This document shows positions 1 to 64,000 of a stretch of 64,000 nt of DNA, in pieces (the stretch's first letter is position 1; each line of letters starts with the position of its first letter). The notes beneath the pieces are model-generated. The model was not told where the DNA came from, searched no databases, and saw only the letters and a list, made by a program, of their open reading frames with translations. Position numbers and translations under genes: made by a program. Source of the DNA: Macrostomum lignano (taxonomy: Eukaryota). The stretch lies in contig NIVC01001166.1 in NCBI GenBank assembly GCA_002269645.1, positions 1 through 64,000 of the forward strand, read 5' to 3'.

Positions 1-1
1 C

Positions 2-133
2 TTTGAACTGGCCGCCTATCTGGGTCTAGGCGGGGGCCTGGCTGCCGCGCTGCTGTACGTTGGCCTCGGCTCGCTCAGTAGGACTCTGTTAGGAGATACC
101 GGCGGCTCAGCTGACCAGAGCCGTCAGTTATAG
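2..133 (+). CDS. 3' end of an upstream gene running off the window; hydrophobic C-terminus, possibly a membrane protein
   Basis: Frame from base 2 reads FELAAYLGLGGGLAAALLYVGLGSLSRTLLGDTGGSADQSRQL* (TAG 131-133). GC-rich coding-like composition drops to AT-rich after the stop; AATAAA near 280. Confidence 0.5.
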   Translation, partial: FELAAYLGLGGGLAAALLYVGLGSLSRTLLGDTGGSADQSRQL

Positions 134-429
134 AGAACATTTTGCCTGTACCCTTCCTTATGGAACAGATGCATTAATTTCTTTCATTATTTAAGCATTT
201 GTAAAAAGCTTACAAGTCTAACACTTTAAGATTCTTAATTGGCCCTCACAGTGACTTGGCTAAAAACGCAAAAACTACAATAAAGGCCGCTACTTATGTT
301 TCATTTGTTGATTGTTTATTTTGCTAGAGATTACCGTTTTATGCGTCTAGCTTATATTTGCTATTTATATTACTAATAAGTAGAGAGAGACTTACTAAAT
401 CTACTTATAAAGCTATATAAGTGTTAGTT

Positions 430-464
430 AGCCAATCAGAAGAATCGGTGAATTAGTGACGTCA
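430..464 (+). promoter_or_regulatory. CCAAT box (AGCCAATCAG 430-439) and CRE (TGACGTCA 457-464) upstream of RBM28
   Basis: Exact consensus matches seen in sequence; function not shown. Confidence 0.4.
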
Positions 465-506
465 TGTCAAAGGTCATAATGAACTCATTTTCGCCTCGTT
501 TTCCAG

Positions 507-2153
507 GAGGTTGACGGAGACATCGAAGAGGGGGCCAATCGGCCTTTAAATAAGAAAAGCGGCTGCAGCAAAAATCTTTAAAAAAGAAGCAGAAACAGCA
601 GAAACAACCGACGAAGTGTCGCCCGAGCAGTTGAAGAAACACCGGAAGCGGAAGCGCCAGCAGGAGCAGCAGGAAGAAGCCCCTGAGAGCGAGAACGAAG
701 AGACAGCGCAGGATGAAGAGCCGCAGCAGCAGAAGAAGCAGAAACTGTCAGAGCAGAAGCCGCGCGATTGCTGACAGATGCCGACGAAGGTCGAACAATA
801 TTTGCTCGCAACGTGAACTTCAGCACAGCGGGAGGCTTTGCGAGAATTTTTCGAATCGAACGTTGGCCGCAGTTGAAGAGTGCCGAATAGTGGCGCGACC
901 GACTTACTGAGCATTCGCGCGTCAGGCCTTCGTAAAATTTTGCAGCAAATCGGACGCCGACTCCTGCCTGTTGAGATGGGCAGCCGATCCTGAGCGCAGC
1001 TTCCGGCTTGACGGCAGTGCCTTGCGCGCTGTGCCTGGCCGTGACCCGGGACCGACTGGCCAAGATTGACAAGACGCCCGCCACCGCGACCGCCGCCGCC
1101 GCTGCGCCGCCGCCAATGAAATGAGAAAGCGGACCAATGCTGCAAACGGAATTTGCATTTGGCTAGGTAAGTTTCTTGGGCTTTATTTATTGCTTGATAA
1201 TTATTCAGCGGCTTGTTCTTTGAAGTCTAGTTTGGGTTGGAGACGGCTTGTTCTTTGATGTCTAGTTTGAGCTGGAGGCGGCTTGTTCTTTGATGTCTAG
1301 TTTGGGGGGCGGAGGCGGCTTGTTCTTTGATGTCTAGTTTGGGCTGGAGGCGGCTTGTTCTTTGAAGTCCAGCTCGTAAAAGTATGAATTGAATGATGTC
1401 AAAAATCCCTAATATCCTTTAAAAAATTCTCCGCAGAGCCGGTCAGCTCCGTCGCGGCAGCAGCGAAGCCGAAGGCGTCCCGGAGTCCGAGCTGGTCCTG
1501 CGCGAGCAGCTGGAGAAGCGCGCCAGGGAAGCGCTGCGCAATCCGGATGTGATGATCAGCCCGACCCGGCTGTGTGTGCACGGCCTGCCGCGCGACCTCG
1601 CCGACCGCGACCTCCGTCGGGCATTTCAGCGCCTAGGCGGTCCCGGCTGCCGCATTGTCGAGTGCCGCATCATGCGCGACACGACCCGACTGGACGGCGG
1701 CGACGCTCAGCTGGCGCCTGGCGCCAAAGTCGCCGGCCGTAGCCGCGGCTTCGGATTCGTGGCCTACGGCGATCACGAGCACGCGCGCGAGCCGTGGAAG
1801 CGGCCAGGCTCGGCCCGTCGCTGCCCAACGGCCGCCGGCTGGTCGTGCAGTTCTCTTTGGAGCGCCAATCGGCGCTGCGGAAGAAGCTCGTACGAACGTC
1901 GGCATCCGGTTCGACTCCCTCTGCTGCCGCCGTAGCCTCCCTGACTCGAATCCCTAAGCCTGACGGTGTTCAGGGTGGCATACCGAAGGCGCCGAAGCGG
2001 CGCGCTCGAGACGGCGCCGCTGGAGTTGGCGCCAAGCAGCAACACCAGCGCCAACGATTAGAGGCGCGACGGCAGCAGGCCGGTCGTCTGTCACGAAAAG
2101 AGTTCCGCCGGAAGCGGAAGGAGGCGCTCATTAGAGAGGGACGATTAAAGTAG
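507..2153 (+). CDS. RBM28: RBM28/Nop4-like RRM protein, exons ~507-1166 and 1437-2153, carrying many single-base indels (assembly error or decaying copy)
   Basis: Pieces across frames match recalled RBM28 RRM3 (DADEGRTIFARNVNFS...EECRIVARP..EHSR.QAFVKF...LDG), NLHLAR, and RRM4 (NPDVMISPTRLCVHGLP...ECRIMRD...GRSRGFGFVAYGDHEHA...RRLVVQFSLE). Intron GTAAGT 1167 to CCGCAG 1436. At least six frame changes in exon 1. Confidence 0.85.
1205..1372. repeat. ~35-bp tandem repeat x5 in the RBM28 intron
   Basis: GGCGGCTTGTTCTTTGATGTCTAGTTTGGGCTGGA recurs near 1210, 1245, 1280, 1317 and 1352. Confidence 0.9.
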
Positions 2154-2244
2154 AAGCTTTAAAGATTGACGCTTGCACTCTGGACTGGCGGCCCATTTTC
2201 AGGCAATTTCAATTCACTATTAACCAATCAACCGCCCCAACCAG

Positions 2245-3650
2245 CTTTAGTGTACACTAGTGCCCAGCAAAGCCTTCCCCCAACTCCTTCCCCCAATGTA
2301 CACCAGACCAGTGCCCAGCAAAGCCTTCCCCAACTCCTCCCCCAGTGTACACCAGTGCCCAGCAAAGCCCTCCTCCAACTCCCCCCCCCCAGTGTACACC
2401 AGTGCCCAGCAAAGCCCTCCTCCAAATCCTCCCCCAGTGTACACCAGTGCCCAGCAAAGCCCTCCCCAACTCCTTCCCCCAATGTACACCAGACCAGTGC
2501 CCAGCAAAGCCCTCCCCCAACTCCTCCCCCCCCAGTGTACACCAGTGCCCAGCAAAGCCCTCCTCCAACTCCCCCCCCAGTGTACACCAGTGCCCAGCAA
2601 AGCCCTCCCCCAACTCCTTCCCCTCAGTGTACACCAGTGCCCAGCAAAGCTTCCCCCAACTCCTTCCCCTCAGTGTACACCAGTGCCCAGCAAAGCCCTC
2701 CCCCAACTCCTTCCCTCAGTGTACACCAGTGCCCAGCAAAGCCCTCCCCCAACTCCTTCCCCTCAGTGTACACCAGTGCCCAGCAAAGCTTCCCCCAACT
2801 CCTTCCCCTCAGTGTACACCAGTGCCCAGCAAAGCCCTCCCCCAACTCCTTCCCCTCAGTGTACACCAGTGCCCAGCAAAGCCCTCCCCCAACTCCTTCC
2901 CCTCAGTGTACACCAGTGCCCAGCAAAGCCCTCCTCCAACTCCCCCCCCAGTGTACACCAGTGCCCAGCAAAGCCCTCCCCCAACTCCTTCCCCTCAGTG
3001 TACACCAGTGCCCAGCAAAGCCCTCCCCCAACTCCTTCCCCTCAGTGTACACCAGTGCCCAGCAAAGCCCTCCCCAACTCCTTCCCCTCAGTGTACACCA
3101 GTGCCCAGCAAAGCCCTCCCCAACTCCTTCCCCTCAGTGTACACCAGTGCCCAGCAAAGCTTCCCCCAACTCCTTCCCACAGTGTACACCAGTGCCCAGC
3201 AAAGCCCTCCCCCAACTCCTTCCCCTCAGTGTACACCAGTGCCCAGCAAAGCCCTCCTCCAACTCCCCCCCCCAGTGTACACCAGTGCCCAGCAAAGCCC
3301 TCCTCCAACTCCCCCCCCAGTGTACACCAGTGCCCAGCAAAGCCCTCCCCAACTCCTTCCCCTCAGTGTACACCAGTGCCCAGCAAAGCTTCCCCCAACT
3401 CCTTCCCCTCAGTGTACACCAGTGCCCAGCAAAGCCCTCCCCCAACTCCTTCCCCTCAGTGTACACCAGTGCCCAGCAAAGCTTCCCCCAACTCCTTCCC
3501 CTCAGTGTACACCAGTGCCCAGCAAAGCTTCCCCCAACTCCTTCCCCTCAGTGTACACCAGTGCCCAGCAAAGCTTCCCCCAACTCCTTCCCCTCAGTGT
3601 ACACCAGTGCCAGCAAAGCTTCCCCACCTTCCCCTCAGTGTACACTAGTG
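2245..3650. repeat. ~46-47-bp C-rich minisatellite, ~30 copies
   Basis: Unit CAGTGTACACCAGTGCCCAGCAAAGCCCTCCCCCAACTCCTTCCCCT; the ORFs over it are open in several frames. Confidence 0.95.
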
Positions 3651-3862
3651 ACCACTCAGCCAAGCCTCTAATTAACTGGGCTTGCATTAATTAACACAAA
3701 AGGCATTTTGTGACGCTTCAAATACTTTACGCTCGTATCACTGCGCGGTTTATTAGTCTATATAATAATAAATGCTGATAAAAGGCTGAGTTGTGACAAA
3801 GTGCAACTGGAATTTTACTTCTCTTTGTTTTCTATATAAATAGTAGCCACTAAGCTTAAGAA

Positions 3863-3880
3863 ATGAGGATTCTGGTTTGA
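3863..3880 (+). promoter_or_regulatory. Short out-of-frame uORF (MRILV*) ending 20 nt upstream of the bZIP ATG
   Basis: ATG AGG ATT CTG GTT TGA at 3863-3880; main ATG at 3901. Confidence 0.4.
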
Positions 3881-3900
3881 ATAGCATTCCAAAAATATTC

Positions 3901-4212
3901 ATGCTGGCGCCACGCGGCAGAAAATCATCCTTATCGCCGGCGCAAAATCCCTGCGCGCTAGCCAGCCGGCGCCATCGACAGCGCCAACAGCAGCATCGGC
4001 GCCAATTGGAGACGCGCGCAGCGTCAGTTCGCGCCGAGAACGAACGGCTGCGCGCCAAATTAATGAGCGCTCGACGCGAACTGGAATTCCTGCTGGCCTG
4101 CTGGCGTCGGCAGCGCCGCAACTCGGACGAGCCGGCGCCGCCCGGACTTGTCGAAGCGGTGCGCGAGGTGCGCCAACTAATCAGATCGTGGAAGGCGCAG
4201 AATGATGATTAG
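3901..4212 (+). CDS. Small intronless bZIP protein, C/EBP-gamma/CHOP-like, with a non-canonical basic region
   Basis: CALASRRHRQRQQQHRRQLETRAASVRAENERLRAKLMSARRELEFL shows bZIP spacing (R then L at +10), heptads L-V-L-A-L and ENERL as in C/EBP-gamma and CHOP. Cys stands at the position of the usually invariant Asn. Confidence 0.7.
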   Translation: MLAPRGRKSSLSPAQNPCALASRRHRQRQQQHRRQLETRAASVRAENERLRAKLMSARRELEFLLACWRRQRRNSDEPAPPGLVEAVREVRQLIRSWKAQNDD

Positions 4213-4489
4213 CCTGCCGGTTGCTATGGCGACTGTATGAGTTATAATACATACATAGATTAGAACAGATATTTATTCCGTAATAGTTCCATTTGTTTAT
4301 TACAAGCCTTTATGTAAATAATTTTTGTTTGTACAAGTTGCATTGAATATTCAGTAATTTGAGTTGATCTCGAAGTTTCATTTTTGCATAAAATATACTG
4401 CAATCTCGTTCTTACTGCTTTTTGTAAATATATTTCTTTACATTCTTTTTGCCAGAATCTTGGTTTTTAGTTTGGTGCTCAGTTCAGAA

Positions 4490-5952
4490 GGGTCCTCAGA
4501 CTGGCCCTCACCCATCCAGCATCCACTGTGTCCTCAGACTGGCCCTTACCCATCCAGCATCCACTGTGTCCTCAGACTGGCCCTTACCCATCCAGCATCC
4601 ACCGGGTCCTCAGACTGGCCCTCACCTATCCAGCATCCACCGGGTCCTCAGACTGGCCCTCACCCATCCAGCATCCACCGGGTCCTCAGACTGGCCCTCA
4701 CCCATCCAGCATCCACCGGGTCCTCAGACTGGGCCCTCACCCGTCCAGCATCCACTGGGTCCTCAGACTGGCCCTCACCCATCCAGCATCCACTGTGTCC
4801 TCAGACTGGCCCTTACCCATCCAGCATCCACTGTGTCCTCAGACTGGCCCTTACCCATCCAGCATCCACCGGGTCCTCAGACTGGCCCTCACCTATCCAG
4901 CATCCACCGGGTCCTCAGACTGGCCCTCACCCATCCAGCATCCACCGGGTCCTCAGACTGGCCCTCACCCATCCAGCATCCACCGGGTCCTCAGACTGGG
5001 CCCTCACCCGTCCAGCATCCACTGGGTCCTCAGACTGGCCCTCACCCATCCAGCATCCACCGGGTCCTCAGACTGGCCCTCACCCATCCAGCATCCACCG
5101 GGTCCTCAGACTGGCCCTCACCCATCCAGCATCCACCGGGTCCTCAGACTGGGCCCTCACCCGTCCAGCATCCACTGGGTCCTCAGACTGGCCCTCACCC
5201 ATCCAGCATCCACTGTGTCCTCAGACTGGCCCTCACCCATCCAGCATCCACTGTGTCCTCAGACTGGCCCTCACCCATCCAGCATCCACTGTGTCCTCAG
5301 ACTGGCCCTCACCCATCCAGCATCCACCGGGTCCTCAGACTGGCCCTCACCCATCCAGCATCCACCGGGTCCTCAGACTGGCCCTCACCCATCCAGCATC
5401 CACCGGGTCCTCAGACTGGCCCTCACCCATCCAGCATCCACCGGGTCCTCAGACTGGGCCCTCACCCGTCCAGCATCCACCGGGTCCTCAGACTGGCCCT
5501 CACCCATCCAGCATCCACCGGGTCCTCAGACTGGGCCCTCACCCGTCCAGCATCCACTGGGTCCTCAGACTGGCCCTCACCCATCCAGCATCCACCGGGT
5601 CCTCAGACTGGCCCTCACCCATCCAGCATCCACTGCGTCCTCAGACTGGCCCTCACCCATCCAGCATCCACTGTGTCCTCAGACTGGCCCTTACCCATCC
5701 AGCATCCACCGGGTCCTCAGACTGGCCCTCACCCATCCAGCATCCACCGGGTCCTCAGACTGGCCCTTACCCATCCAGCATCCACCGGGTCCTCAGACTG
5801 GCCCTCACCCATCCAGCATCCACCGGGTCCTCAGACTGGGCCCTCACCCGTCCAGCATCCACTGGGTCCTCAGACTGGGCCCTCACCCATCCAGCATCCA
5901 CCGGGTCCTCAGACTGGCCCTCACCCATCCAGCATCCACTGCGTCCTCAGAC
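4490..5952. repeat. 38-bp minisatellite, ~38 copies, ending ~50 bp before the LARP7 ATG
   Basis: Unit GGGTCCTCAGACTGGCCCTCACCCATCCAGCATCCACC. Confidence 0.95.
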
Positions 5953-6001
5953 TTGGCCGCCTGATCATCTTGAATACCTGAATAATCCCGACTAAAATTT
6001 T

Positions 6002-9000
6002 ATGGCTAGCAGCAGTTGCTTAGCCGCATCAGCTGCGGCGGCTTCATCAGACTTGGCCAATAAATTGGATGAGCTCACTGAGCAGCTGAAGCGCCAGTTA
6101 GAATTCTACCTGGGCGAGGGCAATCTTCTCAAAGACAGATTCTTGCGCTCTGAGTTGGACAAGACAGAGGACGGCTATTTGCCACTGAGGCTGTTTCTTC
6201 GGTTCAATCGGGTTATCGAATTCTGCCATCGGGCCGGAGTCAAGCAGCGCGATCAAATTCTTGCGCGTCTGCGCGTTGCTATTGGCGCTTCGCGCTTATT
6301 AGCACTTGACGATGACGGGCTCCGGGTGCGCCGGGCGGCTCCGCTAAGACAGTTGGAGCCGGTCGACGAGAGAACCGTCTATGTGGACGGACTCTGCGGC
6401 AGTGGCGCCAGCGGCGGTAGCGGCTGCAAAGTGGATCGCGATTCTGTTGCCAAGATGTTCTCCACTGTTGGTCAGGTGTGGACTCAGATTCTAAAAATTC
6501 TTACACTGAAGTATCAGAGCTCTAACCCTGAGCATCAGCCTGAAATATCTCAGAGCTGTGTTCCTGAGCATCAGCCTGAAATATCTCAGAGCTGTGTTCC
6601 TGAGCATCACCCTGAAATATCTCAGAGCTGTGTTCCTGAGCATCAGCCTGAAATATCTCAGAGCTGTGTTCCTGAGCATCACCCTGAAATATTTCAGAGC
6701 TGTGTTCCTGAGCATCACCCTGAAATATCTCAGAGCTGTGTTCCTGAGCATCAGCCTGAAATATTTCAGAGCTGTGTTCCTGAGCATCACCCTGAAATAT
6801 CTCAGAGCTGTGTTCCTGAGCATCAGCCTGAAATATCTCAGAGCTGTGTTCCTGAGCATCACCCTGAAATATCTCAGAGCTGTGTTCCTGAGCATCACCC
6901 TGAAATATCTCAGAGCTGTGTTCCTGAGCATCACCCTGAAATATCTCAGAGCTGTGTGCCTGAGCATCACCCTGAAGTATCTCAGAGCTGTGTTCCTGAG
7001 CATCAGCCTGAAATATCTCAGAGCCTAGACATCAGCCTGAAGTATATCAGAGCTGTGTTCCTGAGCATCACCCTGAAGTATCTCAGAGCTGTGTTCCTGA
7101 GCATCACCCTGAAGTATCTCAGAGCTGTGTTCCTGAGCATCACCCTGAAATATCTCAGAGCTGTGTGCCTGAGCATCAGCCTGAAGTATCTCAGAGCTGT
7201 GTTCCTGAGCATCAGCCTGAAGTATCTCAGAGCTGTGTGCCTGAGCATCAGCCTGAAGTATCTCAGAGCTGTGTTCCTGAGCATCACCCTGAAGTATCTC
7301 AGAGCTGTGTGCCTGAGCATCACCCTGAAGTATCTCAGAGCTGTGTTCCTGAGCATCACCCTGAAATATCTCAGAGCTGTGTGCCTGAGGATCAGCCTGA
7401 AGTATCTCAGAGCTGTGTTCCTGAGCATCAGCCTGAAGTATCTCAGAGCTGTGTGCCTGAGCATCAGCCTGAAGTATCTCAGAGCTGTGTTCCTGAGCAT
7501 CAGCCTGAAGTATCTCAGAGCTGTGTGCCTGAAGTATCCTGAAGTGTCTGAACCAAAGCCTTCCACCATCGCTAAATCTCAGTCGCCCCTTCAACCGCAG
7601 GTTCTGTACATCAGCCTGCCTTGCTATCGCACAACCGGGGACTCGAAAGGCTTTGCATTCGTCGAATTTGAAACCTCAGCCGAGGCCCAACTGGCAGTTG
7701 ACCGGCTCAACTCGGTGCCGCGAAGCCAGTGGCGAGCTCGGCTGCCAAAGTTTAGCAGCCAGGTGAGATCGTTGCTGAGGGCCGCCGAGGTGCTCAAGAT
7801 TGACACTACTCAGTTGGAGACTGCACTATACGATCAGGGATGCGGAGGCGATAGCGGCGACTCTGTCGGAACTAGTTCCACATCCGGTTCCGCTTCCGGT
7901 AAACGGCTCGCCGTGATGCCCAAAGCTGAATGGGAACGGCTGCGTCAGGAAATGAAATCAGCTCGAGACAGGGAGATTGCAAAATTGAGAAGCCGAGTTC
8001 AAAAGGTGCGAGTGTTTTTTTGACCTTTATTGTAAAACTGGGTAGGGCAATTAATTGCTTTCCGTTCTGCGTCTGCAGAGCAAAAATAGTTGGAGCTGCC
8101 CGAAATTCTAAGGACCCGATCTCGATTGAATGACCCAGTCTGAGGACCCAGTGGATGCTGAATGGTTGCGGTAGCTCAGTCTGAGGACCCAGTGGATGCT
8201 GAATGGTTGCGGTAGCTCAGTCTGAGGACCCAGTGGATGCTGAATGGTTGCGGTAGCTCAGTCTGAGGACCCTGTGGATGCTGAATGGTTGCGGTAGCTC
8301 AGTCTGAGGACCCTGTGGATGCTGAATGGTTGCGGTAGCTCAGTCTGAGGACCCTGTGGATGCTGAATGGTTGCGGTAGCTCAGTCTGAGGACCCTGTGG
8401 ATGCTGAATGGTTGCGGTAGCTCAGTCTGAGGACCCGGTGGATGCTGAATGGTTGCGGTAGCTCAGTCTGAGGACCCGGTGGACGCTGAATGGTTGCGGT
8501 AGCTCAGTCTGAGGACCCGGTGGATGCTGAATGGTTGCGGTAGCTCAGTCTGAGGACCCGGTGGACGCTGAATGGTTGCGGTAGCTCAGTCTGAGGACCC
8601 GGTGGATGCTGAATGGTTGCGGTAGCTCAGTCTGAGGACCCTGTGGATGCTGAATGGTTGCGGTAGATCAGTCTGAGGACCCGGTGGATGCTGAATGGTT
8701 GCGGTAGATCAGTCTGAGGACCCGGTGGATGCTGAATGGTGGTGGACGTGGTAGCTCAAATTGAGGACCCGGTAGGTGGTGCTCAGGTTATTTTATTTAA
8801 CGATATGTAACGAAAAAACAAACTTTTCCGCCAGGCTAAATCGGCTGAGGCGAATCGGGCCAACGTTGAGGACGCGGCGGGAGGCGCCGCGGGTCCGCCA
8901 GCCCACCTGCGCTTCTCCGCCGGCCTGATTGTCCGGCTGACTGACGCGGACGGCGGCCTGACCCGAAAGCGAATCCGCGATCAGCTGCCGCTCGGCGAAG

Positions 9001-9533
9001 CTCGCGACGCCGTCGCTTATATCGACATCGATGAAGACGGTCGGGGCGCCTGTTTGCGCTGTCGAGACGCCGCCGCTGCCGATCGACTTCTGGCGTTGCC
9101 GCAGTTGACAACGCCGCCGCTGTCCGCCGAGCTGTTAGTCGGCCAGCAGGAGCGAGACTATTGGGATAAAATTCGGCGCGACTGGGAAGAGAAGCACCGG
9201 CCGGGTTGTCCGCTGTCCGGGCCTGCTAGGGTTAAACGGCAGGCTAGTCCAGCTTCCGTTGGGACTTCCGGTATAGCTTCCGGTTCCACTTCCGGTGTAG
9301 CTTCCGGTTCCAATTCCGGTGTAGCTTCCGGTTCCACTTCCGGTGTAGCTTCCGGTTCCACTTCCGGTGTAGCTTCCGGTTCCACTTCCGGTGTATCTTC
9401 CGGTTCCACTTCCGGTGTATCTTCCGGTTCCACTTCCGGTGTATCTTCCGGTTCCACTTCCGGTGCTGACGCTACTTCCGGTTCCAGCGCTAAACGGCCA
9501 AAACGAATAGTATTCGATAGCGACGAGGATTAA
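6002..9533 (+). CDS. LARP7: La-related protein 7; exons 6002-6475, 7601-8005, 8835-9533
   Basis: La motif ([41 protein letters not shown]), RRM1 split by intron 1 (TVYVDGL...GQ|[25 protein letters not shown]), C-terminal xRRM ([10 protein letters not shown]...VAYIDI...[14 protein letters not shown]). Both introns are GT-AG, phase 0, and keep the frame. Confidence 0.93.
6515..7545. repeat. 36-bp minisatellite in LARP7 intron 1
   Basis: Unit CCTGAGCATCACCCTGAAATATCTCAGAGCTGTGTT. Confidence 0.95.
8136..8770. repeat. 41-bp minisatellite in LARP7 intron 2, an inverted relative of the 4490-5952 array
   Basis: Unit CAGTCTGAGGACCCGGTGGATGCTGAATGGTTGCGGTAGCT; its reverse complement matches the 38-bp unit at 29 of 30 nt. 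Confidence 0.95.
9262..9486 (+). repeat. 24-bp coding repeat (SGSTSGVA)n in the LARP7 tail
   Basis: CTTCCGGTTCCACTTCCGGTGTAG units, 18 TTCCGG cores. Confidence 0.9.
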
Positions 9534-9900
9534 TTGTAGATTGTTGCTACTAGTCACTAGAATAACTAGATATGCCACTTGCAAAAATGCGCTCATCTAC
9601 TCTTTTCAGTAGCAAATAGCGTTTTTTCGATATTTAATTTCCATTAAGCTGCAACAATCGCCTGGTTTTCTACACCAGACCCATTGAATTGGCATCTTCA
9701 TCCTGTTTTTCCGAATCCAGACAGCTTCAGACTCGAAATGATTTTACGCTCTTAAAGGAATGGATTTAAGACGGAAGATGGCAGGGATTAACCTTAAAAA
9801 GCCAAATCCAGTGTGTGTGCGAGCAAGAGAGTAATGGGGTGTTGCCCCAGCCCTCAGCCAGGTCGATGAACAGTTAAATGTCCTCTTGCCGCTTGTGTGA

Positions 9901-10205
9901 CTTTGACCTCTCTCCTTACTGCTCTCTCATTGGCTGAGCTAGATTGGGCTTACCCCCTAGGCTGAGTTTCGTTCGTCTGACTTTGATCTCTCTGCTTACT
10001 GCTCTCTCATTGGCTGAGCTAGATTGGGCCTACCCCATAGGCTGAGTTTCGTTCGTCTGACTTTGATCTCTCTGCTTACTGCTCTCTCATTGGCTGAGCT
10101 AGATTGGGCCTACCCCCTAGGCTGAGTTTCGTTCGTCTGACTTTAAACTCTCTCCTTACTGCTCTCTCATTGGCTGAGCTAGATTGGGCTTACCCCCTAG
10201 GCTGA
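9901..10205. repeat. 80-bp tandem repeat x4, each unit with a reverse CCAAT box (CTCATTGGCTGA)
   Basis: Units start at 9901, 9981, 10061 and 10141, between LARP7 and the rhodanese gene. Confidence 0.9.
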
Positions 10206-10740
10206 GTTTTGTCCACCTTGCGTTCACTTGTACTTGTGTACAACAAGTTAAATGGTTGTTGTTTATTCATAACCCTAGATGCTCCTGAGGCCGCAACCCC
10301 TGAAGAGGAAAGACAAGTTTAGGTGCTAAATTAAATTTAACTGACACTGCGCATACAAACTACTGAAAAAGAGTAGACGTTTTTTAACGACTAAATGCGA
10401 GGGAAATATCTCGTTGCTCTAGCATCTGTGCTACTAATATATATGGTGTTTAATGTACGAGTACGAGATAAAGTCAGCAATGGCATTTTTATGCGCATAC
10501 GAGTATATCGCAGTATCTATGTAGCAGCTAGTTGCTTTCTATACTATTTTTATTTGACTATTATTGCGATTATAGTGAATCTGTGTACAAAATATAATTT
10601 AATATTGCTATCAATATTGTAAAATACGTATTTCTCATTTCATGATTTTTATTGCTCTAAGGCAGGCTTTTCTTTAGAATTACTGAGATGCATTAGTATT
10701 TTTAGTTAGCTAATAAAGCTAACAAAAATCAATATGCTTC

Positions 10741-13575
10741 ATGTTTCAAACTGTGCTGTTTGGCATTCGAGCCAAGTTTCTCGGCGTCAGCCAATTGGCC
10801 ACCGAGGATTTGGCCGAGAGTCTGCAGGCTGCGGATGATGGCGCCGCTGGCGGGAGTGGAAAAACTCTGCTTTTAGTGCGTAATTTAGTCTTTTGTTTTT
10901 AACTCAGCACTGTTTGAAGCTATAGAAAAGTCTTTGTCCCTTCAATAGCTTCTGCATCAGTTCGTCAGCTGATAGTCTTTGTTCCCTTAAATAACTTGTG
11001 CATCAGTTCGTCACTAGCTAGTCTTTGTTCCCTTCAATAGCTTGTGCATCAGTTCGTCACTAGCTAGTCTTTGTTTCCTTCAATAGCTTGTGCATCAGTT
11101 CGTCAGCTGATGTCTTTGTTCCCTTCAATAACTTGTGCATCAGTTCGTCAGCTGATAGTCTCTGTTCCCTTCAATAGCTGGTGCATCAGTCCATCGATTG
11201 CTAGTCTTTGTTCCTTCAATAGCTTGTGCATCAGTTCGTCAGCTGATAGTCTTTGTTCCCTTCAATAGCTTCTGCATCAGTTCATCAGCTTATAGTCTTT
11301 GCTCTCTTCAATAGCTTCTGCATCAGTGCATCAGCTTAAAGTCTTTGTTCCCTTCAATAGCTTCTGCATCAGTGCATCAGCTTATAGTCTTTGTTGCCTT
11401 CAATAGCTTCTGCATCAGTGCATCAGCTTATAGTCTTTGTTCCCTTCAATAGCTTCTGCATCAGTTAGTTCAGCAGCTTAGTCTTTGTTCCCTCCAATTG
11501 CGTGTGCATCAGTTCGTGACTCGTGAGTTATTGTAAACTTGCAGAAACTCAATAAAATGAGTACATATAAATTTATGAATTCTTAAATGTCGCAGGACTC
11601 GAGGGCCCCTGAAGAGTTTGCGGTCAGCCACCTGCCTAATGCGATCAATGTGGACTACAAAGACCCAGCCGCGGCTTTGCAAATTGTGCGCGAGACTTGT
11701 AAGTTTCTTAGAATAAAGACGGAATTTAGTTAACCACGCCCTTTAGAGTCCTTTTCCTTTAGAATTCACGCCTTTAAGAATCCACAACCTGAGAACCTTG
11801 AGAATCTACTGAGAGGCCTAAGATATTTTAAGGAAAGGTTTATTCACTTCAAATAATTATACGGTTAGAATGGCAAGTCTAAAATGGTGGGATTTAAATT
11901 ACATGAAGTCTAAAAATATGGATTATGAAGGGTGGGAAGTTCCCATGGAGATTCATAAGGTGAATCCCCTCAAATGAATGAGGGGATTCCCAAGATTGGA
12001 TTCCAAATGGGGAATTCCCGAGGTGGGATTTTCCGAGGGAAATTCCTAAGAGGAGGATTTTGAAATTGGGAATTATAAGTGGTATTGGTTTCCCAAAGGA
12101 TCCGTAAGTGAGATTCCCAGTAGGAAATTCCCAAATTGTGGTTTCCCAGGGGATTCTCATTAAAATAGTCTGTAATTTATTAGTGTGCAATCTGAATGGT
12201 GTTGAATTGTGTGCAATCTGAATTGTGTGCAATCTGAATTGTGTGCAATCTGAATTGTGTGCAATCTGAATTGTGTGCAATCTGAATTGTGTGCAATCTG
12301 AATTGTGTGCAATCTGAATGGTGTGCAATCTGAATAGTGTGCAATCTGAGTTGTGTGCACTCTGAATATTGTGCAATCTGAGTTGTGTGCAATCTGAATA
12401 GTGTGCAATCTGAGTTGTGTGCAATCTGAGTTGTGTGCACTCTGAATATTGTGCAATCTGAATTGTGTGCAATCTGAATAGTGTGCAATCTGAGTTGTGT
12501 GCAATCTGAATATTGTGCAATCTGAGTTGTGTGCACTCTGAATATTGTGCAATCTGAATTGTGTGCAATCTGAGTTGTGTGCAATCTGAATTGTGTGCAA
12601 TCTGAATTGTGTGCAATCTGAATTGTGTGCAATCTGAATTGTGTGCAATCTGAATTGTGTGCAATCTGAATATTGTGCAATCTGAATTGTGTGCAATCTG
12701 AGTTGTGTGCAATCTGAATTGTGTGCAATCTGAATTGTGTGCAATCTGAATTGTGTGCAATCTGAATTGTGTGCAATCTGAATTGTGTGCAATCTGAATA
12801 TTGTGCAATCTGAATTGTGTGCAATCTGAATTGTGTGCAATCTGAATTGTGTGCAATCTGAATTGTGTGCAATCTGAATTGTGTGCAATCTGAATTGTGT
12901 GCAATCTGAGTTGTGTGCACTCTGAATATTGTGCAATCTGAATAGTGTGCAATCTGAATAGTGTGCAATCTGAATAGTGTGCAATCTGAATAGTGTGCAA
13001 TCTGAATAGTGTGCAATCTGAATTGTGTGCAATCTGAATAGTGTGCAATCTGAATAGTGTGCAATCTGAATAGTGTGCAATCTGAATTGTGTGCAATCTG
13101 AATAGTGTGCAATCTGAATAGTGTGCAATCTGAATAGTGTGCAATCTGAATTGTGTGCAATCTGAATAGTGTGCAATCTGAATATTGTGCAATCTGAATT
13201 GTGTGCAATCTGAATTGTGTGCAATCTGAATTGTGTGCAATCTGAATTGTGTGCAATCTGAATTGTGTGCAATCTGAACAGTCTGCAATCGCCCTCGAAT
13301 CCGCAGCCCCCCGCCGGGTAGTGTGCTACTGCAGCGTCGGCTACCGCTCCTCATCGCTTGCCCAGCAGCTGTCAGCCGCACTGACTGACAGCTCCGATGC
13401 GGCCGCTAGCCAGTCTCCGCCGCCCTTAGTTGCCAATCTGGAAGGCTCAATATTCAAGTGGGCGAACGAGTCCCGCCCTATGGTTGACGGGTCGGGTCGG
13501 CCTACAGAGTTTGCGCATCCCTACAGTTCGATGTGGGGCCGACTATTGCGGTCGGAGCTGTGGAAATGGGATTGA
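10741..13575 (+). CDS. Single-domain rhodanese-like protein; exons 10741-10875, 11596-11698, 13307-13575
   Basis: Spliced product MFQTVLFGIRAKFLGVSQLATEDL...LLL|DSRAPEEFAVSHLPNAINVD...RET|SPRRVVCYCSVGYRSS...NLEGSIFKWANESRP...HPYSSMWGRLL. Contains the rhodanese D.R..EF..SHL.GA-like and CxxGxRS motifs. Splice phases are consistent. Confidence 0.85.
10925..11515. repeat. ~46-bp minisatellite in rhodanese intron 1
   Basis: TAGTCTTTGTTCCCTTCAATAGCTTCTGCATCAGTTCGTCAGCTGA-like units. Confidence 0.9.
12180..13278. repeat. 16-bp satellite in rhodanese intron 2
   Basis: (AATTGTGTGCAATCTG)n over ~1.1 kb. Confidence 0.95.
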
Positions 13576-13744
13576 AATCCTGTAATAGAATTCAACCATT
13601 GACGATATTTGTATCGCAAAAAATATTCTGTAAAATGTTTTATATTAGATTATATTATATATAACTTTATCCTGATCAAATTAAGGATACAAGTGGACTT
13701 TTTTGTTTGTTCTTTATTTCATCAAAATATAGCGAGTCTTAATT

Positions 13745-13925
13745 GTCTTTCTAGTTCCCAATCACTTCCTAGATAGTTCCCAATCTCTTCCCAGATGGTC
13801 CACAATCACTTCCCAGATAGTTCCCAATCTTTTCCCAGATAATTCCCAATCATTCCCCGATAATTCCCAAATACTTCCCAGATAATTCTCAATCACTTCC
13901 CACATAGTTCCACGTCCCCTCCCAG
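13745..13925. repeat. Degenerate ~22-bp repeat between rhodanese and PUS7
   Basis: TTCCCAATCACTTCCCAGATAG-like units. Confidence 0.75.
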
Positions 13926-14069
13926 ATATGTAGTTCCAAAATCATCCAATCGTTTCAAAAATTTTTTTAACAATAATAAAAACTGACTTTAGGCTTAACA
14001 TTTTTTTATTGTTCTTTGTTTTACTGTTTCAACTTGTTCCCTACTCTTGATAACAACATTCCCCATTGC

Positions 14070-17000
14070 ATGGCCACCGAAGAGCCCGTAGCAAAAAAGT
14101 TGCGTTCGGACGCGGATGTTAATGGGGAAGCAAAACCGGAAGTGACTACTGCGGAAGCAGAACCGGAAGTGCCGGCGGAAGCAAGACCGGAAGTTACTGC
14201 GGAAGTAAGACTGGACGTTACTGCGGAAGTAAGACCGGAAGTGCCTGTGGAAGGAAGACCGGAAGTGCCTGTGGAAGGAAGACCGGAAGTGCCTGCGGAA
14301 GCAAAACCGGAAGTGACTGCGGAAGCAAAACCGGAAGTGCCTGCGGAACCGGGTGTAAAACCGCAATCAAAACAGGAAGAAGATTTGAGTGCCAAACCGG
14401 AAGTGAAAGCGGATGTCAAACCGGATGCAACAGCAGCCACCGTTGCCAAGAATGCGGACGCTGACGCGGATGTTGACAACGAGGACGCAGACGAGGAGTC
14501 GGACGAGGACCCGCTGGCGCACCGGCCATTCGCCGAGGCCGACGTCGGCATCGAGACTTATCTGGGTTCGCATCCTGGCTTCGCTGGCGCTCTCAAGACG
14601 AAGTGAGTAATAGTTCGTTGCGATTAAGTCCCCCAAAATCCATGTTGAAGGTCCGTCAGGCTGATGATGAACAAGAAACCAATCGGAGTTGATGTAAACT
14701 CAATTGTTTGGTTCAGAACAGAAACTCTAGTTATAAGCGATCGCCTACTAACGAGTAGCAATAAAAGAATGTGAAGTGAATTTTTTTGCAAGAAAGGACC
14801 ACATGGGGCTATAAATGTAAATAATGATTAGTTCATGCGTGCGTACGGGTGCAGAGGTAGCAATCAGCTAGCAATCATTAAAAGCTCTGAAGAAGCCGGT
14901 ACAACCTGGTTATCGCGCACCCCGCTGAGGCAATTCTGCCCTTCCGCTGACGCCTGAGTACATGCAAGTTCGCCAATACTGTGTGCAGGCGCTCACAGAG
15001 GGTGTACAGCGGCCCTGACTTCTAATCGTCAGGCATGTACATTCTGTGTGCCTTGGGGGTTGGCCCTTCATGGGTGTGCATAGAATGTACCAGAGGAATG
15101 CTAGTCAATCCTCTGATTTCCATTTGCCAATCCCCCAGCTGGGAAGACTTTCACGTGCACGAGGTTGACAGCGCAGGCTGCTTGGCGCGACTAACTAATC
15201 AGGAGATCCCTAAGGAGGTGAAAAATGTGAGTTTCTCCTAACTGGCCTTGACCTGCGGTTCAAACATAGCATATATCAATATTTATTCAAATTTCTTCAG
15301 GCCGAAGATGTGCTCACTTCTGAGCAGAAGCAGCAGCTGCTTAAATTGTCGCTAGACAATTGCGCTAAACTGTTGAACGATGAAGTTGTAATTGAGGTGA
15401 GCTTGAGCTGAAGTCTTGGCATGTTTTGAGGTGTCCTCGGTAGCTCAATAGTAGCTGAGTCAGTAGCTGAATAGTAGCGGAGTCAGCAGCTGAATAGTAG
15501 CTGAGTCAGCAGCTGAATAGTAGCTGAGTCAGCAGTTGAATAGTAGCTGAGTCAGCAGTTGAATAGTAGCTGAGTCAGCAGTTGAATAGTAGCTGAGTCA
15601 GCAGTTGAATAGTAGCTGAGTCAGCAGTTGAATAGTAGCTGAGTCAGTAGCTGAATAGTAGCTGAGTCAGTAGTTGAATAGTAGCTGAGTCAGTAGCTGA
15701 ATATTAGCTGAGTCAGCAGTTGAATAGTAGCTGAGTCAGTAGCTGAATATTAGCTGAGTCAGCAGTTGAATAGTAGCTGAGTCAGTAGCTGAATATTAGC
15801 TGAGTCAGCAGTTGAATAGTAGCTGAGTCAGTTGCTGAATATTAGCTGAGTCAGCAGTTGAATAGTAGCTGAGTCAGCAGTTGAATAGTAGCTGAGTCAG
15901 TAGTTGAATATTAGCTGAGTCAGCAGTTGAATAGTAGCTGAGTCAGTAGCTGAATATTAGCTGAGTCAGTAGCTGAATATTAGCTGAGTCAGTAGCTGAA
16001 TATTAGCTGAGTCAGCAGCTGAATATTAGCTGAGTCAATGGCTGAGTAGCTACTTGCAGATAAATATTATTGTTGAATATTTTGTTCCTTAAAGTGCGGC
16101 GAAGACAAAGAGTGGCGCACCAAGTTACATAAGTGCATCAAAGCCCAGTTCCCGGCTCTGTGCAGCAACACTGCGGAACGCAACGGCGTCAAGGTCATTC
16201 TGGTCAAGCAGAAGCGAGGCTCGGAGCAAGGTTGGTGCGATGCAATCTCCCCTCCTAAAATCCTGTTCTAAAATTTGGGGAAAAACCGCCCCTGAGCTGC
16301 CACAGTCCAAGTCGGAAAATCGCCCCGAAGGTGTCACCGTGTAATTTACATGTAGAAAAATCGCCCCTGAGCTGTCACCTTGTAATTTACATGTAGAAAA
16401 ATCGCCCTGAGGTGTCACCGTCCAAGTCGGAAAAATCGCCCCTGAGCTGTCACTGTCCAAGTCGGAAAAATCGCCCCTGAGCTGTCACCGTCCAAGTCGG
16501 AAAAATCGCCCCTGAGCTGTCCCGGTCCAAGTCGGAAAAATCGCCCCTGAGCTGTCACAGTCTAGTTCGGAAAAATCGCCCCTGAGCTGTCACCGTCCAA
16601 GTCGGAAAAATCGCCCCTGAATGTCACCGTCCAAGTCGGAAAAATCGCCCCTGAGCTGTCACTGTCCAAGTCGGAAAAATCGCCCCTGAGCTGTCACAGT
16701 CTAGTTCGGAAAAATCGCCCCTGAGCTGTCACTGTCCAAGTCGGAAAAATCGCCCCTGAGCTGTCACAGTCTAGTTCGGAAAAATCGCCCCTGAGCTGTC
16801 ACTGTCCAAGTCGGAAAAATCGCCCCTGAGCTGTCACCGTCCAAGTCGGAAAAATCGCCCCTGAGCTGTCACCGTCCAAGTCGGAAAAATCGCCCCTGAG
16901 CTGTCACCGTCCAAGTCGGAAAAATCGCCCCTGAGCTGTCACCGTGTAATTTACATGTAGAAAAATTGCCCCTTAAGCAGTTAAACGAGCGCAAAAAAAT

Positions 17001-19904
17001 TGTAAATTTTGTTTCAGAGCGACGCGAATGGCCCAAAGATCGCGGAGCCTATTGTCATTTCGTAATGCATTTGCACGGCAAAGGCACTCTAAATGCTATT
17101 GACAACATTGCCAGAGGAATGAGGTCAGTTTTCAATCACTTGGCGTGTTATTTTAATACTCCGATACGCATAGCTTACAAATTCCATTTTCACAGGATGA
17201 AGCCGTCTCATTTCGCCTATTGCGGCACTAAAGACAAGCGAGCGGTCACCAGCCAATGGGTCTCCGTGCACAAGTGAGAATCATTTTCTATTGTGATTAC
17301 TTATAGTAGCTTGTTCAGTAATGATACTTTAATGAAAAATTATTGCATTAATCCAGAGTCGAAGCAGCTCGAATCAAGTCAGTTGCTAACCGGATATCCG
17401 GCGTATCTGTTGGAAACTTTTGGTGAGTTGCTTAGTTAAAAAAATCGTCAAAGTTCCTCATGGATTTTAAAATGGTGCAACCTGCCTCTTTCGCTTATTT
17501 TCCATATCTATATATTGACTGACTTCAGAGATTACTTAAGAGAGAGAAAAGCTGAGCTCTGTTGATGAGGGGCTGTTGTCGTGTAGATGAGTGATGGATC
17601 TTTTTTAACACTTAGCGCCCCAGTCCAGCTTCCAGGCCACAGCTTTTAGGTTTCACACGAGTTCCACACGCAATGGGCCATCCATTTTTTCCTGGGAGGG
17701 AGTGGGGTTGGCTCGCATTTCTTGGCTCTGCTTTTCTTGGAAAGGGGAGGTGACGAAAAACTGCTGCGTTTCTTCATACTCTGTCTTCTGTTTGTGTTTT
17801 TTGTTTGTTTTTTTTAAGCTCGCATTCTGCCATATTCTCACGTTGACCTTAAATCTCTTGGTTTTCAGCTATAAGCAGAATCCGCTCAGGCTTGGAGATC
17901 ACTTGGGAAACGAGTTTTCCTTGATTATTCGGTAAGAACATTTTTTACTAGAAAATAACTTCGTAAATACCATTCCAGATCGCCTAATTGCGATGATAAT
18001 GAAATTAGCACTGGATATTAACAGCCCTCCGAACCCTAATATGCACTCATTCCTACCCATACTCACTGCCTCTCCAAACACCAATGTACACACGCCTCCC
18101 AAACCCTTACCCCCACTCACTGCCTCTCCAAACACCAATGTAAACAGGCCTCTCAAACCCCTACCCCCACTCACTGCCTCTCCAAACACCAATGTACACA
18201 CGCCTCCCAAACCCCTACCCCCACTCACTGCCTCTCCAAACCCCAATGTACACACGCTTCCCGAAGCCCTACTCCCCACTCACTGCCTCTCCAAACCCCA
18301 ATTTACACACGCTTCCCGAAGCCCTACCCCCACTCACTGGCCCTCCAAACCCCAATGTACACACGCTTCCCGAAGCCCTACCCCCACTCACTGGCCCTCC
18401 AAACCCCAATGTACACACGCTTCCCGAAGCCCTACCCCCACTCACTGGCCCTCCAAACCCCAATGTACACACGCTTCCCGAAGCCCTACCCCCACTCACT
18501 GGCCCTCCAAACCCCAATGTACACACGCTTCCCGAAGCCCTACTCCCCACTCACTGCCTCTCCAAACCCCAATGTACACACGCTAATCCAAAAAGCAGTC
18601 CTAAGCCTGCAAATTAAAATCTATCTACTATTATAATTATCAACCACCCCAATCAGAGACGTCCAAGCCAGCTCCGAGGACATCGCTAGCAGCGTAGCCT
18701 CGCTAAAATCCGCCGGCTTCGTGAATTACTTTGGTTTGCAACGCTTCGGCCAGTCCGGCAACGGCGGCACGTTTGAAGTCGGCCGCGCCCTGCTCCGCTG
18801 CCAGTGGTCTCTGGCCATCGATCGAATACTGGAGCCGTGCGGCGCGGACAATCCGACGGCTCGGCGCTGGAAGCTGGCCTATAAAAAGGACGGCGATGCG
18901 GCCACGTGCGCGGCAAAAATGCGCACCGGCCTTGAGCGCAGCCTCCTGCTGGGCATCGCTCGCAACGGCGGACAAGCGAACCTGTCCGCTCTGCAGGCTC
19001 TGCCTAGGAATATGCTGCAGCTGTTCGGCCACAGCTATCAGAGTCTGCTGTGGAATCGGCTGGCAACTGCTCGGTTGAAGCTGTACGGCCCCAAGCCGGC
19101 TCTGGGCGACCTCGTGCAGCTGCCCGACGGCTCCATCAGGGAGATTGGCGGCGACCAGCCCGGCTGTCCGGCCGACCCGGACAGCTGCGAGCTGGCCAGC
19201 GTGGTGCTGCCGCTGCCCGGCTTCGACGTCCGGCTGCCCGGCAACGCCATCGCCGACGCGCTGCGCGACATGCTCGCCGAGGACGGCCTGACCTTGGCTG
19301 ACCTCCGGCACCGGGTCAAGGACCTGTCACTGCCGGGATCCTACAGGTGCGCGCGAATTGGGAAATTTTGGGACATTTCACCATAAAAATCGCCCTCAGA
19401 CATTTGACCATAAGAATCGCCCTCAGTCATTTGACCATAAAAATCTCCTTCAGACATTTGACCATAAAAATCGCCCTTAGAAAGTTGACCATAAAAATCG
19501 CCCTCAGGAATTTGACCATAAAAATCTCCTTCAGGCATTAAACCATAAGAATCGCCCTCAGACAGCTGGCCATAAAAATCGGCCTCAGACAGCTGGCCAT
19601 AAAAATCTCTTATCACATTATTATAAAACCTTTGCTCATCAGGCCGTTGATTGTGAGACCCCAGGGCGTGAGCTACAGTCTCCTGCGCTACACAGATCCC
19701 CGGCTCCCTCTGCTGCTGTCGGACCGGGATCTGCTCAACAAACCCGACCAGCAGCAGCATCAGCTGATAGCTTCATCGTCTGAGGAGACTGGGGATTTGA
19801 AATCGGCAATTCTGCTGCGAATGCGGCTGCCAAAGTCGGCCTACGCCACGATGGCTGTTCGAGAGCTCAGCCGAGGCCAGATTTCTGTGCTGAGCTGTCG
19901 CTAA
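14070..19904 (+). CDS. PUS7: TruD-family pseudouridine synthase PUS7; 10 exons: 14070-14602, 15139-15217, 15301-15396, 16095-16230, 17018-17123, 17196-17273, 17357-17422, 17869-17931, 18657-19346, 19643-19904
   Basis: EADVGIETYLGSHPGFAGALK, DFHVHEV, catalytic YCGTKDKRAVTSQW, LRLGDHLGNEFSLIIR, GFVNYFGLQRFG, HSYQSLLWN, SLPGSYR, LPKSAYATMAVREL. All junctions are GT-AG with consistent phase. Confidence 0.95.
14130..14410 (+). repeat. ~24-bp coding repeat (AEA[K/R]PEV[T/P])n in the PUS7 N-terminus
   Basis: Nine ACCGGAAGT copies plus GCGGAAG variants. Confidence 0.85.
14924..15075 (+). mobile_element. Dispersed ~150-200-bp repeat, copy A (PUS7 intron 1)
   Basis: Aligns by eye with 29081-29252 (GGCAATTCTGCCCTT...CCAATACTGT...GGGTGTACAGCG...TGACTT...CGTCAGGCATGTAC...TGTGCCTTGG.GGTTGGCC) and partly with 59167-59224. 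Confidence 0.65.
15445..16045. repeat. 23-bp minisatellite in PUS7 intron 3, each unit carrying GCTGAGTCAG
   Basis: Unit TAGCTGAGTCAGCAGTTGAATAG, ~25 copies. Confidence 0.95.
16285..16965. repeat. 35-bp minisatellite in PUS7 intron 4
   Basis: Unit AAAAATCGCCCCTGAGCTGTCACCGTCCAAGTCGG. Confidence 0.95.
18050..18585. repeat. 54-bp minisatellite in PUS7 intron 8
   Basis: CCCTACCCCCACTCACTGGCCCTCCAAACCCCAATGTACACACGCTTCCCGAAG units. Confidence 0.9.
19375..19615. repeat. 27-bp minisatellite in PUS7 intron 9
   Basis: ATAAAAATCGCCCTCAGACATTTGACC-like units. Confidence 0.9.
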
Positions 19905-20135
19905 TCTGCTTTGATATCTGAAATTTTGTGTCCATGTAATCATGCATTATCTGAAAAGCTGTGACAGTTGAAAAAATGCTGCGAAAATTACCCGTGATTG
20001 CAAGGTTGAAGTAAAAGGAAATTTAAAAAAATTACAATGCATTTTCCAGCATGTGCTGTTTAATTTAGTTGGTATTTTTTTCGATTCTTTGTAGTTTAGT
20101 TTATATATATTGCAATTAGAACGCAGAAAACTTTT

Positions 20136-21425
20136 GGACTCGAACTCGGGACCTTGTAGTACAGTTGAATGACTGTAGATTATGGGATTCGAACTCTGGA
20201 CCTTGTAGTACAGTTGAATGACTTTAGATTATGGGACTCGAACTCGGGACCTTGTGGTAGAGCCGAGCGACTGTAGATTATGGGATTCGAACTCTGGACC
20301 TTGTAGTACAGTTGAATGACTTTAGATTATGGGACTCGAACTCGGGACATTGTGGTAGAGCCGAGCGACTGTAGATTATGGGATTCGAACTCTGGACCTT
20401 GTAGTACAGTTGAATGACTTTAGATTGTGGGACTCGAACTCGGGACCTTGTGGTAGAGCCGAGCGACTGTAGATTATGGGATTCGAACTCTGGACCTTGT
20501 AGTACAGTTGAATGACTTTAGATTATGGGACTCGAACTCGGGACCTTGTGGTAGAGCCGAGCGACTGTAGATTATGGGATTCGAACTCCGGACCTTGTGG
20601 TACAGCCGAATGACTTTAGATTATGGGACTCGAACCCGGCACCTTGTAGTATAGTCGAATGGCTGTGTAGATTATGGGACTCGAACTCGGGACCTTGTGG
20701 TAGAGCCGAATGACTGTGTTGATTATGGGACTCGAACTTGGGACCTTGTGGTACGGTTGAATGACTGTGTAGATTATGGGACTCGAACTCTAGACCTTGT
20801 GGTAGAACCGAGCGACTGTAGATTATGGGATTCGAACTCCGGACCTTGTGGTACAGCCGAATGACTTTAGATTATGGGACTCGAACCCGGCACCTTGTAG
20901 TATAGTCGAATGGCTGTGTAGATTATGGGACTCGAACTCGGGACCTTGTGGTAGAGCCGAGCGACTGTAGATTATGGGATTCGAACTCTGGACCTTGTAG
21001 TACAGTTGAATGACTTTAGATTATGGGACTCGAACTCGGGACCTTGTGGTAGAGCCGAGCGACTGTAGATTATGGGATTCGAACTCCGGACCTTGTGGTA
21101 CAGCCGAATGACTTTAGATTATGGGACTCAAACCCGGCACCTTGTAGTATAGTCGAATGGCTGTGTAGATTATGGGACTCGAACTCGGGACCTTGTGGTA
21201 GAGCCGAGTGACTGTAGATTATGGGACTCGAACCCGGCACCTTGTAGTATCGTCGAATGGCTTGAACTTTTTTTATGGGGCTCGAACTCGGGACCTTGTG
21301 TTACAATCGAATGACTGTGTAGATTTTCAACTCAAACACAAATGTTAACGGCTCGTTTGGACTCTTGATTCGAACCCGAGAACACCATTCGCTAGACTTT
21401 GGGATTCGAACTCCGGTGTCCGCAG
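20136..21425 (-). repeat. ~49-51-bp tRNA-derived satellite, ~25 copies, each with a Pol III B-box on the minus strand
   Basis: Minus-strand unit GCTCGGCTCTACCACAAGGTCCCGAGTTCGAGTCCCATAATCTACAGTC resembles a tRNA anticodon arm, variable loop (AAGGTC) and T-arm (GTTCGA[A/G]TCC). Confidence 0.8.
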
Positions 21426-21544
21426 GAAACTCACCTTGTAAAGAGCTTAGCGAGTGGGACTTTGATCCCTACTTAATATTTCTGCTCTAATAGATTGCTG
21501 AGATTTTTCTTTGTTCTGTCTGATAATGCATGCCCTAAGCAGCT

Positions 21545-24500
21545 ATGGCCCAAGCGGACACTGAAGAGGATCTGCCAATTCAAGAGGAAGAGGGCGACTC
21601 TGGCGGCGATGCAGAGTCCATGGAGGACGATGAAGCCGATCGGGAGTCTGGAACCAGCGGCGAGGACAGCAGCGACGACGAGCAAGCCGAGGCCGAAGCC
21701 GAAGCCGCTCTGGAAGGCGAGATCGCCTCGCTTCGCCGCAATCTCGAATCGAACCCCTACCACTACGACTCGCACGTCAGGCTGATTGAGCTGCTGCGCA
21801 GAAGCGGCGAACTGGAGGCGACCAGGGCCGCCAGGGAGCGAATGCACAGCTTCTACCCGCTCAGCCCCGGCCTCTGGCTTGACTGGATCGGCGACGAGCG
21901 GAAACTCATTAGCGGTGGCGCCCCGGCTAGTAAAGAGGCCGCCGCCGACATCGACGCGCTGTTCCGTCGGGCGCTTGACGACTATGCCAGCGTTGACGTA
22001 GCCGTCGAGTACTGCGTATTCGCCATCGGCCAGGCCGCCGCTTCCAATGTCGAGGACGCCAGCGGGTCAGCCGCCGCGGCCGAGAGAGTCAGGCGGGTGT
22101 TTGAGCACTGCGTAGCTCTGGTTGGCCGATTCGCCGGCCGGACAGATCAGCGAGTCTGGGAGGCCTGGCGCGAATTTGAATTGCTCGAGCTGGCCAAGTG
22201 CGAGGCCGCCGCGGCTGTGAGCTCGGCGTCGGCCGCGGCCGCTGAAGCCAACGCGGCTGAGCTTGAGAAGCAGCGCAGCCGGGTGCTGGGGCTGTTCAGG
22301 CGCCACCTGGCCATGCCGCACGTTGGCCTGGAGGCCACCTGGCGCGAACTGTGCGATTGGCTGGCCGAGAAGGAGCAGCAGCCGGCTGAGGAGATGCGGC
22401 AGGTGTACGAGAAAAGCCGCGACGAGCTGCGCCGGATTGAACCGTTTGAGAATCTGCTGGCTGACGAGCCGGATAAGTCTGGTGAGCCAGAGATTAGTCT
22501 CTTTGATTGATTCGGTGCCGGATGCTTGTCGGGATTGGTTTCTGTTATTGAAGTCGGAAATTAAACTAATAAATTTGTTTCGAGGAGGAGAAGGTTTAGA
22601 AAACGTGTCGAATCGAACAGAGATGAAGAAGCTTAGAGATTGTTATTATGCGGAAGTCAAAATGATCATAATTGGATGTTATTTCGAAATAGGGCTTTTA
22701 GAAATGGAATCTCTGGGTGAGATTTATTTATCAAGGAAGGAGATCTCAGGGTCAGATTTATGGATATTGGAATCTCAGTTTTTTAGGATTAAATTTTAAG
22801 ATGCAGTTTCGAAAAAAGAAATTTCAGAGTTAGATAGATTATAACTTGGCTAGGGGGTTGTAGCCTAGTGGTTAGAGCGTCCGACTCACGACTTAAAGGT
22901 CGGGGGTTCGATTCTCGACCCACCCGCAATAATTTGTGTGCTTGAGCAAGACACTTAACTCTGCATTGCTTCAGTTCACCCAGCTGAAACATGGGTGCCA
23001 GCATTAGCTGGGGTAATTGAGGCTGTGTGGCGACCCCCAGTCCTTGGACTGAACAGCCGTACGCAGCCTTCAGATGCGCCGCGCAATAGCTGCGGCTGAG
23101 CTGTCGGTTGCACCTCAGCCCATTAGTGCAGATTTAATCAATTATTTTTATTTTTATTATAGATTAAATCAAATTTCTTGGTGACTACTATTTTAAGGAG
23201 TAAGATCTCAGGTGAGATTGTTTGAGGAGCAAAATCTCACGGGCGAGACTTCTTGAGGGGTAGAATCTCAGTTGAGATTGTTTTTGGAGTAAAATCTCAG
23301 GATGGAGTTTTGAATGACTTCAAGATTTTGAACAATAAATGAATTTAATACATTTCCCAGCTCAGCACTACCGGGCCTACATTGAGGCTGCTGTGGGCCC
23401 GACCGCCCAACAGCTGGCCGTGCTGGAGCGCGCCGTCACTGCCCACTGCTTGGACACGGGCCTCTGGGACGCCTACGTGGCCTACGTTTGGCAGCAGTTC
23501 GAGCCCGGGCCGAAGCTGCTCCATCTCTGCCGGAGAGCCGTACGCAATTGTCCGTGGAGCGGCAGCCTGTGGCGTCAGTTGGCGCTGTGCCAGGAGTGCA
23601 CAGGCTGCGACTACGACACCGAGGTCAAGGTCACCTACGAGAGCGCCGTTGCGGCCGGCCTGTCTGACGCTGCCGACCTGCTGGCGATGTGGCTGGCCTA
23701 TCTGGACGCTGCTAGGAGGCGGGCGGCAGCAACTGAGAGCTGGGATGACTGGCACAGGCTGTGCGAAGCCGGCATGGTTGCCGTGGACGCGATGGCGGCC
23801 GATCCGCAGGCCAGCCTGCTGCGCTATGCGGCTCTGGTGCGGGCCCGGCGTGGCCAGCTGGGCGAGGCCAGGCAGCTGTGGGATCAGGTGAGACCCGGGG
23901 AATGCCTTGGTCATTAGGATCATTAGGACTTGATTGGATGAGATTATAAGACACAAATGAAGACTAAAGGACACAATTAGCGATTTTAAGATACAGAGTA
24001 GAATTATAAAGCGCAGATGAGATCATAAGACAATCATATCATGACAATCATAGGACAAAACGCAGATGGGATCATTAAACACAAATTGGGATCATTAAAC
24101 ACAAATTGGGATCATTAAACACAAATTGGGATCATTAAACACAAATTGGGATCATTAAACACAAATTGGGATCATTAAACACAAATTGGGATCATTAGAC
24201 ACCGGGGCATAATCATAAGACATGAATCGAGATCATTAGACACAAATTGGGATCATTAAACACAAATTGGGATCATTAGACACCGGGGCATAATCATAAG
24301 ACATGAATCGAGATCATTAGACACAAATTGGGATCATAAGACACGGATCGGGATTATTAAACACGGATCGGGATCATGAGACTATCGGGATCATAAGACA
24401 CGAATCATGAGACAGGGATCGGGATCATGAGACAGGGATCTGGATCATGATACAGGGATCGGGATCATTAGACACGGATTGGGATCATGAAACACGAATC

Positions 24501-26159
24501 GGGATCATTAGACAATAAGTCCACCAACCCCCCAATCCAGGTGATGAAGCGCGGGCACGGCAACAGCGCCCAGATGTGGCTGCGGCAGCTGGAATTCGAG
24601 CTGAGATTCGGCGATGCCAAGCACATTCGTCGCTGTCTCAGTCGGGCCGTCAACTCGGTGAGCAGCGTGCCGGAATGCGAGTTGCTGCTGCAGCGGCTGG
24701 TTGATTACGAGCGTGAGGAGGGCGACGTATCCAGCTACGTTGAAGCGTTGAAACGGGCGCAGAAGCAGCGCGCCTTGTTGCAACAACGCGCCGCCGAACA
24801 GGGAGGAAGCGGCAGTGGCGGCAAGCGCAAAGCCGGCAGCAAGGGCGGGGCTACTGAGGCGCAGCCGCCGCCTAACAAGCGGGCGAAAGGCTTGGAGACA
24901 GGAAAGAAGCAGCATAGTGAGTGTTAAGAGAATTTCAATGTTTGTATGTGTGTGTGTGTGTGTGTGTGCGTGTGTGTGGATCACCTAATCCCAATCCCAT
25001 CCTTATCACCTGCTCCACTTAATTTCACGTTAAATCTTAAAGCACGAAGTATTTTATTAACAGCTGTAAAAACAAGAATATTAAAAATTAAAAAGATGGA
25101 GAGGAAAAGCTGAATTTAATTACTCCACCAAAGTCACGTTGAGAAGACAATCTCTTCTTCAAATCTGGCATCGTAAAATTCCCAAATCCTATCTTTCTCA
25201 CCAAATCAACAGCAGCGGACGGGGCAGCCGCCAAGACCGACCCGTTCAAGAAGCCGATGCCTCCGCCGCCTCCGGCCGCAGCCTCCAGCAACAATGTCAG
25301 CCATCACGGCGCGAAAGTGGAGCACGACCCGGCCAAGGACTACCGGACAGTGTTTCTCAGCAACCTGGACTACAAAACGGATGAGGCCGGCATTCGGCAG
25401 GCACTGGCGCCGTGCGCCTCGGACATTGTCAGCGTCCGGCTGGTGCGCGACTATCGCGGCCGGTCTAAAGGCTTCGCCTACGTGGAGTTGAAGTCCGGCG
25501 TAGCGGCCGGCGCCGCCCTCCGGCTGGATCGAACGCTGGTGAATGGCCGGCCGATGTTTGTGTCCGAGTCTCGACAGCGCGGCGGCGGCTCCTCGGACAC
25601 CAGCGCCAACGATAGCGCGTTTAAATTCGACACGGGCTTAGAGCGGAACAAGCTGTTCATTCGGAACCTGCCGAAGACTATGGACCAGGCCGGGTTCGAG
25701 CGCCTGTGCTCGGCCCAGCCCGGCTACCGGACCGCCCGCCTGGCCATGTTCCGCAACGGCGCCCCGAAGGGCCACGGCTACGCTGAGTTCGCCGACGAAT
25801 CGTCGGCTAATAAAGCTTTGGCCGCTTTGAACTGCTCTCAGGTTGGGGACAACGAGATTGAGGTTAGCATTAGCAACCCGCCGGCTAGGCAGGGCGGCGG
25901 CGGTCGCGGTGGCGGAGGTCGCGGCGGAGGTCGCGGCGGAGGTCGCGGCGGAGGTCGCGGAGGCGGCGGCGGCGGCGGTCGTCGCGAAGACCACACGAGC
26001 ACGGATCCGACCAGGCATAGGACGCAGATTTCGCTGGTGCCAAGGCAGCTGAAAACATCGGCGGACACTTCCGGTGTTTCGGCTTCCGGTAGCGAGAGCG
26101 GCAGCGGAGGTGGGCGGATGTCGAATGACGACTTCCGGAATATGCTGATGCGGAAGTAG
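21545..26159 (+). CDS. SART3: SART3/p110/Prp24 U4/U6 snRNP recycling factor; exons 21545-22481, 23361-23887, 24541-24916, 25213-26159
   Basis: Acidic N-terminus, HAT repeats (NPYHYDSHVRLIELLRRSGELE..RAARERMHSFYPLSPGLWLDWIGDE; RAVRNCPWSGSLW), two RRMs (TVFLSNLDY...SKGFAYVEL; NKLFIRNLP...PKGHGYAEF) and C-terminal LSm-interaction motif MSNDDFRNMLMRK*. Phases are consistent. Confidence 0.95.
22853..23140 (+). mobile_element. tRNA-derived CORE-SINE (MIR-like) in SART3 intron 1
   Basis: A-box TAGCCTAGTGG (22861), B-box GGTTCGATTCT (22905), CAC anticodon-like loop, then GTGTGCTTGAGCAAGACACTTAACTCTGCATTGCTTCAGTTCACCCAGCTGAAACATGGG, resembling the recalled MIR CORE (GTGTGACCTTGGGCAAGTCACTTAACCTCTCTGAGCCTCAGTTTCCTCATCTGTAAAATGGG); AT-rich tail. 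Confidence 0.8.
24060..24515. repeat. ~20-bp minisatellite in SART3 intron 2
   Basis: GGGATCATTAAACACAAATT and variants. Confidence 0.9.
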
Positions 26160-26494
26160 CTGACGCTGATGCGGACAGAACCATTTGCTAGCATTTCTTA
26201 TGTTAACCCGTCACCCAATATGTTTGGCACAATATTTCTGTTAGTTGCATAACTATGTAACCATAATTCTCAAGCTTTTATCCATATGTTCCGGCCTAAA
26301 GTTGTGTATGACATCTTTAATGTATTTTAGTAAAATTGAGCTATCATCACTGAAACATACCTGCTATTTTATATAATGCTTTGTTTGATTTCTCTTTTCA
26401 AAAGCATCACTTGGATCATTTTGGAACAAACAAGGAAAAATAGATTTTTACTTATCTGTTATAGCTTCCCTTTCTCTGGTTAACAACTTCTCCG

Positions 26495-27090
26495 TTTCCC
26501 CGGTTATCTAGCGGACTGTTACCCTCTGTTTCCCCGGTTATCTAGCGGACTGTCACCCTGCTTCCCCGGTTATCTAGCGGACTGTCACCCTGCTTCCCCG
26601 GTTATCTAGCGGACTGTCACCCTGCTTCCCCGGTTATCTAGCGGACTGCCACCCTGTTTCCCCGGTTATCTAGCGGACTGTCACCCCCGTTTCCCCGGTT
26701 ATCTAGCGGACTGTCACCCCCTGTTTCCCCGGTTATGTAGCAGACTGTCACCCTGTTTCCCCAGTTATCTAGTGGACTGTCACCCCCGTTTCCGGTTATC
26801 TAGCGGACTGTCACCCCCGTTTCCGGTTATCTAGCGGACTGTCACCCCCGTTTCCGGTTATCTAGCGGACTGTCACCCCCGTTTCCGGTTATCTAGCGGA
26901 CTGTCACCCCCGTTTCCGGTTATCTAGCGGACTGTCACCCCCGTTTCCGGTTATCTAGCGGACTGTCACCCCCGTTTCCGGTTATCTAGCGGACTGTCAC
27001 CCCTGTTTCCGGTTATCTAGCGGACTGTCACCCCCGTTTCCGGTTATCTAGCGGACTGTCACCCCCGTTTCCGGTTATCTAGCGGACTTC
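26495..27090. repeat. ~31-bp minisatellite downstream of SART3
   Basis: CCGGTTATCTAGCGGACTGTCACCCCCGTTT units. Confidence 0.95.
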
Positions 27091-27559
27091 TGGCTAACTT
27101 TTACTCCGTATCAAATCAATTAAAAAATCCCATTCAATATCTGATTTTGTTATAATCTGTTCCAAAAGAGTTCATCAACAAATAAAAAGGGAAGTGCAGT
27201 GCAAATCCCGCCGCATCTCAGTTTAATCTCCCATTTCGATTTGGTTTCACGTTCATGCGCAATATCCGTATATTGCCCCCAGGCTAGGCCCGCCGGGACT
27301 TCTAAATTCCAAAGGACCAGTTCGGTGTCGTCAACAGGGCCGGCCTTCAAAAACCGACTTCGCGAGTGGCCAGCTCGTCCTGGGGTAAGTTTTGACCCGT
27401 GCCTATCTGCGTCGGGGCGGTCATTAAGTTTTATTGCGACCACAAGTGCAGCAGCGCATTCTCCGAGCGGCTTGAGTCTGTTTGGAACTTTCTCGCCATG
27501 GCTCACCCCAGCTCTTCACGTCTATCTGTGCGCTGTTATCCACTTATCCGTTCTGAATA

Positions 27560-28290
27560 TTTTATGCAGCATTTTTGTTGTGTATTTTATGGGCAACTTT
27601 CCCCAATCCCTTATCTCGGGTCTCTCTCAGATCTCTTCTAAATCTCTCAGATCTCTCTCTAATCTCTCTAAATATTCTAAATCTAAATCTAAATATTTAC
27701 GCAGCATTTTTGTTGTGTATTTTATGGGCAACTTTCCCCAATCTCTTATCTCGGGTCTCTCCCAGATCTCCTCTAAATCTCTCAGATCTCTCTCTAATCT
27801 CTCTAAATATTCTAAATCTAAATCTAAATATTTACGCAGCATTTTTGTTGTGTATTTTATGGGCAACTTTCCCCAATCTCTTATCTCGGGTCTCTCCCAG
27901 ATCTCCTCTAAATCTCTCAGATCTCTCTCTAATCTCTCTGGTCTCCCTATAGACTCTCTGTTCTCTCTCTGATCTCTCCCAGATCTCACTCTGATCCCTC
28001 CCAGATCTCACTCTGATCTCTCCCAGATCTCACTCTGATCTCTCCCAGATCTCACTCTGATCTCACTCATCTCCCAAATCTCAATCTCTCCCAGATCTCA
28101 CTCTGATCTCTCAAAGCTCCCAGATCTCACTCTGATCTCTCAAATCTCTCCCAGATCTCACTCTGATGTCTTCCAGATCTCTTTCAGAGCTAATCTCTCT
28201 GGTCTCTGATCTCTCCCATGTCTCACTCTAATCACTCTCAAAATCTCTTAAATCTCTCAGATCTCTCTTCTGTCTCTCTCAGATCTTTTT
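27560..28290. repeat. 135-bp repeat (~2.7 copies) followed by a degenerate ~22-bp CTCTCCCAGATCTCACTCTGAT array
   Basis: GCAGCATTTTTGTTGTG recurs at 27566, 27701 and 27836. Confidence 0.9.
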
Positions 28291-29080
28291 CCCAGCTCTT
28301 TCGGTTCCTCTCCTAAATATCCTCAATCCAAATCAAAGCCATATGGAGTGTAAGACAGATAGCGCTTCCCGTATCACTGCTATTAGTTTATAAACTTTAA
28401 AAAAATTATGTGCGGCATATATACACAAATAAAGTTTAAACCTCTGGCGACTCCAATTAATTTTGTTTTAGTGTCATCTAAAATCAGTGTGGTCCTCACA
28501 CCAACACTGCTGCTGTATGAATTCATAGTTTTAAAAACTGTGCCTGCTACTAAGACTGAACTGTGCAAGATATTTCCATTTTTTGTAGTGCTTTAAGCAT
28601 ATTTCTGCTTCTGCTCTTGCTTGAGCCGGAATCTCCTGGGACCAGCTAGCTGTGCTGTATGGCGATGGACGGCCCGCGCTTTATTACCTCTGCTAGCCAG
28701 CCTCATAAGCATGCATTCTTCTGGGCTAATAGTTTCCCATTCCCGATTGCATGTCTTCGCAGTCCCTGCCGCCACATTATTATCCGGGATTAATAAAAAA
28801 ACAGTCCCAGTTCCTTTAAACTGAACTGGGCCAAGCAGCAGTTCGGAGTTCCATTAGTGCGGCGTGAGCTATCCGGGTCTTAATCGCTTATTTAGCCTTT
28901 GCCGTGCGCGCGTCTTTTGCGATTCAAGAACTGCTCAAACCCTACAGATTAGGATCTGGGACTACGCGCTGGATCAAGCAGCTTATAAAGAAAATATTGC
29001 TTGCTTTTTCAATTTTGCCATTCTTAAGATGAAAGTCAGGACAAATTTTAAATATTAATGAATAATATTGTTTCACAGCA

Positions 29081-29252
29081 CTGACGGCAATTCTGCCCTT
29101 TCCGTTGACTCCTTAGCACACACAAGTGCTCCAATACTGTACTCAGGCACGGACTCATGCACACGCTCACACGGGGTGTACAGCGCCCCTTGTGACTTTC
29201 CAATCGTCAGGCATGTACAGTCTCTGTGCCTTGGTGGTTGGCCATCATGGGG
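29081..29252 (+). mobile_element. Dispersed repeat, copy B
   Basis: Collinear similarity to 14924-15075. Confidence 0.65.
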
Positions 29253-29989
29253 CTGTGAATCGCAGCACCCATGGCTGCGGAGGTTCAGTATCTAAATTTA
29301 GATCGACTTAGAATGGAATGTTAAGAAAATGTAAAACTTAGATAATCTCAGTGCGATAGTAATGTCGATCTAGAATGGGTATATTAGCAATTTTGAATGA
29401 CAGTCTGTGACAGTCTGTTGTGAGATCCGGATGTGTTCAGTGCGACATTATCACTACAGGATAGTGCCTCCTTAGTGCTTCTCTTCCTGATGGAACGGAG
29501 CGCATTCTGTTATAAAAAGTGTTCTTAGCAGGCTGCTATTATCGCGAAAGAAGCAAGAAAAGGGGGATTTCGCCTGTCATTTCCACTTGCATTTGTCTTC
29601 CATTTGCGTCGGTTACTACACACTTGCTGCCCCACCTTGCAGTATCTCGCGTCGCGCACTTAGCCTAGCGCGCGATTTCTTTCGTGTCAACTTTTCTCCC
29701 TGATCCCTGGTGTGCTTACAGTCAGGTTCTGGCCTTGTAAAGTGTGCAATATGTATTTTTTAGATATGAAGAGTGCAGACAATTGCTACACTTGATGGGA
29801 ATTGGAAAAATTCTGCATGCAAAATCCTCACCTTGGCTAGCGTTGGTTGCAAACTCGCTCTTGGTTATGGCAGACTCACCATTGCATCTGCAACTGGGAA
29901 CTATTATGGTACTCAGGGGCTATGCTACCATACCATGGACTATGTTAAGGTAGCATTTGAAACAATTCGGATCTGCAAATGGAAACTAT

Positions 29990-30750
29990 GGTTGTATAAT
30001 TTGATACGGTTTGAAACTGCAACCGAGGTCTACGGTTGAAGAATGGCACATTTTAGAAGTGCAACCGAAGACTATGTTTGCGGAATGGCACACTTTGGAA
30101 GTGCAACCGAATACTATGTTTGCGGAATGGCACACTTTGGAAGTGCAACCGAAGACTATGTTTGCGAAATGGCACACTTTGGAAGTGCAACCGAAGACTA
30201 TGTTTGCGGAATGGCACACTTTGGAAGTGCAACCGAATACTATGTTTGCGGAATGGCACATTTTAGAAGTGCAACCGAAGACTATGTTTGCGGAATGGCA
30301 CACTTTGGAAGTGCAACCGAATACTATGTTTGCGGAATGGCACACTTTGGAAGTGCAACCGAAGACTATGTTTGCGAAATGGCACACTTTGGAAGTGCAA
30401 CCGAAGACTATGTTTGCGGAATGGCACACTTTGGAAGTGCAACCGAATACTATGTTTGCGGAATGGCACACTTTGGAAGTGCAACCGAAGACTATGTTTG
30501 CGAAATGGCACACTTTGGAAGTGCAACCGAAGACTATGTTTGCGGAATGGCACACTTTGGAAGTGCAACCGAAGACTATGTTTGCGGAATGGCACACTTT
30601 GGAAGTGCAACCGAGATCTATGGTTGAAGAATGGCACACTTTGGAAGTGCAGCAGAGGTCTATGGTTGAAGAATGGCACACTTTGGAAGTGCAAATGGAA
30701 ACTATGGTTGTAGAATTTAATGCGGTTTTAAACTGCAACCGAGGTCTATA
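29990..30750. repeat. 42-bp minisatellite
   Basis: GGAAGTGCAACCGAAGACTATGTTTGCGGAATGGCACACTTT, ~17 copies. Confidence 0.95.
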
Positions 30751-31469
30751 GTTGCAGAATAGCATAACTCAGTTGACTTCTTGATATAAATTTTATTCAG
30801 AAAATATGTAGTCAAATTTTGCCATTAATTTAGCTCGTACTATCGAACTTTTCTTACTCCAGCGCGTTGCTTGTTTTTTATCAAGTTCGAAAATATAAGT
30901 ATTTTCCTCCTTTACTCGTATGCGTGGCTGGCAAATTTGAGGCTCATTTTATCAGATCAAAATCCCGGGATGCCTCTCGGCTTGGGCGCAGGATACCAAC
31001 TGCTGTCATTATTCAAGGCCGGATGGGACGGGGATCGCTGGCAAAGATGGGGAGTCGAAAAATAGGACCGCAGATTCAGTTCTGATTTATGCACCCAGCG
31101 TTAGGCGCCATTTCTCTTACCCTGCCGCCTATTACATTCCCTGTCTTGCCGGCTGGCTAATCCAGTAGGGATAAGTATTCTTCACTTATTTGGCCGTCTG
31201 TTGCCACCGAGTTGTGCTGTTTTCTTTTAGCTAATTTTCATGCTTTCAATTAGCTTTCCGTGGTGCTCCTGTGGGGCTTTGGAAGGTCATCCTAATTGGG
31301 ATTATTTCTTTGTTGTTTTTGGGCTTGTTTTGCTTTTGGTGAAAACATAAGTGCATTAAACATGTCGGAATTTAATTCTCTGGCCTCTAAAAAGGGCTTT
31401 GCGTCTATTGTTGTTGAGGACTAATATTTACCAGTAGCAGGAACGCAGACAAAGACTGATTTTGATTGA

Positions 31470-34400
31470 CAAAATAACTTGCACCTAAACAAAGACTGAT
31501 ATTGACTAACGGTTGAACTGGTGCCCAGACAAAAAAACTGATATTGATTACCAAAAGAACTGACGCCCAGACAAAAAACTGATATTGATTACCAAAAGAA
31601 CTGACGCCCAGACAAAAAACTGATGTTTATTAGCGAAAGAACTGACGCCCAGACAAAAAACTGATATTGATTACCAAAAGAACTGACGCCCAGACAAAAA
31701 ACTGATATTGATTACCAAAAGAACTGACGCCCAGACAAAAAACTGATATTGATTACCAAAAGAACTGACGCCCAGACAAAAAACTGATATTGATTACCAA
31801 AAGAACTGACGCCCAGACAAAAACTGATGTTTATTAGCGAAAGAACTTGCGCCCAGACAAACACTGATGTTTATTGACGAAAGAACTTGCGCCCAGACAA
31901 AGGCTGATGTTTATTGACGAAAGAACTTGCGCCCAGACAAAGGCTGATGTTTATTGACGAAAGAACTTGCGCCCAGACAAAGGCTGATGTTTATTGACGA
32001 AAGAACTTGCGCCCAGACAAAGGCTGATGTTTATTGACGAAAGAACTTGCGCCCAGACAAAGGCTGATGTTTATTGACGAAAGAACTTGCGCCCAGACAA
32101 AGGCTGATGTTTATTGACGAAAGAACTTGCGCCCAGACAAAGGCTGATGTTTATTGACGAAAGAACTTGCGCCCAGACAAAGGCTGATGTTTATTGACGA
32201 AAGAACTTGCGCCCAGACAAAGGCTGATGTTTATTGACGAAAGAACTGGCGCCCAGACAAAAACTGATAGTGATTACCAAAAGAACTGGCGCTCAGACAA
32301 AAGCTGATAGTGATTACCAAAAGAACTGGCGCCCAGACAAAAGCTGATAGTGATTACCAAAAGAACTGGCGCTCAGACAAAAGCTGATAGTGATTACCAA
32401 AAGAACTGGCGCTCAGACAAAAGCTGATAGTGATTACCAAAAGAACTGGCGCTCAGACAAAAGCTGATAGTGATTACCAAAAGAACTGGCGCTCAGACAA
32501 AAGCTGATAGTGATTACCAAAAGAACTGGCGCTCAGACAAAAGCTGATAGTGATTACCAAAAGAACTGGCGCTCAGACAAAAGCTGATAGTGATTATCAA
32601 AAGAACTGACGCCCAGACAAAAACTGATGTTTATTGACGAAAGAACTGGCGCCCAGACAAAAGCTGATAGTGATTACCAAAAGAACTGACGCCCAGACAA
32701 AAGCTGATAGTGATTATCAAAAGAACTGGCGCTCAGACAAAAACTGATGTTTATTGACGAAAGAACTGGCGCCCAGACAAAAGCTGATAGTGATTACCAA
32801 AAGAACTGGCGCTCAGACAAAAGCTGATAGTGATTACCAAAAGAACTGACGCCCAGACAAAAGCTGATAGTGATTATCAAAAGAACTGGCGCCCAGACAA
32901 AAACTGATGTTTATTGACGAAAGAACTGGCGCCCAGACAAAAGCTGATAGTGATTACCAAAAGAACTGACGCCCAGACAAAAGCTGATAGTGATTACCAA
33001 AAGAACTGGCGCTCAGACAAAAGCTGATAGTGATTACCAAAAGAACTGACGCCCAGACAAAAACTGATGTTTATTGACGAAAGAACTGGCGCCCAGACAA
33101 AAGCTGATAGTGATTACCAAAAGAACTGGCGCTCAGACAAAAGCTGATAGTGATTACCAAAAGAACTGACGCCCAGACAAAAGCTGATAGTGATTATCAA
33201 AAGAACTGGCGCCCAGACAAAAACTGATGTTTATTGACGAAAGAACTGGCGCCCAGACAAAAGCTGATAGTGATTACCAAAAGAACTGACGCCCAGACAA
33301 AAGCTGATAGTGATTACCAAAAGAACTGGCGCTCAGACAAAAGCTGATAGTGATTACCAAAAGAACTGACGCCCAGACAAAAACTGATGTTTATTGACGA
33401 AAGAACTGGCGCCCAGACAAAAGCTGATAGTGATTATCAAAAGAACTGGCGCTCAGACAAAAACTGATGTTTATTGACGAAAGAACTGGCGCCCAGACAA
33501 AAGCTGATAGTGATTACCAAAAGAACTGGCGCTCAGACAAAAGCTGATAGTGATTACCAAAAGAACTGACGCCCAGACAAAAGCTGATAGTGATTATCAA
33601 AAGAACTGGCGCTCAGACAAAAGCTGATAGTGATTACCAAAAGAACTGGCGCTCAGACAAAAGCTGATAGTGATTACCAAAAGAACTGGCGCTCAGACAA
33701 AAGCTGATAGTGATTACCAAAAGAACTGGCGCTCAGACAAAAACTGATGTTTATTGACGAAAGAACTGGCGCCCAGACAAAAGCTGATAGTGATTATCAA
33801 AAGAACTGACGCCCAGACAAAAACTGATGTTTATTGACGAAAGAACTGGCGCCCAGACAAAAGCTGATAGTGATTACCAAAAGAACTGACGCCCAGACAA
33901 AAACTGATAGTGATTACCAAAAGAACTGGCGCTCAGACAAAAGCTGATAGTGATTACCAAAAGAACTGGCGCTCAGACAAAAGCTGATAGTGATTACCAT
34001 AAGAACTGGCGCTCAGACAAAAGCTGATAGTGATTACCATAAGAACTGGCGCTCAGACAAAAACTGATAGTGATTACCAAAGAACTGGCGCCCAGACAAA
34101 AGCTGATAGTGATTACCAAAAGAACTGGCGCTCAGACAAAAACTGATGTTTATTGACGAAAGAACTGGCGCCCAGACAAAAGCTGATAGTGATTATCAAA
34201 AGAACTGACGCCCAGACAAAAACTGATGTTTATTGACGAAAGAACTGGCGCCCAGACAAAAGCTGATAGTGATTACCAAAAGAACTGACGCCCAGACAAA
34301 AACTGATAGTGATTACCAAAATAACTGGCGCTCAGACAAAAGCTGATAGTGATTACCATAAGAACTGGCGCTCAGACAAAAGCTGATAGTGATTACCATA

Positions 34401-34935
34401 AGAACTGGCGCTCAGACAAAAACTGATAGTGATTACCAAAGAACTGGCGCCCAGACAAAAGCTGATAGTGATTACCAAAAGAACTGACGCCCAGACAAAA
34501 GCTGATAGTGATTACCAAAAGAACTGGCGCTCAGACAAAAACTGATGTTTATTGACGAAAGAACTGGCGCCCAGACAAAAGCTGATAGTGATTATCAAAA
34601 GAACTGACGCCCAGACAAAAACTGATGTTTATTGACGAAAGAACTGGCGCCCAGACAAAAGCTGATAGTGATTACCAAAAGAACTGACGCCCAGACAAAA
34701 ACTGATAGTGATTACCAAAATAACTGGCGCTCAGACAAAAGCTGATAGTGATTACCATAAGAACTGGCGCTCAGACAAAAGCTGATAGTGATTACCATAA
34801 GAACTGGCGCTCAGACAAAAACTGATAGTGATTACCAAAGAACTGGCGCCCAGACAAAAGCTGATAGTGATTACCAAAAGAACTGGCGCTCAGACAAAAG
34901 CTGATAGTGATTACCAAAAGACCTAGCACCCAGAC
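31470..34935. repeat. 3.4-kb array of a 40-bp satellite with two interleaved variants
   Basis: GCCCAGACAAAAGCTGATAGTGATTACCAAAAGAACTGGC and the variant with GTTTATTGACGA; ~85 copies. Confidence 0.97.
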
Positions 34936-35940
34936 AAAGACTGTTAGGGCTTAGCAGAACTGGCATCCAGAGAACTAATACCCTATAAGGTTCCAGAACG
35001 GCTTTATAGCTAGTGTCGACAAAAGCAATGCAGCGTATCCTCCGATGGCCACGCCGGCTGACTGAGGGAAAAAAAAGATAGCAAATTCAGGAGAAATCCT
35101 AAATATATGAAAATCAGGGACTAAACCGTCTTTTTACGAATAAAAAAGCCATTGCAGTTCAGTGTAGCGATTGATCTCTTTTATTGAGAACAGTGATACA
35201 GCGGTGTCTGTTTATGCTCGCAGTCAAAATCATTGCCACGCGTCAGTTGCCATTGCTGGTACAGCTGTATATTTTTAAGGGAATTCCCTGTATCCAGTTT
35301 CAATTGATATATGATCACAAAAAAACGCAACGCTTATCCGGTTATCGCAGGTGTAGGCTATATATAGGGAGAAAGAAATACAGGCTTATAGTGCGCTAAA
35401 ATCGAAATCTGCAGAAAAGCAAGTGTGTGATGCTACTGTAAACATGCAAGTGTACTCGTATATATAAAAATAAGCAGCTTTTATTTGTTACAATTTATAT
35501 TCAGCGCTAACAGTCAAATATGTATATCTACATTTGCGACAATGCTCGTGCTCATTGTTTACGTTTAACCTATTGTATCGCAGGACTACAGTTTACAGCA
35601 CCTAGTTAACTATTTATAATTCACCAGAGGATTTGACAAAAGAAAAACTGGCAAATTATTTAGTGAGAAAAAAGTGGTCTTCTTAACTTCGCCTGCTAAG
35701 CTGCATTGAACAGTAGCTTTCGATGGAGCTGAAACTCGAGAAGAAATTTATTGCTGGTTTACATTTTCCGCTTGCATCCTTTCTAAATAGTAAAATTTTT
35801 ATTGTTTGTAATTGCAAGGCGCCTCTTTGTAAGTAGGGCGAGCAGGGCGGCGCGCATCAATAATTAATTAGATCGACCTATATATAGAATATATACACGA
35901 AGTACTAGGTGCTTGTAAAACTGCCTTTCTCACCGGAGTG

Positions 35941-38900
35941 CTAACTGACTATGCCCAGTCTTCTCTGCTGATTGTACATGGTTACAATGTTGTACAGCAT
36001 GTCCACAATCTCCACTATGCACACAAATGTCAGTCCGACCCAGATCGATAACAGACCACCGATCTGACTGAGCAGCGATGTCATTGAGATCACAGCCTTC
36101 TCTTCGATTCGTTCGATTTCAAAGTTGGATTTGCCTCGATTAATCAATATCTCGATGAAATTCTTTTGTATGTAATCGATGTCGCCCAGCATCTGCTCCG
36201 CTTTCTGCGGATTGTCTTTGACGGCTGTGTACACGGGATCGTAGATCTGCTTGAGCCGCCTGTGCACCGGGTCCAGATACGATGAATTCCTAGCCATTAT
36301 TCCCTTTCTGTACAGGCTGTCGATTCGCAGCATCATCTGCTCAAAGTCGCGTAGGATTTCGTATAGATAGGCTTTTGTTGGCCAGTTGGTGGTGCTTATG
36401 GTTGTGCCATAGGTATAATATGTGCAAGGCGTGAAGCATTCTTTGTCCGTCACATTGCCCGCCACCTTGAAGATCTCCATATTACATGTGACGCGTCGGA
36501 GAAAGTCTTTAAATTCGGCATTGTTAATAAAGCTAGGCAGCTGGACTCTGTCCGCACTGATGTTGTAATATCTTGCTAAAGTCTGTCTTGCAGACGGCGT
36601 ATCCTGAGCGGCGATGACACTGCTATTCGTGTATAGTGAAAACTGGCGTGGTGGAATCATACCGCAGTAGTGCAGGCCGGTGTCCAACATGCTATCTGGC
36701 AGCGGGATGGTGCTGTCCAGGCAGTCGCATTTCCGCATGATTTGCTCGTGCAGAACCTGTCAATTGAGAGGTTGAAGTGCGAGATAGGAGATGGCGCAGT
36801 AAAGAGGAACAAAGCCTCGGGCATTTGACGCCCGAAATTCCCCAGGAGAACCCTAATCTCAGTCCCTGGTTTCCTGCAATTTTTTCGTCTTGTGCGTCGT
36901 TTTTTTCGTTCGGCTTAGCTTTGCTCTCGATCCCCTTATCATGGCTTTTGCCCCTGCGTAAGTCTAAGGGATCTACTAGATTTTCTTCCCATTCCTCTTT
37001 TTGGCTGGCTGTCTTGACGGCTTCTCATATAGGGGGCTCCTTCCTTTCTTTTCTCTCACTCTCTCCCGCTCTCTACTCTCCTATCCTCTTATCCTATGCT
37101 GCTGGACTTCTTTCGGTGCAGAGCCGCGCCTGTTCAAGAAGGTGGGCACGGGTACCCTCACTTAATTTGCAAGTGTCCTTGGAGCCCGCTACCAAGCCTA
37201 ATATAAGCGGACACCCTTCCCTGCGGCTTTGGAAACTGCAGCCATATGGTTTAACAAAATTTGTAACCGCAACTCTTCATGCTACTCTGGCGAGTCCACA
37301 ACCTCGTTTGAATTTTCCTGCTCCTACTCTCTCTAGCTGACGGACTCGGAGCACAAGATAGCTCGAGCGTACAATCTGCAGGCTGCAGCGCGACAAATTT
37401 TTTTATCGAATCCGCCTCGGGACTCGGTTTTTCTCTGATTTTCTGCATGTCTGAGTCAACTGCGGCTGCGGCGTTTTCTTTTTATCCTATGGCGGCTAGT
37501 TTTATATTCCACCGAACCTCTGATTTTGCGACTGCTGCCCAAAGCAAACAATTTACTTACCTTCTTCTTGCAAGCTTCGTAGCTGTAAGTGAAGTTGCTG
37601 TGACTAAACAGCATAGAAGGCGGCACAGCCTTTGAGCAACGGCCGTGCGGCGGCTCCTTCATCATCCACTCCTTGGTGTCGAATCTAATCTCAGTCAAGC
37701 TGCCCGGCTTGATGTTTAAACCCTCCTCCTGCACCTCCGGATAGTTGCCTGCGTTATGCAGCTGTACCCGTAGCCCGGACACCTGCGTGGCGGGAAATTC
37801 ACTGCAATCGGGACAGTAGGTTAAATTCCTCTCGTTTGTGTAAGCCATTATTCGCACGGTTAGTATGCGGTTGGTGTAGTTGGCGCCCGCTGTGAACGTG
37901 TAGCAGTTAAGAAATTTGTTATCGTAAGTTCGCGTCCAGGTGCCAATGGTCTCACAGAATTTGGATCTTTTAAAGTCCTTGATTAGAATTGTGCTCTCGC
38001 AAATAAGAATTGTTTGGTCTAAAGTGTGGCCGAATTGTGTCGTGTTTATTCCTGCCGGAACATTCTCGTAGTATCCTTTGGTGTCGAATATGGTGCTGAG
38101 AGCATCCTTGATAGTCTCGTTGAACTCACTCGATGCGTCATTCATTTTCATGTTGGCTTGCGTGTTTCTAATCGCTCTAAACACATTTGACGTGTACTGT
38201 TTGGGCAGCATCATACTGTGACTGTGTATGAAATGGATGCCATCTTGCGATAGGGGCCGCGTGTTGCACACCGTGAATGATGGAAACTGCACAGGAAAGT
38301 TGCGTATCGTTTTCGGCTGATGGATGACGTCATATGCCAGGTACTGGTTGATAATTAGGGCTAGGCATGTAAAACAGCCGAAGAAAAAGGCGAATGTGAA
38401 GATAATCCAAATATACTTTAGCAGTCTCTCGTTAGTTTTCACAATCTTTGGCACGCCTCGCAGGGAGGTAGTCTGGCAGTAGTTTATAAAGTTTCTCTTG
38501 ATTATCTGTAGCAGCAACTCCCCATTTGCAACAGCTTGTTTCTGCTGCGGTTGCTGTTGGAGCTCCAGCTGTTGTTGTTCCTCTTTGCCTAGTAGACACT
38601 GCGAATCTCTCGAAGGCACTGATGTTGTTTGTAGCTGATTGAGCTCAGTCGACATTTCCATAAATTCCGACGAGTCCCCTGGCTGTGGCGGCTCAGTGAA
38701 GCAGCGACTAATATTTCTTTTCGTTGGTCCTGGCGAACGATAGCCGCTAGCGAAGTCGCGCTCGCTTCTGCGCACCCACGGATTTGGATAGAAATCCGGC
38801 CTGCTTTGAAATTGACGACCGACGCTTCCGCTGCTGGCGCCACCACCGGCCCCACCGCTTCCTCCGCTGACACCCAGATCGCCGTTTCGTCTGACCACAT

Positions 38901-38970
38901 TTTGCAGCGGCAGAAGTCGATCTAAATTGAACGATGAAGTATTGAATTGAATGTTAAAAATTTCTTTCAA
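35941..38970 (-). CDS. DEG/ENaC (amiloride-sensitive/ASIC/FaNaC superfamily) channel; exons ~38970-37561 and 36756-35941; start uncertain
   Basis: Pre-TM1 [19 protein letters not shown]1, [26 protein letters not shown]...YSYEACKK|[16 protein letters not shown]....Y, and TM2 [23 protein letters not shown]. Intron GTAAGT (37560) to GACAG (36757). Confidence 0.92.
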
Positions 38971-40745
38971 GAAGGTGACGTTTAGATGTATTTACTATAA
39001 CATTTGAATTTATAAGAAACCACCAATGCCGAGTGAGATGGTGAATGCTTTGTGCAGCAGATAGCAAACGCTCCGGTTTGGTTTGCTTGAAGCTTTTTTT
39101 GCCTCGCAAAAGTGCAACGCGTAGCCAAAAATGCAGACAAAAGGAATGCGTTGCAATCTTCAAATTATTTTCTATTGGATATGATTGGAGACAAAGACAT
39201 GCTAGCTATTTTTGCCCGATTCGTTGAGAACAATAGAGACAAAAGTCAATGTAATTGACGAGCTTGAAATTCTCGCGCCAGACTGGCGCGGCTTCTGGCA
39301 ATCTTCGATTTGCCATGTGGAGTAGGAAAATGCGAATAATGGAATGAAAAAAACACAATAAAATTTCATTCAAGACTAGGCAGTTCTTTATGTGGGACAA
39401 TATTCATTGAATAAATTTGGTTTAAATTTGACTGCTCTGCCACAAATGGATTAAGCTCCTTTGCTTAAAAAGGGGGGGGCAACTTACTTAATTCGTCCAT
39501 ATGATAGCGCTGTTGTCTGCTAGCAATTGTGACAGCTGGTGGGTCACACGGAAATTCCTGCTGCTTCTGTTTCTTTTCGTCCTGCTCTGCCTTCATTTCC
39601 CAAACGGCCCCTCCGTTTCTGTCCAGCTGTTGCGAGGCGGAGCCTTTTTAAATATTAGTCTTGTGCTATTTTTCTCTGCCTTTCTCTTTCCGTCTCCGGA
39701 TTTCCCTTTCGATCTCTGCCTGCTCACTATCCTGTTATTTAGATTTGTCAGACTTTTTTCAGGCTCTCTACGTCTGTTTCAATCGCTTCTTTAGCAGCTA
39801 AGCTTTAGACACGCAAAGGAAGTCGAGAAAAAAGAAAAATCCTATTGCCGAAGGGGAGCTGGAAAAACCGGATGAGGAGCCGGGACTTGGTGCTCTCTCT
39901 CTTTGATAATTTATTTCGATCTGCGTGCCAGGGGGAGCCGCGCATCAGAAGCGGCGCCGGGGTTCTATTGGCCGCTGTGAAAGCCAATCCAAGCCATCGG
40001 AGTGAACAATATGGAGCTGTTGACTTTGCGATAGGAGCTCTCAGCTAGCGTTTGCGTTTGAAGGAACCAAGCGCACTGTAATTCTGCTTTTCATTCTTTA
40101 TTTGTATTTTGCTAACCCGGATAATTTCATTTTACTTGTAGATAGCGTCAAGCATTGCCTATTTGCGGGAAAGAGTCGGGTAGATCTTAAGAGTTGCTCG
40201 TATCGCTCCATCGAGGTCAAATAGATTGCAGAGGGTATGTTTGAGCCACTCGTCTGAATGCGAAAGCAAACCTACTCCATATGCTGGGTACTTGAAGATC
40301 TATTCAATTGGATTCTCTATTGTTCTAGTAGACAATAGGCAAAATGCATTAACAAAGCTTTATAGTCAAACGTTACCTGCCATCACTGCTGCTTGCTATT
40401 CGCTCAGGCCTAAATTCTCAAGTGCATGTCTGCTCTCGTTTTGTTAGGCGAATTCGAGGCTCTCTCTCTCTCTCTCTCTCTGGCTTTATGGTTTTCAAGT
40501 GTAATAGGGAAAAACTACCGCGTGTTTTTTGAACTCCCAAATGCGATACAGTAGGATAATATTCGTACAGTACGTATTGGTTTTACACGTGTTAGAGACC
40601 GGAATTGGTACGTGTGGAAGTGCATGTAGATACGGCCCATCCAAGAGATGGACTAGATGGCTTGGCTGTTGCCTTTACATCTTCTTAAGGCAGCTAATAG
40701 CATGTTTTCACCTTTCTCTCCAGAAGCAGCGCAGAAGTGTAAGTC

Positions 40746-41585
40746 ATGAGCGCCGGCGGCAGCGGTAGCGCCTACGCTCAGGTGAAGCCCGGCCGATTGC
40801 GCCTAAAATCGGACAAACTGTCGGCCAGCGGCAGCTCCTCGGACAAGCAAAAAAAGCAGAAGAAGCACAAGCGAAAACGGCGACATGACGAGTCGGAGGG
40901 CGGCGGCGCCAAGGACGCCGCGGACACGGCCAGCCATGGCGGCTGGTGGGCGGTCTCGACCATTGAGGAGGCCACGGGCAGCCTGGCTATCGAGCTGGAG
41001 CCGCACTCGTACGCTCTAGCACTGGACAATGGCCGGTTCGCAGTCGGTCCGGCCCACCCGCCAGGCGAGGGCCCCTCGCCCGAGGAGATTCTGGTGGCGA
41101 TGCGGCTGCCAGACGGCCGGCTGGGCTTGAAGTCCGGCTACGGCAAGTTCCTCGGCCTGGACTCAAACGGTGACCGGCTTGTTGGCTTGGCTGACGCCAT
41201 GGGGCCGCGGGAGCTGTGGCAGCCGGTGTTTCAGGACGGCCGCACCGCCCTGCTGGGCGCCAACGGCTGCTTTCTCGGCCTGCACGACGAAATCGGCCTG
41301 GCCTGCCGCAGCCAACGAGTCACCGGCGACTCCGACACCGTCACTCTGCGCTGCAACGCCAATCTGGACGTGGATCCCAAGCTGCGTCTGGCGCCCGAGG
41401 AGCGCCAAGGTGTTGCGCAGGCCGAGGTTAATTACGCTAAAAAATTTCAGAGCTGGCAGGACGGCAAGCTGCGGCTTTCCAAGGGGGACAAGGCCGACCT
41501 GAAGCGGGCTAAGAAGGACGGCAGCCTGCACGAGACCATGCTGGACAGGCGGGAGAAGCAGAAGTCTGACAAGTTCTGCAAGTGA
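40746..41585 (+). CDS. FRG1: FRG1 (FSHD region gene 1) fascin-like nucleolar/spliceosomal protein, intronless
   Basis: AYAQVKPGRLRLK, HGGWW, YALALDNGRF, PSPEEIL, LKSGYGKFLG, DAMGPRELWQPVFQDGRTALLGANGCFL, KKFQSWQD, DGSLHETMLDRREKQKSDKFCK*. Confidence 0.95.
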   Translation: MSAGGSGSAYAQVKPGRLRLKSDKLSASGSSSDKQKKQKKHKRKRRHDESEGGGAKDAADTASHGGWWAVSTIEEATGSLAIELEPHSYALALDNGRFAVGPAHPPGEGPSPEEILVAMRLPDGRLGLKSGYGKFLGLDSNGDRLVGLADAMGPRELWQPVFQDGRTALLGANGCFLGLHDEIGLACRSQRVTGDSDTVTLRCNANLDVDPKLRLAPEERQGVAQAEVNYAKKFQSWQDGKLRLSKGDKADLKRAKKDGSLHETMLDRREKQKSDKFCK

Positions 41586-41593
41586 CCTGCAAC

Positions 41594-41611
41594 TGTCTGT
41601 CTGTCTACCTG

Positions 41612-41672
<61 letters not shown>

Positions 41673-41675
41673 GCT
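41594..41675. repeat. (TCTG)n microsatellite just after the FRG1 stop
   Basis: Direct reading. Confidence 0.95.
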
Positions 41676-42451
41676 TATCTTTACTAATTCTGTTTGAACA
41701 GGAATACTTAGAAAATTGATATCAGTGTAAATTATTGTTTAGGGAGATAAAGGATACAATTCCTATTGTTTCACTTCTTCACTTCTTCATTCACCAAGCA
41801 GCGTTGTTTTTATTAACTTTTCTTTCCGTCATTGCTACTACCGTTAGTAGTGTAAGTAATAATGCTAAACTTTAATCTAATCTGGCATTTCTGAATGTCT
41901 GAATCGACTATTGCCTATTGTTGCATTGGTTCAAATGTAATGTAAGCCGGTATATATTGTATGACCAATTCTATGCAGTAAACTTTATTTATTTGCTTTG
42001 TGACTGCCTTTAATTTCGAACTTTATATACTCCGCAATCCGCAAGTTCTTTTGTTTTTAAGAAACTGTAAAAAGTATTGTGCGTTAAATAAACAATTTTA
42101 AGGACGTGTTCCTATATGGGACTTTGCTGCCTTCGCTGGGGCTGGCGGACACACTGAAGCCTTTGTCATTTTAACATTGTCCAAATATTTGCTTGATAGA
42201 TTTAGTCTAATCCCTGCATCTGGTGCCGTGCATTTGGATTTCCGAATTCCTCTTTGGGTAGCCTTCTTTGATTTCTGTCCCGATGTTTGCGCTCCCCTAG
42301 TCTAATCCCCTGACCTTCTCGAGGGGGGCTTCTGCAAACATGGACTTATCGATCTGAGTGTCCGGATTGAAGACCACTATTTCTTCATCATTACAAAGCC
42401 TGTAGCTGTGTTTTTGTTATGGTTTTTCAAGTTGAATTAGAAGTCTCGGCG

Positions 42452-43440
42452 CTAAGGCACTAAGACTAAGGCACTAAGGCACTAAGATACTAAGATACTA
42501 AGGCACTAAGATACTAAGATACTAAGGCACTAAGATACTAAGATACTAAGGCACTAAGATACAAGATACAAAGACACTAAGACACTAAGACACTAAGATA
42601 CTAAGGCACCAAGATACTAAGGCACTAAAACACTAAGGCACTAAGACACTAAGACACTAAGACACTAAGACACTGAGACACTAAGACACTAAGACACTAA
42701 GATACTAAGGCACTAAGATACTCGTACTAAGGCACTAAGACACTAAGGCACTAATGCACTAAGATACTAAGGCACTAAGACACTAAGACACTAAGACACT
42801 AAGACACTAAGATACTAAGGCACTAAGATACTCGTACTAAGGCACTAAGACACTAAGGCACTAATGCACTAAGATACTAAGGCACTAAGACACTAAGACA
42901 CTAAGACACTAAGACACTAAGATACTAAGGCACTAAGATACTCGTACTAAGGCACTAAGACACTAAGGCACTAATGCACTAAGATACTAAGGCACTAAGA
43001 TACTAAGGCACTAAGATACTAAGACACTAAGACACTAAGACACTAAGGCACTAAGATACTAAGGCACTAAGACACTAAGGCACCAAGATACTAAGGCACC
43101 AAGATACTAAGGCACCAAGATACTAAGGCACCAAGATACTAAGGCACCAAGATACTAAGGCACCAAGATACTAAGGCACCAAGATACTAAGGCACCAAGA
43201 TACTAATGCACTAAGATACTAAGGCACTAAGATACTAAGGCACTAAGATACTAAGACACTAAGACACTAAGACACTAAGGCACTAAGATACTAAGGCACT
43301 AAGACACTAAGGCACCAAGATACTAAGGCACCAAGATACTAAGGCACCAAGATACTAAGGCACCAAGATACTAAGGCACTAAGAAACTAAGACACTAAGA
43401 CACTAAGACACTATGACGCCAAGGCATGAAGGCACTAAAA
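42452..43440. repeat. 9-bp satellite
   Basis: (ACTAAGGC/ACTAAGAC/ACTAAGAT)n with 120-bp higher-order blocks near 42720-42960. Confidence 0.95.
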
Positions 43441-44015
43441 CATCATACACCCTATCCGGGCCCATTTACGAATATTCAATTTTTACGAGGTGAAAGAACT
43501 GCACGGAGTATGAAATATTTGATCTTTTCTCTCGGGAAAAGTTTCGCAGTCAATCCAGTTGCCAAGGCCTAGTATTCCATGCTATACAGATTAAAGGAAT
43601 GCAACTGTTATCCTTTGCTGTGAGAAAGATAGATGGGCCACAGCCAGATCTACAGGCGATTAGTTCTGTACAGAATCAAAGCGGCTTTGTACTGCTGTGC
43701 ACACCCACACAGCCACCCCTCCGCCCCTGTCAGCAGCCTGACTAACTCGAATCCCTACTTACTACTAGATTTAGCAATTCAATATTCTAGTTTTCACCTT
43801 AATATGCATATTTCCGTCTCATCGCATTAACATTCCGTGCTCAGAGCAGCTTAAGAGAGAGAGAGAGAGAGAGAGTATTTGAGCCTTAAAGTCTCTTGAA
43901 GTTAGAATTGTTACTAAGCTGAAAGCTTCTTGACTCTGCCTGCCCTTCCGTCTTCTGCCGGCCTGTATGTGCGGCTTCGCGGCGCTGTAAATCCCGAGGA
44001 TTCCGTTTATAATTT

Positions 44016-44121
44016 GATTGGCTGTCGGCGCGCACTGGCCTGAAGTATGCTCCCCCCCCTACTTTTTCCCTCTCTTTCCTTCCTGTTCCTTCCCCTATCT
44101 ATCCTGCGTGTGTCTATAAAA
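44016..44121 (+). promoter_or_regulatory. Glutaminase promoter: reverse CCAAT (GATTGGCT 44016) and TATA box (TATAAAA 44115)
   Basis: Consensus motifs ~100 bp apart, upstream of an exon ending ATGG|GTAAGA. Confidence 0.6.
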
Positions 44122-44231
44122 ACTTCTAGGCTGCAGTTCTCAAATCGATCAATCAGCAAAAGATTTCTCTACAACTGACTCCTGTCTGTCCATCTGTTTG
44201 TTAATTACAAAGCTAAAAATAGTCAATAATT

Positions 44232-47200
44232 ATGGGTAAGATATGCCATTTGTTCTTATGCTCGTATTTATAACTCAACAACCAAAGCAGCTGGGAACTT
44301 AGTACTTCAGAAGAAGCCAGCCAGACTATTCACAATACTCCTTTCTCGTCTTGGCACTGTAAGATTGGGGCGAAGCTAGACCAACTAGCTTAGGAAATTT
44401 GGGTTGCTGGAATCTGCCTTCGCTTTGATTCTCCACCAGTGTTAAATGTCGCATGGGCCGCCAGAGAAAAGAGAGAGACAGGGGCCTGTGCCTGCGTGTC
44501 AGCTGTTATTGAACATCCCCGACACGCTGACTAATAGTCTGTGTCCGGCTAAGTATAAAATTTCTAAGCCCTTGCCCTGTTGCGGTGTTTCTTTTCCTAA
44601 AGCAAACGCCCAGTCTCGGCTAGCTGACTGTTCCTTGTTTTCAATCGGCAATTCTTCCCGCAGCTGTAGTCGCGGCAATGCAGACCCCGCTGCGCCGTTC
44701 GTCCAGCCTCTCAACTGAGGACGTGCGCAAATTTCGAGACGAGAACGAGCGAAAATCGCGCGAAATCCAGTCGGCCAACGCGTGCGAGACTGTATTTGAA
44801 ATTCTGAAAGATCGCAACCGAAATCGTGTGTCGATCAGTCGGATTCTGAGCACCATCGAGGGCGCCGGGATCCAGCTGACCGACCCCAGGCTCAAGGAAT
44901 GCATTCGCAACATTCAGAATCTGCAGAAGCGCAGCATCAAATCTGAGGACGACGCCAAGAACTCGTTTTTCCTTGACAAGAAGACCTTCACCGAGGTAGT
45001 ACGCGACAATGTGATCATGCTGCTGACTATCCTGCAGAACGACTTTGTCATACCGGAGTTCCACGAGTTCACGCACCACATTAAAGCCATCTTTGAGAAC
45101 TGCCGCGACAATCGGGAAGGCGCGCCGGCCAGTTACATCCCTCAGCTGGCCCGCTTCGATCCCAACTACTGGGCCGTGTCCATCTGCACCATTGACGGCC
45201 AGCGGTTCAACTGCGGCGACTATCATGTGCCGTTCTGTCTGCAGTCGACTAGCAAGCCGTTGAATTACGCCATCGCGCTCACCGAGCTCGGCTGCGACGA
45301 GGTGCACAAGTCGGTTGGCTACGAGCCGTCCGGCATCAGCTTCAATTCTATCGCTCTGAACGACAACAAGCGACCGCATAATCCCATGGTTAATAGCGGA
45401 TCGATTATCATCTGCAGCTTGATTAGACGGATGGAACATCTGGCAGATAGATTCGATTATGTTATGCAGGTTAGGCCGATGAGACTATTGATTCTTTACT
45501 AAGCCAAGTCTTTGTTTGATTTTGTTCACTTAATAGTCTTTGTTTAGCTTTTTCGCCTTGACGTGTACACTAATCCTTCTACTTATATGAGTAGTCTTTG
45601 TTTGGCTTGTGTGTACTACTTCTACTTATATGAGTAGTCTTTGTTTGGCTTGTGTGTACTACTTCTACTTATATGAGTAGTCTTTGTTTGGCTTGTGTGT
45701 ACTACTTCTACTTATATGAGTAGTCTTTGTTTGGCTTGTGTGTACTACTTCTACTTATATGAGTAGTCTTTGTTTGGCTTGTGTGTACTACTTCTACTTA
45801 TATGAGTAGTCTTTGTTTGGCTTGTGTGTACTACTTCTACTTATATGAGTAGTCTTTGTTTGGCTTGTGTGTACTACCTCTACTTATATGAGTAGTCTTT
45901 GTTTGGCTTGTGTGTACTACTTCTACTTATATGAGTAGTCTTTGTTTGGCTTGTGTGTACTACTTCTACTTATATGAGTAGTCTTTGTTTGGCTTGTGTG
46001 TACTACTTCTACTTATATGAGTAGTCTTTGTTTGGCTTGTGTGTACTACTTCTACTTATATGAGTAGTCTTTGTTTGGCTTGTGTGTACTACTTCTACTT
46101 ATATGAGTAGTCTTTGTTTGGCTTGTGTGTACTACTTCTACTTATATGAGTAGTCTTTGTTTGGTTAGTCGTGTGCACTACTCCTGCCTATATGAGTAGT
46201 CTTTGTTTGGTTAGTCGTGTGCGCTATTCTTTATATCTCGTATGTGAATTCTTTGTTTTGTGTTTTAATGTCTGTTCCATCCATCTTTGTATTTCTGTTT
46301 GGATTCTCCTGTTTGCATCTAAATTTTCTTGGCCTAGTCTTTATCCAAGAGATCAGCCATCATTTATCCCCCCCCGCCGCAGGAGTACAAGCGCATGGCC
46401 GGCAACGAATACCTGGGCTTCAACAATCCCACATTTCTATCGGAACGCGAAACCGCGGACAGGAACTTCGCCCTGGCCTACTACATGAAGGAGAACGGCT
46501 GCTTCCCGCCAGGCACCAATCTGAAGGAGACTCTGGACTTCTACTTTCAGCTCTGCTCAGTCGAGGTCAACTGCGAATCAGCCGCCGTCATTGCCGGCAC
46601 TCTTGCTAATGGAGGCATCTGCCCGCTCACTGGCGAGCCGGTGCTGTCCCCGGAGGCCGTCCGGGACACTCTGTCCCTCATGCACAGCTGTGGCATGTAC
46701 GACTACAGCGGCCAATTCGCTTTCAAGTGCGGCCTGCCGGCCAAGTCAGGCGTGTCCGGCGTGATCCTACTGGTCATCCCCAACCTCATGGGCATCGCGC
46801 TCTGGTCTCCGCCGCTGGATAAGCAGGGCAACTCCTGCCGGGGCATCCAGTTCTGCAAGGAGCTGGTAGCCAAGTTCAACTTTCACAATTACGATTCGTT
46901 AATTTACACCCAGGATAAGCTGGACCCGAGGCGGGCCCACGTGGAGACTCAGAGTAGCGAAGTTGTGTCCATTCTGTTCTCCGCCTCCAACAATGACATC
47001 ACGGCGCTTAGGTAAGTATTTTTGTTGTCCTTTAGGTACGGTCCTTTTCGTCTGGGCCGCCATCAAACCCTCCTGAGGTCCTTGCAGTCTTTCTGGGCCG
47101 CCATCAAACCCTCCAGAGGTCCTTTCAGTCAGTCTGGGCCGCCATCAAGCCCTCCTGAGGTCCTTTCAGTCTTTCTGGGCCGCCATCAAACCCTCCTGAG

Positions 47201-48495
47201 GTCCTTTCAGTCTTTCTGGGCCGCCATCAAACCCTCCTGAGGTCCTTGCAGTCTTTCTGGGCCGCCATCAAACCCTCCAGAGGTCCTTTCAGTCAGTCTG
47301 GGCCGCCATCAAGCCCTCCTGAGGTCCTTTCAGTCTTTCTGGGCCGCCATCAAACCCTCCTGAGGTCCTTTCAGTCTTTCTGGGCCGCCATCAAACCCTC
47401 CTGAGGTCCTTGCAGTCTTTCTGGGCCGCCATCAAACCCTCCTGAGGTCCTTTCAGTCTTTCTGGGCCGCCATCAAACCCTCCTGAGGTCCTTTCAGTCT
47501 TTCTGGGCCGCCATCAAACCCTCCTGAGGTCCTTTCAGTCTTTCTGGGCCGCCATCAAACCCTCCTGAGGTCCTTTCAGTCTTTCTGGGCCGCCATCAAA
47601 CCCTCCTGAGGTCCTTGCAGTCTTTCTGGGCCGCCATCAAACCCTCCTGAGGTCCTTTCAGTCTTTCTGGGCCGCCATCAAACCCTCCTGAGGTCCTTTC
47701 AGTCTTTCTGGGCCGCCATCAAACCCTCCTGAGGTCCTTTCAGTCTTTCTGGGCCGCCATCAAACCCTCCTGAGGTCCTTGCAGTCTTTCTGGGCCGCCA
47801 TCAAACCCTCCTGAGGTCCTTTCAGTCTTTCTGGGCCGCCATCAAACCCTCCTGAGGTCCTTGCAGTCTTTCTGGGCCGCCATCAAACCCTCCCGAGGTC
47901 CTTTCAGTCTTTCTGGGCCGCCATCAAACCCTCCTGAGGTCCTTTCAGTCCGTCTGGGCCGCCGCCGCTGGCCCCCTTTTTGTCCTTCAGTTGATCCAGA
48001 ATCTTCACATTGAAAAGCAGGCCTCAGAATCCATGAGCTCTCATTACTTTTACCCCCCCCCCCTCACCCGTCCGCAGGCGAGTATTCCTCCAGGGGGTCA
48101 ACATGAACCAGGCCGACTACGACGGTCGAACCGCTCTGCACGTAGCTGCCGCCGAGGGCCACCTGGAGGTTGTCACCTTCCTAGTTGACACCTGCGAGGT
48201 CGGCATCAACCCAAAGGATCGCTGGGGCTTCACGCCTCTAGCGGAGGCCGAGCGATTTCACCACCTGCCGGTGGCGCAGTTTCTCAAATCAGTCGGCGGC
48301 CAGATCAGCGCCAGCCCGGCCGACCTGCCCCAGACAGATCTGCGCACCAAGAAGATGTCAATCAAGGAGAGCGCCCACGAGGACGTGCCCGCGTCAGTGT
48401 CTTTTTCGGCGTCGACGTCGTCAGCTTCGACGTCGGCTCCGACAGCCGCTTTGGACGCGCCGACAACGTCGGCTGAAACTTCAAAGAAAGCTTAA
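44232..48495 (+). CDS. GLS: Glutaminase with C-terminal ankyrin repeats; exons 44232-44235, 44664-45469, 46383-47011, 48078-48495
   Basis: ASYIPQLAR, catalytic [12 protein letters not shown] (SxxK), [60 protein letters not shown], and ankyrin [25 protein letters not shown] 4-nt first coding exon (ATG G) splices in frame to give [10 protein letters not shown]. Confidence 0.95.
45570..46215. repeat. 43-bp minisatellite in glutaminase intron 2
   Basis: AGTAGTCTTTGTTTGGCTTGTGTGTACTACTTCTACTTATATG, nearly identical copies. Confidence 0.95.
47045..47965. repeat. 41-bp minisatellite in glutaminase intron 3
   Basis: CTGGGCCGCCATCAAACCCTCCTGAGGTCCTTTCAGTCTTT units. Confidence 0.95.
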
Positions 48496-48504
48496 GCCGG
48501 CCCA

Positions 48505-48972
48505 TGACGTCATCGCACGCAGCTTGTAACGTTTTTTTGAGTCGAGTGGTTTTACAGTAGCAATACCGCATGTTAGTGCCACCCTCGCCACTAAATTTTA
48601 ATGACGTCACCTAATGCGATTGCGTCACAATTTAAAAGGACATCACACCGTGCGATGACGTCACTATCACCTATTGGGATGACGTCATCATGACGTTGAC
48701 TAAAGCAATTATGTCAGAATTCTAGTGGCGTCATCTGCTATTGAACGCCCTAGTGAACGCGCTGCTATTAGATGACATAACAAAATGTATCATGACGTCA
48801 TCTTATGGCGATTGAATCATTATGTATAGTGATATCACCTCATTAGCCTGATCTTGCGATTTTAATAACTTCAAAGTGTTGCAGATGACGTCATTATTAA
48901 AACGATAATGACGGTAGTAAACGCTGTATACTATAATATTTTTAAAGCTAATTTTAGTCATTGGTGACGTCA
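48505..48972. promoter_or_regulatory. Cluster of seven perfect CRE palindromes (TGACGTCA) directly after the glutaminase stop
   Basis: Sites at 48505, 48602, 48656, 48680, 48793, 48886 and 48965. Confidence 0.55.
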
Positions 48973-50504
48973 TTTTATATACCTACTCACAGGGTACTAG
49001 TACGATTTTTCATACTCTTGGTTTGTTATAACTAGCATAAATAGCATTGGTTTGTTATAACTAGTTAGCATTAACTGCTGTCAATATTGCCTAGTTAGTC
49101 AGAATTCAATATTTTATTTCAGAATTTCTCCTTCTTCACCTCCTTGCAGTTGACCTTGGTATTGCTTGAACAGTCCTACTGACCATTAATTATCATATTT
49201 TATCTCACGTTGAGAATCTTCTATTTCCTTTTTAAAATATTCATTGGGTATAATTCTCATTAATACCTGTCATTATTTTATTTATTGAATCTTACCCATA
49301 CAATATTCAAACTAGCTACTTATCCATTTTATATAAGTAGTTTTCTAGTATTTTTTAGCTTGATTTATTTGGTTGAATTATGAATAATATAATAATCTCT
49401 CCCGTCAGACACCTGGTTAGTAGCAGCTCTATCTGCCTATGTCAGTCTTTGAATGCAATATACGCAGCATGTTTCATTGGTTTAATAAACTAAGATAATA
49501 ATAATTAAAATAATCTAAGATAATAATTTGCATTCTTGTCAATTGCCTGTCTGCTTTTTGGACTTTGATTTTGGTCCAATGTGTCAGTCAAATATTGTTT
49601 CTAAGCTGATCTAAAAAACTCTAGGATTATAGGGGCTAATCTCCTTATCTCCTTAGTTGATCCTCAGATCGCGTGCGTTTCTTGCTCAGGTAAGCATAGT
49701 CTGGCTTTGCGAGTTTCGTTAGACTGATTGGCAGGTAGATTGGTTGTTAAAACGCATTTTTGCCAGATTGTTACAGTTAGCTTTGGTAGATTGTTAAAAA
49801 CTAATCTGGTAGAATGTTTAACTGGATTAGTAGATTATTAAATGAATTTGGTAGATTGCTAAATTGCGGTATGTTTTCTTCTAAATTTATCATTCAATTA
49901 TTTTATAGAATAAAGTTTTCTTATAAAGTTTTTTGTTCGATCTGTATATAAGTATTCTTAACGTAATTGCATAGAGTCTGGTCTTTTGTTGCAACAGTTT
50001 TCTTTACACTACATTGCGAAGCTTTTGTAGTACTACTAAAATTTTAATATGAATCAAGTCAAGTTTCAGTTGGTTTTTTACTGCAATTGCTTTCTCCATT
50101 TTTTGAATATAACTCGCCGAATAGATTACCAGTTGAATGGCTTTATATGAAATATAAAGCATTCGATTCGACGAGTTAAATTCAATTTGAGCTTTTTATC
50201 CAATGGCTTTATACACTGAGTAGTATGCAGTGCACATTTAAATTAATTTTTCTATGCACTTATGGTCTCATTGGTTCGTTCTTTTATCTTTAAATCAATT
50301 TTTGCATAGTTCTTACAACACTACTTCTCATTATAAAATAGATAACTCTGGACTGAAAAAAATTTATCGTGCCTAATTGATTTATTAATGAAAATTCAAG
50401 TATAAACCTCGTAGTTTGATTCCCATTTTTAATCAGCAAAAAAAAGAAATTTGTCACGTGACTTTCTTATTTCATGCTATCGCGTTTTAATCCTATTCAG
50501 TTAA

Positions 50505-50995
50505 AGGGATGCAGGTAGGTTTCAGCCAATGAGCGTCCACCTAGGGGTTTGAAGGAGTAGTCCAGTTCAGTTAGAGGGGTGCAGCTAGGCTCCAGCCAAT
50601 GAGCGTCCAGCTAGGGGTTAGAAGGAGTAGTCCAGTTCAGTTAGAGGGGTGCAGCTAGGCTTCAGCCAATGAGCGTCCACCTAGGGGTTAGAAGGAGTAG
50701 TCCAGTTCAGTTAGAGCGGTGCAGCTAGGCTTCAGCCAATGAGCGTCCACCTAGGGGTTTGAAGGAGTAGTCCAGTTCAGTTAGAGGGGTGCAGCTAGGC
50801 TTCAGCCAATGAGCGTCCACCTAGGGGTTTGAAGGAGTAGTCCAGTTCAGTTAGAGCGGTGCAGCTAGGCTTCAGCCAATGAGCGTCCATCTAGGGGTTA
50901 AAAGGAGTAGCCAGTTCAGTTAGAGGGGTGCAGCTAGGCTCCAGCCAATGAGCGTCCAGCTAGGGGTTAGAAGTGGTAAGCTTCCAGTTCTAGTT
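50505..50995. repeat. 70-bp tandem repeat x7, each unit with AGCCAATGAG (NF-Y consensus), ~200 bp upstream of PELP1
   Basis: Motif at 50524, 50594, 50664, 50734, 50804, 50874 and 50943. Confidence 0.92.
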
Positions 50996-51189
50996 AGAGG
51001 TCGGAAGGCGGCAAGCTTGCTCCAGAACCCAGTTAATAAGCTTCCAGCTGAGAGTAAAAGTGGGAACACTGAGCGGCTGAGCCTAATGAAGATTTGCAGC
51101 TATTTTAACGCTTGTCTGCGCTTTAGTAGAGTAGCGTCAGAAATTAATTTAAAAAATCTATCAACGACCCTCCCCCTTCCGTATTGCAG

Positions 51190-53250
51190 GCGGCCGCCGC
51201 GCAGGATTTGCACAGACGCGTCGTTGCACTTGACGACGCCGGCCTGGCGCGCGATGGTCCCGCGCTCTGCCAACAGCTGGCTAAGCTTTTAGCTCCGCCT
51301 GGCGCGAAATATCGCCGCCAAATTAGCAAAGCTACTACTATTAGTAGCGCTAGTAATAATATTGATAAAAATTCTGCTCTGCCGCACGCCTGCGCAGCCG
51401 CTGCCCGCCTGCTGTGCCGAGCGGCCGCCCAGCCTGGCCTGGCCCGGGATCTGGCCGCCTCCGCTGCCTCCCTGCCTCGCCTTGTCGACCACCTGGCAGC
51501 CAGGATTCGATCCTCGTCGACTAATTTCGCCGAAATTCTCTGGCTGGCCCCGGCGATGGAGTGCGCGATTCAGCGGTTCCCCGCCCAGTGCGGCCACGTT
51601 CGCGGCCGCCTCGAGGGCGCCCTGATCCGCCTGTTGGACCTTCAGCCGCGGCTTGACGATGCCGGGGCTGCCGAAGTCGCCGCCGTCTCTGCGGCTGCCG
51701 AGAGGCTGTGGTCGCTGCTGCCAAAGCTCGGCAGCTTGTCGGCCGAAGATCGAGCCACCCGATGGTCGGAGCTTCACGCCAGGTGTCTTGACGCTCTGGA
51801 CTCTTGCCTGCGGAGGATGGCGGACTGCGCCGGCGGTAGCGGCTTTGTTGGCGAAGACTCCGGCCAGCAGCAGCATGCATCGCTGGTCCCCCCTTCGGCG
51901 TCAGCTGCCGGCCTTCTGGCGGGTCTGCCGCCGATTCTCGCCGATTCGGCCGGCGTCCGAGCCTGCGTCCGGCGCGCCGCCGGCCTGCTGGCTGCCGTCC
52001 GGGCGCTGCTCGACTGTCCGGCCCAGCTGACCGTTGCTGCCGACGTTGGCGCCGCCGCCGACCTGGCCGAACGGCTGGTTTCTATGAGGCCGTCGGCCGC
52101 TACTAGCGAGGCTCGTTGCCTAGCAACCGAACTTCCCTCAGCTCAGGTTGAAGCAAATCGACTATTGAGCCGCCTAGCCGGGATGCTGGGCCTCGGCGCG
52201 TGCCTCATCAGTCCGCAACTGGCTGGCGCGTTGCACGCCAGCTTGGAAGCGCCGATGTCTGGGCCGCTGCGGCTGGCGGCCTATGAGCTTCTGGCCGCCT
52301 GGCTGGACAGCGGCCGCTCCGTGGCCGGCCTCGCCCTGCTGCCCGGCGGCGGACTTCGCGGCCTCGTTCAGTGCCGTCTCGTGCCGGACGCCGCCGCTGC
52401 CGTTCTGGCCCGGCCGGACGTTGAACTTGTCCAGCTTGTTGACGTTGACGTTCTTGACCGGCGTCGGAGCTGCGGAGCGGCGGCGCTGCGCTGCCTCGCC
52501 CGCTTAGTTGAAGACTTCCGCCCGGAGCCGGCCGTGGCCCGCCTGCTGTGGCGCCGGCTGGCCGGTCCGCTTGCCGGCCGCCTGGTGTCCGGGGCCCGTC
52601 CGGCTCCGACAGCCGACCTGGCCGAATCTGTGGCCGAGTTTCTATCCGCCCTTGGCCGATGCCCGCTGCCCTGCCGTCCCTGGCCAGTGGAGCTGCTGGC
52701 GCTGGCTTTGAGACGCCTGGGCGGAGCTGCCGCCAGGCGGCCGCTGGACGGCCTGCGCGACCGCCTGAGCGTCTGGGCGAGTCCGCCGCTCTGGACTGAC
52801 GGCGCGACAGAGGAGACGGTCGGCCCGCCGGTCGGAGCTGACGACGGTGAGATTGATGAGGAAGCCACGGCAGAGGCTGGATCTCGGCCTCATCCGCAGC
52901 CGCTGCCACCGCTGCCCCAGGAGAAACCCGTTGAAGAAGAGGCAGCAGCAGCTCAAAGCGACACCGAAGATGACGATGAGGATGACAGGCCGCCGCCGGC
53001 TAAGATTGCTCGACTGTCCGTCTCGGCTGATGAAGGAGAATCTAACGAGGACACTGAAGCTGAGGATGAAGCTGAGGCTGACGAAGATGAAGCGTTTTTA
53101 ACCGCCGACAGTCAGGTGGACTCGCAGCAGGAGACGCAGCGGGCTGCAGCAACAGACGGCTCTGCTGGCGGCGTTGAGTTGCAGTCAGTCAAGCCGGAGG
53201 GAGGGCCGAGCGTTATGGAAATGCTAGACAGCTTTGTCGATAACGACTGA
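51190..53250 (+). CDS. PELP1: PELP1/Rix1 rixosome subunit; single long exon starting at a splice acceptor with no cognate ATG
   Basis: LLCRAAAQPGLARDL...LPRLVDHL...AMECAIQRFPAQCGHVRGRLEGALIRLLD resembles recalled PELP1 LLRYAAQLPALFRDI..LPGLLTSL..GMKACMTYFPRACGSLKGKLASFFL. Pro/Glu-rich tail; C-terminal EMLDSFVD matches AMLADFID. Confidence 0.82.
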   Translation, partial: AAAAQDLHRRVVALDDAGLARDGPALCQQLAKLLAPPGAKYRRQISKATTISSASNNIDKNSALPHACAAAARLLCRAAAQPGLARDLAASAASLPRLVDHLAARIRSSSTNFAEILWLAPAMECAIQRFPAQCGHVRGRLEGALIRLLDLQPRLDDAGAAEVAAVSAAAERLWSLLPKLGSLSAEDRATRWSELHARCLDALDSCLRRMADCAGGSGFVGEDSGQQQHASLVPPSASAAGLLAGLPPILADSAGVRACVRRAAGLLAAVRALLDCPAQLTVAADVGAAADLAERLVSMRPSAATSEARCLATELPSAQVEANRLLSRLAGMLGLGACLISPQLAGALHASLEAPMSGPLRLAAYELLAAWLDSGRSVAGLALLPGGGLRGLVQCRLVPDAAAAVLARPDVELVQLVDVDVLDRRRSCGAAALRCLARLVEDFRPEPAVARLLWRRLAGPLAGRLVSGARPAPTADLAESVAEFLSALGRCPLPCRPWPVELLALALRRLGGAAARRPLDGLRDRLSVWASPPLWTDGATEETVGPPVGADDGEIDEEATAEAGSRPHPQPLPPLPQEKPVEEEAAAAQSDTEDDDEDDRPPPAKIARLSVSADEGESNEDTEAEDEAEADEDEAFLTADSQVDSQQETQRAAATDGSAGGVELQSVKPEGGPSVMEMLDSFVDND

Positions 53251-53369
53251 CAGTGGACTGTTTGTTGACCAGCCAAATATGCGTTTGTGTGGATGTTTGT
53301 GCATTGCGTCAGTGCGTTGATGATCTGTTAGTTGTCCTTAAATCGCCCAGAAGATCAGCTGGAAATATC

Positions 53370-54140
53370 TTTCTTAGAATCGCCCTGAAATGCCCCTCTA
53401 GAATCGGTGCGAAATACCCCTCTAGAATCAGTCCAAAATACCCCTCTAGAATCGGTCCAAAACACCCCTCTTGAATTGGTGCAAAATACCCCTCTAGAAT
53501 CAGTCCAAAATACCCCTCTAGAATCAGTCCAAAATACCCCTCTAGAATCGGTCCAAAACACCCCTCTTGAATTGGTGCAAAATACCCCTCTAGAATCAGT
53601 CCAAAATACCCCTCTAGAATCAGTCCAAAATACCCCTCAAAATCGGTTCAAAATACCCCTCTAATATCGGTCCAAAATACCCCTGTAGAATCGGTTCAAA
53701 ATACCCCTCTAGAATCGATGCAAAATACCCCTCTAGAACCGGTCCAAAATACCCCTCAAAATCGGTTCAAAATACTCTATAATCGTCCGAAATATCCCTC
53801 TGAATGGTGTTCAAATTTCCCCTCTTAAGTTGTCCCAAAATATCCTCTAGAATTGTTCAAAATTCTTCTCTATAATTGTCCCAGGATACCCCTCTAGAAT
53901 CGCCTCAAAAATACCCCTTTACAATGGCCTCAAAAATACCCGTCTACAATCGCCTCAAAAATACCCATCTACAATCGCCTCAAAAATACCCGTCTACAAT
54001 GGCCTAAAAAATACCCCTCTACAATCGCCTCAAAAGTACCCATCTTCAATGGCCTAAAAATACCCCTCTACAATCGCCTCAAAAATACCCCTCTACAATC
54101 GCCTCAAAAATACCCCTCTACAATCACCTCAAAAATACCA
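53370..54140. repeat. ~22-bp minisatellite between PELP1 and TCHP
   Basis: AAAATACCCCTCTAGAATCGGTCC, drifting to AAAATACCCCTCTACAATCGCCTC. Confidence 0.92.
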
Positions 54141-54475
54141 CTTTGGAATCGCCCTTAAAGCAGGGAAATTCAGTCTTTATCACCCGGAAAAGCAGAAAAG
54201 AAGTCTGCTAAACAATAATTCGTCGCGTCTCTTCATTTGCTACTAATCTGTCAAGCCGGTAGTATAATTTGATTGTTAGCTTAATTTGTGTGTTATCAAA
54301 AAGTACAAATGGAAAATATGCCAATCTCACGCATTTCTGAGTAACCTTTCTGAGTCTGGTATTTTTGCTTTATTTTTCTTTAAAATTGCTTCCTAGCTTC
54401 TAGTCAAAATCTTACTAAATTCTAATTTTAGTTGTATTAACTGCAAAATTTGTCCTTCCACCATATATTTCTGTC

Positions 54476-54666
54476 ATGGCATTGCCGCACCTAAAAGTTC
54501 GCTATTCTACTTCCAAAGCCGTGTACGAGGACGCTATGGCGAGGCGTCGAGCCGCCGAGGACCAAAATAGGCAGGCCTGGGGCCAGGCGGTCAACTATTT
54601 CCATGCCAATGAGGTTCGAGCCACCAAACAGGCTCAGTGGACTTCCGATCGGGCTTTTCAGGACAG
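54476..54666 (+). CDS. TCHP: Trichoplein-like protein, first exon only; later exons not found in the window
   Basis: MALPHL...ARRRAAEDQNRQAWGQAVNYFHANEVRATKQAQWTS resembles recalled human MALPTL...[36 protein letters not shown]; donor CAG|GTAAAC at 54666/54667. Confidence 0.8.
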
Positions 54667-54759
54667 GTAAACAGATCCCACTGGTGATTTGGATTTTTAG
54701 AGTGGGCATTCTCAGAATTGCTGATCTAGCCCTAAATGCCAGTGGGTTGCTACTCTAGC

Positions 54760-55060
54760 CTACAATACAGTAGATGCAGAAATAGAATGGATTGCTAATC
54801 TAGCCAACATCCATATGAAGTGGATGTTGGAATGGATTGCTAATCTAGCCAACATCCATATGAAGTGACTGAATGGATTGCTAATCTAGCCAACATCCAT
54901 ATGAAGTGGATGTTGGAATGGATTGCTAATCTAGCCTACAATAGATGCAGAAATAGAATGGACTGCTAGTCTAGCCAACATCCATATGAAGTGGATGTTG
55001 GAATAGATTGCTAATCTAGCCTACAATAGATGCAGAAATAGAATGGACTGCTAGTCTAGC
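54760..55060. repeat. Composite tandem repeat with a perfect 10-bp hairpin
   Basis: CCAACATCCA-TATGAAG-TGGATGTTGG near 54804, 54890 and 54974. Confidence 0.85.
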
Positions 55061-55639
55061 CAAAAATAACTTTCTAATGATGAATATTTAGTTTAAGTTT
55101 CTGCTTAACATATATTTTAATGACTGCAGCATAGTGCTGACAGTTAAGTCTCCCTGTTTCATTTGCCTCATTAAGGGATGCCATAAAGAGCCGAACTTGT
55201 CACTCATCACTCGGGGCTGCAGATCTATCAGCATTGCGGAGGTGCGTGCATAATGTGCAAGTGTTCCTAATTCTCGGCCACAATTCTTGGAATTCTGGTG
55301 GTACAAATAGCGGCCAAGAGACACAAAACGGGCTGTCAGTTTGGTGGGGAGGATCTCATACCAGCTCCTTGTTTACTGTATATCCTGACCGTCTTTGATA
55401 TATCTCAACTTGTCAAGTAGAATTTTTTACTTCGAATTGGGACACTGAGCTGATGATGAACTTTTGGAGATCGCCTGCAAATTGAATCAACCTCCGTCCT
55501 GACTCGAGGGGGGCGAGTTTTTGGCTGGGCGCTTTGCGGGAATTCTGCTTTTGCACTGCAGCTCATATTGTGCCCTTCAGAATATTCCCACTGTAATATC
55601 TTAGTAACTCCTGTACGACCCTCAATGGTCCTTTTAAAG

Positions 55640-55975
55640 CGGCAGCGATAGTCTATGGCCAGCCCTGCTGACCAAGCCGGCAGGAACGGCTTTGCATAGC
55701 AGAGTGTTAAAGTGGCAGCGATAGTCTATGGCCAGCCCTGCTGACCAAGCCGACAGGAACGGATTTGCATAGCAGAGTGTGAAAGTGGCAGCGATAGTCT
55801 ATGGCCAGCCCTGTTGACCAAGCCGGCAGGAACGGCTTTGCATAGCAGAGTGTTGAAGTGGCAGCGATAGTCTATGGCCAGCCCTGCTGACCAAGCCGGC
55901 AGGAACGGCTTTGCATAGCAGAGTGTTAAAGTGGCAGCGATAGTCTATGGCCAGCCCTGCTGAACAAGCTGGCAC
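55640..55975. repeat. 73-bp tandem repeat, ~4.5 copies
   Basis: GCAGCGATAGTCTATGGCCAGCCCTGCTGACCAAGCCGGCAGGAACGG... at 73-bp spacing. Confidence 0.92.
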
Positions 55976-56744
55976 GAACGATTTTGAAACCTTTTGATAA
56001 TTTTTTTCATTTCTAGCCAATTTTCAGGAAACCAGTCTCGTATGAAACAGCAGATTATTTAAAAAAGCGTAAGATATGAATCAACAATTGGGACAAAAAA
56101 ATGCCGCCGCCTGGGCCTCATTTTCTGGGGTGTCGCATCCATGTCTTCAGTGTTTCCTGAATGATCATAAACAGTCCTTAAAACACCGTTTAACAGTCGC
56201 TAGGGATAAGTCCTTGGTAAGTTCAGTGTATTCCAGCTTAGCGCAACCCATTAAAATAGAGTGGATACTTTCTACGCTATCAAATGTACTTTTACTAGTT
56301 TGCCAATCTTCGGCTTTGCTTAGCAAGCAAGCGCTAACTTATGTTGCTGCTCACGCGTTGGTGTACAGCCAGCGTCAACGAATGCTTCCCAGTCCGGCTA
56401 ACAGGGATGCACAGTGGCTGGGGGGATGCTCTTCAGCCGCGGAAGATAAAAACCCAATCCTGTTCTGGCTGGGGCGAGGCCAATTCCCGTCGGAAATCTC
56501 TCATTCATTAATTATTTATGCAAACAGGGGCGCTGACAGTTCAAGTCCCGTTGCACTGGCTGCTGGGGGCAGAGGGAGAGGGGCGCCAATCAGCGCCTGA
56601 CTTTCATGCGAGCCCCGCATCCGCCAGCTGCGACTGTTTCACTTCTCAGTCTCTGGCTTGATCTTTTCCTTGCCTTGATCTGTTTTTCTCGGACATGGAA
56701 TTCTAGATATAACTGACTTGGAGTTCTGTCTTGCATCTTCGCCT

Positions 56745-57215
<471 letters not shown>

Positions 57216-57959
57216 ATGCATCTATCTATCATTCAACAAATCGAATTGAAGCAGCAACATCAGGCAGGAACTAGCATAAAAGTATGCCATCCCTATTTAA
57301 CAACGCCCAGAGCCGAGTCTGGTCTCCCCTGCTCGATAATATTCTGTCATTATTTCACGCCAGCAGGAGCGCACTCAGCCGCATTATTCAAGTTTATCTA
57401 TTTATCCAAAATTTGGCTTGAGCAATCGAATCTTCTATCTCTTATCGTCTCACCCTCTGCCTCTCGTCGAGGTCTGCCTGTGTTTATTAGTCCCCGCTGA
57501 CTCGGGAGTGCTCTCGACTCTAATGCTAGAGCTCAGAGGCAGTCGGCTCCGCAGTCAATAGGCACTTCGAATGCATTAGAGTTGGAGTGTGCGGCCTCCC
57601 CGCTGTCTGTTTGAACTGTAATTCTAATTTGCATATTTTGCTTCAAGTTGGTCTTCCCGTTTGATATTTTATCGGGGGTCAATAAACTTTTTAGACTGAG
57701 AAGTGGCTTGCAAGTCGAAGGTGTTACAAGCGAATTTGCTCAAACCAGCGGCTGGAGATAGTGTAGGATGAAAGGCGAAAGTTGAAGGTCCTGGTGCTTT
57801 GTGTCTCTTTGAACACTGACCCTACCAGTTTGTATGAAATCTCCTACGTGTCAATAATTCCTAGTTTATAAAATAGAGATTTTATCTGTGTCTGTGTTAA
57901 CAGCACCTTTCTATCGATTCTTGCACTCGTTAGAGTGACTTCACTTGCGCCTTTGGAGA

Positions 57960-58780
57960 GATCTCAGCTTTTTCATCGTGAGATCACATTTCAGCCATTG
58001 TGAGATCTAATCTCAATCATTGTGAAATCCCATATCTACCATTGTGAGATCTCATCTCAGTCATTGTAGGATCTCATCTCAATCATTGTGAAATCCCATA
58101 TCTACCATTGTGAGATCTCATCTCTTCCATTGTAAGATCTCATCTCAGTCATTGTGGGATCTCAATCATTGTGGGATCTCAATCATTGTGAGATCTCATC
58201 TCAGTCATTGTGGGATCTCAGTCATTTTGAGACCTCATCTCTACCATTGTGAGATCTCACCTCAATCATTGTGAGATCTCATCTCAGTCATTTTGAGATT
58301 TCATCTCTTCCATTGTGAGATCTCATCTCTACCATTGTGAGATCTCACCTCAGTCATTGTGGGATCTCAATCATTGTGAGATCTCATCTCAGTCATTGTG
58401 AGATCTCATCTCTACCATTGTGAGGTCTCACCTCAGTCATTGTGGGATCTCAGTCATTTTGAGACCTCATCTCTACCATTGTGAGATCTCACCTCAGTCA
58501 TTGTGGGATCTCAATCATTGTGAGATCTCATCTCAGTCATTTTGAGATCTCATCTCTTCCATTGTGGGATCTTATCTCGACCATTGGGAGATCTCATCTC
58601 TATCATTAGGAAATCTCATATCTACCATTGGGAGATCTCATCTCTATCATTAGGAAATCTCATATCTACCATTGGGAGATCTCATCTCTATCATTAGGAA
58701 ATCTCATATCTACCATTGGAAGATCTCATCTCTATAATTGAAAGATCTCATCTCTATAATTCGGAAATCCCATCTCTATC
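57960..58780. repeat. Degenerate ~23-bp minisatellite
   Basis: GAGATCTCATCTCAGTCATTGT variants. Confidence 0.9.
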
Positions 58781-59166
58781 TTACATAGAATAGCATCCTC
58801 CCTTCTTCCGAACTGTCTTGTTGATTATTTCTGCTAAATCGTTCAGAACTTTTCAATTTTATGCTTGGCGTGTCTTTGTAAATCGATATAAAGTTCAAAC
58901 AATTCCAAAGCTTTAAATCCTTTTCCCCTCAAAGGGATATGCAAATGTTGCACAATTTATTCCTTGGGAGATAAATTTTAACTGAGCTTGGGTCAAGGCG
59001 TAGGCGAGGGGTCTTATGGGGGTCATGTGACCTCACCCCCTGTCAGAGAACTGACCATCTGAATGGTTCCTGTGCTCTCCCACAGTGCTATATTGATTAG
59101 TTAAGCCTGTATGAGGGATTTGACCAATTCTGCAAATCAAGACAACAGCGAGAAGGCAAGCAGGCA

Positions 59167-59224
59167 CCCGCTCACTCAGGGTGTACAGCGAAGTCCCCTG
59201 ACTTCCTCACCGTCAGGCATGTAC
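59167..59224 (+). mobile_element. Dispersed repeat, partial copy C (core only)
   Basis: CGCTCACTCAGGGTGTACAGCG...CCTGACTTCCTCACCGTCAGGCATGTAC. Confidence 0.55.
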
Positions 59225-59351
59225 CCTCCTCGGGCCAAATTTTTTCTCACGAGCCCCAAATTAATGCGGCCGCGGACCTGAGTCCTTGGACGCGAGGGTT
59301 GGACGCGTCTACCTGTGCAACTTAGGATATGTGTTATCTTCCACTAAATCG

Positions 59352-59415
59352 GGGTAAACGGCGGGAGTAACTTAACTGTCCTTCGATATTTAAAAGCCTC
59401 GTCATCTAATTAGTG
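59352..59415 (+). pseudogene. 64-bp 28S rRNA-like fragment (helix 69-71 region); not an rRNA gene
   Basis: GGGTAAACGGCGGGAGTAACT (59352-59372) and GCCTCGTCATCTAATTAGTG (59396-59415) match the conserved LSU sequence as recalled, in the right order and spacing. The centre and both flanks do not match. Confidence 0.8.
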
Positions 59416-60034
59416 CTTTGCAATACCTGCAAAACACTATGATGAGTTTTTGCTATGTGCGCCGAACGCCGTCCTCCAAAAACCCCATCACAAAATCCAC
59501 TGGTTGCGCCTTTGCAGCCTTACCTTTCGCGTCCCAGTCCTCGTCGCTGCCAGACGAGTCAATGTCTCTGAAGGAATTGGCCAGGGTCAGCATGATAACT
59601 GCGTGTGTGCGATCGGCCTTTGCTCCTCACTGGTGTATCAAGTTGGCCACTTATTATATATATATGTCTGTGTGCGTACATGTAGCTTCCACTGCTCTGT
59701 ATGAGGATAAGTTGTTTGCGCCGATCCCAGCTCTGGTCCCAGCCAATTGCAATTCCAGCTGAGGCGGTTGGGCCCCGCCCGGCTCATCTAGTCAGGTTTT
59801 TTCAGTTAGGCCCTGCTGTATGCAAGGGCGGGAGTTGGGTTTTTTGTTATTTTTATTGTTATCCAGTCAGTGTTGGCTTGTAGCTGTTGTTTAAAAATTC
59901 ATAATATTAATTTCTCTTAGTTTTTGGCCGACTCTGCTGCTTCTAGCACTAATTTGTATAGGTTTCTACATGTATACCTCCTAGCTGTGTCCTTTTCACT
60001 ATACTTAACCCGTTATTTCTGGCTCTGGACCTTC

Positions 60035-60330
60035 ACCTCTTCCCTCTTCCACCCCTTCCTCCCTCTTCCACCCCCTCCTCTTCCGCCCTTCCCTCTTCCA
60101 CCCCTTCCTCTTCCGCCCCTCCCTCTTCCACCCCTTCCTCTTCCGCCCTTCCTCCCTCTTCCGCCCCTTCCTCTTCCGCCCCTTCCTCTTCCGCCCCTTC
60201 CTCCCTCTTCCACCCCTTCCTCTTCCGCCCCTTCCTCCCTCTTCCGCCCCTTCCTCTTCCGCCCCTTCCTCTTCCGCCCCTTCCTCTTCCGCCCCTTCCT
60301 CTTCCGGTCCCTCTTCCGCCCATTCCCCCT
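60035..60330. repeat. Homopyrimidine/homopurine repeat (CCTCTTCCGCCCCTT)n
   Basis: ~300 bp almost free of purines on the + strand. Confidence 0.9.
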
Positions 60331-60684
60331 CGTTCCCCAATTTATTCCAATTAGAAATAAATACCTCGCCACCGCTCGTTGGTTATAAAAGTTAAAGCCC
60401 TACACTTTGCCTCTGTACGCAACGCTGCCAGTAGATTTCAATCCCCCCTTGTCTGGGAGAGCTGCACAGGTTCAAATATTTGCTCACAAAATTTATATAA
60501 TTTGCCAAACTTACTTCCCTGTGTCTATATGCGTACGGCAGCGCGGTCTGCAGCTCTGTCTCTTCCTGTGTCAACAGCCGACTCTATGCATCTTATTTTT
60601 GCCCCAATGCTGAATTTATCAAATAGCAGCTCGGATTTCTTTGTTTATAAGTTTGATGCTGCACTTGATAGGCAGGGCAGATAG

Positions 60685-61228
60685 TGACAGGTGGATAGGG
60701 CAGTTATCAGCCAGTAGATAGGGCAGTTATCAATCAATAGACAGGGTAGATATCAATCAATAGACAGGGCAGATATCAGTCAGTAAACAAAGCAGATATC
60801 AGCCAGTAGACAGAGCAGATATCAGCCAGTAGACAGGGCAGATATCAGCCAGTAGACAGGGCAGATATCAGCCAGTAGACAGGGCAGATATCAGCCAGTA
60901 GACAGGGCAGATGTCAGCCAGTAGACAGGGCAGATATCAGTCAGCAGACATGGCAGATATCAGCCAGTAGACATGGCAGATATCAGTCAGTAGACAGGGC
61001 AGATATCAGTCAGCAGACATGGCAGATATCAGTCAGCAGACATGGCAGATATCAGTCAGTAGACAGGGCAGATATCAGTCAGCAGACATGGCAGATATCA
61101 GTCAGTAGACATGGCAGATATCAGTCAGTAGACAGGGCAGATATCAGTCAGCAGACATGGCAGATATCAGTCAGTAGACATAGCAGATATCAGTCAGCAG
61201 ACATGGCAGATATCAGTCAGTAGACATG
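60685..61228. repeat. 20-bp minisatellite
   Basis: AGACAGGGCAGATATCAGCCAGT/AGACATGGCAGATATCAGTCAGC-type units. Confidence 0.92.
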
Positions 61229-62437
61229 GCACTACTATATGAACCCGTAAGGCTTGATTTTGGAGGTGAGGTGGGTGTCAACCCTCCTCGCCTCTCATTG
61301 GCTGGCGCCCCGATCACTAGGTGATCGATACCCGTATCGATATCGGCGCTCGGCGCGCGCGCGCGCGCCGCAGGCGCCAAGCGCCGCAGGCGACCCTCCC
61401 CAGCCGCAGGCGCACCTACCGATATTAGATCCCAATAAATCAATCAGATCCCAAATCAATCAGATCCCAAATCAATCAGATCCCAAGCGCACCCTCCAGA
61501 GCAGCAGGCGCCCATGCCGCAGGCACCCCGAGTGTACACTCTACCGAGCCGCAGGCACCCCGAGTGTACACTCTACCGAGCCGCAGGCACCCCGAGTGTA
61601 CACTCTACCGAGCCAAAGGTACACTCTACCACTCTCCCGATATGTACACTCTACCACTCTTCCGATATGTAGTCAACGATATTAGGCTAGTGAAAACTAC
61701 TTATAGTAGATGAAATTGCGTATATTTACATAAAAAGTAGATAAAACATATTGGTAGGTGTGAATAATGACGCATAATACATATTGGAGCATATGAGCAG
61801 CAAAAACACACAATGTAGGTGCATGGGCAGAAATAGACAAAGCAGGTACTGTAGGCGCTACATAGGTGGAAATACACACACAGCAGGTTTACAAAGTGTA
61901 CTTTCGATACATATCGGATTAATGTATAAAGCGGGTTTACAAGGCATGCATAAGGCGTAGTTGTATAATGCAGGTGCGCATGTATAATCAGATTATAGGC
62001 AAACGCCCAGGTGCAACAGACGCGTAAATAATGTCACACCGACTAAAGAGTAAATATTGTCTAACCCGCAGGTGCATAAAAATTTTAAACAAAAGCGGTT
62101 CGGGGAAATCCCAAAAGGGAGGTTTTAGCCGCCCGTTTTCGCCACCGCCGCCGCCGCCCTAACCCTCTTATAGGTACAATTGCGTTGAAAGTATTTCGAG
62201 TCATTAGGTTGTAATGACCCTCCATATTTTAGGTGGGTGGACTCGAGCCCGGGGCCAGCCCATTTCAGTTTTTTGGGCCGGCCCCTCTGCCAATTTCCTC
62301 CCTAGGAGCGAGCTATCAGAATTGGTCTTTTAACCCCCGTGTATACACACATAGAGGCCCCCAGCTAGCGCCCATTCTAACCTACCCAGTGTACAGTGTT
62401 GGGTTCCCCAAACCGCGTACAAAGAGAAATACCCTTA

Positions 62438-63455
62438 TCAGTCAATCTCCATACGCTCCCTCAGGGCTGTCTCGTACGCGGCCTCTTCCTCCACGCTCTC
62501 GAAGCAGTAGTCGGATGACTGGCAATGTGGAAATTATAACAGTCAATGTAGATAGAATATATGCAAGGTATATGATTAGATGAGTTGTGTATATAATGTA
62601 ATATCTTACCAAATCTAAATCGTCCTCCAGCCGCCACAGACGTAGAGACGCTGTATAGCGCACCAACGAAAGGTGCTCCTCCCAGTTGGAGGGCCATGCG
62701 GCGGGCTCATCCCACGCAGTTGGCCGTGCTCCCGGACCGGCCAGGTACGCCTCCGAGTCGGGGGCATACGAATTGCGCCCCATCAACCAGTCCTGGTGCA
62801 GAGTCTCAGCCTCCAGCACCTCCCGTAGGCCGGCACCCCTCGCAACCAAAGTATCAAGAACCCGATTAAAGGCTCTGACAAAGGTGGCTTAGGAAGGCAG
62901 CCCGCCTGGGTGGCGAGACCTCAACCAGTCAATGTCCCCGCGGAAAAATGAGGCCACAATGCGGGGAAAGCGCTCACGAACCACGGCGATCTCCTCAGAC
63001 ATATCCTCGTCCTCGTCGTCGTCGAAGAGAAGGAGCGTAGTGGCTGATGATATTGAGGCCCGGTGGGAGGTAGTTGAAGCAGCAGCAGAGACGGGCGTAG
63101 TAGAGGCGGCAGCAGCAGAGACGGGCGCAGCAGAGGCAGGGCCGGTTGTGGTCAGCTCCTCAACAGAGACGTCAAAGAGGGCGGCTGAGGCGGTAGTCAA
63201 ATCGGAGGCAGTAGCAGCAGGGGCACCGTTCACAACCCCGCCGATAGCCAGCAGCGGGAGGTCAAAAACTTCAGACTCGGTGTCGCTATCATAGGACATA
63301 GCCCAAGCTAGATATTGATCAGCCTCCCAATTATCACTTCCGTTGTTTTCAGTGCCTAGGGGAACTATGTGTTCTGGGATATCCCCGTCGAGGCTGGTTA
63401 ACTCTTCAGTCGGGCGATTATTATCCCAGAGGTTGGATAGAGCTCGGCGGGACAT
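62438..63455 (-). CDS. Unknown acidic protein; exons 63455-62610 and 62518-62438, with an in-frame TAA at 62891-62889
   Basis: ATG 63455 lies ~70 nt downstream of TATATAA (~63531-63525). The frame continues past the TAA (ATFVRAFNRVLDTLVARG...RLEDDLDL). A phase-0 intron GTAAGA 62609 to CCAG 62519 joins SSDYCFESVEEEAAYETALRERMEID*. Confidence 0.6.
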
Positions 63456-63569
63456 GCTAGAATCAACAGAGAGTAAAGTATTAGAGCTGAGATAGGGTTT
63501 GACTCTCTGGAGAGGGGAAACACTAATTATATAGACGGATCGAGTGAGGCGGTGTGAGCCAATAGGAAA

Positions 63570-64000
63570 CTAGCAGTCCCAACCCTCGTTAAACAGATTT
63601 TCCCAGGGTGGAGATTGGTAGGGTTTGAGACCCACGAGCTGAAGAACATCCACCTCAGTCCCTGCTACCGGAGGCGTGTCTGTCTTGACTCGCTTGGCTG
63701 GAGGGGGTGCCTCAGGTGCCGGCTTGAAGAGCTTGTCCAAACGGGAGGCAAACATCCTGCGCCACAGTTCAGGCGTGAATTCGATCGTGTAGCGCCAATT
63801 AAACTTTGGGTCCTGATTGAGCCAATTGCGCAGCAAACGGATCCTCCCTCGCGAAGCTTCAACTGCCTTGAAATTGCCCAACAGGACCCGCTTGTTCACG
63901 TGAAGGCGGGCAGCAGCCTCCAGGTCAGGGCGCGCAGCTTCGAGCTTCTTCCACTCTGGCTCGCTCAAGTAGATTGCAGGGAAGCCGTCCTTCCACACTC
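63570..64000 (-). CDS. C-terminal part of a protein with possible tandem PC4/Sub1-like ssDNA-binding modules
   Basis: WKDGFPAIYLSEPEWKKL and IRLLRNW...TIEFTPELWRRM resemble the PC4 pattern IREYW...GISL.PEQW..L; KRVK NLS-like motif; runs off the window. Confidence 0.45.
   Translation of the reverse strand, partial: VWKDGFPAIYLSEPEWKKLEAARPDLEAAARLHVNKRVLLGNFKAVEASRGRIRLLRNWLNQDPKFNWRYTIEFTPELWRRMFASRLDKLFKPAPEAPPPAKRVKTDTPPVAGTEVDVLQLVGLKPYQSPPWENLFNEGWDC

What the first reader, a model, noticed from the sequence alone, without database searches (positions are those of the whole stretch)
1..26159. Operon-like run of seven same-strand genes enriched in RNA-processing factors, including two U6 snRNA chaperones
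Seen: unknown gene, RBM28, bZIP, LARP7, rhodanese, PUS7 and SART3 are all + strand and head-to-tail. AATAAA falls close to the next start (280 vs acceptor 506; 3767 vs ATG 3901; 13975 vs ATG 14070, with a U-rich tract between), and a pyrimidine tract plus CAG lies 2 nt before the SART3 ATG. Established: flatworms use SL trans-splicing and can have polycistronic units; LARP7 and SART3/Prp24 both bind U6, RBM28 associates with nucleoli and snRNPs, and PUS7 modifies U2 and tRNAs. Inference: a functionally coherent eukaryotic RNP-biogenesis operon.
Basis: partly seen in the sequence, partly recalled or inferred. Interest (0 to 1): 0.72.

Follow-up and report, generated by a model that had tools for sequence, protein, structure and literature searches.

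The report
Spliced-leader operon cluster in Macrostomum lignano
This is a run of eight same-strand flatworm genes, half of them RNA-processing factors, whose messages get a shared spliced leader, an ordinary operon type for this species whose common-function theme is unproven.

Summary
The window is the start of Macrostomum lignano scaffold NIVC01001166.1. On the + strand it carries the tail of a small membrane-protein gene, then an RBM28/Nop4-like gene, a weak bZIP-like ORF, LARP7, a rhodanese, PUS7 and SART3. Three other assembly copies show the same order and add a Usp gene in front, making eight genes.

The operon reading is largely supported. At the first codon of RBM28-like, bZIP-like, LARP7 and rhodanese, some copies keep a [T/C]TNCAG acceptor. 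Other copies have (C)ATG, the 3' end of the spliced leader (SL). This is an imprint left when the assembly was polished with RNA-seq reads. PUS7 carries 8 nt of SL in every copy. The leader's AUG is therefore the start codon.

GenBank locus tags place Usp with RBM28-like, RBM28-like with LARP7, and rhodanese with PUS7 in shared transcriptional units. Repeat-adjusted spacers are 320-898 nt, under the published 1 kb operon cutoff.

Such operons are already described for about 15% of this species' genes. A single promoter for all eight genes is not shown. The "coherent RNP-biogenesis" claim rests on four of eight genes, with no synteny outside recent duplicates. Verdict: a large but ordinary member of a known class.

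The parts
1..132 (+). 3' end of the CDS of a small membrane-protein gene (81-90 aa in other copies); stop TAG at 130-132. This is gene 2 of the cluster. Gene 1 (Usp) lies off the contig start.
   Evidence: Translation. Full gene and upstream Usp in paralogous loci L002/L003. No Pfam hit.
279..284 (+). AATAAA, candidate poly(A) signal of the small gene, 228 nt before the next trans-splice junction.
499..506 (+). Intact SL trans-splice acceptor TTTTCCAG. The three other copies read TTTTCATG here (SL imprint).
   Evidence: Positions 504/505 are the only substitutions between the window and L003 outside tandem repeats in 15.1 kb.
507..2153 (+). RBM28/Nop4-like gene (RRM3-RRM4 half, about 460 aa). 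Exons 507-1166 and 1437-2153. In this window it is disrupted by contig-end indel errors.
   Evidence: Intact 456-459 aa products PAA76172.1, PAA47870.1 and PAA71412.1.
2249..3654 (.). 46-bp tandem repeat array filling most of the RBM28-like to bZIP-like spacer.
3767..3772 (+). AATAAA 137 nt before the bZIP-like junction.
3900..3903 (+). CATG, an SL 3'-end imprint replacing the acceptor. Copy L005 has TATTGCAG and copy L002 has TGCATG.
3904..4212 (+). bZIP-like small ORF (102 aa plus an SL-donated Met).
   Evidence: NCBI CDS 3904-4212. Pfam bZIP_2 and bZIP_1 sub-threshold.
4490..5958 (.). 38-bp tandem repeat array filling most of the bZIP-like to LARP7 spacer.
6002..6004 (+). ATG, an SL imprint. 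Copies L002 and L005 have ATTTTCAG| here.
6005..9533 (+). LARP7 (BOX15_Mlig001906g1). Exons 6005-6475, 7601-8005 and 8835-9533. Both introns carry tandem repeats.
10712..10717 (+). AATAAA 32 nt before the rhodanese junction.
10740..10743 (+). CATG, an SL imprint. Copies L003 and L005 have GCTTTCAG| and copy L002 has TGCATG.
10744..13575 (+). Single-domain rhodanese (BOX15_Mlig025673g1). Exons 10744-10875, 11596-11698 and 13307-13575. Active-site loop is CYCSVGYRS.
13975..13980 (+). AATAAA 98 nt before the PUS7 junction, followed by a T-rich tract.
14065..14072 (+). ATTGCATG, the last 8 nt of the SL, present in all four copies immediately before PUS7 codon 2.
14073..19904 (+). PUS7 (BOX15_Mlig025673g2), 10 exons, with the GTKDKRA catalytic motif. 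It shares the transcriptional-unit prefix of the rhodanese gene.
20136..21318 (.). 49-bp tandem repeat filling most of the PUS7 to SART3 spacer.
21523..21547 (+). Start region of SART3: a T-rich tract lies just upstream, then ...GCCCTAAGCAG (CAG at 21540-21542), CT, and ATG (21545-21547). The junction is unresolved; all three copies examined read the same.
21548..26159 (+). SART3 (919 aa annotated; TU cluster Mlig012334). About 4 exons: HAT repeats, two RRMs and a C-terminal LSm-interaction motif.
27266..27385 (+). First annotated coding exon of the next + strand gene (glutaminase), 1.1 kb after the SART3 stop (517 nt without repeats). No AG acceptor at its annotated start.

Best explanation
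The region is a Macrostomum lignano spliced-leader (SL) operon cluster. Eight same-strand genes run in the order Usp, small membrane protein, RBM28/Nop4-like, bZIP-like, LARP7, rhodanese, PUS7, SART3.

They are transcribed as one or a few polycistronic precursors. These are cut into single mRNAs by 3' end formation plus trans-splicing of the 35-nt SL onto [T/C]TNCAG acceptors.

For at least five genes the acceptor sits exactly in front of codon 2. The AUG at the 3' end of the SL therefore serves as the in-frame start codon.

Shown here:
- gene identities, order and strand;
- SL junctions for RBM28-like, bZIP-like, LARP7, rhodanese and PUS7;
- shared transcriptional-unit names for three sub-groups;
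- short repeat-adjusted spacers.

Inferred:
- that all eight genes share one promoter upstream of Usp;
- that SART3 is spliced at codon 2 like the others.

The RNA-processing bias (4 of 8 genes) most likely reflects the general preference of SL-spliced operons for conserved, proliferating-cell genes, not a dedicated RNP-biogenesis unit.
For: 1. Organism and annotation. The window is NIVC01001166.1:1-64000 of assembly Mlig_3_7.

2. SL junctions.
- Among four assembly copies, the 2-6 nt before codon 2 alternate between an intact acceptor and the SL 3' end (..TTATTGCATG). RBM28-like reads TTTTCCAG versus TTTTCATG. bZIP-like reads TATTGCAG versus TTCATG or TGCATG. LARP7 reads TTTTCAG versus TTTTATG. 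Rhodanese reads CTTTCAG versus TTCATG or TGCATG. PUS7 reads ATTGCATG in all copies.
- The assembly was polished with Pilon using RNA-seq as well as DNA reads (PMC5730564). That explains the overwriting.
- Window and L003 are otherwise identical. The only substitutions outside repeats in 15.1 kb are at junction positions 504/505.
- In copies with the intact acceptor there is no genomic start codon nearby, so the SL AUG is needed (sequence).
- The SL 3' ATG is noted as a likely start codon in PMC10468722.

3. Polycistronic units.
- GenBank locus tags carry the transcriptional-unit cluster prefix (method).
- Usp is Mlig030784g1/g8 and RBM28-like is Mlig030784g3. RBM28-like is Mlig001906g3 and LARP7 is Mlig001906g1/g2/g5. 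Rhodanese and PUS7 are Mlig025673 g1/g2, g3/g4 and g6/g7 in three copies.
- Older UniProt models fuse RBM28-like, bZIP-like and LARP7.

4. Spacers. Stop-to-junction distances minus tandem repeats are 374, 344, 323, 898, 320 and 460 nt. All are under the 1 kb cutoff of PMC8629364.

5. Boundaries. No annotated gene lies within at least 9 kb upstream of Usp.
Against: - No SL-read, CAGE or long-read data could be inspected directly.
- The published annotation splits the region into at least four transcriptional-unit clusters. The breaks fall at LARP7|rhodanese and PUS7|SART3. This may reflect repeat-induced assembly breaks or real separate promoters.
- Raw spacers are long (0.4-1.8 kb).
- Promoter-like motifs precede two internal genes: CCAAT plus TGACGTCA at 431-465, and TATATAAATA at about 3835.
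- The SART3 junction shows no CAG/ATG alternation. Its annotated CDS starts 5 codons after the ATG in all copies.
- About 60% of SL-spliced genes in this species are not in operons (PMC8629364).
- No canonical A[AT]TAAA follows bZIP-like or PUS7.
Confidence: 0.72

Rival explanations
1. Same-strand cluster of independently transcribed genes. Each gene has its own promoter and outron and is SL trans-spliced as a monocistronic transcript. The shared orientation is incidental or a relic.
For: - Most SL-spliced M. lignano genes are not in operons (PMC8629364).
- Raw spacers of 0.4-1.8 kb are long enough for promoters.
- A CCAAT box and TGACGTCA lie 45-75 nt upstream of the RBM28-like acceptor.
- TATATAAATA lies about 65 nt upstream of the bZIP-like junction.
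- The annotation has separate TU clusters for LARP7, rhodanese/PUS7 and SART3.
Against: - Adjacent non-homologous genes share TU prefixes in several copies.
- Older gene models fuse three of the genes.
- Spacers shrink to 320-898 nt once tandem repeats are removed.
- Eight consecutive same-strand genes have a chance probability of about 1% under random orientation.
Confidence: 0.2
2. One reading: a functionally selected RNP or snRNP-biogenesis operon. LARP7, SART3, PUS7 and RBM28-like are kept together to co-regulate snRNA and RNP maturation.
For: - Four of the eight genes act on snRNAs or RNPs.
- LARP7-dependent U6 methylation and SART3 U6 recycling are documented (PMC13109388, PMC4381082).
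- The cluster is among the largest by the published size range, where the maximum is nine genes.
Against: - The other four genes (Usp, small membrane protein, bZIP-like, rhodanese) have no RNA link.
- The category 'RNA-processing' was chosen after seeing the genes.
- SL-spliced and operon genes are generally enriched for conserved and neoblast genes (PMC8629364).
- Flatworm operons described so far pair unrelated genes and are poorly conserved (PMC12582326).
- Gene order is shown only in 98-99.6% identical duplicates.
- No synteny was seen in an unrelated PUS7 contig.
Confidence: 0.15
3. Assembly or annotation artefact: the apparent cluster results from mis-assembly or chimeric contigs.
For: - The window starts at a contig end with about 18 indel errors in 2.25 kb.
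- The junction bases are demonstrably altered by polishing.
- The scaffold carries a second, inverted copy at 220-254 kb.
Against: - The same gene order and spacers occur in four separately assembled copies on three scaffolds.
- The errors affect single bases, not order.
Confidence: 0.03

Closest known systems
Macrostomum lignano SL operons (Wudarski et al. 2017, PMC5730564; Ustyantsev & Berezikov 2021, PMC8629364)
   Same: - Same species and the same single 35-nt SL.
- [T/C]TNCAG acceptors.
- Same-strand neighbours with repeat-adjusted spacers under 1 kb.
- Tandem repeats inflating the spacers.
- Multi-gene transcriptional units cut at SL and poly(A) sites.
- Enrichment for conserved genes.
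   Different: - With eight genes it sits at the upper end of the reported size range (most operons have 2-3 genes; the maximum is nine).
- This particular cluster and its gene content have not been described in the papers I could search.
- The published annotation represents it as several units, not one.
Caenorhabditis elegans operons (SL2-type)
   Same: - A polycistronic precursor resolved by 3' end formation coupled to SL trans-splicing.
- A poly(A) signal roughly 100 nt upstream of the next acceptor in the rhodanese to PUS7 pair (98 nt) and the RBM28-like to bZIP-like pair (137 nt).
- A bias toward housekeeping genes (general knowledge).
   Different: - A single SL rather than a specialised SL2.
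- Spacers of hundreds of nt to 1.8 kb filled with tandem repeats.
- The SL supplies the initiator AUG, which nematode SLs do not.
Flatworm SL 3'-terminal AUG used as initiator (described for Schistosoma; noted for Macrostomum in PMC10468722)
   Same: The acceptor is placed exactly before codon 2, so the SL AUG is the in-frame start. In copies with the intact acceptor, no genomic ATG is available.
   Different: Here it applies to five consecutive genes of one cluster. It was inferred from assembly copies, not from mRNA or protein data.

Membership tests
SL-resolved operon (M. lignano definition, PMC8629364) | Adjacent genes in the same orientation with no opposite-strand gene between them | tested here: met
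   The NCBI annotation of four copies lists only + strand genes from Usp to SART3. No credible - strand ORF in 1-26159.
SL-resolved operon (M. lignano definition, PMC8629364) | Downstream genes are SL trans-spliced | tested here: met
   Indirect but specific. CAG-acceptor versus SL-3'-end alternation at RBM28-like, bZIP-like, LARP7 and rhodanese, and 8 nt of SL before PUS7, with RNA-seq-based Pilon polishing as the cause. SART3 is inconclusive. SL reads themselves were not available.
SL-resolved operon (M. lignano definition, PMC8629364) | Repeat-adjusted intergenic distance below 1 kb | tested here: met
   Stop-to-junction distances minus TRF repeats are 374, 344, 323, 898, 320 and 460 nt. 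These are upper bounds because 3' UTRs were not subtracted.
SL-resolved operon (strict sense) | One promoter and one polycistronic precursor covering all genes | tested here: inconclusive
   Shared TU-cluster prefixes link Usp with RBM28-like, RBM28-like with LARP7, and rhodanese with PUS7. LARP7|rhodanese and PUS7|SART3 fall in different clusters. No TSS data.
SL-resolved operon (strict sense) | Gene order conserved in related species | not testable with these tools
   Only M. lignano copies (98-99.6% identical) were retrievable. The F. hepatica SART3 gene spans 129 kb with no neighbour in reach.
LARP7 | La motif + RRM1 + C-terminal xRRM, closer to LARP7 than to genuine La | tested here: met
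   Pfam La, RRM_1 and RRM_3/xRRM. Human LARP7 at 4.2e-33 over residues 22-413, versus La at 6e-8.
SART3/Prp24 | N-terminal HAT repeats, two RRMs, C-terminal LSm-interaction motif | tested here: met
   HAT_PRP39_N and Suf, RRM_1 x2, and Lsm_interact (E 4e-4, just under its cutoff). F. hepatica SART3 at 31% identity, 95% coverage and 3e-98.
PUS7/TruD | TruD domain with the catalytic Asp in the GTKD motif | tested here: met
   TruD at 2e-31. Human PUS7 at 1.2e-68, colinear. YCGTKDKRAVT aligns with human YMGTKDKRAIT.
RBM28/Nop4 | Four RRMs (RRM1-4) | tested here: not met
   The intact 459-aa product aligns colinearly to yeast Nop4 residues 245-621 (RRM3, linker, RRM4; 5e-21) and to human RBM28 RRM3 (4.6e-14). 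It starts at the SL junction with no RRM1-2. It is RBM28/Nop4-like, not a full member.
bZIP transcription factor | Basic region plus leucine zipper recognised by Pfam bZIP models | tested here: inconclusive
   bZIP_2 at E 0.0011 (19.4 bits against a 22.3 cutoff) and bZIP_1 at E 0.007. THOC7 coiled-coil scores at a similar level.

The most novel reading that the evidence does not exclude
The cluster is a single eight-gene operon, among the largest in M. lignano. Selection keeps LARP7, SART3, PUS7 and the RBM28/Nop4-like gene co-transcribed, so that snRNA and RNP maturation capacity is tuned as one unit in proliferating neoblasts. The same linkage would then be present in other Macrostomum species.
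Probability: 0.12. Interest if true: 0.55.

Novelty: new member of a known kind. Interest (0 to 1): 0.3.

Why it matters
For the finding itself, the value is modest. It documents one of the larger SL operon clusters of a transgenic flatworm model. It also shows five consecutive genes that depend on the leader's AUG for translation. This makes the cluster a convenient test case for how flatworm polycistrons are resolved, and for whether operon membership co-regulates snRNP-biogenesis factors.

The by-product may matter more in practice. The public Mlig_3_7 assembly has trans-splice acceptors overwritten by SL bases at many sites in this cluster. This creates false genomic start codons and destroys AG acceptors. 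If it is widespread, it would distort acceptor-motif statistics, where the published motif was found at only 9,551 of 21,754 sites. It would also distort gene models, promoter and outron design for transgenes, and any sequence-only reading of this genome.

Tried and rejected
- Looking up the bZIP-like ORF from its ATG as an exact protein found nothing. The annotated product lacks the Met.
- A homology search with a PUS7 exon returned no Macrostomum protein. This briefly suggested a different organism. The LARP7 search fixed the source.
- I first read the RBM28-like frameshifts as a pseudogene. I rejected this after both paralogues agreed against the window at every indel, and the indels proved confined to the first 2.25 kb of the contig.
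- I considered that LARP7 might be genuine La. The PDB comparison rejected this.
- Rfam and tRNA scans of the window were empty, and no SL RNA gene lies in the window.
- Gene IDs were not found in the papers or held supplements.
- My best SART3 exon model (919 aa) was not an exact match to the deposited protein. The window copy's own locus tag is therefore unknown, and the prefix Mlig012334 comes from the paralogue.
- An 8-nt SL match alone is not significant window-wide (2 seen, about 1.5 expected). It counts only because of its position at PUS7 codon 1.
- Synteny outside the species failed or could not be tested.
- The rhodanese showed no specific link to tRNA or RNA modification enzymes.

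Full report
**What is there**

The window is the first 64 kb of Macrostomum lignano scaffold NIVC01001166.1, assembly Mlig_3_7 (GCA_002269645.1). Locus and window coordinates coincide. My three-exon LARP7 model is 100% identical to PAA71379.1, BOX15_Mlig001906g1.

Tandem repeats make up 36.5% of the window. They fill introns and intergenic spacers.

On the + strand of 1-26159 I confirm the following genes:
- The last 132 nt of a small membrane-protein gene.
- An RBM28/Nop4-like gene at 507-2153.
- A 103-codon ORF at 3901-4212 with only sub-threshold bZIP similarity.
- LARP7 at 6002-9533. It has La, RRM and xRRM domains. The PDB match is LARP7 at 4e-33 against La at 6e-8.
- A single-domain rhodanese at 10741-13575.
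- PUS7 at 14070-19904. Human PUS7 matches at 1e-68, and my 10-exon, 701-aa model equals PAA71381.1.
- SART3 at 21545-26159. It has HAT repeats, two RRMs and an LSm-interaction motif, and the Fasciola SART3 matches at 3e-98.

No credible gene lies on the - strand in this interval.

**The cluster is larger than the window shows, and exists four times**

Three other copies are in the assembly:
- NIVC01000838.1 (L002/L008/L009), about 98% identical.
- NIVC01004304.1 (L003/L007), 99.6% identical.
- An inverted copy on the same scaffold at 220-254 kb (L005/L006).

All have the same order and strand. They add a universal-stress-protein (Usp) gene and the complete small gene upstream.

No gene is annotated for at least 9 kb upstream of Usp. 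Downstream, the first annotated coding exon of a glutaminase gene lies on the + strand at 27266, 1.1 kb after SART3. The rest of that gene is at 44.6-48.5 kb.

The unit is therefore eight genes: Usp, small membrane protein, RBM28/Nop4-like, bZIP-like, LARP7, rhodanese, PUS7 and SART3. These copies are recent duplicates, so their agreement excludes mis-assembly but says nothing about selection on order.

**The RBM28-like gene**

In the window this gene carries seven frameshifts. I first took it for a pseudogene. Two observations reject that:
- At every indel, both L002 and L003 agree with each other against the window.
- Against L003, 18 of the 26 indels outside tandem repeats fall in the first 2.25 kb of the contig.

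These are contig-end consensus errors. The intact product is 456-459 aa (PAA76172.1 and others). It aligns colinearly with the RRM3-linker-RRM4 half of yeast Nop4 (5e-21) and with human RBM28 RRM3 (4.6e-14). It has no RRM1-2. It is a half-length relative of RBM28, not a full member.

**Direct sequence evidence for SL trans-splicing**

Comparing the four copies at the first codon of each gene gave an unexpected and decisive pattern.

| Gene | Copies with intact acceptor | Copies with SL 3' end |
|---|---|---|
| RBM28-like | window: TTTTCCAG\|GAG | L002, L003, L005: TTTTCATG\|GAG |
| bZIP-like | L005: TATTGCAG\|CTG | window, L003: TTCATG; L002: TGCATG |
| LARP7 | L002, L005: TTTTCAG\|GCT | window, L003: TTTTATG |
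| Rhodanese | L003, L005: CTTTCAG\|TTT | window: TTCATG; L002: TGCATG |
| PUS7 | none | all four: ATTGCATG\|GCC |

The replacing bases are always the 3' end of the M. lignano spliced leader, CGGTCTCTTACTGCGAAGACTCAATTTATTGCATG (PMC8629364).

The assembly paper states that the Canu assembly was polished with Pilon using Illumina DNA reads and RNA-seq reads mapped by STAR (PMC5730564). SL-bearing reads would overwrite the acceptor with leader bases wherever RNA coverage dominated.

This fits three further facts:
- Window and L003 are otherwise identical. Their only substitutions outside repeats in 15.1 kb are junction positions 504 and 505, and two of the few remaining indels are the rhodanese junction.
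- The unpolished contig end is the one place where the window keeps its true CAG.
- All four intact acceptors fit the published SL acceptor motif [T/C]TNCAG.

In copies with the intact acceptor no genomic ATG is available nearby. The SL 3' AUG must therefore be the initiator, in frame for all five genes. This use is noted for Macrostomum in PMC10468722.

The ATGs at 3901, 6002, 10741 and 14070 in the window are therefore artefacts that mark trans-splice junctions.

SART3 is unresolved. All three copies examined read CAGCTATGGCC. Splicing at the upstream CAG would put the SL AUG out of frame, ahead of a long overlapping ORF. By analogy I think the ATG is again an imprint, but this is inference.

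**Evidence for polycistronic transcription**

In the published annotation, RNA-seq-assembled 'transcriptional units' were clustered and given a shared name prefix. They were then cut into genes at experimentally supported SL and poly(A) sites (PMC5730564). Non-homologous neighbours in this cluster share prefixes:
- Usp is Mlig030784g1/g8, and RBM28-like is Mlig030784g3.
- RBM28-like is Mlig001906g3, and LARP7 is Mlig001906g1/g2/g5.
- Rhodanese and PUS7 are Mlig025673 g1/g2, g3/g4 and g6/g7 in three copies.
- SART3 is Mlig012334.

I predicted the PUS7 tag from the numbering before looking it up. Older UniProt models (A0A1I8H8E2, A0A1I8HDK8) fuse RBM28-like, bZIP-like and LARP7.

Stop-to-junction distances are 374, 1750, 1792, 1210, 497 and 1643 nt raw. 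After removing tandem repeats they are 374, 344, 323, 898, 320 and 460 nt. All are below the 1 kb repeat-adjusted cutoff that Ustyantsev and Berezikov used to call operons. Those authors also note that assembled units tend to break in repeat-rich spacers.

By that definition the eight genes form one operon. Their reported maximum is nine genes.

**What is not shown**

- I could not see SL reads, TSS data or long reads.
- The annotation breaks between LARP7 and rhodanese, and between PUS7 and SART3.
- Promoter-like motifs precede two internal genes: CCAAT plus TGACGTCA at 431-465, and TATATAAATA near 3835.
- AATAAA proximity to junctions is only marginal (p about 0.06), and two spacers have no canonical signal.

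A chain of two to four units, or internal promoters, therefore remains possible.

**Functional coherence**

Four of the eight genes act on snRNAs or RNPs. The cited roles of SART3 and LARP7 on U6 are documented (PMC4381082, PMC2173746, PMC13109388). LARP7 is first of all the 7SK protein (my knowledge).

The other four genes have no RNA link. The category was chosen after the fact. SL-spliced and operonic genes in this species are strongly biased to conserved and neoblast genes. Flatworm operons described elsewhere pair unrelated genes and are poorly conserved. Elsewhere in the same window FRG1 also occurs, which hints at a high local background of such genes.

Synteny beyond the species could not be tested. 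I rate the selected-coherence reading at about 0.15.

**Verdict**

The operon mechanism is well supported for sub-groups and plausible for the whole cluster. The coherence claim is unproven. The class is already described for this species, so this is a new, large member of a known kind.

The most useful by-product is the SL imprint in the reference assembly. I did not find it mentioned in the papers I could search.

Noticed in passing
window 3900-3903, 6002-6004, 10740-10743, 14065-14072; same sites in L002, L003, L005: In the public Mlig_3_7 assembly, trans-splice acceptors are overwritten by 3-8 nt of the spliced-leader 3' end in some copies. This creates false genomic ATGs and destroys the AG. 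The likely cause is Pilon polishing with RNA-seq reads. If it is genome-wide it would bias acceptor-motif counts (the published motif was found at 9,551 of 21,754 sites) and gene models.
   Followed up: partly
window 1-2250: The contig end carries 18 private single-base indels relative to a 99.6% identical copy, against 8 in the next 13 kb. These break the RBM28-like reading frame. This stretch also escaped the SL overwriting, which suggests it went unpolished.
   Followed up: yes
window 27266 and 44624-48492, with 35944-38991 (-) and 40743-41582 (+): The first annotated glutaminase exon is at 27266 and the catalytic and ankyrin exons are at 44.6-48.5 kb. An amiloride-sensitive channel gene (- strand) and FRG1 (+ strand) would then be nested in a 17 kb intron. 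Alternatively the gene model joins unrelated exons.
   Followed up: partly
window 28745-28753 (+): A second 8-nt match to the SL 3' end (ATTGCATG) is followed by TCTTCGCAG and only a 22-codon ORF. It is identical in three copies. It may be chance (about 1.5 expected per window) or the imprint of an unannotated trans-spliced transcript.
   Followed up: partly
window 431-465 and 3833-3845: CCAAT and the palindrome TGACGTCA lie 45-75 nt upstream of the RBM28-like acceptor, and TATATAAATA lies about 65 nt upstream of the bZIP-like junction. These are candidate internal promoter elements.
   Followed up: no
NIVC01001166.1 1-30 kb and 220-254 kb (L005, L006): The same scaffold carries two copies of the whole cluster in inverted orientation. 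There are four copies in the assembly overall, so either a real large inverted duplication or a scaffolding artefact.
   Followed up: partly
UniProt A0A1I8H8E2 (804 aa), A0A1I8I253 (805 aa), A0A1I8HDK8 (1021 aa): Older ML2-based protein models cluster with the RBM28-like and bZIP-like products, and two of them are named as La-type (LARP7-like) proteins. They look like fusions of adjacent cistrons.
   Followed up: no
window 51148-53247 (+): A 700-codon open frame has a weak, sub-threshold RIX1 (ribosome-biogenesis) match at E 0.004. It may be another RNA-related gene in the window.
   Followed up: no
window 9264-9465: The LARP7 C-terminal Ser/Gly-rich region is a 24-bp tandem repeat. The deposited proteins (487-495 aa) have fewer units than the genomic frame (526 codons including the imprint ATG), so the annotation places an 'intron' inside the repeat or the copies differ in unit number.
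   Followed up: partly

What the first reader, a model, noticed from the sequence alone, without database searches (positions are those of the whole stretch)
51160..51260. PELP1 has no ATG of its own: the ORF starts at a phase-0 acceptor, so the spliced-leader AUG may be the initiator
Seen: CCCCCTTCCGTATTGCAG|GCG GCC GCC GCG CAG GAT opens a 687-codon frame whose first Met lies well inside the conserved domain. I found no upstream exon with a compatible phase between glutaminase and this site. Established: flatworm spliced leaders end in AUG, and in Schistosoma this AUG can initiate translation. Inference: SL-AUG gives MAAAAQDL..., making this essential 60S-biogenesis gene strictly dependent on trans-splicing.
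Basis: partly seen in the sequence, partly recalled or inferred. Interest (0 to 1): 0.7.

Follow-up and report, generated by a model that had tools for sequence, protein, structure and literature searches.

The report
Start-codon-less PELP1-like gene at trans-splice site
In this copy of a flatworm (Macrostomum lignano) ribosome-assembly-type gene the reading frame starts at a splice acceptor with no ATG, so the AUG at the end of the worm's spliced leader most likely starts the protein. This mechanism is already known in flatworms, and two sister copies of the gene carry a genomic ATG at exactly that spot.

Summary
The window is Macrostomum lignano scaffold NIVC01001166.1, bases 1-64000. The sequence observation holds. 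TTGCAG|GCG at 51189|51190 opens a 686-codon frame. There is an in-frame TAA at 51145, no ATG before the exon, and the first in-frame ATG is codon 123.

The site fits the published M. lignano trans-splice acceptor motif [T/C]TNCAG. The species' single spliced leader ends in ATG. The public gene model starts as "partial" exactly at 51190. Spliced-leader AUG initiation, giving MAAAAQDL..., is therefore the best reading (about 0.6). No read-level evidence could be obtained.

- A phase-compatible upstream micro-exon exists at 49668-49689 with donor CAG|GTAAGC. A UniProt glutaminase fusion model uses it, but it supplies no ATG.
- "Strict dependence on trans-splicing" is not supported. Two other copies in the same assembly read TTCATG|GCG: a genomic ATG at the same codon and no AG. 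This could be real, or an artefact of RNA-seq polishing of the assembly.

PELP1 identity is probable but weakly supported (hhalign E 5e-5; Pfam RIX1 below cut-off). The mechanism has been known since 2006, so this is a new example. The AG/ATG difference between copies is the more interesting lead.

The parts
51165..51189 (+). Pyrimidine-rich tract (18 of 25 bases) ending in TTGCAG: candidate spliced-leader trans-splice acceptor, splice point 51189|51190
   Evidence: Read directly. Matches the M. lignano trans-splice acceptor motif [T/C]TNCAG (PMC8629364). The public CDS starts at the next base.
51190..53250 (+). Intronless ORF of 686 codons plus stop, a divergent PELP1/RIX1-like protein, with no initiator ATG in this copy
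   Evidence: identical to an annotated 'partial' 686-aa protein of GCA_002269645.1. Pfam RIX1 E 0.004, 17.3 bits, below the 27.4-bit cut-off. hhalign against 15 vertebrate PELP1 gives E 5e-5, probability 68%. The C-terminus MLDSFVDND resembles vertebrate MLADFVDCPPDD.
51145..51147 (+). In-frame TAA upstream of the acceptor; no ATG between it and 51190
   Evidence: translation...SSVRN*FKKSINDPPPSVLQAAAAQDL.
51254..51292 (+). First ATG on the exon if no leader AUG is present: out of frame, 12-codon ORF
51556..51558 (+). First in-frame ATG (codon 123), inside the conserved MECAIQRFPAQCG motif
50496..51000 (+). 70-bp tandem repeat, 7.2 units, each with a CCAAT box (CAGCCAATGAGCG): candidate promoter, which would leave a short outron
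   Evidence: In the sister copies the array ends about 25 nt before the ATG. The promoter role is inferred.
49668..49689 (+). 22-nt micro-exon with consensus donor (gctcag|GTAAGC) that joins 51190 in phase 0; used in the UniProt glutaminase-fusion model; carries no ATG
50509..50514 (+). ATGCAG|GTAGGT: the only ATG-bearing phase-0 donor candidate of fair quality close to the gene (it would give MQ+AAAA...); no evidence that it is used
48505..48972 (.). Cluster of seven TGACGTCA (CRE-type) palindromes just after the glutaminase stop codon: possible upstream regulatory region
   Evidence: 9 in the window against 0.58 expected, 7 of them here.

Best explanation
The window copy of the M. lignano PELP1-like gene is transcribed from a promoter a few hundred bases upstream, probably the CCAAT-box repeat array. 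Its outron is removed by spliced-leader trans-splicing at TTGCAG|G (51189|51190). The 35-nt leader ends in ...UUGCAUG, which puts its AUG directly in front of GCG GCC GCC GCG. That AUG is then the first AUG of the mRNA and initiates MAAAAQDLHRR....

Shown: the sequence anatomy, the frame, the lack of a genomic AUG, the fit to the acceptor motif, the leader sequence, and the annotated 5' end.

Inferred: that the leader is actually joined at this site in this copy, and that ribosomes start on its AUG.

The gene family as a whole is not dependent on this. Two sister copies in the assembly encode the same N-terminus with a genomic ATG that replaces the acceptor.
For: 1. Organism and leader. The ORF is 99-100% identical to M. 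lignano proteins. The spliced leader (SL) is CGGTCTCTTACTGCGAAGACTCAATTTATTGCATG, and 30-39% of genes are trans-spliced.

2. Acceptor. TTGCAG fits [T/C]TNCAG, and 18 of the 25 preceding bases are pyrimidines.

3. Need for an external AUG. There is an in-frame TAA at 51145, and no ATG until an out-of-frame one at 51254 and the in-frame codon 123. Codons 1-122 look coding by GC pattern and absence of stops, and the Pfam RIX1 alignment covers aa 23-150.

4. Annotation.
- Mlig_3_7 gene 5' ends are cut at peaks of SL-trimmed reads by the TBONE pipeline.
- The deposited CDS starts, as 'partial', exactly at 51190.
- The neighbouring glutaminase model likewise starts 2 nt after an acceptor, cccgcag|ct, at 44664.

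5. Sister copies L001 and L002 have ATG at -3..-1 of the same codon series, giving MAAAAQDL. The protein therefore does start there. If that ATG is instead a by-product of RNA-seq polishing, it would itself be a trace of ...CATG|GCGGCC junction reads.

6. Precedent. In S. mansoni the SL AUG is in frame in 28% of trans-spliced mRNAs, and more than 40 cDNAs need it (Cheng et al. 2006).
Against: - No SL-junction read, cDNA, ribosome footprint or peptide was available. The annotated start is indirect evidence.
- Annotated 5' ends in this assembly are not always at acceptors. L001 starts right after a genomic ATG, L002 starts 9 nt later, and the L002 downstream gene starts right after its ATG.
- RNA-seq reads were mapped allowing up to 1000 locations, so the copy of origin of any SL reads is unknown.
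- A consensus donor 1.5 kb upstream (49690) could pair with this acceptor in cis if transcription starts further upstream.
- Differences between the copies are 5 non-synonymous to 1 synonymous. This copy could therefore be drifting without constraint.
Confidence: 0.6

Rival explanations
1. The window copy is a start-less, poorly or not translated duplicate in a neopolyploid genome. The working copies are the ATG-bearing paralogues. The annotated start at 51190 only reflects transcripts or reads from other copies projected onto this one.
For: - Two other copies have a genomic ATG at that codon.
- Reads were multi-mapped.
- Three of the four window-specific coding changes are non-synonymous.
- Without a leader AUG, the first AUG is an out-of-frame 12-codon ORF.
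Against: - The ORF is intact over 686 codons.
- The change that removes the ATG creates a consensus trans-splice acceptor behind a pyrimidine tract rather than random damage.
- ATG-type copies have no AG there. A transcript 5' end lying exactly after that position is therefore hard to derive from them. It is easy to derive from SL-trimmed reads of an AG-type copy.
- The ML2-based UniProt model also needs an AG at this junction.
Confidence: 0.15
2. The acceptor at 51190 is used in cis. An upstream exon is spliced to it: either the 49668-49689 micro-exon, as a non-coding leader or as part of a glutaminase fusion as in UniProt A0A1I8I2H9, or an ATG-bearing mini-exon such as ATGCAG|GTAGGT at 50509.
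For: - All four splice sites of the fusion model are canonical in the window and reproduce its junction peptide exactly.
- The donor gctcag|GTAAGC is a perfect consensus.
- Flatworm acceptors are often shared between cis- and trans-splicing. The glutaminase acceptor at 44664 is itself used both ways.
- A CRE cluster at 48505-48972 could be an upstream promoter.
Against: - The micro-exon has no ATG, and an in-frame TAG lies just upstream. It gives full-length protein only as an implausible glutaminase fusion that uses a weak internal donor (gacaac|GTCGGC).
- The evidence-based Mlig_3_7 annotation keeps the two genes apart and shows no upstream exon.
- 47 ATG..GT candidates arise from sequence alone.
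- The sister copies lack the acceptor altogether yet keep the ORF.
Confidence: 0.1
3. The difference between copies is an assembly artefact, so all copies are really alike. Either the CATG of L001/L002 is a polishing error at a true CAG acceptor, which would strengthen the spliced-leader AUG reading. Or the window's CAG is wrong and the gene has its own ATG, in which case the finding disappears.
For: - Mlig_3_7 was polished with Pilon using RNA-seq as well as DNA reads.
- The leader ends in ...CATG and acceptors end in ...CAG.
- 5 of the 6 bases at which L001/L002 differ from the window equal the leader base (P = 0.018).
- The ML2-based UniProt model has an L002-type protein but an intron ending right before GCGGCC.
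- The downstream gene shows the same pyrimidine tract followed by tcATG|G.
Against: - Six clustered differences plus a net 109-nt length difference just upstream separate the two types. L001 and L002 agree with each other exactly.
- Bases -5 to -9 were not converted to leader sequence.
- The glutaminase acceptor is CAG in all three copies, so there is no systematic CAG-to-CATG conversion.
- Standard RNA-seq aligners would soft-clip the leader rather than call an insertion (my inference).
Confidence: 0.12

Closest known systems
[quoted passage not shown]
   Same: - The leader ends in AUG.
- The acceptor lies inside the open frame.
- The leader AUG is in frame with no stop after it.
- No genomic AUG is available upstream of conserved coding sequence.
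   Different: - The species is a free-living macrostomorphan. I found no paper on leader-AUG use in M. lignano.
- Nothing was measured experimentally here.
- Paralogous copies in the same genome encode the AUG genomically at the same codon.
PELP1 / Rix1 family (Pfam PF08167 RIX1 and PF08166 NUC202; scaffold of the Rix1 60S-maturation complex)
   Same: - A weak RIX1-domain match (aa 23-150).
- A collinear profile match to vertebrate PELP1 residues 198-443, including the FPxxCGxxRGxL and YxxLxxW motifs.
- An acidic C-terminal tail ending in ML..FVD.
- An N-terminus MAAA(A), as in vertebrate PELP1.
   Different: - It is much shorter (687 aa against about 1000-1130 aa).
- About 50-75 N-terminal residues of the vertebrate domain have no counterpart.
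- The Pfam score is below the curated cut-off, and there is no NUC202 hit.
- phmmer finds no relative in 1.84 billion representatives or in the PDB.
- The gene is intronless and has about 70% GC.
Outron-type (non-operon) spliced-leader trans-splicing in M. lignano (Ustyantsev & Berezikov 2021)
   Same: An acceptor of type [T/C]TNCAG with no paired donor nearby. The gene is of a conserved type, the class reported as enriched among trans-spliced genes.
   Different: The distance to the upstream gene is 2.7 kb (about 2.2 kb after removing the tandem repeat), above the paper's 1-kb operon threshold. The gene therefore does not look like a downstream operon gene. With the next gene downstream, however, it could form an operon (1.2 kb, of which 0.76 kb is tandem repeat).

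Membership tests
Spliced-leader-AUG-initiated ORF (flatworm type) | The organism trans-splices a leader whose last three bases are AUG | tested here: met
   The window is M. lignano. The leader ends in ...TTGCATG (PMC8629364; PMC5173321).
Spliced-leader-AUG-initiated ORF (flatworm type) | A trans-splice acceptor at the 5' edge of the ORF (sequence level) | tested here: met
   TTGCAG| fits [T/C]TNCAG and follows a tract with 18 of 25 pyrimidines.
Spliced-leader-AUG-initiated ORF (flatworm type) | Leader-to-exon junction observed in RNA at this site | tested here: inconclusive
   Only indirect evidence. The deposited partial CDS starts exactly at 51190, in an annotation whose 5' ends are cut at SL-read peaks. 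Other copies show starts that are not at an AG. No reads were accessible, and the supplements held nothing on this gene.
Spliced-leader-AUG-initiated ORF (flatworm type) | Leader AUG in frame with the ORF, with no stop between | tested here: met
   ATG|GCG GCC GCC GCG CAG GAT: zero bases lie between the AUG and codon 1.
Spliced-leader-AUG-initiated ORF (flatworm type) | No genomic AUG able to give the full-length protein | tested here: met
   Met for this copy: TAA at 51145, and the first in-frame ATG is codon 123. Not met for sister copies L001 and L002, which read TTCATG|GCG.
Spliced-leader-AUG-initiated ORF (flatworm type) | Ribosomes initiate on the leader AUG | not testable with these tools
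   This needs ribosome profiling, N-terminal proteomics or a reporter assay.
PELP1 / Rix1 family | N-terminal RIX1 domain (PF08167) above the curated threshold | tested here: inconclusive
   17.3 bits against a cut-off of 27.4; E 0.004; aa 23-150 match profile positions 84-187 of 193.
PELP1 / Rix1 family | PELP1 middle domain (PF08166, NUC202) | tested here: inconclusive
   No Pfam hit at E <= 0.1. A profile of 15 vertebrate PELP1 does align residues 198-443 to aa 122-375 (E 5e-5, probability 68-70%).
PELP1 / Rix1 family | Acidic C-terminal tail with a conserved terminal ML.DFVD motif | tested here: met
   The window protein ends ...VMEMLDSFVDND after a D/E-rich tail. In vertebrates M1097 L1098 A1099 D1100 F1101 ... 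D1107 are nearly invariant.
PELP1 / Rix1 family | Detectable by direct sequence search, or solved-structure or fold match | tested here: not met
   phmmer against 1.84 billion representatives found only the protein itself. There was no PELP1 hit in the PDB. The AlphaFold single-sequence model has mean pLDDT 47.8, too poor for a fold search.
Downstream gene of an M. lignano operon | Repeat-adjusted distance to the upstream same-strand gene below 1 kb | tested here: not met
   From the glutaminase stop at 48495 to 51190 is 2.7 kb. Only 505 bp of that is tandem repeat. Threshold taken. RepeatMasker content was not assessed.

The most novel reading that the evidence does not exclude
Very young paralogues in a neopolyploid flatworm supply the same initiator methionine in two interchangeable ways. 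One copy uses a trans-splice acceptor plus the leader's AUG. Two copies use a genomic ATG that replaces the acceptor.

The two states differ by a tight cluster of 6 changes in 13 nt. Five of those six ATG-type bases equal the leader sequence. That would fit conversion by a leader-bearing cDNA. It would also fit the simple route CAG -> CATG, which is available because leaders end in ...CATG and acceptors in ...CAG.

If real, this would be a live example of how genes enter or leave dependence on the spliced-leader AUG.
Probability: 0.3. Interest if true: 0.6.

Novelty: new member of a known kind. Interest (0 to 1): 0.4.

Why it matters
If confirmed, this is a clear case in a free-living, transgenesis-capable flatworm in which a conserved-type gene copy can only make full-length protein through the spliced leader's AUG.

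There are two practical consequences:
- Such genes are deposited as 'partial' or are fused to neighbours, as in UniProt A0A1I8I2H9. Annotation pipelines for flatworms should add the leader AUG.
- Reporter constructs that lack the acceptor would be silent.

The AG/ATG dimorphism among near-identical copies, if real, offers a natural experiment on how the leader AUG and genomic AUGs replace one another. If it is instead a polishing artefact, it is a warning about using RNA-seq to polish genomes of trans-splicing organisms.

Tried and rejected
- **Direct homology searches.** The word-index search found only M. lignano copies. Exhaustive phmmer over 1.84 billion representatives found only the protein itself. 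PDB phmmer gave no PELP1 hit.
- **Searches with PELP1 as query.** No flatworm or other invertebrate orthologue turned up, so orthologous N-termini and acceptors could not be compared.
- **Structure.** The AlphaFold2 single-sequence model had mean pLDDT 47.8. No fold search was run because matches would be meaningless.
- **Transcript evidence.** The protein cluster has no transcript-derived or Logan member. The exact look-up of the UniProt fusion model found no contig. Paper supplements held nothing for Mlig019673 or PELP1. Full-text searches for the gene found nothing. The Wasik 2015 paper is not held.
- **Retrogene idea.** The idea was an intronless ORF carrying a leader remnant. There is no copy of the leader's last 20 nt in the window at up to 3 mismatches. 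Only the last 9 or so bases before the ORF resemble the leader, and I saw no poly(A) remnant after the stop. The idea is kept only as a weak lead.
- **Systematic CAG-to-CATG polishing artefact.** The glutaminase acceptor is CAG in all three copies, so it is not systematic. It cannot be excluded for this particular site.
- **Bacterial-style TTG start at 51184**. Rejected: the organism is a eukaryote.
- **Rfam scan of the window.** No matches.
Full report
**What the window is.**
The ORF at 51190-53247 is 99-100% identical to Macrostomum lignano proteins annotated 'hypothetical protein BOX15_Mlig019673g6/g3, partial'. An exact look-up places the gene at 51190-53250 of NIVC01001166.1 in assembly GCA_002269645.1 (Mlig_3_7). 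Window coordinates therefore equal scaffold coordinates. The same-strand neighbours are:
- FRG1, 40746-41585;
- glutaminase, CDS 44666-48495;
- this gene;
- a 512-aa gene starting at 54476.

**Checking the observation.**
- The sequence reads CGACCCTCCCCCTTCCGTATTGCAG|GCGGCCGCCGCGCAGGAT, with the boundary at 51189|51190.
- In the ORF frame there is a TAA at 51145-51147, then FKKSINDPPPSVLQ, then AAAAQDL....
- No ATG lies between that stop and the boundary.
- The frame runs for 686 codons to a TGA at 53248-53250.
- The first ATG of any frame on the exon is at 51254. It is out of frame and opens a 12-codon ORF.
- The first in-frame ATG is codon 123 at 51556.
- Codons 1-122 have no stop in frame 0, against 11 stops in frame 2. 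Their codon-position GC pattern (0.71/0.58/0.60) is of the same kind as in the rest of the ORF (0.79/0.55/0.70). The upstream DNA does not show this pattern.

The core observation is therefore correct.

**Is it PELP1?**
The evidence is thin but consistent.
- Pfam gives only RIX1 (PF08167) at E 0.004 and 17.3 bits, below the 27.4-bit cut-off. It covers aa 23-150 against profile positions 84-187.
- Exhaustive phmmer over 1.84 billion representative proteins finds nothing but the protein itself. The PDB gives no PELP1 hit.
- A profile of 15 vertebrate PELP1 proteins aligns residues 198-443 to aa 122-375 with E 5e-5 and probability 68%. The alignment includes FPAQCGHVRGRL against FPRACGSLRGKL, and YELLAAWL against YAVLELWV.
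- The protein ends in an acidic tail and ...MLDSFVDND. This resembles the near-invariant vertebrate C-terminus MLADFVDCPPDD.
- The AlphaFold single-sequence model is too poor to use (mean pLDDT 47.8).

I treat the protein as a probable, highly divergent and shortened PELP1 orthologue (about 0.75). A relaxed alignment suggests that roughly 50-75 N-terminal residues of the vertebrate domain have no counterpart. This might hint at a missing 5' exon, but vertebrate PELP1 also starts MAAA(A/V), like M+AAAA here.

**Trans-splicing context.**
- M. lignano has one 35-nt spliced leader (SL), CGGTCTCTTACTGCGAAGACTCAATTTATTGCATG.
- 30-39% of its genes are trans-spliced.
- The top motif at trans-splice acceptors is [T/C]TNCAG (PMC8629364; PMC5730564).
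- TTGCAG at 51184-51189 fits that motif, behind a tract with 18 of 25 pyrimidines.
- Joining the leader at 51189|51190 gives ...UUGCAUG|GCGGCC. The AUG is in frame with nothing in between, predicting MAAAAQDL....
- The use of the flatworm leader AUG as initiator is established. In S. mansoni it is in frame in 28% of trans-spliced mRNAs and required by more than 40 cDNAs (Cheng et al. 2006, as summarised in PMC9851317). All flatworm leaders end in AUG (PMC12582326).

**Indirect transcript evidence.**
In Mlig_3_7 the 5' ends of trans-spliced genes were set by the TBONE pipeline at peaks of leader-trimmed reads. ORFs were then called with TransDecoder.
- The deposited model for this gene is 5'-partial and starts at exactly 51190.
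- The glutaminase model starts at 44666, two bases after an acceptor (ttcttcccgcag|ct). That is what one expects if the transcript begins at 44664 and the CDS at the first full codon.
- The glutaminase acceptor is also used in cis from an exon near 27.3 kb in another model (P0005). This agrees with the reported sharing of acceptors between cis- and trans-splicing in flatworms.

This is good circumstantial support for a leader junction at 51190, but it is not read-level proof.

**The upstream-exon claim.**
UniProt A0A1I8I2H9, named 'glutaminase' (1297 aa, from the older ML2 assembly), fuses glutaminase to this ORF through ...DAPTTS-RAFLAQ-AAAAQDL.
- Splicing the window at 48467|49668 and 49689|51190 reproduces that peptide exactly.
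- All four sites are GT..AG. The second donor, gctcag|GTAAGC, is a perfect consensus.
- It has no ATG, and an in-frame TAG lies at 49654. It could yield full-length protein only as a fusion that uses a weak donor inside the last glutaminase exon.
- A blind scan finds 47 ATG..GT phase-0 candidates in 48499-51189. Only two have fair donors, notably ATGCAG|GTAGGT at 50509-50514.
- The evidence-based annotation uses none of these candidates.

**The unexpected result: sister copies.**
Two further copies are in the same assembly. L001 is on NIVC01000838.1. L002 is an inverted duplicate on the same scaffold at 196-218 kb.
- Their CDS differs from the window at only 4-6 of 2061 bases: 5 non-synonymous and 1 synonymous change in all.
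- The upstream non-coding DNA is 98.6% (L001) and 94.6% (L002) identical to the window.
- The 13 bases before the ORF carry six differences. The window reads CCCCCTTCCGTATTGCAG|GCGG; L001 and L002 read CCCCCTCTTGTATTCATG|GCGG.
- That clustering has P <= 3e-7 at the local divergence rate.
- The sister copies thus have a genomic ATG at precisely the codon where the leader AUG would sit, and no AG acceptor.
- The window is also a net 109 nt longer between the CCAAT repeat array and the start.

Two consequences follow. First, MAAAAQDL is very probably the true N-terminus. Second, the gene as a family is not 'strictly dependent on trans-splicing'.

**A caveat on the assembly.**
Mlig_3_7 was polished with Pilon using RNA-seq as well as DNA reads. 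Leaders end in ...CATG and acceptors in ...CAG.

Points that favour a polishing error at the sister copies:
- Five of the six L001/L002-specific bases equal the leader base at that position (P = 0.018).
- The ML2-derived UniProt model has an L002-type protein yet needs an AG before GCGGCC.
- The downstream gene shows the same look, a pyrimidine tract followed by tcATG|G. In L002 it is annotated from the base after the ATG.

Points against:
- L001 and L002 agree with each other exactly.
- Bases -5 to -9 are not leader-like.
- The glutaminase acceptor is an unaltered CAG in all three copies.

I give an artefact of either direction about 0.12. If the sister ATGs are artefacts, they would themselves be traces of ...CATG|GCGGCC junction reads. 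The leader-AUG reading would then be stronger, and 'strict dependence' would again be possible.

**Likely mechanism.**
Transcription probably starts downstream of the 49690 donor. The likely promoter is the 70-bp tandem array at 50496-51000, whose 7.2 units each carry a CCAAT box, CAGCCAATGAGCG. That leaves an unpaired acceptor, which is the condition for leader addition. The leader is joined at 51190, and its AUG, the first on the mRNA, starts translation. The promoter assignment, the junction and the initiation step are all inferred.

If transcription starts further upstream, for example near the cluster of seven TGACGTCA palindromes at 48505-48972, the 49690 donor could capture the acceptor in cis. 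That mRNA would have no in-frame AUG before codon 123.

**Novelty and score.**
Leader-AUG initiation is a known flatworm mechanism. I found no paper that examines it in M. lignano, so this is a new member of a known kind. The AG/ATG dimorphism among near-identical paralogues is the more novel lead. It is either a natural toggle between leader-supplied and genome-encoded initiators or a polishing artefact worth knowing about.

- Interest: 0.4.
- Confidence in the leader-AUG reading for this copy: 0.6.

Noticed in passing
window 48505-48972: Seven perfect TGACGTCA (CRE/ATF-type) palindromes lie within 470 bp, right after the glutaminase stop codon. The whole 64-kb window has nine, against 0.58 expected. 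This may be a regulatory region or a repeat family.
   Followed up: partly
window 50496-51000: A 70-bp tandem repeat of 7.2 units, each with a consensus CCAAT box (CAGCCAATGAGCG), lies directly upstream of the PELP1-like gene. In the sister copies the array ends about 25 nt before the ATG. It is a candidate promoter.
   Followed up: partly
window 44640-44680 and 27266: The glutaminase acceptor ttcttcccgcag|CT at 44663|44664 appears to serve two uses. One deposited model starts there, as expected for leader trans-splicing. Another model (P0005) cis-splices to it from an exon about 17 kb upstream. Here the leader AUG would be out of frame (AUG CUG UAG), and the real ATG is at 44678.
   Followed up: partly
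window 54440-54480; L002 13150-13190: The ATG of the downstream 512-aa gene sits at the end of a pyrimidine tract (tttgtccttccaccatatatttctgtcATG|G) that would be a perfect acceptor without the T. In L002 one c-to-a change makes the 12 nt ending in that ATG (atttatgtcATG) match the leader's last 12 at 10 positions, and the deposited CDS there starts right after the ATG (511 aa, partial).
   Followed up: partly
UniProt A0A1I8I2H9 / A0A1I8HV90 (P0007, P0006) against window 44666-53250: The 1297-aa UniProt 'glutaminase' is a fusion model of glutaminase and the PELP1-like ORF, joined through a 22-nt micro-exon. The 90% protein cluster therefore mixes two unrelated proteins under the name glutaminase.
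   Followed up: yes
NIVC01001166.1: window 40-58 kb and about 196-218 kb (L002, reversed); NIVC01000838.1 (L001): The whole FRG1-glutaminase-PELP1-like-512-aa block is present three times in the assembly, once as an inverted duplicate on the same scaffold. The copies differ mainly in tandem-repeat lengths. Coding differences in the PELP1-like gene are 5 non-synonymous to 1 synonymous.
   Followed up: partly
window 53388-54151, 47051-47963, 42450-43440: Long tandem arrays (24-bp x32; 41-bp x22; and a third, 42450-43440, inferred only from staggered self-similar BLAST hits, period and copy number not measured) fill much of the space between and within these genes. The 24-bp array accounts for most of the 1.2 kb between the PELP1-like gene and the next gene. 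After repeat subtraction that pair would fall under the published 1-kb operon threshold.
   Followed up: no
window 51190-53250: The PELP1-like CDS is intronless, has about 70% GC and 19% alanine, and sits in flanks of 30-40% GC. No relative was detectable by direct search in 1.84 billion proteins, which suggests an unusually fast-evolving version of a normally conserved gene.
   Followed up: partly
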